DNA of 42,113 nt, taken from positions 84,223-126,335 of the forward strand of contig JAQGDQ010000620.1 of assembly GCA_030141605.1 (NCBI GenBank), given 5' to 3'. Origin of the DNA: Tubiluchus corallicola. Taxonomy: Eukaryota > Animalia > Priapulida. Every line of letters begins with the position of its first letter. The stretch's first letter is position 1. Below the pieces are notes generated by a model that worked only from the letters and a program-made list of their open reading frames with translations, was not told the origin of the DNA and ran no database searches. The position numbers were made by a program, and so were the translations under genes. Below, one piece after another: positions 1-42,113 of the stretch.

Positions 1-345
1 TCTCTCAATCATACCTAATCATACACCAAAACCTAAAATCATATTCACATATTGTCTGCACTAGTCTCTCAATCATACCTAATCATACACCAAAACCTAA
101 AATCATATTCACATATTGTCTGCACTAGTCTCTCAATCATAGCTAATCATACACCAAAACCTAAAATCATATTCACATATTGTCTGCACTAGTCTCTCAA
201 TCATACCTAATCGTACACCAAAACCTAAAATCATATTCACATATTGTCTGCATTAATCTCTCAATCATACCTAATCGTACACCTTTACCTAAAATCATAT
301 TCGCATATTGTCTGCACCAATCTCTCAATCATAGGTAATCATATA
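1..345. repeat. 64-bp tandem repeat, about 5.4 copies visible, runs off the left edge
   Basis: Unit TCTCTCAATCATACCTAATCATACACCAAAACCTAAAATCATATTCACATATTGTCTGCACTAG recurs at 1, 65, 129 and onward. Confidence 0.95.
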
Positions 346-374
346 CGTAATTTAAGTTTCACAACAATACTTAC

Positions 375-498
375 CTAGTAAGAGAAACGGTAAAACTGCA
401 TGTACTGGCCCGTACATTAGCCCACATAACGATGACAAACCAAACCCACTGATAATAGATAAACCAATGCAACACAAACCAATCAGCGCCAGGTATAT
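375..498 (-). CDS. Patched-domain (PTCHD3/NPC1-like) protein, coding exon 7 (sterol-sensing domain)
   Basis: ttttacag|ATA...CTA G|gtaagt; encodes IYLALIGLCCIGLSIISGFGLSSLCGLMYGPVHAVLPFLLLG, the SSD segment that precedes the GxGxDD motif. Confidence 0.93.
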
Positions 499-639
499 CT
501 GTAAAAGCAACACATTTACAAAACTACGTTACGCAAACCTCGGTAAGTTTTGTTTATAAAACACAATTAGAATATATATATGTGCAAAACAAGGCAGCAT
601 TGATAAATCTTTAGAGCTGATGTCAACGTAGCGCAATCT

Positions 640-950
640 ATTATCTTTCTTCCTGCCATTTCCACTAACACATCCTTCTACCCTTCCTGTGTGATCTAAC
701 CTTTCTCCCAGTTCCTTTTTTTTTGTTCACTCATCCATTTTTTATCGGGTTCACATGACAGTGGGCTTATACAAGCCTTTGCTTCTCTAGCCCACTGCAG
801 TACAATTATTCTTTTATGATAACGATAGTGTATGAAACATAACAATTTAATACAGTATGATGTAATAATTTTGATGTCACTATGTGCTTAATGTCATTAT
901 ATTGTACTGAATGTGATAATAATAATAAATAAAAAAAATAAATAAAAATG
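640..950 (+). mobile_element. Probable 3' end of an L2/CR1-group LINE
   Basis: Stem-loop CAGTGGGCT...AAGC-cttt-GCTT...AGCCCACTG (759-796), then an AT-rich tract and an AATAAATAAAA tail; no ORF remains. Confidence 0.4.
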
Positions 951-1051
951 AAAATTATGCTCTGTGGATATGGTTAAAACAAATTTTTACCAGTTTTCCT
1001 AAATAGTTTACAAATTTTCATAAAATAAATGATTATTAGATTTTTACATAC

Positions 1052-1172
1052 CCGATGTTCGACCAAATTAAATCGGCCCAGAACCAAACAAACGAAACAA
1101 AGCACCAGGACGTAACCAGTTACTAACACTTTGACATCGGCGATGATGGCCGATACTCCAAGCTGTGAGGTG
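1052..1172 (-). CDS. Patched-domain protein, coding exon 6
   Basis: ttcttcag|C ACC...CGG|gtatgt; (S)TSQLGVSAIIADVKVLVTGYVLVLCFVCLVLGRFNLVEHR, first SSD helix; phases fit both neighbours. Confidence 0.92.
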
Positions 1173-1465
1173 CTGAAGAAATTAGGGTAAAATTAAACAA
1201 TTGGAATGAAATTATTTACATTGAAATAGAATTTATTGCCAACCCCTTTCGAACAAACTGTTCATTATCAAGGCATCAAAAAAAACAATGAAATTTACCA
1301 GAGGTTAGAAACACCATCGAAATACAATTCAGTAGTTAGGTAACTAAAAGATATATGGTATAACATGATATAGATAATTTTATTTTTATTTGATATAATG
1401 AAATCTTTGAGCTAAAAACAACACAACTTTATTAAAAACTTTTACATTAAAAAATTAAAATCACG

Positions 1466-1504
1466 CCAAACGTTTTGACAGACTGCTGCTGTCATCATCA
1501 GTGG
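1466..1504 (-). ncRNA. Minimal type I hammerhead ribozyme motif (GAAA changed to AAAA)
   Basis: CCA CTGATGA T GACAG cagcagt CTGTC AAAA CG TT TGG. Confidence 0.65.
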
Positions 1505-1931
1505 TAAATTTACAAACATACAATCAGTTTATATAAGAGGAGCCTATTATGCACTAATTAAGTCAAATAGGTAATGATTAAACAGACGAATAAAGAAATT
1601 GATACAGTAAAAAAAAGCTAAGTGTTTGAAAACAAAGTGAAATGAATTGAACTGCTTTGTACATTAAGAGAAGGCTTATTAGGGTACATAGATAAAATTT
1701 CTTTTATTTTAACGGAAGTGGTGCTGACAAGCGACTGGCATAGCAGTGTCTAGTTTGTTTGCTGGATTACTGCTGCATTTACCTGTCTGAAGGCAGATTT
1801 CTTTTATTTTAGAGTTCTGCCTGCCAAATGTCTACAATAGACGTGACGGGCGTATGATGATGATGATGACATTAGTAAAAATCCCAGTTATTTGTAGCTC
1901 TGGCCACAATACTGAAATTATTAAAATCATG

Positions 1932-1970
1932 TCAAACATTTCGACAGACTACTGCTGTCATCATCAGTGG
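1932..1970 (-). ncRNA. Minimal type I hammerhead ribozyme motif
   Basis: CCA CTGATGA T GACAG cagtagt CTGTC GAAA TG TT TGA. Confidence 0.7.
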
Positions 1971-2199
1971 TAAATTTTCAAACATACAACCAGTTTATAT
2001 AAGCAGAGCCTATTATGCACTAATTAAGTAGTTAACAGAAGCCAAACAGGTAATGCATAAGCAGACCAGTAGAGAAATTGATGCTGTAACAGCTTTTGTG
2101 TGCCTGTAATAAAATTTTCTTGTAGAATTGCGTTATTAATAGGATGAGATGTTTATGTTCATGTTTACTTTTTGGTGCTAAAATTCTGTTTATGAAAAT

Positions 2200-2500
2200 A
2201 CTTTTTATCCTTCCTCTAATTCTAGATCTATCTATTCATTTTAACCATTCTTCAAAACCTATTAGCGATTCTTTTATTAATCATGTTTTATTGTACTACT
2301 ATAAATAGATAAATAAATTGAAATTGAATGGAATTGTCATTTCGCTATCCTTCCTCTAGTTCTATATCTATCTATACATTTTAACCATTCTTCAAAACTT
2401 ATTACAGATTATTTTATTAATCATGTTTCATTGTAAAATTATAAAGAGATAAATAAATTGAATTGAATTTTATTTGCATTTCTTTACCTCTTTCCTGCAA
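2200..2500. repeat. 140-bp tandem duplication abutting or overlapping the exon 5 donor
   Basis: TATCCTTCCTCTA...AAATAAATTGAA at 2206 and 2346; the third period falls at the donor (2487). Confidence 0.85.
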
Positions 2501-2585
2501 GGTAGTATAGCTCGTCGATCTGTGGATGCCCCGCCTCACCTATCTCTAGGAACTCATCCTCCCAAGCCTCTGCATCCTCATCTGT
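2488..2585 (-). CDS. Patched-domain protein, coding exon 5
   Basis: atttacag|ACA...AAG AG|gtaaag; TDEDAEAWEDEFLEIGEAGHPQIDELYYLAGK(S), contains the Patched-family WE..F motif. Confidence 0.9.
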
Positions 2586-2722
2586 CTGTAAATGATCATT
2601 GAATAAATTTCAATTCACCAACAGATCTGATTCAAAGAAGAGCAAAATTGAAATCAAATCACTTATTGTTTATCTCAACATAGTTAAAATTTACTAACAT
2701 ATGTTATTATAGCCAATCGTAT

Positions 2723-4263
2723 AAGGAAGGGGTGGAGAAGAACATCGGCCGCCCGAAGGAAGGGGTGGAGAAGAACATCGGCCGCCCGAAGGAAGGGGTG
2801 GAGAAGAACATCGGCCGCCCGAAGGAAGGGGTGGAGAAGAACATCGGCCGCCCCAGGGAAGGGGTGGAGAAGAACATCGGCCGTCCCAAGGAAGGGGTGG
2901 AGAAGAACATCGGCCGCCCCAGGGAAGGGGTGGAGAAGAACATCGGCCGCCCCAGGGAAGGGGTGGAGAAGAACATCGGCCGCCCCGAGGAAGGGGTGGA
3001 GAAGAACATCGGCCGCCCCGAGGAAGGGGTGGAGAAGAACATCGGCCGCCCCGAGGAAGGGGTGGAGAAGAACATCGGCCGCCCCGAGGAAGGGGTGGAG
3101 AAGAACATCGGCCGCCCCAGGGAAGGGTGGAAAGAACATCGGCCGCCCCGGGAAGGGGTGGAGAAGAACATCGGCCGCCCCAGGGAAGGGGTGGAGAAGA
3201 ACATCGGCCGCCCCAGGGAAGGGGGAGAAGAACATCGGCCGCCCCGGGAAGGGGGAAGGGGTGGAGAACATCGGCCGCCCAGGGAAGGGGTGGAGAAATC
3301 GGCCGCCCCAAGGAAGGTGAGAAGAACATCGGCCGCCCCAGGGAAGGGGTGGAGAAGAACATCGGCCACCCAAGGAAGGGGTGGAGAAGAACATCTGAAG
3401 GCCCCAAGGAAGGGGGGGGAGAAGAACATCGGCCGCCCCAGGGAAGGGGGGGAGAAGAACATCGGCCACCCAAGGAAGGGGTGGAGAAGAACATCGGCCG
3501 CCCCAAGGAAGGGGTGGAGAAGAACATCGGCCGCCCCAGGGAAGGGGGGGAGAAGAACATCGGCCGCCCCAGGGAAGGGGTGGAGAAGAACATCGGCCGC
3601 CCCAAGGAAGGGGTGGAGAAGAACATCGGCCGCCCCAAGGAAGGGGTGGAGAAGAACATCGGCCGCCCCAGGGAAGGGGTGGAGAAGAACATCGGCCGCC
3701 CCAGGGAAGGGGTGGAGAAGAACATCGGCTGCCCCAGGGAAGGGGTGGAGAAGAACATCGGCCGCCCCAGGGAAGGGGTGGAGAAGAACATCGGCCACCC
3801 AAGGAAGGGGTGGAGAAGAACATCTGAAGGCCCCAAGGAAGGGGGGGGAGAAGAACATCGGCCGCCCCAGGGAAGGGGGGGAGAAGAACATCGGCCACCC
3901 AAGGAAGGGGTGGAGAAGAACATCGGCCGCCCCAAGGAAGGGGTGGAGAAGAACATCGGCCACCCCAGGGAAGGGGGGGAGAAGAACATCGGCCGCCCCA
4001 GGGAAGGGGTGGAGAAGAACATCGGCCGCCCCAAGGAAGGGGTGGAGAAGAACATCGGCCGCCCCAAGGAAGGGGTGGAGAAGAACATCGGCCGCCCCAG
4101 GGAAGGGGTGGAGAAGAACATCGGCCGCCCCAGGGAAGGGGTGGAGAAGAACATCGGCCGCCCCAAGGAAGGGGTGGAGAAGAACATCGGCTGCCCCAAG
4201 GAAGGGGTGGAGAAGAACATCGGCCGCCCCAAGGAAGGGGGGGGAGAAGAACATCGGCTGCCC
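2723..4263. repeat. 33-bp GC-rich minisatellite, about 46 copies, intronic
   Basis: Unit AAGGAAGGGGTGGAGAAGAACATCGGCCGCCCC; a distinctive variant block recurs at about 3390 and 3820. Confidence 0.97.
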
Positions 4264-4368
4264 TAATTTTGTTCTCTTTATAAATTTTTCGCATGCAATG
4301 CCGATGATCACTAATCAGAAATGATAAAATTAAATTATGTAAGTATACTAGTATATTAGTATATTTAC

Positions 4369-4375
4369 GTGTGTG

Positions 4376-4407
<32 letters not shown>

Positions 4408-4542
4408 TGAGTGTGTGCGTGTGTGTGTGTGCATGCGTGCGAGTGTGTGTGTGTGTGCTTCTGCATGCGTGCGAGTGTGTGTGTGTTATAATCATGATCG
4501 TGTTACGACATTACCGATCCGAGGCCGAGTAATTGTGTGTGC

Positions 4543-4583
<41 letters not shown>

Positions 4584-4600
4584 CGTGCGTGCATGTGTGT
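4369..4600. repeat. (GT)n/(GCGT)n microsatellite interrupted by a copy of the exon 4 donor region
   Basis: Dinucleotide runs; 4486-4529 duplicates 4600-4643. Confidence 0.93.
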
Positions 4601-4628
4601 TATAATCGTGATCATGTTACAACATTAC

Positions 4629-4782
4629 CGATCCAAGGCCGAGCGCATTCGTATCCTTTACACTTTGATCCAGGAGCATCCAAGCCATAAATGTTGCTTT
4701 TGCGCCAACAATCAAGCCTGCAGAGTCCGTTTCTATCTGAGACAAATATGTCTTAACGTCATACGGAACAAAGTACACTGGG
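4629..4782 (-). CDS. Patched-domain protein, coding exon 4
   Basis: ttttgcag|C CCA...TCG|gtaatg; (S)[51 protein letters not shown], with the G.I..AKA loop motif. Confidence 0.9.
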
Positions 4783-5089
4783 CTGCAAAATAAAATTCAC
4801 TTGTATTATAGATATATAGGTCAATAAACATGGACGGCTGGACAGACAGATGGACGGACAAACGTTGGATAGTTAGATAGATACATAGACAGGAAAACAC
4901 ACAGACAGAGTGACTGACTAAGAGACGCACAGACAGACAGAAAGATACATAAATCCAAGAAATTACAAGTCAAAATACAGCAGAAGACTAAGTGACAGAT
5001 TCACAGAGAAACTGTAACCACAGATACAGAAAGATGGACGTGAACAGATGCAGGAAAAGAGGCAGACAGACGGAGTACAGCATTGTTGT

Positions 5090-5470
5090 GATGCAGTACA
5101 ATAAGCTTTTTCACAGTTTCGTTGTGCGCACACGCAGTTGATGCAGCTGAAAGGTTAAGCATTACAATTATTACACAACATGTGGGTAAAGCAAAGCTGG
5201 CTGCCACATCAGTTTAGTAACTTCAGTTGTTTTACGTGGACTTTACTTAATTATGCATTAGTCTGTGCTTAGAGTGATTTACTAGCAGGATCTTGCTTGG
5301 GAACAAGAAAAAATGAACTAGGTAAGGTTCTAGCTAGCTGTTAAAACTGTTACTATTACAATAGCATGGACTAAGAGGTGCCGTCAAGTGTACACGAATA
5401 CACGTAACCTTTGACCTCTTCACCATCATCATCAATCCCTGGAACTTATTTGCAAAAAAACATTGTTGTA
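5090..5470. repeat. Dispersed direct repeat, copy 1 (unclassified)
   Basis: Aligns by eye with 8320-8770 (for example AGTAACTTCAGTTGTTTTACGTGGA..TTACTTAATTATGCATTAGT). Confidence 0.8.
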
Positions 5471-6559
5471 CTGTAGTAACGATGGGAGTGTAGCTGGGGG
5501 GGGGGGGTGAGTTTGCACTCTAAATAAGGGAGAATCACTGTAGAGCAAGTTTGGATTGTCAGATCTGGCGATCTGGCATAGTGAAGAGTTCAAGATCATG
5601 TACAGAATGAAACAGAACGGAATGGAGGAAAGGGGAACATAGCTGAGTGGTCACGTGTGTGTGCTTAGCCACCAAAGTTAAGCAATGCTGTCGTTGATCA
5701 GTGAATGGATGCAGGACTGCTGTGTTCAATACTCGCTCTGGGCAGTTTCATTCGAATAAGTTCCCATCCAAATGTAGCCGTTTTAACTTAACCTCTTCTA
5801 TTGGTTCAGTGTCTCACTTTAGAGAAAAATAACCTTCAGTCTCCATGCAAAACATCAATGTTAAGTAGACCTCCCTTTTGAATACTGACCTCTGGAATTG
5901 CAGAATGACATAGCATGGTTTGGAATGTAATGGAACGAAACAGAACAATGATAGTCCTGGAACAAATCACGTGAAACCAATAATATTCTAAGGACAGTTA
6001 AAGTTCAAAAAAGCAACAATTTTATGTTACAAATGATATGAAAGAACAAGCTACTTTTACTGTCACTATTTTATACTGACTGTTTCGCATTGTCTGTAAA
6101 CATTCAACTTTTGACATACAACTCTTCTGACCCGAATTGTATATCAAATCGGTTGCCGTGTCAAAATTCCATGATATCATAATTTCATAAAGCACTTCAG
6201 GTATTTAGATCTCTGTTAAACTGCTATCTGACGAAATTCAGTTTTGCAGGTATATGAATTACGTAACACAGGTTGATAAATCTGCCTTTTGTTGGATAAA
6301 TTACAACAATTTCCTGACTTAAACCGTTTGTACAACTTCCTATACAAGTGTATTGACTTCTCATTAATGAGGTTAAATTCTACCAATTTCCTATCTCATA
6401 GGGGTGTATAATTAGAAAATTACAAAGTTAATGAGGTATTACACTGCCGGTATCTGTGTAATCAGTGGCGTGTGTAATTGATTCATTAAGTTTTGTGTCA
6501 CGTGATTGACTTGTCTTGTGAACTAGAATTATTACGTTCTGTTTTGTTTAATGGTTTAA

Positions 6560-7156
6560 AGGACGACAGGATGATTTTTCATTTCAAGACGCCATTTTCA
6601 AGTCCGATAAAAATTGAACATTTTAATACAATTAATACTGCAAATCATTTCTCATAATTAAATAATGGATTAAAAACTCAAAATTAACGGCGGGCGAGTC
6701 CAATTATTGATGACGTCGCAAACTGACGTAATTTTCAAGAACAAACATATTCCACGAGCGTGTTGCACACCGTGCTACTGTAAGATATTCAGTGTGTTAT
6801 ACTAAAACTAGGCAACCTTTAAGATAAAAATTCAAATTTTAAATTCACCGCTGTGCTCGCGCATGAGTTGTCGAATGTGTGTAGTTCGTCACAAACTAAC
6901 ACATCTGAACGGAGAGGTACAGCACCTGTTTTTGTGCAATGCGCTTCCGAAATGCCGGCGCTAGGTGCCCGTCTACCTAGTGAATGCCGAAACGCAATGT
7001 AACAGCAAAGAACTAGTGGCACGAACGTGAAATTGTGTTTGTTTGGTAATAATTCTTTCACGTAAGTCATTTTTGAAAAAATAATACGTTTCCTTTCAAT
7101 ATTTTAAAGAACAGATTGTTTTGACCTAGAGTTGTGAGACTAGGTCTGGTTTTTCT
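6560..7156. mobile_element. Kolobok-like non-autonomous DNA transposon, family A
   Basis: TTAA on both sides, ends AGGACGACAGGA...TCTGGTTTTTCT; homologous copies at 9877 and 16186. Confidence 0.65.
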
Positions 7157-7421
7157 TTAATAAATAAATAAACTCTTTCGTATCAACAATACAGTACATC
7201 ATAAAAAGGCTACAATAAAATTACAACCTAATCAAGTTCACATCTAGAATAAATTACAATACGTACATAGGCGTAGAGGAGGAAGTTTCAAAAGAGAGGT
7301 AAGAGGATTTTGCCCTGAAAATTTTCTAAGTTGCCCTAGTTTGAGTGATTTCCAAATAAGTGAAAACAGCGGGCCACATAACTATGTAGGGTAATAAACT
7401 TATGGATGTATCTAAAAACAG

Positions 7422-7596
7422 AGTATTTACATTTATAAGTCTATATGTTTATGCTTATTGTAAAAGTATTTACAATTATAAGTCTATATGTTTATGCTTA
7501 TTGTAAAAGTATTTACAATTATAAGTCTATATGTTTATGCTTATTGTAAAAGTATTTACAATTATAAGTCTATATGTTTATGCTTACTGTATTTAC
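7422..7596. repeat. 43-bp tandem repeat, 4 copies
   Basis: AGTATTTACAATTATAAGTCTATATGTTTATGCTTATTGTAAA. Confidence 0.92.
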
Positions 7597-7974
7597 ACGC
7601 ATGTTTATTGAATATAATATACATAGAGTGAAAGGAAACAACAGCTTTGCTATACATAAAAAACAATCTTAAATATATATATACGTATTTTTTAAGATTT
7701 AATCAATACGATATTTTCTTTGATGCGTTTTTAAAGTTTTCTTTCAATATTGTAAGAAATCGAAATTAAAATTAACAAATTAACGAGACGAGAGAAAGAA
7801 TGTGTTAAGAGACATCACCGTGTTTATTTTCTTACTTAATGTGGTAAATTTTATAATGCTGTCAATAGATTAATCAGGTAAGTTGGCATCGCCCCCTAGT
7901 AACAAAATTTACCCTGCAGACTTCATTTCGCCCCCTCCCCTCACATTCGTTATCTAATTGCTAAATTAGGGTTG

Positions 7975-8086
7975 TAATAGCTCTGTGACCTCTGACCTCT
8001 GTTCCCTAACCAAGGTTATAGGTCTGTGACCTCTGATCTTTGTTTCCCAACCAAAGTTATAGCTCTGTGACCTTTGACCTCTGTTC
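7975..8086. repeat. 41-bp tandem repeat, about 3 copies, each with a DR1-like TGACCTnTGACCT
   Basis: ATAGCTCTGTGACCTYTGACCTCTGTTC recurs with period 41. Confidence 0.8.
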
Positions 8087-8319
8087 GGGAAGTGTGCCAG
8101 TATGTCAAGTCTGTCCAGTTATGAATTGAAATAAACTATAATATGATTTATTACGTAAAATTTAATTGTTGTCGCAAGTTTGAATATAAAATGTAAGTAA
8201 GATTTATGGCACCTCATTTGAGATGACATAAATTACGTCATAATGTAATAATAACCCATTAAGTCACTGTGAATGAGGTAGGGCATAATTAATAGTGGCC
8301 CTGGATATTCTGCTGCTCA

Positions 8320-8770
8320 GCAATAATGCAATAAGCCGTTTCACAGTCTTGTTGTGCGCACGCGCAGCTGATGTAGGTCCAACGTTAAGTGTACCACAGC
8401 AACGCATCTTAACTACAACTGCCATGACTTGTAAGAGACATGTTATAACTTCACATGACGTGGGTAAAGCAAAACCGTCTGCCATGTCGGTTCAGTAACT
8501 TCAGTTGTTTTACGTGGAGTTTACTTAATTATGCATTAGTTTGTTCGTAGAGTGATTTACTGGCAGGATTTTGTTTGGAAACAAGAAAAAATAAACTGGG
8601 TAAGATTCCGTCTAGCTGTTAAAACTGTTACTATTAGAATAGCTTGGGCTGCGAGGTGTCGTTAAGTGTACACAAATGTGCTGTCTGGTAGATTTAACCT
8701 TTGACCTTTTCACCATCATCATCAACCTTGCACTCAACTGTTGTACAACTATGGGACAAGCATTGTTAAA
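8320..8770. repeat. Dispersed direct repeat, copy 2 (unclassified)
   Basis: Homologous to 5090-5470 in the same intron. Confidence 0.8.
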
Positions 8771-8844
8771 AACAATGATCATTGTGCACACCGACAGATC
8801 TACAGACCATAGAGCTACTGTGTTTATCACATTGTTACACTTAC

Positions 8845-9032
8845 CTGTGCGTAATTGTATTAACTCTATCAATGATCTGTTGCTGAGTTAGACTGCGTAT
8901 AACTGCTTCATTATAAGCAAACATCTCCAACAAGCCGCTGGACCAGCATTTTCTTCCTAAGCGGGCGCACAATGTCTCCCAATCGTTCCCTGACGAGTTG
9001 ATTGCTTTAACTTGTAAGTCTAAGTCCAACAT
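8845..9032 (-). CDS. Patched-domain protein, coding exon 3
   Basis: tacttcag|ATG...CAC AG|gtaagt; MLDLDLQVKAINSSGNDWETLCARLGRKCWSSGLLEMFAYNEAVIRSLTQQQIIDRVNTITH, with the conserved LC.R...C loop. Confidence 0.92.
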
Positions 9033-9080
9033 CTGAAGTATTACAACATGTCAATTTAAGGTAACGTATAATGTAGATAC

Positions 9081-9730
9081 TTGACTCATAACATTTATTT
9101 ACAATCATTGTTCGACTCATAACATTCATTTACAATCATTGTTCGAGTCATAACATTCATTTACAATCATTGTTCGACTCATAACATTCATTTACAATCA
9201 TTGTTAGACTCATAACATTCATTTACAATCATTGTTCTACACATAACTTTCACTTACAATCATTGTTCTACACATAACATTCATTTACAATCATTGTTCT
9301 ACACATAACATTCATTTACACTCATTGTTCTACACATAACATTCATTTGCGATCATTGTTCTACACATAACATTCACTTACAATCATTGGTAACATTCAC
9401 TTACAATCATTGTTCTACACATAACATTCACTTACAATCATTGTTCTACACATAACATTCATTTACAATATTTGTTTGACTAGTAACAATTATTTACAAC
9501 CATTGTTTTACTCATAACATTAATTTGGGACATTGTTCTACACATAACATTCACTTACAATCATTGTTCTACACATAACATTCACTTACAATCATTGTTC
9601 TACACAACATTTATTTGCAATTATTGTTCTACTCATAACCTTCACATGCAATCATTCTCACTTTGATAACCTTCACTTACAATCATTGTTCTCTTCACAA
9701 TATGTTGCACAATCATTGCAACAATCGGCA
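9081..9730. repeat. 31-bp minisatellite, about 20 copies, decaying to the right
   Basis: ACWCATAACATTCAYTTACAATCATTGTTCK. Confidence 0.93.
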
Positions 9731-9876
9731 CAACACATTCTGGACTCAGTGTAGTCTTTATTTAGTCATTACCACACCTACATTCACTGTCAATCTTAGT
9801 TACCCTTGTCTATTACGTTTACTATCAATCTTTGCTACACATAACATGTCTCTTACAATCCTGCTCTTTTCATTAA

Positions 9877-10474
9877 GGGAAGATACGATGATTTTTCATA
9901 TTCTTCCCTATTGTTAAGTACAGTGAACAACATACATTTCAATACCGAGTGTGTTTAATAATTAAATTGTAGATAATTAAATAATTAATAATTAATTAAA
10001 ATCCTAATTAACAGCGGGCGAGGTTAACTATTGATGACATCACAAACTAACATAATTTTCAACAGCAAAAATATTCCACGAGCGTGTTGCACGTGTTTGC
10101 AAAAGCGAAAATTGAAGTACAGTGCAACTGTCCAACATTCAGTGTGTTGTACAAGAACTTAGCAAAACTTAAAACTGAAATTTTAAATTCACCGCTGTGC
10201 TCACGCATTAACTGTCGAGCGTGTGCAGTACATCACAAACTAACACATCTGAACTGAGAGTTACAGCACCTGTTTTTAGTGCGTTTCCGAAATGCAGGCG
10301 TTGTGCCCGTGGCAAAATGCATGTAACAGCAAAGAACTACCGGTGCCAAGATGAAATTGAGTTTGTGTGGTAATAATTCTTTCACGTATGTCATTTTTGA
10401 AAATTATAGTATGTTTTCTTTCAATGTTTTAAAGAACAGATTGTTTTGAGCTACAGTTTAAGATTAGGTCCGGT
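9877..10474. mobile_element. Kolobok-like element family A, copy 2
   Basis: Colinear with 6560-7156 and starts after TTAA. Confidence 0.65.
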
Positions 10475-10846
10475 TCAAGGTCAACTGTCCTGTCATGGGG
10501 TTTTTCCTGGCTCTCTCTGTTTCAATTCATTTGACTAAACCTGGATTTTTCCCATTAATTATTGCATAAATGGTTTTGTCTTTATCGGAACTTGACATTA
10601 CTTTAAACTAACTTGATTTTTTAGCAGAAATTTCAAGCATTAACAGTAAAATTAAGTGTGGGAACCGCGAGAAAATTTCATTTTTGTCAGTTCCTATCAG
10701 CAAGCAATACTTGGGATTTTTCTTTTGTTTTGAGAGTTTAGAAATTTGGGACTTTTCAGTTTTTGCGTAGTTTTGTCCGGCAGGAAAAGAGCGTGGTCAA
10801 GTTTCTCCACACCTACAGTTAGAGAACGTGTCCAGTTTTGCTCTAG

Positions 10847-12229
10847 AATCAGTAACAATCATTACAATCAGTAACACTCCTTACAATCAGTAACACTCCT
10901 CACAATCAGTAACACTCATTACAATCAGTAACACTCCTTACAATCAGTAACACTCCTTACAATCAGTAATACTCCTTACAATCAGTAACACTCATTACAA
11001 TCAGTAACACTCCTTACAATCAGTAACACTCATTACAATCAGTAACACTCATTACAATCAGTAACACTCCTCACAATTAGTAACACTCACTACAATCAGT
11101 AACACTCATTACAATCAGTAACACTCATTACAATCAGTAACACTCCTCACAATTAGTAACACTCACTACAATCAGTAACACTCCTTACAATCAGTAACAC
11201 TCATTACAATCAGAAACACTCATTACAATCAGTAACACTCCTCACAATTAGTAACACTCACTACAATCAGTAACACTCCTTATAATCAGTAACACTCATT
11301 ACAATCAGTAACGCTCCTTACAATCAGTAACACTCATTACAATCAGTAACACTCCTCACAATTAGTAACACTCACTACAATCAGTAACACTCCTTACAAT
11401 CAGTAACACTCCTTACAATCAGTAACACTCATTACAATCAGTAACACTCATTACAATGAGTAACACTCCTTACAATCAGTAACACTCCTTATAATCAGTA
11501 ACACACCTTACAATCAGTAACACTCATTACAATTAGTAACACTCATTACAATGAGTAACACTCCTTACAATCAGTAACACTCCTTATAATCAGTAACACA
11601 CCTTACAATCAGTAACACTCATTACAATCAGTAACATTCCTTACAATCAGTAACACTCCTTATAATCAGTAACACACCTTACAATCAGTAACACTCATTA
11701 CAATCAGTAACATTCCTTACAATCAGTAACACTCCTGACAATCAGTAACACTCCTTACAATCAGTAACACTCCTGACAATCAGTAACACTCCTCACCAAT
11801 CAGTAACACTCCTCACAATCAGTAACACTCATTACAATCAGTAACATTCCTTACAATCAGTAACACTCCTGACAATCAGTAACACTCCTTACAATCAGTA
11901 ACACTCCTTACAATCAGTAACACTCATTACAATCAGTAACACTCCTTACAATCAGTAACACTCATTACAATCAGTAACACTCATTACAGTCAGTAACACT
12001 CATTACAATCAGTAACACTCCTTACAATCAGTAACACTCCTTACAATCAGTAACACTCCTTACAATCAGTAACACTCATTACAATCAGTAACACTCCTTA
12101 CAATCAGTAACACTCCTTACAATCAGTAACACTCCTTATAATCAGTAACACTCATTACAATCAGTAACACTCATTACAATCAGTAACACTCCTTACAATC
12201 AGTAACACTCATTACAATCAGTGACTTAC
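10847..12229. repeat. 19-bp minisatellite, about 72 copies, starting at the exon 2 donor
   Basis: CAATCAGTAACACTCMTTA. Confidence 0.97.
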
Positions 12230-12476
12230 AGCACTGAATACTGATGGTGTAAGAACATTATCGCTGACTAGAAGCATCAATTCTCCTCTGTATCGACTCG
12301 GATAGTTATCTCGAACAAATTTTGTATCTTTCTGGAGCGGGTCACCCTTAGGAGCCCAAAGCTCCTCAAGCATGGTTTCCTGGTAAAACCGGAGCAATCC
12401 GACACCAGAGAGGATTGTGAATATTAGGGCACTCCATATTGAAATCCACGGATGAGCTCCTATCAGCTTGCCCAAC
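12230..12476 (-). CDS. Patched-domain protein, coding exon 2 (first TM helix)
   Basis: ttttttag|G TTG...GCT|gtaagt; (K)LGKLIGAHPWISIWSALIFTILSGVGLLRFYQETMLEELWAPKGDPLQKDTKFVRDNYPSRYRGELMLLVSDNVLTPSVFSA. Confidence 0.93.
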
Positions 12477-12591
12477 CTAAAAAATCATTTTAAATTGTCA
12501 GACATTTCCTTGAACACAAGTCGAGTAATAGTTATTTGAAAATTTTATGAATGCACTTTGGAAGTCAATGTAGTCAGTATATGAAAAAAAG

Positions 12592-13125
12592 AGTAGTCGT
12601 AGTAGTGGAACTAGTGGTTGTGGTAGTGGTAGCAGTAGTAATAGCAGCAGCAGTAGTAGTAGTAGTAGTAGTGGCAGTTCTAGTAGTAGTAATAGTAGTG
12701 GTAGTGATAGTGGTAGTGGTAGTGGAGTGGTAGTGGTAGCAGTACTAGTAGCAACAGCAACAGCAACAGCAACAACAACAGCATCAACAACAGCAATAAC
12801 AATAACAACAACAGCAGCAATAACAATAACAACAACCATAACAACAGCAACAACAACAACAATAATGATAACAGCAACAACAACAACCATAACAACCGCA
12901 ACAGCAACAGCAACAGCAACAACAACCATAACAACCGCAACAGCAGCTGGAACAGCAACAACAACAACAGCAACAACAACAACAACAGTAGCAACAACAG
13001 CAATAACAATAACAACAACAACAACCATAACAACTGCAACAACAACAGCAATAACAATAACAACAATAACCATAACAGCAGCAACAACAACCACAACAAT
13101 AACAACAGCAACAACAACAACAACT
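12592..13125. repeat. Compound trinucleotide tract, (GTA/GTG)n followed by (CAA/CAG/TAA)n
   Basis: Direct inspection; intronic. Confidence 0.93.
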
Positions 13126-13730
13126 GTACACTTAAGGATACTTCTGCAGGCATGACACAGGTGTAAATACCTCACTTAACAAAACTTAACAAAGACGTTT
13201 TTGAATGCACCTGTAATTAACACCTGTCGGCTTATTCGACGTTTGACCGGTTAGGATTTTCACTTTCTAAATACCCCGAGGACATACCTGTGAGCAGAGG
13301 TAATCACCCCCCCCCCCCCAAGCCCATCACTCTGTGAGCAACAGGTAATCACCCACCTAAACCCATCACTCTAGTCACCCTCCAGTAACTATAATAGACA
13401 ATTTTACAGTTTCCTAACAAACCAGACTATAGCCTTGTTAACTTACAGGACGCAGCGGGATTTTTCTGAATGGAAGTAATAAACTATTTCCTGTGCAAAT
13501 AAAGGAAGATTATCATACGTTTGCTCCTGTATTGAGGGTTCTGGTTTTGCTATAATTATATGAAGGAAAATTACGGGTACTACTGACATGTGTAGGCTAT
13601 AGCCTGGTATTTCTACAGACGTGTGGAACCAATTACAGTATTTTAAATGTAGTGCAATAATCTATTGTGATTGATAATGAGTTGTAATGATTAAAATTTC
13701 GTTCATCGATTTAATATAGTCAACTGTTAA

Positions 13731-14188
13731 CCCTTTCAGTCCCAAATTATTATTTTAATAAGAAAAACTTTTTGGCTTGGTACTTTAGTTCAGTATGTCC
13801 ATCTTGTTTACACATAATAATTATTTTTTTCTAACTGTGCCCGCGTGCTAAATATTGCCTGTATCCCACGGGATACATTGGGATTCAATGGAAGCATAAA
13901 ATGTGCTTCATTTTGCAACTGCTGATAATTTTTTAAAGTATTTAAGACATTTAGTATGCATGCTATGCTGATCTGTACAAAGTCGTCTCTAAAGTACTGT
14001 ACCTTGCGCAGTTTTTTATGCTATGTAGATTTTCTAGTTTGCTATTTTATCACCATTTTAGTCTATTGTTATTGGCTTAAATCAAAATAACTATTAACAG
14101 ATCAAATGACTGTCAGTTTTAAAATTTTATTAATTTTAAAGGCAGAAAATATTCTCGTATCCCACGGGATACAACAGGTATGAAAGGG
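13731..14188. mobile_element. piggyBac-like MITE
   Basis: TTAA|CCCTTTCA...TGAAAGGG|TTAA; internal palindrome GTATCCCACGGGATAC at 13861 and 14157. Confidence 0.8.
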
Positions 14189-14721
14189 TTAATGCTATGT
14201 TGCTTTTTTTGTTTGATATTATTTTTTTCTCTACATTGAATTTCATTAATTTTTTGCTTGATGTTATTCCTTGTTATGCTTTGAATTGCATTTCTGCTTT
14301 GAGTTGATTTTTGTTGCTTTTGCCTTTTATATATATATACACAAACACCTAAAAATGTCATGAGCCTGTGAGTAAGCTTGTATTTTTAATAAGGGGCAGC
14401 TGACCAAGTGACCAATAGGTCTTTCGCTGCTCCTTCTCAGCTGCAATGAAATGTTAAAATAATTATGACGAATTTTAACTGCTATTGAGAAAATAAAATT
14501 GGATTGAATTATCTTTTTTTCATAGACCACCACACTAACCACTGAAGCAAATCATTATTAAAAGGTTATTTAATGTATTTTTTAAACTTTTTACACATCA
14601 TTTGAAACATCAATGGCATTTCATTGTAAGTTTTGTCTGTTGCATATAATGTAGAAAATGAAAGTTAGACAATAAGACAGTGCTCGTCTGAGATTTGCGA
14701 TGGTCAAACTCGTAAAAGAAG

Positions 14722-15239
14722 AAGTTAAAATGGCCGTAAACCTCAAAAAACGTTTTATTTTGTCTTCACAAGTTTTCATCCTCTTGAATTTCATCAGCTG
14801 CACAGAAAGATACAATAATAAAAACTTACAAATGAAACTACATATAAAATAAATGTGTACAATGTCAAAGAAATAAAGGGCACAGAAAGCATGAAGAGGC
14901 TGAATTAAAAACTATTAAAATAGTGAGTAAAATTACTAATTAACAAAATAAAATGAAAATTAAACTGGCAAACTGATGTCAGGTTTGTTTGTTAGTTTAA
15001 ATTTCATTTTGTTTCTTAATTCGTAATTTTACTCTTTCTTTTAATTTAGTTTTTAATTCGGCCTCTTCATGCTTCTGCACCCTTTATATTACTGACATTG
15101 TACACATTTATTTTATATGTAGTTTCATTTGTAAGTTTTTATTATTGTATCTTTCTGTGCAGCTGACGAAGTCCGAGATGACAAAAACTTCTGAAGAAAA
15201 AAATCAATAATTTTTGAGATTTATGTATTATTTTGACTT
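14722..15239. repeat. Long imperfect palindrome (arms about 255 bp), each arm with a degenerate hammerhead core; probably inverted Penelope-like pseudo-LTRs
   Basis: CAGCTGCACAGAAAGATACAATAATAAAAACTTACAAATGAAACTACATATAAAATAAATGTGTACAATGTCA is exactly inverted in the right arm; centre near 14977. Confidence 0.9.
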
Positions 15240-16185
15240 ACGATTAACAATGAAAGTTACATAATATATCTAGGCGCAGAACAGATTCTTTTCTCGCTAA
15301 TTTCACAGAGCTACTTCTATGTGGAATATACCAGCAAAGCTCCATTTTCTTCCAGTAATAATAATTTATCAATTTTAAAGAAATGGGCATAGATATTTTT
15401 TTACATTTTCATTTCGATAGCACTGATACATTTCTGTTTAGTTCATGAATGATGGATACCACTGAATCATTTCTCATCATTTCAGTGCAATTTTTTTATT
15501 TCTTAATAGTTGCTTTGACTAAAAAAATCAAACCAGATATAAACTTGTTTGCAAATTGTGTAAATCTCTAATTGTGCTAGTATAACTAGGGTTAGTGTGC
15601 CAGTAAAGCTGCTTATCTACCTCAAATCTTCTCATACTTACATTGTAAAAACCGGCAGAATGAATTTACTACCAGATAAGTCTTTAATTAACTCGATAAG
15701 CAGACAGAAAAAATGTCAACTCTCTAATAGCATTAACCCGTACAAAGCTGGCTTGTTTAATTTTACTCTTATTCATAGAAATAGATTCATACGGTTTTAT
15801 AGGATTGATCCAACTATGAAAAATATTTTGATCTAGTTTAACAATAAGTTTACAGACAATTATGTAGTGTGTTTTAAAATATTTACTCAGTAAATAAACT
15901 AGTATTAATTAATTACTTAAATTCTAATTATTTATTACTTTTTTCTGTTTGTAAGTTCTAAACATTTTTTAAGTATAATGTCAACTGAAGTTTTATTTAT
16001 CTAATAAGTGGAAGCTAGAATTATTTTTAGTTTGCTGAATATAGCAGCTTATCGACTAAAAATATAACGTAACAATAAAGAGCCAAAAATTTGATCATTT
16101 CCCCGGGGCGCTTCTCTGTGGAATACTTAGTCAACATTGCGTTTGTTGTTTTCTCTTTGACTGTAACATAGATCAAGCAACTTAA

Positions 16186-16495
16186 AGGAAGACAGGATGA
16201 TTTTTCATTTCATGACCCCATTTTCAAGTCCGATAAAAGTATACATTTTAATACAATTAATATTGTAAAAGTGTTTCTGATAATGAAATAATAGATTAAA
16301 AACTTAATTAACGACGGGCGAGGCCAACTATTGATGACGTCACAAACTAACATAGTTTTCAACATCAATAATATTCCACGAACGTGTTGCACGTGTTTGT
16401 GAAAATGAAAATTGAAGTACTGTGCTACTGTAAGATATTCAGCGTGTTGTACTAAAACCAGGCAATTTTAAGATAAAAACAAATTTGAAATTTAC
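16186..16495. mobile_element. Kolobok-like element family A, copy 3 (left part only)
   Basis: TTAA|AGGAAGACAGGATGATTTTTCATTTCA..., colinear with 6560-6845. Confidence 0.65.
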
Positions 16496-16507
16496 GAATT
16501 TTCAAAA

Positions 16508-16712
16508 TTAACAGAAGCCAAATAGGTACTGAATAAGCATCGTGGCTTCTGTTAACTACTTAATTAGTCCATAATAGGCTCTGCCTACATAAACTGGTTG
16601 TATGTTTGTAAATTTACACCACTGATGATGACAGCAGCAGCCTGCCGAAACTTCAGCCATGATTTTAACTTTTCAATGTAAAAGTTTTTAATAAAGTTGT
16701 GTTGTTTTAACT
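16508..16712 (+). mobile_element. Penelope-like pseudo-LTR with hammerhead core and an inverted 5' segment
   Basis: Reverse-complement homologue of 1410-1610 and 1921-2060; CCA CTGATGA T GACAG..CTGCC GAAAC at 16619-16651, followed by AATAAA. Confidence 0.7.
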
Positions 16713-17220
16713 ATAAATGTTTTAAATGCCTGTAATGAAAATTGAGAAACAGAAACGAAGAATCTCCCGCAGGTTTTTGCAAACTTTACGATTCTAGAAC
16801 ACGCCGAACCGACCAGAATTCTGTCATCCTTGAATATAAATTAAAACACAACGTCTCAAACGGTTAAAGAAATTGTAGTTAGTGTATTTATCACTCAGGG
16901 TTGTGTCTTAAGGCTCTGAACGTGATAGATTTTCTAAACTCGTATCGTATCTACAAATATGTCAAGGATGTTACTCTGATTCCGTGTAACGGTACTTTGC
17001 ATGTTTTTCTTAATGTCAAGTGGTACTGAAATTAGATGAACCGGTACTTGTCCTGCCTCCAGATAAAGACTCAGCTATTTTCCTTTTCCCTAGGTAGCTC
17101 TTTTGACCAAGAGTGGAATGTAAAGGCTGGTTCACGTGTTTCCCGGGTGATCACGTGATTAATGAGGACAGACCAGTACGGTTTATCTGCGTTAGGAGAA
17201 GTGAAAGTTGTTTGTATTTG

Positions 17221-17719
17221 TGGAAATGAAATACCTCTGAAGCATTTATTGAGCTAAATAGAACACACATAGCGCAATCAATACCAGGTAGGGTTTAACG
17301 GATAAATCACACACTCTATCTGCGTACATGGAAAGAGAAACGTTGTTAACGTTATGGAAATGAAATACGTCTAAAGCATTTATTGAGCTAAATAGAACAC
17401 ACATGGCGCAATCAATACCAGGTACGGTTTAAAGGATAAATCGCACACTCTATCTCCGTTAATGGAAAGAGAAACGTTGTTTACCTTATGGAAATGAAAT
17501 ACGTTTAAAGCATTTGTTAATCTAAATACAGCACACAAGGGTGCAATCAATACCACGTATGGTTTAAAGGATAAATCGCACACTCTATGTCCGTTAACGA
17601 AAAGAGAAACATGGTTTACATTGTGGAAATGAAATGTCTGGAGCATTCATTAAGCTAAATAGAAAACACGTTGGCCTAATCAATACCAGGTACGGTTTAA
17701 AGGATAAATCGCACATTCT
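17221..17719. repeat. 134-bp tandem repeat, about 3.7 copies
   Basis: TGGAAATGAAAT at 17221, 17355, 17489 and 17624. Confidence 0.9.
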
Positions 17720-17848
17720 TCAACTCGAGTTAATCCGCGCCATCTGCATGAAGGGTTTCATTCGTGCAAAAACTGACACTGTGCAACTGTGACAGCTGTG
17801 AGGTGGTCCGTTACAGCAATCATAAATGGTAAGAACTTTCGTACGAAA

Positions 17849-17872
17849 ATGATGATGATGATGATGATGATT

Positions 17873-17904
<32 letters not shown>

Positions 17905-18310
17905 AACGATGATGATGATTATGATCATGGTGATGCAAAGGTAATGACTTATGATGGTTTGAAGCTCGTGATAATGATTATGATAAAGGTATTTACAACA
18001 ATAAATATGTCGATGTTAATGATGATGATGATGATGATGATGATGATTATGATCACGGTGATGCAAAGGTAATGACTTATGATGGTTTGAAGCTCGTGAT
18101 AATGATCATGATAAAAGCATTTACAACAATAAATATGTCGATGTTGATGATGATGATGATGATGATGTCAATGATGATGAAGAAGAAGAAGATGATGATG
18201 ATGAGGGCGATGGGGACGACGATGCCAGTGACGGTGATGATGATTACGATGCCAGTGCCGGTGACAGTGATGACGACGACGACGATTATGATGATGATGA
18301 CGGTCATGTA
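17849..18310. repeat. (GAT)n microsatellite containing a roughly 128-bp duplication
   Basis: GGTGATGCAAAGGTAATGACTTATGATGGTTTGAAGCTCGTG occurs twice. Confidence 0.9.
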
Positions 18311-18872
18311 ATAATAACAACAAATGTTTAATTTTACGTCTTTTAAATGAAGACAAATTGTTTATAACACGAATAATATACTGATTATTTCCAATTTCTT
18401 TGCGCATTAACTGTTCATAATTTTTGAAAATCGTTATCTGCTAATTTTATTAGCAAATGAAATTGATTTGTTTATTTATGATTTAAAATCATTTCTGTTC
18501 GAGTCGAAATATTTTCCAACATTCTAGTTTTTCTGGCAAAGTTTCCTTTATTCCAACTCAAACAGAACTCGTTATACATGAATTAGTAATGAACCATTGC
18601 AAACGGTGTCATGTGTGTTTTGTAGAAATTTAATACTTCTATATAACTGCATTACGCGATCTATAATCAGTTTATTTTGACACAATTTTGACACACTGGC
18701 TGTTCGTAGGGACAGCAACCCCCCGCTGTTTGTTAATAATTGTCACTCAACTCACGCGAGTAGCTTGTATCCTAGAAAGGTGCTTGACATTGCTAGAAGA
18801 CAAACTGAAAATCTACCAGCTTTAAATTAGTTAGACAAGGTATAACTTGAGCGGTTTGTTTGATGTTGTCTT

Positions 18873-19029
18873 CAGGGGGCGGATCCAAGGGGCGTCGCGC
18901 AGTCGGGACGGTTCTAGTTTAGCTTTGAGTAGAATAACGGCGACAGGAATCGTTTCGCTTCAGAGAGAAGTAATCCTACTGATCAATTATCACTCCTCCC
19001 TCCGTTTTTCCCAGAATGGATTCGCCCTG
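18873..19029. mobile_element. Short GC-rich MITE
   Basis: Imperfect TIRs CAGGGGGCGGATCCA / TGGATTCGCCCTG. Confidence 0.55.
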
Positions 19030-19443
19030 ATATTCGAATAATGTGAGCCATAAAACAGGGTGGCTGTTTTCCTATAAATGACACCCTAAATACTGCAGTG
19101 AGTGAAACAATAAATAAACCTGCTGGGCGTTTGATTATTTAAGTCTGTGGGTTTGTATGACAGTTTTATTTACAAGTTGAAAGAAATCACGCAGCCTGTA
19201 CCTAAAATTACTGAATCATTTTTGTGATTTGCCTCTTTGCGCAGGGGGAGGGGGATGGGGGGTGGGGGGCTTCAGGTACATCGCATAACATTTGCATATT
19301 AATCCTTTAATCATCCTGTGGGTTTATGCATGTCTTTTTACATTTACAGGTTCTTGTTGGGTTGAAGGTCAATTACAAATGACCTGTTGTCACTCGCGTG
19401 AAGTTTAGCCCTGCCAGAAATTCTCATAACTTTTCACGTATTG

Positions 19444-19645
19444 TGACGGTGGTGGTGATGGTGATGGTGTGGTGATGATGAAAATGATAATGGTGACAGA
19501 GATGACGATGCTGATGATGGTGGTGGTGGTGGTGATGAAGATAATGATAATGATATTGGTGAAGATGATGATGGTGGTGATGGTGATGATGATGATGATG
19601 CAGATGACGATGATGATTGCATTGGTAGTAATGGTGATGATACTG
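19444..19645. repeat. (GAT/GGT)n low-complexity tract
   Basis: Direct inspection. Confidence 0.9.
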
Positions 19646-20198
19646 ACGAAAAAGAAGAAGAAACATTATTTCGGGGTAAGTGACACGGACACTTTAAACA
19701 GACTAATAGCCTGGCCTTTGGGGTTAAAAGAGGCTCAGACTAATGACATTTATAATAGAGCTGACACGTACAGTTAACAGACGAGTCTGTATTGGCTAGG
19801 GGCCATGTAGGCCCTGACATCTGTACGTTGATAACAATGATGATATCATACTTAATGAATTTCACTAAATATTTGCACAGTGTAAGTTAAATTCTGCCTG
19901 CCATCGCGATGATTTTTTAATAGTGTATGACTACACTCAGAAATCTGCTAAGATAATTAATATTCGTCTTGCGTTTGCAAAACCTTGAATAGCAACAAAT
20001 TTATGATACAGACAAGAAGAAAAGTTTGAGATTTTTAAAAGCTGACGCCTGTAGCTCCTACATGAATTTCAAAACAAGGTAATTCTTAAATACAACTACA
20101 CTTAAATTGCACTATGTCAAATGACATTGAAACTTTTTTGTTTTTCACGACAATAATTGTGATTTTTTTTTTGCTTTGGGGTTTTTCAAAATCGTTTA

Positions 20199-21030
<832 letters not shown>

Positions 21031-21635
21031 AAATGTTTATGACGTTTATGATGGCATAAAGATTATAGTAAATTCAACTGTAATCTAGTGGATTTTAGCC
21101 TCACGCTACAATTCTCAAATGGGTAATAGAAAGATACGGATCGGGTTAACTTGTGAGACAAATATTCGACCCCTCCACCCTGGCAGACTCCTGACAGTGC
21201 CACCATTTCATATAACTGTTTTCAATTATGTTATCTTTGCATAGATGCTTAATTTTGATGACTCATTACTTGTTTTAGCTGTTTTTTGTTGCAGAAATGT
21301 ATAACCTACAGCGTGAACTTTTACATACATCCGTTGATTCTTCAAGATTTTTTGAAGAAATTGTTAATAAATAACCATGTCGTTAAGCAACTATATATAT
21401 AACTGGGTCTTTTAAAAACACCACCGATGCAATCTACTTTGCAAAAAAGTAAAAATATGCGTAAATGGATGGTATATTTTCGGGACAAAAAAACACAAAA
21501 AACTCAAATAATACTATTAATGTCAGTAAAAATCAATAATCCGCAGAATAAATAGTCCGATGAAACTTGACTTTAACGTTCATATCAGTTACTTAATGCT
21601 GAAATGAAATGTGAATTAAATTGAATTGAACTTAC

Positions 21636-21718
21636 TTGTAGAAAAATCCTTCTAGCGAACTGACCAGCGATTTTGTAATTTTTCTTGCACAAGAAAGTTC
21701 CTGTTTATCACTTTGCAT
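21636..21718 (-). CDS. Patched-domain protein, coding exon 1
   Basis: ATG...TAC AA|gtaagt; MQSDKQELSCARKITKSLVSSLEGFFY(K); the phase-2 donor joins exon 2 to give the family N-terminal motif LE.FFY.LG..I..HP. Confidence 0.88.
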
Positions 21719-21883
21719 TGTGTGAATGTGTCCAACTTTCAAACTTTCGTCACATTTAATTGTAGTTAGAAATTACGTCCGTAAAGGTGTACGGAATACT
21801 AACACACGAGCGTCTTTTAGCTGACAATGTGACAAAGTGAAAGCTCGAGAGTGAAAGTGCACACTGAACTGACGCGCGGTAAG

Positions 21884-22549
21884 CACAGATGGGTGGATAT
21901 CACTTTTTTCTTCATCCGCAACCGCAAAATCCGCAACTGTGTAAATCCGCATCCACAAAGTCCGCAACTGTGCATATCCGCATCCGCAAAGTCCGCGGCA
22001 ATTGAATATCCCCATATATCCGCAAAAATGTTGGCAACAACTAAGGCCACGTGTGCCCTGTAACCGCTTCTTCGTACGAAGCTGGAGTTATAAATGCAAA
22101 TTAATAACAAATTACTAGTCAGACGCCAATTTTGCTTGTAAACCTTCAACGAAAACTCACAATGTACATAGTACATCACTGAAACATATCATGCCCATCA
22201 CATCACAAACCGTAATAGGCTCGAGTAAAAAATTATGATATTTGTAATTATAAGCAATGTTTTGCGTCCAGGAATTTCCAGGTAAAATATCGGGAAGCAG
22301 CAAAGAAGCAAGAAGCAAATTAAACTAGTGTTGAAAGGTGTTTAATATTGCCACAAACCTTTTAATGCGCAAGAGAATGCTTGATGAACTGAAATTGGGT
22401 TAAATTTTTGTGCAAACACTTGAAAATTTACCTTTTATACATGGCTTTTGCATACTGCACGTAAAATGCTCGATTTTGGGCATTAAAATCCGCATCCGCG
22501 ATTCCGCTCGTAATTCACTATCTGCAAATCCGTTGTCCGCCCATCTCTG
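21884..22549. mobile_element. hAT-like MITE with ATCCGC subterminal repeats
   Basis: TIRs CACAGATGGGTGGA / TCCGCCCATCTCTG; many (A)TCCGC motifs near both ends; no clear TSD. Confidence 0.65.
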
Positions 22550-23152
22550 ACGTAGTTACGTTACTCAACCCGAGTGGTTGCTACGCAAGGTGCACATGTA
22601 CTCTAAGTGCGTTTAAACTACCCAAAAGGTTATAAATCGTCCAGTAATGCATTAATTAATCTGCCAGGTGAAGCAGGTAATTGAGAATACCTGGTATAAG
22701 GAAGTGAGAAAGGCGTTACAGGTGTAATAAATTTTAAAGTAACGTATTTTGACAGGGCACTTGCAAATTTTGATATGTAGGACAATTTTAGTAAGAAAAG
22801 AAAGATTGAAATTTAGAAGGCTTGCTCAAAAAGACTGCTTAAAATTGTTTCAATATTTCATCATTTTGAAAAACTATTCATTAAAATAGCTTGTAGATCT
22901 GTTATGTTTCTTTTATGCTTGATAAAGAGTTAAGCACCTTTGAGTGGCTTGGTAAGCAACCTTTAAAAGTGCAAGAAAAATTTATAAATTGATTCGTCGA
23001 GCACTTCAATCTGGAAGTGATCAATTAAAAAAATAACAACATTAGGATAGGTGCATGTTATAGCCCCTAATTTCTAACAAAAATGCTCTCTTGTTCCATT
23101 CCGTTAGTAGCTGCGGTCCTCCAACAAGCACATTATTCTCTTCTAGACCGTT

Positions 23153-23206
23153 AGGTCAACAAGGTCAATTAACAGGGTACCTTAAAACGTCAAAGGTCAA
23201 AGGTCA
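23153..23206 (+). promoter_or_regulatory. Cluster of nuclear-receptor half-sites (one DR3 and one DR1)
   Basis: AGGTCA-aca-AGGTCA (23153-23167) and AGGTCA-a-AGGTCA (23194-23206); function untested. Confidence 0.35.
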
Positions 23207-25205
23207 CAATGTGTCACGCTTAAATATGTTATGTTATTCACAGTAAGATAAGTTCTACCTGATATGTGAAGATTTTTTACAGTTTACCTTGTGCAAACTC
23301 TCCTAACTCAACTCAATTTATTAGGGGTGTGGTGGGACCAGAACCCGTTTTGTTATCAAAGATAATTGCTCTAAAATGAAATACTGGCCCAGAAGAAGTG
23401 TTTTGGCCACGTTCGTATATGTATTCATCCTCCGTCAGTGAAGTAAAGACCCATGAACAGTATGCACGTGAAACAATTCAAAAGAAACATTGGTTACTCA
23501 TTTATTAACTGACCAGACTTGGCATTGCTTAAGTTCGATCGCTAAGCACGCACAGCGACTGTTTTGCTCTGAATAAGATGCTGAGCTAAGTATGTACCTT
23601 AGGGTTCTTTTCTGGGTTAATTTTTTATACGCGTTTTATTCAAAACTATTTTATTCGACTTGACTAATTTTGCATCATTGCAGTTGACGTAATGATTGTC
23701 TGATGATGTCAATAGTTTTGGACAATTTCACACAACTAGTGGAATTACAAAAGGCAGCAAAATCCCAGATTTTTTGTAACTTGTAAATGTAGTATTGACA
23801 ATCATTGAAAGTGATTGACTCGTAGTACAGATACGTTATCAGTTTGGAACTTTAAGCAAAATATTTCCCAGTTACTATCACCACAAAGTGCATGTAAATA
23901 AGTTAAGTACATGCAGGGTACAGTTGAACCTAGCTTTCCACATTTAGTACGCTTGCACTAAGGTCGTACGAACTAGTGTACTTTGAGCCACGTGCTGTCT
24001 AAATCAATGCGTCGTTCACGTTGTTCGAAAGAGAGATTCTCTATCAATTATTAAGATTTTCGAAAATGTGGCACCAAGTGTTTAACCGAGTGCCCGAAAG
24101 GTGGCAGCACTGATTCTTTTCTCTTGCTGTTACAATCATGTAATTGAATCTTTACTGAAACATAAATTATATGAATTTGTTTTTTGCTAAACTTAGGCGC
24201 TTTTAATCTCCAAAAACTTTGCGCACAAATTCTTTAAAAGACGATTTCAAAATCGAACAAACTCTGAACGTTAATTATAAAAGTCTTTGTGCTGCCATCT
24301 TTTAGCTAGTTAGTAAATCATCAAAACAATTATGTACTTTTTTTACTACTTTTTCGTTTGTGCCATCCTTTCCTGTGCCATTTTTACCTGTATCATTTTT
24401 ACTTTCCATTTGCGCCATTTATTCCTGTGCCGTTTTAAAATGCACCATTTTTACTGCACACCGCAAAGATCAACATAATTCGTTTTCGAGTTGACCAACC
24501 TTTTTGGTCACATGATCCCTATTAATAAATACACGTAGTTAAAATACACGTAGTTTTATGTGACTGCGTTTAAGAAAGATGTATTACATTTTTGTGAATT
24601 TTATTTTGTGTGAAATATTGTAGGAACTGAACTGCAATTCCATTTCTGACTGAATTTTGGATAACTGAACGGAATTGCAAATTTATCATCACAACTGTTT
24701 ATGCTGTGTTACCATCATCATTGATAAATTTGTAAAAAAGTTCTAGTTTAACACTATTACCTACAACAGTCCTTGACTGGTTATGCATATATTATATTTT
24801 CATGTATATTGTCTTGCCTGTTTATGTGCAAAACTTGTGCAATAAAGACTAAACTACAGACGGTACCTGGCCGATATCTGGTAAAACTACTCAGGGTGGT
24901 TCGGTACCAGCAGATGCGGAGATTCTGACATCCATCCCCAGAATGATGCGTAAGAGAAACAATACCTTTATTGGCAAATTACATGAAGCAGATACGAATA
25001 TAATGTAAAGAAATAGAATTTGCACCATTTTGAATTAATCTAACTGGACCAGTAGAAGTGGAGTAACCGCTTTTATACAGACCAGATGCATAAATTGGCT
25101 TCAACAGAAACTTGCATTTTGCGTGAAAGGGGTGTTCAGTACAATATATATATATCTGTTATCTGGCATTGCGAATGGCTGGCATAAACTAATAGGATCA
25201 TTTGT

Positions 25206-25843
25206 CTTGAAATTTTATACCACTTAATTTCTGTCTTTTTGCATAGTATACTAGCGTCGACAGTAACACTGTATAAAACATGTAAATTTAAACTCCCGCG
25301 ATGACCGTTAGACGCAGCCATTTTGACGATAAGTCATTTGAAACAAGTTTAGATAACATTTTGTAAAGTTTGAAAAAATAATCAGAGCATTCCTAGCGCA
25401 AACGTCACTAACTAAATAAAATTTAAAATTACTGTATCTTGTCAATAAGATTAAAAAGACGTTTTTGTTTAGTGAGTGGTGCACCCTGGAGGTGAGTCAA
25501 CGACATTTTACCAATTGGTGAAAGCATTTTAGATAATCAATAATTTTCCTTTCTAGTTACATAAGTCTTTCAAGCAGGTAAGCGAAATGCTAAGTAACAT
25601 AACTTTGTATGGAATGTTTTTTGGGACATAATTTAACACTTTCCTTTTCATCCCCTGATTTACGTTTGCGTAGTGACATCATGTAATGGCGTCGTCGGAG
25701 CAGTATCGCGGAAAATTTAAAATGAAAACAAACAAAAAATTCTTTCAACGCGAGTACGATGCACACATAAATTTGCTGTAAAGTAACATAAATTTTAAGG
25801 CGACTTTTCTGAAACCTACTCCAGGTACCCTTTTTCTTGTCCT
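25206..25843. mobile_element. Kolobok-like element family B, copy 1
   Basis: Ends TTTTCTTGTCCT|TTAA; homologous to 38374-38862. Confidence 0.6.
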
Positions 25844-26659
25844 TTAACTGATAGGTAATAATTTAATAGGCAAACAAACAGTTTGTCTTTGGAACTCCCT
25901 CCCATCTGCTATTGTGGAAGTTGTAATTGTACATTTTTTTAGGTGCTGCCATCTATGAACTAATCCTTTTACATTTTACTAGCTAAACTCACCCCCAGTA
26001 TAAATGTACGGTACAGTGAATGCATATTCACTGGATCTCTCCCCATTTTACAGTAATGGTTTTTGTGAAGCCAAGGCTGCATAGGTTACCTACACCTATA
26101 TATACTGACTGGTTTTACTTTCTAGCCTCTGTCTAACTCTCAGTGTTCAGTGCAGGACACTCTCATTCTCAGTGTTCAGTGCAGCAGTCATTCTACTTAC
26201 GTGTATTTAGTTTAATAAACACTTTTCTGTGCAAATATGCAGTATAGTTTTTTCTACAAAGTGAGTGATCTACAACTTTAAACATGACTTTCACAGCTAT
26301 AAAACGGTCACAATCATTGACTATATTCAAGGAAAAACTAAAACAACAGCAACTAAGTAGATTTCAAAAACCAACTCATGTGAAGTACTGCCACTATAAC
26401 TCTAGTCACTGCTGTATAAGCAAATGAACTAAAGATTCATTCTAGGTCAGTTTGTTATCAAGCACGCCAAACGTTCAATGAATAATTTTGATTGCTGTAC
26501 TACTGACGATAAATTTTAGTCTGAATAGAATTTTGTGACGTATATTTTTTGCTTTTATGTTTTTGTAATTTTACTACTGGCACACTAGATATTTTTGAAA
26601 TAAAATGCTGTTCATATTTTAATAAAATGCTAACGTAAAAGTTAGTATAGAATTTATGT

Positions 26660-27590
26660 AAAAATGGCACTGAGGAAATGGCAGCAATGGAAAAGTAGGT
26701 AAAAATGGCACTGTGGAAATGGCAGCAATGGAAAAGTCGGTAAAAATGGCACTGTGGAAATGGCAGCAATGGAAAAGTCGGTAAAAATGGCACTGTGGAA
26801 ATGAAAAATGGCACTGTGGAAATGGCAGCAATGGAAAAGTCGGTAAAAATGGCACTGTGGAAATGGCAGCAATGGAAAAGTCGGTAAAAATGGCACTGTG
26901 GAAATGGCAGCAATGGAAAAGTCGGTAAAAATGGCACTGTGGAAATGGCAGCAATGGAAAAGTCGGTAAAAATGGCACTGTGGAAATGGCAGCAATGGAA
27001 AAGTCGGTAAAAATGGCACTGTGGAAATGGCAGCAATTTCAAAGTCGGTAAAAATGGCACTGTGGAAATGGCAGCAATTTCAAAGTCGGTAAAAATGGCA
27101 CTGTGGAAATGGCAGCAATTTCAAAGTCGGTAAAAATGGCACTGTGGAAATGGCAGCAATTTCAAAGTCGGTAAAAATGGCACTGAGGAAATGGCAGCAA
27201 TTTCAAAGTCGGTAAAAATGGCACTGAGGAAATGGCAGCAATTTCAAAGTAGGTAAAAATGGCACTGAGGAAATGGCAGCAATGGAAAAGTAGGTAAAAA
27301 TGGCACTGAGGAAATGGCAGCAATGGAAAAGTGGGTAAAAATGGCACTGTGGAAATGGCAGCAATGGAAAAGTGGGTAAAAATGGCACTGTGGAAATGGC
27401 AGCAATGGAAAAGTGGGTAAAAATGGCACTGAGGAAATGGCAGCAATGGAAAAGTGGGTAAAAATGGCACTGAGGAAATGGCAGCAATGGAAAAGTGGGT
27501 AAAAATGGCACTGAGGAAATGGCAGCAATGGAAAAGTAGGTAAAAATGGCACAGGAAATATGGCAGCAATGGAAAAGTAGGAAAAAATGT
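26660..27590. repeat. 41-bp minisatellite, about 22 copies arranged in variant blocks
   Basis: AAAAATGGCACTGWGGAAATGGCAGCAATGGAAAAGTCGGT. Confidence 0.97.
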
Positions 27591-27626
27591 ACATAATTAT
27601 TTTGATGCAATTGTTTTCTGTAATAA

Positions 27627-28275
27627 AACTAGAATGCGCTCAGTAGAAAGCAGATCTCTGTCAAAACCAAACAATTCTAAACTTTTTCGTCATACACACA
27701 GAACAAACAGAACAACAAGCAAACATACATAAATGTGCCCGTATTGGTAATATATAAACTAGCAAACATTCACTAAATATTTGTTCATTAAATAAATTTA
27801 TAATCAATAATGCTCGAATGTTCTACTTAGTGTTTTTCTACCCTTTTAACCATTAAATTTGGCGTTGGTAATAAATTGACAAATCTATTCGTACCAAGTC
27901 ACCTTATAAACCCTTACACAATATAATCAAAGGTTATAAACAGCGTTACGCAGTTTTACAAGCGAGAATTTCTAGAAATGGAACTGGAAGTAACTCGCTT
28001 TTGTTTGTCCAGGTGTGGGTAACAAAATCAAAGTACTAAACACTCCATCTGCGACCTCCACGAAGTGCTTCACGAATGTTTTTTTGTACTTGGTGTTCGG
28101 TCAAGTTTTGCGGAAAAAAAACCGGTGAAAACTTTCCCATTTTGGCAGCTTATATCCGCCTTTTTTCACAAAGTTTCTTGGAAATCTGTTAAATAGTTTT
28201 TTCGTCATAGGTTTACTAACATAACAGACAAACAAACAAAGTGTGTTGAAGCATAACTTCTTAGGTAGAAATAAA
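27627..28275 (+). mobile_element. Degenerate Helentron-associated (HINE/DINE-like) element, nested
   Basis: Starts AACTAGAATGCGCTCAG...GCAGATCTCTGTCAA; ends with an ACAGACAAACAAACAAA microsatellite then CATAACTTCTTAGGTAGAAATAA, the typical HINE layout. Confidence 0.5.
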
Positions 28276-28966
28276 AGTAACTAAAATAATTATCTCCCCT
28301 GTAATCCTAAACCTAAACATAATTATATTTTTCTGTGTGCCATATTGTATAAGCCCAAGTGTGCCATTTTTTCTGTGAGATTTCTACCTATTTTTCCATT
28401 TGCGCCATCTATCCTATGTCATTTTTTGCGGTGTCATTTTTACCTACATTCGAACATACTAGAAGTCAATTGACTGGTTTACCATTTATTACTGCTTAAT
28501 TTTTATGATTAATTTACTGATGCGACGATTCTTACAAAAAATCAATATTATGAGATTTGAGAAATTAATTATAAATAGTTTATAAAATTTAATAAATAAA
28601 AAAAAAAATAGGTACAACATTAAATTTTATTTGTGCCCAAATGTCTCGTATTATTTGCTCAAATGACATACGTGTATCAACCCACACGGGTTGCTGTACA
28701 CGACAACATCCACTCTATACACAATTAAAACAATGTAGCTGCTGGCTTTATTAGTTGCCTTGACTACAAGACGCGCGTGCTCGTTGATTGTACGTTTGCC
28801 CATTGTTCACAACGCAGTACAGTATATACAGTGGAAATAGGTAGATGTGGACAGCGGTTACCGTTGTCCACGTCTTTTTTACAAACTACCAGTGTGTTTT
28901 GCGTATCATTTTAACAAACTGAAATTTAATACTTAGTGAATACGATAATATTAGACAACTTTGCTG

Positions 28967-28998
28967 TATAAAAAGAACTTCAACGGACGGTGTCAGTT
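28967..28998 (+). promoter_or_regulatory. TATA box and initiator of the WAP/thyroglobulin gene
   Basis: TATAAAA at 28967 and TCAGTT at 28993; the Inr A lies 28 nt after the first T of the TATA box. Confidence 0.55.
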
Positions 28999-29246
28999 GC
29001 CATATGATGTGAGTCACTGTTGATGGACTTCTACAAAAATGAGCGAAGTTTTAAGTGACGTTAGATTATACTACAGAAAACTGCGATAAAAGCAAGGCTG
29101 AACACCAAAGACTTCCTAAACGAAGTAACGCTTGGGAAGAGAGGAAACGAACAGCATTTCTTTGAGGATTACAGTACTGGAATGTAAAACCTCGTTATAT
29201 TAAGAACCACCAGATTTTACTGTTTGACAGCAGCACAACTACAGGC

Positions 29247-30740
29247 ATGTTTTACCTAATAACTAGCTTTGTTCTACTGCTTCAGCTATGTGATTTCAGC
29301 AGTGCTATCTTCTTTCCAAAATGGGGCAGTTGTTTGTTCGCTCAGCAAGAATGGCCGAAAGTATGCCCTTTTATATTTCCATGCAGAACTCACTACGATT
29401 GCCCACAATCGAGATTATGTTGTAAAAATCCCAACTGTGATGTTAAACAGTGCATTATTCCTAAGTTAACACACTGCCAGGTAGCGCAAAGAACTGCTGA
29501 CATGATTGAGATGCTTAATCATCATCGCCCTGATTGCCTTGATAGCGGTGAATGGAACCCGGTGCAAATAGACGAATATAACAAAGAATCATGGTGTGTT
29601 GACAAGTACGGCTATGAGAAACCCAACACAAGAGTTACAGGTGAAGGTCGTGTTGCCAAATGTGCTATGGATATCGTTCATCCTATTTTGTGCAACTTTA
29701 AGCCGAAAGAATGTACACCAAAAAGATGCCCGTATGGTTTTGATATGGTTGATGGATGCCCATCTTGTGACAAATGCAGGCCCGATCTTTGTAAATCAAT
29801 AAAATGTCCATCTGGCGCCAGCGATGTGCATTATTACCTTGAACTAACAGGTATATGCAATAGCTTAGTTGTAACTTGTGAAGATGATTACTGCCCTAAT
29901 CTTCCAGAGTGTGAATTTAAATTTAAGGACATAGGAGTTACCACTGCTGTTCCTCCTTTTGAATTGCCAAAGTATGGTTCCTGTCCTAAAAAGGTTTGGC
30001 TGGAAGCATGGAATGTCAAAGGAATGACCAGACCTTGCCCAAGGATTGGAAACGAATGCGAAAATCACAAGGATTGCCCAAGAACTAGATTGTGTTGTAA
30101 ACTGTCAGGATGTCCCAGCCTTGTTTGTACTCCACCCAAGTTAACAAAATGTCAACGAGGGCAGATCCATGCGGACCTTCTTCTGTCACTCGGAATTCAC
30201 CGCCCTGATTGCCTTAAAAACGGTAAATACAACCCAGTACAAATTCATGAGTATTTCAAACAATCGTGGTGTGTCGACAAGAAAGGTGTCGAGATACCAG
30301 GCACAAGAGTGAGAAATGGTGCTATTGCCAAATGTGCCAAATCCTTTGTGCTTCCAACTCCATGTCCTATCTGTGCAACACCATCACCAATACCATGCCC
30401 ATTCGGATTCGAAATGTTCCCAAGTGGGTGCCTAGACTGTGACAAATGCTTGCCTAATCCTTGTCCTCCAATACCTTGTCCTATAGGCCCATGGCCTATT
30501 CGTCCTGATTTCATCTTTGATGGTAAGTGCAGACCCATACCAATAGAGTGTGAGGATGAGTTCTGTCCTCAGCTTCCAGAATGCATATTCATGTACAAAG
30601 AAGAAGGTACTACAATGACAACGGCTAATACTACTACATCTTATAATCCACCTGGAGGTGGAGCAGTGCAGATCTTGAATCTGGTTCTACTGAAATCCTG
30701 TCTTTTGTTTTATTATTATACAGTAAAATCTCTTCTTTAA
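29247..30740 (+). CDS. Secreted, probably GPI-anchored cysteine-rich protein: 2 x [WAP, thyroglobulin type-1, antistasin-like, Cys-rich]; putative multi-domain protease inhibitor
   Basis: 497-aa ATG-to-stop ORF; N-terminal signal peptide; two 8-Cys WAP cores (K.GSC...DCP...LCC); two PDC...G...PVQ...WCVD..G.E..T domains; CPYGF..DGC..C..C motifs; Thr-rich stalk and hydrophobic C-terminus. Confidence 0.93.
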   Translation: MFYLITSFVLLLQLCDFSSAIFFPKWGSCLFAQQEWPKVCPFIFPCRTHYDCPQSRLCCKNPNCDVKQCIIPKLTHCQVAQRTADMIEMLNHHRPDCLDSGEWNPVQIDEYNKESWCVDKYGYEKPNTRVTGEGRVAKCAMDIVHPILCNFKPKECTPKRCPYGFDMVDGCPSCDKCRPDLCKSIKCPSGASDVHYYLELTGICNSLVVTCEDDYCPNLPECEFKFKDIGVTTAVPPFELPKYGSCPKKVWLEAWNVKGMTRPCPRIGNECENHKDCPRTRLCCKLSGCPSLVCTPPKLTKCQRGQIHADLLLSLGIHRPDCLKNGKYNPVQIHEYFKQSWCVDKKGVEIPGTRVRNGAIAKCAKSFVLPTPCPICATPSPIPCPFGFEMFPSGCLDCDKCLPNPCPPIPCPIGPWPIRPDFIFDGKCRPIPIECEDEFCPQLPECIFMYKEEGTTMTTANTTTSYNPPGGGAVQILNLVLLKSCLLFYYYTVKSLL

Positions 30741-30745
30741 ATTGT

Positions 30746-31400
30746 CTGTGTTATTAATTCATTATATGTAATAACATATGAAAAAGTCAGACTATGTAAT
30801 GAAGTGTTTCGAGGTACAGTAGTAAGTTTCGTTCACGTGTGTGTATTATTAATTCACTATAATTGCAATATTCAAAAATTCTTGATTGTAGAATGAAGTT
30901 TTTTCATGAAGTAGGTAGGTAAAAGTAAGTTTCTTTGATACTGTTGCGTTGTAGTATTAATAATTCATTTTAGACTTTACAGCTAATAAGTATGAAAGGA
31001 GGATTACATAAAAATAGTTGTTGAGTGAATTTTGATTAGATATTTGTGCTACATGTATTATAGTTCATTATGGTTTAGAAGATAGTCATACAGTTGAATT
31101 GTACAATAAAGTGTTAAGTGAATTTTGATTAGATATTTGTGCTATTATAGTTCATTATGGTTTAGAAGATAGTCACAAAGTTGAATTGTACAATAAAGTG
31201 TGTGTATTAAATGTATTAAGTTCAAACGCAATGTAATTAGAAGTTAAATGTAATTTTAAATGGATTAAGCTTCCTTCATTTTTTGTAATTCAATATAGTT
31301 AACAGTGTAACAGAAATTGAATTATACAATAAAATGTTTTTAAATACGTAGATAAGTTTCGTTCACCTATTTGACGCATTTGTGTTACTAATACGTTGTA
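30746..31400 (+). repeat. Degenerate tandem array (about 90-110 bp unit) in the 3' UTR region, carrying poly(A) signals
   Basis: Near-identical pair at 31019-31110 and 31111-31200, both ending TGTACAATAAAG; another AATAAA at 31328; older copies share TATTAATTCA and GTAAGTTTC. Confidence 0.65.
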
Positions 31401-32366
31401 GGTAACATTGTAAAAAAGCCAGTATTGAATGCGAAGCGTACTAGGTTACTATCTTATTACACGCAATCATGCACATGCTTTTGCATGTAAAAAGTACAAA
31501 CTTTAGTACTTTGTTTCAGATGATGCACTTTCATCGCCTTTAAGTTGTTCAACAATTTTTTTGCAATAATTTTCTATTGAGACGTCATAATATTAAAAGA
31601 AAAGAAAAGTCAGTCAGTATGTTGGGTTTATTTTACTGTTATCATTTAAACTTACAAAAATCTAACAAAGAAATTCGCAAAAAACTACCATTGAATAGAA
31701 TTTTTCAGGCATGGTGGTTGTCGCTAATTACTTGAAAATTATGACGTAACTAAAGAGACTTCGTGACTTTCCGTAAGCGCATCGTAGCTTGCCGTCAGCG
31801 CACGCCGCTTAAACTAATTCACATTCAAAATATTACAAAATTAGCTATCTAATTGTTTTGTAAAAACTTTTTATACTTTTGATGAAAAATTGACAGTGCA
31901 CTACTTTTGTTTAGGACGAATGACGTCATTGGAAGAAGAATGGGTATTAAAAATGGGATCGCCCTAGCTACACGAGGCACTTATTGGAGTTTTATTACTA
32001 AGTCTAACATTTTTTGCGAACATTGAAAAAAGCCTTGTGTTTTCCTTTAATCACATCACGCCACAAAACAACAACAACATTGTTGAAATTGCATTAAATA
32101 ACAAACGCGTCCATTGATGAGTAAACATTCGCACTTTTTAATTCTGAACTGATGGTCATAAGCTAGCTAGCTAACAGACACACGTGTATCAATGTTACAG
32201 AATCTGAATTGAGTGGAACTCTAGTACCGACCAAATGAGTAAGTGGCAGACTTTTGGGTTATATGATCTAAAACTAGACCGACAACACTGTGAATTGAAC
32301 TGCTTTATAGTCTCATTCACCAGAAAAAGTTGGATTAACGGCTTGTAAAATGGTATCGCCGATGGA

Positions 32367-34410
32367 GCTGAATTTGGGGTCAACCCTCCCTGCAGTCCCG
32401 TGTTTAGTTCCTGCTTTACCTGGATTTGGAGGTCAACCATGCAGTCCCGTGTTTAGTTCCTGCTTTGGCTGGATTTGGAGGTCAACCCTGCAGTCCCGTG
32501 TTTAGTTCCTGCTTTGGCTGGATTCGGAGGTCAACCATGCAGTCCCTTGTTTAGTTGCTGCTTTGGCTGGATTTGGAGGTCAACCCTGCAGTCCCGTGTT
32601 TAGTTCCTGCTTTGGCTGGATTTGGAGGTCAACCATGCAGTCCCTTGTTTAGTTGCTGCTTTGGCTGGATTTAGGGTCCACCTTGCAGTCCCGTGTTTAG
32701 TTGCTGCTTTGGCTGGATTTGGGGTCGACCCTACAGTCCCTTGTTTAGTTGCTGCTTTGGCTGGATTTGGGGGTCAACCTGAAGTCCCGTGTTTAGTTGC
32801 TTTGAATTTGGGGTCAACCCTGCAGTCCCTTGTTTAGTTGCTGCTTTGGCTGGATTTGGGGGTCAACCTTGCAGTCCCGTGTTTAGTTGCTGCTTTGGCT
32901 GGATTTGGGGTCAACTTTGCACTCCCGTGTTTAGTTGCCGCTTTGGCTGGATTTGGAGGTCAACCATGCAGTCGATTGTTTAGTTGCTGCTTTGGCTGGA
33001 TTTGGGGTCAAATTTGCACTCCCGTGTTTAGTTGCTGCCTTGGCTGGATTTGGAGGTCAACCATGCAGTCGATTGTTTAGTTGCTGCTTTGGTTGGATTT
33101 GCGGGTCAACCTTACAGTCCTTTGTTTAGTTGCTGCTTTGGCTGGATTTGGGGTCAACCTTGTAGTCCCGTGTTTAGTTGCTGCTTTGGCTGGATTTGGA
33201 GTCAACCCTGCAGTCCCTTGTTTAGTTGCTCCTTTACCTGGATTTGGAGATCAACCCTGCAGTCCCGTGTTTAGTTCCTGCTTTACCTGGATTCGGAGGT
33301 CCACCTTGCAGTCCCTTGTTTAGTTGCTGCTTTGGCTGGATTTGGAGGTCAACCCTGCAGTCCCGTGTTTAGTTCCTGCTTTGGCTGGATTTGGAGGTCA
33401 ACCATGCAGTCCCTTGTTTAGTTGCTGCTTTGGCTGGATTTAGGGTCCACCTTGCAGTCCCGTGTTTAGTTGCTGCTTTGGCTGGATTTGGGGTCGACCC
33501 TACAGTCCCTTGTTTAGTTGCTGCTTTGGCTGGATTTGGGGGTCAACCATGCAGTCTATTGTTTAGTTGCTGCTTTGGCTGAATTTGGGGTCAACCCTGC
33601 AGTCCAGTGTTTAGTTGCTGCTTTGAATTTGGGGTCGACCCTACAGCCCCTTGTTTAGTTGCTGCTTTGGCTGAATTTGGGGTCAACCCTGCAGTCCCTT
33701 GTTTAGTTGCTGCTTTGGCTGGATTTGGGGTCAACCATACAGTCCCTTGTTTAGTTGCTGCTTTGGCTGAATTTGGGGTCAACCTGAAGTCCCGTGTTTA
33801 GTTGCTGCTTTGGCTGAATTTGGGGTCAACCTGAAGTCCCGTGTTTAGTTGCTGCTTTGAATTTGGGGTCAACCCTGCAGTCCCGTGTTTAGTTGCTGCT
33901 TTGGCTGAATTTGGGGGTCAACCTTGCAGTCCCGTGTTTAGTTGCTGCTTTGAATTTGGGGTCAACCCTGCAGTCCCGTGTTTAGTTGCTGCTTTGGCTG
34001 GATTTGGGGGTCAACCTTGCAGTCCCGTGTTTAGTTGCTGCTTTGGCTGGATTTGGAGGTCAACCATGCAGTCGATTGTTTAGTTGCTGCTTTGGCTGGA
34101 TTTGGGGTCAACTTTGCACTCCCGTGTTTAGTTGCCGCTTTGGCTGGATTTGGAGGTCAACCATGCAGTCGATTGTTTAGTTGCTGCTTTGGCTGGATTT
34201 GGGGGTCAACTTTGTAGTCCCGTGTTTAGTTGCTTTGAATTTGGGGTCAACCCTGCAGTCCTTTGTTTAGTTGCTGCTTTGGCTGAATTTGGGGTCAACC
34301 CTGCAGTCCCGTGTTTAGTTGCTGCTTTGGCTGGATTTGGAGTCAACCCTGCAGTCTATTGTTTAGTTGCTCCTTTACCTGGATTTGGGGGTCAACTCTG
34401 CAGTCCCTCT
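32367..34410. repeat. 48/49-bp minisatellite, about 42 copies
   Basis: GCTGGATTTGGRGGTCAACCCTGCAGTCCCGTGTTTAGTTGCTGCTTTG. Confidence 0.97.
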
Positions 34411-35138
34411 GCAGTCCCTCTGTAGTGATCTTAATATGACAGCTATTTAAGAGCACCTGCGTTGATCGACGTTTTAGAAATGTGCATCGAAGCCCCAAAG
34501 GTTAAGTGTAATATTAGAATACAGAAAAACAGTAATGATCGACAGTTATCAGTAAGTAAGTAAGTAATGGTATGTTAATGGTGAATATCAGCAGAAAAGG
34601 ATGATCAAAAAAGTTGAAGGTCGGCAGAGAATAATCTTTTAACGAAAACAAAAAAATTGTCAGTGTGACGTGGAATAGAACCTGTGTTAAATTCTCTCCC
34701 GTCTCGTTACAGAGGGAAGGGGATGTTCGTTGGAGATACTCACTAGGAGGAGATCGTTGAAGAACGGTTAAGCGGCATAGGACTTTGCGAAGATCTCTCA
34801 TACTTCCTTAATGAATTCTCTGTGAACACTCCGAAACTTGAGACTAAAATTGGCGAGTGAATTCTATATTTTGTTAATAATGTTGCTGCGTAATTGAAGT
34901 GAGTTAAAGTAGTTATTTCTTTTGAAAAAGTGAATTTAGATTTTGTGTTATAGGAGTCCTTACTTAGCACTGTCTAATTTAAATTTAATTTATTCTAAAA
35001 TGGAAGCACGTAGTTAAATATGCTCGTTGCGCTTACGTCTCTTAAGCTTTCTGTACATCATATTTTCTGCTTACGCTTTCTGTATCTTTAATTTTTTAAA
35101 TTAATTTAATGTTTTTGATTAAGGAGTATTCTATCAAT

Positions 35139-35231
35139 ATGACTAGCGCTGACGTTAGAGATATTTTGGAGATCGACTCGTCGGAGCAGCAGACCGTAAC
35201 AAAGGAAAGTCTGTTTAATGATGATAAAAAG
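35139..35231 (+). CDS. DMAP1: DNA methyltransferase 1-associated protein 1 (SWC4/EAF2), coding exon 1
   Basis: MTSADVRDILEIDSSEQQTVTKESLFNDDKK|gtgatt; the ADVRDILE motif marks the DMAP1 N-terminus. Confidence 0.93.
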
Positions 35232-35463
35232 GTGATTTATTTTCACACATAATATTGCATACAATTAGATTTAATTATAATGATGATATTTAATTTTGTT
35301 CATGATGAACTCATTAATTGATTAACAATACTGCTTGGTTAGAAGCCATTTTGTTTGCTTTTCCTATATAAGCAGTTAAAAAGTGTTAGAGCCTTTTAAC
35401 TGAAGTAGTTTCGTGATATTTACAACATAAATATATTTTGCCCTAAAATTGTCCTAGTTTGAG

Positions 35464-35740
35464 CATAGGTGTACGGGCCACTTCTAGAGGGGGCTGAGCC
35501 ACTCTTGCCCGAAAAATACAGTGCCAACCCGAAGAAAGTCCCGAGTTGGGAATTGCCTCACCCTACTCCATGATAAAAAAAAATGCTTGGATTTCGGGTA
35601 CTTTGTTTGGCGGAATGGAGAAATTTTGAGGTTTCCTCTTACGAAACATATTATTTCATCTTTTGCCCAGTGCCCGAATCCAGCTGCAGCAACAACACCC
35701 CCCCCCCCCCCGACCCAGCCCCCTGGCTCGTATGCCTGTG
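35464..35740. mobile_element. GC-rich MITE (Harbinger-like)
   Basis: TIRs CATAGGTGTACGGGCCA / TGGCTCGTATGCCTGTG; a related end occurs at 7266. Confidence 0.6.
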
Positions 35741-35880
35741 AGCTTGAGGGGGGCAATGATCTCCCTCCTGGCACCTATAACAATGCAAAACACCGAATTA
35801 TAATAACCTTTAGTAAAAAAAAACAGGACGAGCCAAAGGTTTGCATTTTCACTGAACAAACATCAGATACTTTCATAATA

Positions 35881-36469
35881 CGGTCTAACCTCGTTATCTC
35901 GCCACTGTCCGTCTAGGGCAAATTTTTGGCGAGAGGCGAGTATGGCGAGATAACGGGAATATAACGAAGTTAGTCTATATGTATATACATAATAGTTGAT
36001 TTAGTAACATAAAACAGTTTTCGCTTCAGAGACATCATGTAAAGTTGCTCACACTTTGTGAAAACTCAAACTTAAATGCAGCTTTGGTGTTATAGAATAA
36101 GGATATCGGTGACGCTTTAATTTCTCTGCGCATTAACCAACCACAGCACTCCTAATCTAATCCTGGTGAGACACACACTAGATTAATTATGTCTGTCTAT
36201 CGAGTACAGCAGCATTGTCTACATGCCGCGGTTATATTGATCGACACGCGGTATATGTATTGATCGATTCACCTCTGAGTTTGTCTGTTTGGCGACATAA
36301 CGAATATAGTTTACATAAGCACTCATCCTAGCATGACGTGGCGAGGGCGAGAAGCAAGGGTGGCGACTTAACGAGGTAAATATCAAAGCAGGAAATCCGT
36401 CCTGGTACTTTCTTTGGCGAGAGACGAGTTTGGCCACATAACGAGGGGCGAGATAACGAGGTTAGACTG
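35881..36469. mobile_element. Tc1/mariner (pogo/Tigger-like) MITE
   Basis: TA target duplication; 23-bp TIR C(G/A)GTCTAACCTCGTTATCTCGCC with one mismatch. Confidence 0.88.
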
Positions 36470-36968
36470 TACTTTTTTAATATTTCAGAAATTCAAAAAA
36501 AATAATGGCGACTGTTTATGTTTTCCTTTTGCAAACATGTCTGTAACTTTGCTAGTATACTGAGAAGCAGATACATGTAAAAAAGACTTATGAGGTTTAA
36601 TGAACTAAAATTGATAGCAGGCACTATTATAATCTTACAGTTATTAAAATTTAAATGCATTTTGTTGTACAAGAAACACTTTAATTGCAGCCAGTGAAAA
36701 GTGATAGGCCTAATGCAAGTTTTGAATATTGAAATCTTAAATTTTAAAATGTTAAAACTGAGTTATTTGATCTGAAAAAATCTGCTTTTGCCCTGAAAAA
36801 TAGAATTCATTTCCCCTGGGAAGGCAACCACTCCCCCTGACTCTCCGCCTCGTACATCCCTTATTGTTAACTTACTGCTCTCGGCCGTGTTTCCACACGA
36901 GGAGCGCACAATTCCAGTTTAGGTGGTATCTGCACACACTTTTGCCTGAAAATTTCTTTAATTTAGTT

Positions 36969-37402
36969 CAGGGGTGTGCAAATTATCTGACTAGCCGGGC
37001 CACATTAAACATTCCCGCAATTCCTGTGGGCCACATGCAGTTTGGTCGAGGAGCCAAGTACAGTAGGACCTAATAATGATTTTTTTTACATCCGATTTGC
37101 GCACATCATTACTACTGCACTACTACACTCATGAAACTATTTTAGAAGTTATTAAAATTTATATTAAAAACCATATATTTCGTCATGTCCGACAGTCACA
37201 TTAAGTGACAACGGTCTTGTAAGGGTTAATGCCATCCGATCTAGAGGAAAAAACTACCCGCACTATCTTTGCGATATTGGCGCAGACTTCAGCTGGATCG
37301 CGTGGGCCGCACTTTCATTACGTTGACAAACCTCTTCGCGGGCCGCACAAGATCTCTCAGCGGGCCGCAAGTGGCCCGCAGGCCGCAGTTTGCACACCCC
37401 TG
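36969..37402. mobile_element. hAT (Charlie-like) MITE
   Basis: TIR CAGGGGTGTGCAAA / TTTGCACACCCCTG; perfect 8-bp TSD ATTTAGTT; GGGCCGC subterminal repeats. Confidence 0.92.
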
Positions 37403-37787
37403 ATTTAGTTGTTGACTCACAAACTAGAAGGCATAGTTTAACGGTGATTGCCACATCAACCCTAGTAAAGTTTAAACTTTAACTGACAGCTATTTTGTTG
37501 AATGTTTCTATGAGTGTTTCTGTGAGTGTGCTCGCTTAACCCCTAATCAAGACAGCATAACAGTGTATTATCAGCAATAAAACCCTCGTTTAAGAGATTA
37601 CACTCTAGCTAATGTTGTGCATGTGAGGTTTGACCATTTTCGAAATTAACTTTTTTAACAGGTTTGTCCTTTTCATGCTCCTGACTGATAATGTCTTGGT
37701 CAATTGATGGCAGTCTTTGACAATAATTATCGTATCTGTTAAACTTCCAAGTATGCAATCTTGCACGATGCTCTAGTTTTCCTTCAA

Positions 37788-38331
37788 AGGAAAACCGGAT
37801 GATTGTGTAAACACGAGTTCAGAATAAAGAATGCTCTAAAATATTGAAAACTACAATAGCTTATTTTAAATCAAAGCTTAGATTAAATAATAATTACCTC
37901 GGATACTCAAATTTTGTTAAACTTTCAAAGCTACGCGCGGCTCAGTGAATCTACTAAGATTGGCGGCGGCGCCTTTTTGTCACGTGCGCGTGGCCGACAA
38001 ATGGAAGGCGGTACCGTGATAAGCATGATCATGAACTGCAGTGTTAGTTTCATGATGTCATATGACGTAGACCCCAATATTTGTGACATCATGCGTTCAA
38101 ACAGTACTGTAACACTTACGCAAATGTGCTTGATGCGCAATGGAAGGCACCTGCCATTGCACAAACTGTGGCTACTTTCTGACGTAAACAATAGCTGTGT
38201 TCGGTTGCCATTAATTAACTTTCTAAGCTAATTATTCAAATACAAGGAACAATTGTTAACTTTTATAGGCAAGAAAATGTATATTTTGGACAGTAAATTA
38301 AAATGAGTCTAAGCAATCGTACGGTCTTCCT
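37788..38331. mobile_element. Kolobok-like MITE
   Basis: TCAA|AGGAAAACCGGATGATTG ... CAATCGTACGGTCTTCCT|TTAA. Confidence 0.7.
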
Positions 38332-38373
38332 TTAACAAAAATTTGCTGAACTAGAGTAGCTATGTGGGCTTAA

Positions 38374-38862
38374 AGTTCAAGAAAACCTTCCGCTTACATA
38401 AAGCTTAAGAAATTCATATTGAAATTTTATATCACTTACACACTGTTTTTTGCATGCAGGGCTTGCCTCTGCGGTAACGCTGTATAAAACTTGTAAATTT
38501 AAACTCCTGTGATGGCTGTTAGACGCAGCCATTTTGAGGATAAGTCTTTTGAAAAAATTGTTATTTGTGGTTACATACGTGTTTCAAGCAGGTAAGCCAA
38601 ATGCTAAGTAATATAGATTGGCATGGAAAGTTGTTTGGGACATAATTGAACGTTTCCTTTTCTTCCGCTGATTTACGTTTGCGTATGGGATGTCTTATAA
38701 TGGCACTGTCGGAATTATATTGCAGGATATTTAAAATAAAAACAAACAAAAGTTCCTTTCAACACGAGTACGATATGTGCACAAAATTGCCGTAAAGTAA
38801 TGTAATTTTTAAAGCAATTTTTCTGAAAGCTACTTTAGGTACCCTACCCCTTTTCTTGTAGT
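38374..38862. mobile_element. Kolobok-like element family B, copy 2
   Basis: TTAA|AGTTCAAGAAAA ... TTTTCTTGTAGT|TTAA; homologous to 25206-25843. Confidence 0.6.
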
Positions 38863-38898
38863 TTAACAGAGTTTTCCTCAAAGTTTTACTTCTTGCAG

Positions 38899-38981
38899 AA
38901 AAAGAAGAAACCAGAGCAAGGTTTTAAACGTCCAGAAGGGATGCACCGTGAGGTTTGGGGTCTCCTCTACACAGACCCGAG
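38899..38981 (+). CDS. DMAP1: DMAP1 coding exon 2
   Basis: cttgcag|AAA...AG|gtaagt; KKKKPEQGFKRPEGMHREVWGLLYTDP(R). Confidence 0.96.
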
Positions 38982-39740
38982 GTAAGTTTAATTTATAACA
39001 ACAAGTTTCATATTGCTGATTCAAAGAAATTGTCAGACTAAACGCCATCATAACCGTAAGTGTTTGCTACATTTTGCATGGCTTCATGAAAAACTGCTCT
39101 CATTAAGCAGTGATTATATTATATTTGATAATTTTTGTAGGTTTCTACTTCTCACACAATGGATTTTCGTACAAAATTATATATGAAATGCATTTGCTTA
39201 CCTTAGACAAATTAAAAATCGATTTTTGACAAAAAAATGAAAAAGCCTTTCAGTAACCGAAGTGTAACAATGTACAGCACATTTGTGTGAAATCGGCTAA
39301 AATTTCAACTATCCTGTTAAATGATTGATCGGTTGGTTTCTCCTGGAACTCTGTACAGCAGACTGTTCACTTGAGTTGTAGCAAGCAGGCGATCAATAAA
39401 TTAGTGTGTACGATCACACAAGTGTACACTTTTTCTTCATTTTATCCAATCAAATCACTTATAAATATTTAAACAAATAGCATGATTGGATAGTCGAGAT
39501 ACTTCTGAATGGAACAGTACCTAATTTGTAATCATTTAGTTATGTCTGTGCTGATACAGTAACAGAAAAGGTCTTATAAGGCCTATTTTGAATGGTTAAT
39601 TTTCTTCTGTTGAATGTTACAGACTTCCGGAGCTTAAAGGTACACTTCTACATATCTAAAATTGTTTCGTTTTTTAGCTAGATTCGGCCAAGCGTGGCAT
39701 CGGCTTGCTTCTACTGATATTCTCTCTGCTTTTTTCACAG

Positions 39741-39861
39741 GGATGCTCCTGCTATGATGCAGAATGACACCAGTTTGGGTTACAAGTCGTTAAAGGCAAA
39801 AATAGGCCGAAGTAAAGTTAGACCTTGGAAGTGGATGCCGTTTACTAACCCCGCACGTAAA
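39741..39861 (+). CDS. DMAP1: DMAP1 coding exon 3
   Basis: ttcacag|G GAT...AAA|gttagt; DAPAMMQNDTSLGYKSLKAKIGRSKVRPWKWMPFTNPARK. Confidence 0.96.
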
Positions 39862-40337
39862 GTTAGTATAAACTTTTATTGATGTGCTATGCCTGGTACT
39901 GTTTACTAGTCCCACCTGGAAAGTTAGTATAAACTTTTATTGATGTGCTATGCCTGGTACTCTTTATTAATATAGCCTGGAAAGTATGTATAAACTTTGT
40001 TGATCTGCTGTGCCTGGTGCTGTTTATTAATCCTGCCCGGAAAGTATGTACAAACTTTTATTGATGTGCTATGCCTGGTGCTATTTATTAGTCCTGCCCA
40101 GAAAGTATGTATAAACTTTTATTGATGTGCTATGCCTGGTGCTATTTATTAGTCCTGCCCAGAAAGTATGTATAAACTTTGTTGATGTGCTGTGCCTGGT
40201 GCTGTTTATTAATCCCGCCCAGAAAGTATGTATAAATTTTTATTGATGTGCTATGACTGGTGCTGTTTACTAGTCCTGCCCGGAAAGTATGTGTAAACTT
40301 TTATTGATGTGCTATGCCTGATGCTGTTTATTAATCC
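39841..40337. repeat. 60/61-bp tandem repeat spanning the DMAP1 exon 3 donor, 8 units
   Basis: AAA|GTWWGT at 39862, 39923, 39984, 40044, 40105, 40166, 40226 and 40287. Confidence 0.93.
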
Positions 40338-40824
40338 CATACATAATGTAAAGTTTTTGTTTAAAAAGATATTGTTTAACGTAGAATTTTTTTTCTAGTT
40401 TTCCTATTAGTTTAATGTAATTCTTCGTTTGTATCCCGTAGAAAACTTTCGCTTTTTCTCTTAAGAAAGTAAACAGTTGAAACATCATTTTTATTTTTGT
40501 TTTTGTTCAAATATGATTTATTTTTGTCAGGAACCTAGCTTGCTAAATGCCATGCTGATGGTATAATGGGTTTACACTGTTTACAAAAGCAAATTCCATT
40601 GGACTTCGTTCAGTAATCTTAAAGTTTCACAGATGTCTGTTATAAATGAAATGTTAGTTGAAAAAACTTGTACTGCTGCACTAGTTTTCTAAGCACTTTC
40701 CTGTAGTGAATTATGTAAATGCATGGCGCCATCTGTTGACAAAAAAGTAAAGCACAGCGGATTTGTAATGTCTCGTTAAAAAGAACGAAATTGCAATTTT
40801 AAAAATTTCGTTTTCTGACTACAG

Positions 40825-40899
40825 GATGGCGCCATCTTCTATCACTGGAGAAGAGTTGCAGACGAAGGTAAAGATTATCCATTTGCAAGGTTTAACAAG
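40825..40899 (+). CDS. DMAP1: DMAP1 coding exon 4
   Basis: ctacag|GAT...AAG|gtgagt; DGAIFYHWRRVADEGKDYPFARFNK. Confidence 0.97.
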
Positions 40900-41104
40900 G
40901 TGAGTTAATTAAATGATTAATTAACACCTGCCTGGAATGAATACCTGCACACTTTGCAAAATAACTTTGTTTTTTCGTGTTACCTTAAGTATTTATTTTT
41001 ATGAATCTTGGTCACAGTTGTTCTATTACAATTTTACGATAATATAATTAGGATCATCATTATATTATTAGACATGATTAATAAGTAATAATTTTCTCGT
41101 TTAG

Positions 41105-41220
41105 CCTGTAGAGGTTCCATCGTACTCGGATTTAGAATACCAGATGCATCTTCATGATGACAACTGGACAATGGAAGAGACGGATCATCTCTTCAGTCTG
41201 TGCAGTAGATTTGACTTCAG
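41105..41220 (+). CDS. DMAP1: DMAP1 coding exon 5 (start of the SANT/Myb-like domain); gene continues past the window
   Basis: gtttag|CCT...AG|gtattc; PVEVPSYSDLEYQMHLHDDNWTMEETDHLFSLCSRFDF(R). Confidence 0.96.
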
Positions 41221-41529
41221 GTATTCTTCTTGGTGTTAAACATAAACCGGACGATTGTTTAGACTCAATCTCATTTTAGTTTACTGTCTAAAATATACAT
41301 TTTCTTGCCTATAAATGTTAGCAATTGTTTCTAATATTTGAATAATTAGCTTAGAAAGTTAATTAACGGCAAGCGAACACAGTTATCGCTTACGTCACAA
41401 ACCAACCACACTTTGTGCAATGGTAGGCATCTTCCCTGCACGTCAAGCATGTTTGCTTAAGCGTAGATTGCTATAAGATGGTGATGTGATGTCACGAAAA
41501 TGTGTTGTTCATCACGTTGGCATCACAGA

Positions 41530-42113
41530 CAAACACTGCAGTTAATGATCATTTTTATCACGGTACTGCTAGGATTTTTAAATACAATGTAGCAAGTTTT
41601 TCCTGCCTACATAGGAAAGTTGTGTTTAGTCTCAGAAGTATGCTGTTTTTGAATCAGAATACTGTTATTAATAACTTGCTGTACAATACTGATACAATTT
41701 TTAGATACAATGTGCCAAGTTTTTCATGCATACGTAAGAAAGCTGTGTTTAGTTTCAGAAGTAGGCTAGTTTTGAGTCAGAATACTGTTATTAATAACTT
41801 GCTGTACAATACTGATACAATTTTTAGGTACAATGTGCCAAGTTTTTCATGCATACGTAAGAAAGTTGTGTTTAGTTTCAGAAGTAGGCTGTTTTTGAGT
41901 TAGAATACTGTATTAATAACTTGCTGTACAATACTGATACAATTTTTAGGTACAATGTGCCAAGTTTTTCCTGCATACGTAGGAAAGTTGTGTTTAGTTT
42001 CAGAAGTAGGCTGTTTTTGAGTCAGAATACTGTTATTAATAACTTGCTGTACAATACTGATACAATTTTTAGATACAATGTGCCAAGTTTTTCATGCATA
42101 AGTAGGAAAGCTG
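41530..42113. repeat. 122/123-bp tandem repeat, at least 4.5 copies, runs off the right edge
   Basis: GATACAATTTTTAG at 41691, 41814, 41936 and 42059. Confidence 0.93.

What the first reader, a model, noticed from the sequence alone, without database searches (positions are those of the whole stretch)
1..42113. Tandem repeats seeded on splice junctions in two unrelated genes
Seen: unrelated repeat units each start at or overlap a donor: DMAP1 exon 3 (61 bp x8), Patched exon 4 (114 bp x2), exon 5 (140 bp) and exon 2 (19 bp x about 72). Two more arrays at the window edges (64 bp, 123 bp) look like copied acceptors. That is 4 of the 12 visible coding donors plus 2 inferred acceptors. Where exon sequence is included, the intact exon sits at the outer end of the array and the intron side fills with decoy sites. 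Inference: a mutational process focused on splice junctions (co-transcriptional pausing, R-loop repair or RNA-templated duplication), or selective tolerance of such duplications, is expanding introns from their ends. I do not know whether this has been described for this lineage.
Basis: partly seen in the sequence, partly recalled or inferred. Interest (0 to 1): 0.82.

Follow-up and report, generated by a model that had tools for sequence, protein, structure and literature searches.

The report
Splice-junction "mirage" repeats, invertebrate introns
In two genes of an invertebrate, short pieces spanning an exon's end and its splice signal are copied head to tail into the next intron, a repeat type already described in lancelets ("mirages") and human genes, and here likely a tolerated by-product of frequent local duplication rather than a process aimed at splice junctions.

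Summary
Partly confirmed, and a known kind. The window holds DMAP1 (+) and a PTCHD3-like gene (−), not Patched proper. Of the six arrays named, two span a donor with exon sequence: DMAP1 exon 3 (61 bp ×8) and PTCHD exon 4 (114 bp ×2). The 19-bp ×72 array starts at the exon 2 donor but holds only intron bases. The 140-bp pair keeps no donor copy. The 64-mer is probably a copied acceptor (P≈0.002, exon outside the window); the 123-mer is not. Arrays do lie near donors: 5 of 12 within 35 nt, against 0.7–2.3 expected (P 0.0004–0.03, window chosen after the fact). Units that certainly contain a splice site (2 of 12) do not exceed chance (1.0–1.5). Tandem repeats fill 26% of the window and are about as dense between genes; dispersed elements also abut junctions. 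"Intact exon outermost" follows from geometry. These match lancelet mirages and the human F7 intron-7 VNTR. The scan noted such arrays before in at least 8 other genomes. No genome or RNA was available, so junction bias and decoy use are untested.

The parts
39741..39861 (+). DMAP1 exon 3 (121 nt), authentic donor AAA|GTTAGT at 39861/39862
   Evidence: 40 of 40 residues align to human DMAP1 67-106, E=1.4e-14; in-frame model
39836..40337 (+). 61-bp x8.3 donor-spanning array (mirage): about 25 nt exon + 36 nt intron; 7 decoy donors after 39922, 39983, 40043, 40104, 40165, 40225, 40286
   Evidence: TRF 87% matches; register and decoy scores; X4 contig over three units
4629..4782 (-). PTCHD3-like exon 4 (154 nt), donor TCG|GTAATG
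   Evidence: tblastn with P0127 residues 179-221; in-frame model
4411..4643 (-). 114-bp x2 donor-spanning duplication (mirage): 15 nt exon + donor + CA microsatellite; one identical decoy donor, GT at 4514
   Evidence: self-BLAST 82% over 119 nt; junction test 0 of 200 shuffles; not checked in reads (skipped 4359-4603)
12230..12476 (-). PTCHD3-like exon 2 (247 nt), donor GCT|GTAAGT
   Evidence: 157 relatives at E<=0.001; tblastn; names
10847..12229 (-). 19-bp x72 array starting at the donor GT; intron-only unit, likely grown from the first 14 nt of the intron; 52 weak ATT|GTAA(G/T)G sites
   Evidence: far edge bridged by X1 and X2 contigs
2488..2585 (-). PTCHD3-like exon 5 (98 nt), donor GAG|GTAAAG
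   Evidence: tblastn with P0122 residues 224-262
2206..2468 (-). 140-bp x1.9 duplication starting 6-19 nt into intron 5; no surviving donor copy; possibly a decayed mirage, not shown
   Evidence: extension across the donor P=0.20, junction test P=0.32
375..498 (-). PTCHD3-like exon 7 (sterol-sensing domain), phase-1 donor TAG|GTAAGT
   Evidence: Pfam PF02460 E=1.7e-5; tblastn
1..343 (-). 64-bp x5.4+ array, cut by the window edge; probable acceptor mirage (about 54 nt intron + 10 nt of the expected exon 8 start); if so, the intron before duplication was 86 nt
   Evidence: anchored profile test P about 0.002, gapped test P=0.29; expected next residues from 14 homologs
41574..42113 (+). 123-bp x4.4+ array in DMAP1 intron 5, 353 nt from the donor, next to a dispersed element; no evidence of a copied acceptor or exon
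9087..9692 (-).
   Evidence: bridged to exon 3 by X1 and X2 contigs
2723..4263 (-). 33-bp x47 array filling most of intron 4, ending 137 nt before the exon 5 acceptor; no splice site
41244..41569 (.). High-copy dispersed element starting 24 nt after the DMAP1 exon 5 donor (control: unrelated DNA also abuts junctions)
   Evidence: 78% match to 38008-38337; loose ends at 41244 and X1 depth 2e5-5e5

Best explanation
Two arrays that span a splice donor, and likely two more at splice sites, are 'mirage' repeats, likely made by ordinary local tandem duplication and likely tolerated because splicing would keep using the first donor. Step 1 (inferred): slippage or repair synthesis duplicates 20-140 nt head to tail at a high rate everywhere in this genome, and unequal exchange then expands some seeds. 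Step 2 (inferred): the introns were short before transposons and arrays inflated them, so a duplication in one often touched or lay near a junction. Step 3 (geometry): a duplication across a donor leaves the whole exon at the outer end and the copies in the intron. Step 4 (inferred from the F7 experiments and the in-frame stops seen here): the most upstream donor wins, and rare decoy use gives a premature stop and would be cleared by nonsense-mediated decay, so selection against the arrays is weak.
For: Units match the published mirage layout and size range. Tandem repeats cover 10,850 of 42,113 nt, 26%. Arrays occur at 0.45 per kb between genes (4 in 8.9 kb) and 0.58 per kb in introns (12 in 20.5 kb) after collapsing each to one unit. 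Units certainly containing a splice site are 2 of 12, against 0.97-1.45 expected, P=0.25-0.44. 5 of 12 intronic arrays lie 353-3,916 nt from the nearest visible site. With arrays collapsed and dispersed elements masked, 8 of 12 introns (two of them cut by the window edge) shrink to 662 nt or less (coarse mask). Dispersed elements end 28 nt before the DMAP1 exon 2 acceptor and start 24 nt after the exon 5 donor. In-frame stops come at codon 7 (DMAP1), 4 and 4 (PTCHD) after the true donor. The DMAP1 decoy exon parts differ from the exon at 7-12 of 27 nt and carry amino-acid changes, as expected of old, unselected copies. In F7, downstream pseudo-sites up to consensus value 91 were not used.
Against: 5 of 12 arrays start within 35 nt of a donor, against 0.74 (P=0.0004), 1.12 with elements masked (P=0.003) and 2.28 within their own intron (P=0.033). 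Counting the 19-mer and 64-mer, 4 of 12 units contain a site (P=0.011-0.043). My nulls assume no selection against junction duplications, which would lower the expectation further. Six of seven DMAP1 decoys (AAA|GTATGT, 6.1 bits) score above the true donor (4.0 bits) on a matrix made from the other 11 donors, so tolerance needs position-based choice, which is untested here. The scan noted the same pattern in at least 8 other genomes (unchecked notes).
Confidence: 0.65

Rival explanations
1. Duplications really are seeded preferentially at splice junctions, mostly donors, by a transcription-linked process (polymerase pausing at exon ends, R-loops or breaks during co-transcriptional splicing), and introns grow from their ends.
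For: 5 of 12 arrays start within 35 nt of a donor, nominal P 0.0004-0.033; 4 of 12 units contain a site on the generous count, P 0.011-0.043. The 19-, 64- and 31-mers are strongly G-skewed on the sense strand (+0.67, +0.66, +0.59) against -0.01 for other intron DNA. Ebner et al. call the mechanism unclear and possibly general in cephalochordates.
Against: One window, chosen for this pattern, with a threshold chosen after looking; at 10 and 20 nt the own-intron null gives P=0.23 and 0.087. The two certain cases have no G skew (+0.08, -0.42). One of the five near-donor arrays (64-mer) is better explained as an acceptor copy in an 86-nt intron. Intergenic array density is similar. No exon-exon joins occur in the units.
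Confidence: 0.25
2. The decoy ladders are functional: they tune DMAP1 and PTCHD levels by diverting part of the splicing into nonsense transcripts.
For: Decoys equal or outscore the true donor at DMAP1 exon 3 and PTCHD exon 4, and any use gives an in-frame stop. All 7 DMAP1 decoys keep GT. Human CBS and IFI 6-16 use two pseudo-sites.
Against: Each array has a different unit and layout; the exon-like parts have drifted (7-12 of 27 nt); lancelet mirages are reported not to disturb splicing; most arrays in the window have no splice site.
Confidence: 0.06
3. The arrays are assembly artefacts.
For: No listed contig spans a whole array; the exon 4 duplication, the 64-mer and the 123-mer were not checked in reads.
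Against: Copies differ from one another by 6-16%, unlike collapsed or stuttered reads; a contig from another study covers three DMAP1 units, and contigs bridge three array edges.
Confidence: 0.03

Closest known systems
Lancelet 'mirage' minisatellites (Adh3, globins BflGb6 and BflGb9, troponin C, PGBD5); PMC3087553 and PMC3902484, passages read
   Same: Head-to-tail repeats whose unit spans an exon-intron boundary, at 5' or 3' sites, units of 10-160 bp, 2-7 copies in the globin and PGBD5 cases, many with GT/AG signals, several loci in one genome, mechanism unclear.
   Different: Another animal (lineage not settled here). Normal splicing and length polymorphism were shown in lancelets and are untested here. 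The 19-mer holds only the intronic half of the donor and has 72 copies.
Human F7 intron 7 37-bp VNTR, with CBS intron 13, IFI 6-16, lamin B2 and PDGF minisatellites; PMC1557585, abstract, introduction and discussion read
   Same: The first unit spans the exon-intron boundary, the donor is repeated into the intron (4-25 pseudo-sites), and the true exon is outermost.
   Different: F7 pseudo-sites are identical to the true donor; six of the seven DMAP1 decoys differ from it and score higher. Splice-site use was measured there and not here.
Intron gain by tandem genomic duplication (Rogers model, as cited in PMC3087553; potato RdRp case PMC4974935, search listing only)
   Same: The same mutational event: a tandem duplication that contains splice signals.
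   Different: There the duplication lies in an exon and creates a new intron; here existing introns lengthen and no new intron is seen.

Membership tests
Mirage / junction-spanning minisatellite | Head-to-tail unit contains both exon and intron sequence of a real junction | tested here: met
   DMAP1 exon 3 and PTCHD exon 4: 2 of 22 visible sites
Mirage / junction-spanning minisatellite | Same feature, for the 19-mer, 140-mer and 64-mer | tested here: inconclusive
   19-mer intron-only, P=0.055; 140-mer P=0.20-0.32; 64-mer P about 0.002 anchored but 0.29 gapped, exon outside the window
Mirage / junction-spanning minisatellite | Same feature, for the 123-mer | tested here: not met
   No match to the expected exon 6 start, P=0.37 and 0.87; a real exon start scored 53 bits by the same method
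Mirage / junction-spanning minisatellite | Extra copies lie in the intron and keep GT/AG signals | tested here: met
   7 of 7 DMAP1 copies and 1 of 1 PTCHD exon 4 copy keep the GT donor
Mirage / junction-spanning minisatellite | Unit length within the described 10-160 bp range | tested here: met
   61 and 114 bp against the range in PMC3087553
Mirage / junction-spanning minisatellite | Regular splicing is undisturbed | not testable with these tools
   No RNA holder was listed
Mirage / junction-spanning minisatellite | Copy number varies between alleles | tested here: inconclusive
   Only short contigs; none spans an array, and depth is not a copy number
Retroposed or spliced-RNA-templated duplication | Copies carry exon-exon joins | tested here: not met
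   Units continue from exon into the adjoining intron
Dispersed satellite or transposon family inserted at junctions | Unit is high-copy elsewhere in the genome | tested here: not met

The most novel reading that the evidence does not exclude
This genome has a transcription-coupled mutational bias that seeds tandem duplications at exon-intron junctions, mainly donors, so that introns grow outward from their ends and fill with decoy sites that can outscore the true donor. It would give hundreds of natural F7-like tests of first-come splice-site choice and a route to new introns and duplicated exons.
Probability: 0.22. Interest if true: 0.6.

Novelty: new member of a known kind. Interest (0 to 1): 0.22.

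Why it matters
As it stands it extends mirage repeats to another invertebrate and warns annotators that decoy donors can mislead gene models. If a genome-wide junction bias were real, it would address the open question of how mirages arise (called unclear in PMC3087553) and link transcription to intron growth. The DMAP1 array, where six decoys outscore the true donor, is a ready test of position-based 5' splice-site choice outside mammals.

Tried and rejected
No whole genome is held, so the genome-wide distance test could not be run. No RNA holder was listed; X6, guessed to be RNA, gave only short pieces of dispersed repeats and no splice joints. X5 and X6, under the same species label, held next to none of the stretch's words. 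In X4 the depth over the 19-mer end (4.45) equalled the flank (4.58) while the 33-mer was high (562); this may hint at a shorter allele, but depth is no copy number. The word-indexed search with PTCHD exon 2 found none of 45 candidates at E<=1e-6; the exhaustive search then found 157. Its repetitive hits P0121, P0126 and P0262 are unrelated repeat proteins and were dropped. Lineage was not settled: best DMAP1 exon 3 identities were 75-78%, to nemertean, mollusc, annelid and brachiopod proteins, and the best PTCHD hit was Lingula at 43%; 'priapulid' comes only from earlier notes. Rows left out of the array count: microsatellites (period under 10), TRF rows scoring under about 100, the 27-bp rows inside the GAT tract and redundant periods; the 114-bp pair was added from self-BLAST. 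The transposon mask is coarse: read-depth bins of about 230 nt for 4100-11000 and 34600-41560, self-BLAST only elsewhere, so intron 1 of PTCHD is under-masked and DMAP1 intron 2 probably over-masked. Rejected: 123-mer as a copied acceptor; 140-mer as a decoy donor; spliced-RNA template; a uniform R-loop signature. Literature: searches found no genome-wide test of junction-spanning repeat enrichment; one search found nothing on priapulid intron repeats; one search found only the two lancelet papers; one search listed papers on transposon distribution near exons (listing only, not used as evidence). The Adh3 mirage paper (recalled as Canestro et al. 2002) is not held and is known here only through PMC3087553 and PMC3902484. 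No supplements were read.
Full report
Setting. The window is animal DNA and no whole genome is held. It carries seven exons of a patched-domain gene on the minus strand, an intronless thyroglobulin-type-1/WAP gene at 29247-30740, and five exons of DMAP1 on the plus strand. Both spliced models are open in frame. DMAP1 exon 3 aligns to human DMAP1 and exon 5 to PF16282. All seven minus-strand exons align in order to full-length homologs; three of the four named ones are 'patched domain-containing protein 3-like' and one 'patched homolog 1' of Lingula, so this is a PTCHD3-like gene rather than the Hedgehog receptor. Earlier scan notes call the genome priapulid-like; my searches did not settle the lineage.

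DMAP1 exon 3: a 61-bp unit of about 25 exon and 36 intron bases, 8.3 copies, seven decoy donors. PTCHD exon 4: a 114-bp pair with 15 exon bases, an identical donor 9-mer and a CA microsatellite. Comparing the 30-mer around each of the 22 visible splice sites with the adjoining 400 nt of intron gave a junction-spanning copy beyond shuffles at these two sites only; one further hit, at the DMAP1 exon 4 acceptor (P=0.005), covers exon bases only and does not span the junction. The 19-mer begins at the exon 2 GT: the first 14 intron bases resemble the unit, 52 copies carry ATT|GTAAGG or ATT|GTAATG, and no exon bases are included. The 140-bp pair starts 6-19 nt into intron 5. Extending the alignment outward from the core scores above shuffles (P=0.012), but the part across the donor does not (P=0.20), and no donor GT survives. 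The 64-mer has TTTTAG followed by ten bases that fit the expected start of exon 8; 14 homologs read G-[I/L/V]-G-[V/I]-D there, and the copy reads G-F-G-V-stop. One of 3,524 background AGs scores as well (unit-level P about 0.002), although an unanchored gapped test does not beat shuffles (P=0.29). If it is an acceptor copy, the intron was 86 nt before duplication, which alone explains why the array starts 31 nt after the exon 7 donor. The 123-mer shows no match to the expected exon 6 and starts right after a dispersed element. The tally is two certain, one half-site, one probable, one doubtful and one wrong.

Are the arrays real? Copies differ by 6-16%. A contig from a second study (X4) covers three DMAP1 units with six differences, and an X1 contig bridges the exon 3 donor. 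X1 and X2 contigs bridge the far edge of the 19-mer and link exon 3 to the 31-mer. X1-X3 are one sample and may be the assembly's source. Summed depth over the arrays laid (140 to 4,606 in X1) is far below that of dispersed elements (1e5 to 1.7e6), so they look locus-specific, on a rough measure.

Is it more than chance? I took the 12 intronic arrays with period 19 or more, collapsed each to one unit and placed units at random. Five of 12 start within 35 nt of a donor, against 0.74 expected (P=0.0004), 1.12 with dispersed elements masked (P=0.003) and 2.28 when each is kept in its own masked intron (P=0.033; at 10 and 20 nt P=0.23 and 0.087). Units spanning a donor with exon bases number 2, against 0.50-0.76 (P=0.09-0.17). 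Units containing a true GT or AG number 2 for certain, against 0.97-1.45 (P=0.25-0.44), or 4 on the generous count (P=0.011-0.043). So there is a nominal excess near donors, but it comes from one window selected for the pattern and a threshold chosen afterwards. Against a special process: tandem repeats fill 26% of the window; arrays are about as dense between genes (0.45 per kb) as in introns (0.58 per kb); five intronic arrays lie 353-3,916 nt from any visible site; and dispersed elements sit 28 nt from the DMAP1 exon 2 acceptor and 24 nt from the exon 5 donor, as expected if the introns were once short. For a bias: my nulls ignore selection against junction duplications.

How it most likely works. 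Shown: the units are colinear exon-intron DNA with no exon-exon join, which excludes a spliced-RNA template for the two certain cases. Shown: translation past each true donor meets a stop at codon 7 (DMAP1) or 4 (PTCHD exons 2 and 4). Shown: the exon-like parts of the DMAP1 decoys differ from the exon at 7-12 of 27 bases, with amino-acid changes, so the seed is old relative to differences between alleles (20 letters in 675 in one X1 contig). Geometry: any head-to-tail duplication across a donor leaves the whole exon outermost, so that layout is no evidence of mechanism. Inferred: slippage or repair synthesis made the seeds, unequal exchange expanded them, the first donor is used, and stray products are removed by nonsense-mediated decay. 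One point needs testing: six DMAP1 decoys (AAA|GTATGT, 6.1 bits) outscore the true donor (AAA|GTTAGT, 4.0 bits) on a matrix from the other 11 donors, though both match the consensus at 6 of 9 positions. Sense-strand G skew, expected for R-loops (from general knowledge), is strong in the 19-, 64- and 31-mers but absent from the two certain cases.

Comparison with what is known. Ebner et al. [quoted passage not shown] PMC3902484 (passages read) adds PGBD5 and troponin C. Borensztajn et al. (PMC1557585; abstract, introduction and discussion read) list human F7, CBS, IFI 6-16, lamin B2 and PDGF minisatellites whose first unit spans a donor, and show that the most upstream site wins even against pseudo-sites of consensus value 91. 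The two certain arrays meet the structural definition; normal splicing and polymorphism could not be tested. I found these papers before the scan's notes, which report the same kind in at least 8 other genomes (unchecked). Searches found no genome-wide enrichment test, and search 39 nothing on priapulids; the library lacks most subscription papers.

Verdict. A real but partly overstated observation of a known repeat type in a repeat-rich genome: new member of a known kind, interest 0.22. A true junction-focused mutational bias is not excluded (about 0.22-0.25) and needs the genome-wide test.

Noticed in passing
window 29247-30740 +: Intronless 497-aa cysteine-rich ORF with a likely signal peptide, two thyroglobulin type-1 domains, WAP-like stretches, an internal duplication (29522-29665 vs 30197-30337, 74%) and a hydrophobic C-terminus; may be a secreted or anchored protease inhibitor.
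   Followed up: partly
window 26658-27589: Intergenic 41-bp x23 array whose end matches a dispersed stretch at 24319-24389 in inverted orientation (87% over 71 nt), and by eye one at 28320-28440: likely a transposon-borne minisatellite.
   Followed up: partly
window 32388-34426: Intergenic 49-bp x42 array with higher-order duplication (a 300-nt block recurs at 96% 769 nt later), about 0.7 kb upstream of the DMAP1 start codon.
   Followed up: no
window 14737-15223: A 487-nt element with 151-nt terminal inverted repeats at 85%, MITE-like, in PTCHD intron 1.
   Followed up: no
window 6556-7330, 9873-10475, 16182-16495; 5099-5435, 8329-8725; 38008-38337, 41244-41569: Several dispersed element families with X1 summed depth 2e5-1.7e6 against about 100-200 for unique DNA, so thousands of copies on a rough measure.
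   Followed up: partly
window 39852: X1 and X4 contigs carry a synonymous C>T in DMAP1 exon 3 that matches the base found in several decoy copies; shared ancestry or gene conversion from the array.
   Followed up: no
window 21594-21629 and 2440-2470: TTCAA-type short repeats follow the donors of PTCHD exons 1 and 5 within a few bases; they resemble LINE 3' tails (recalled, not tested).
   Followed up: no
window 12592-13124, 17849-18290, 19443-19617, 20200-20393: Long compound trinucleotide tracts (AGT/CAA, GAT, TGA, and a perfect ATT x64.7) in PTCHD intron 1; the first starts 115 nt from the exon 2 acceptor.
   Followed up: no
window 8833-8961: An X1 contig differs at several places in and near PTCHD exon 3 (9 letters and 14 gap positions in 419 nt), and X1/X4 show five changes in exon 4: high allelic diversity.
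   Followed up: no
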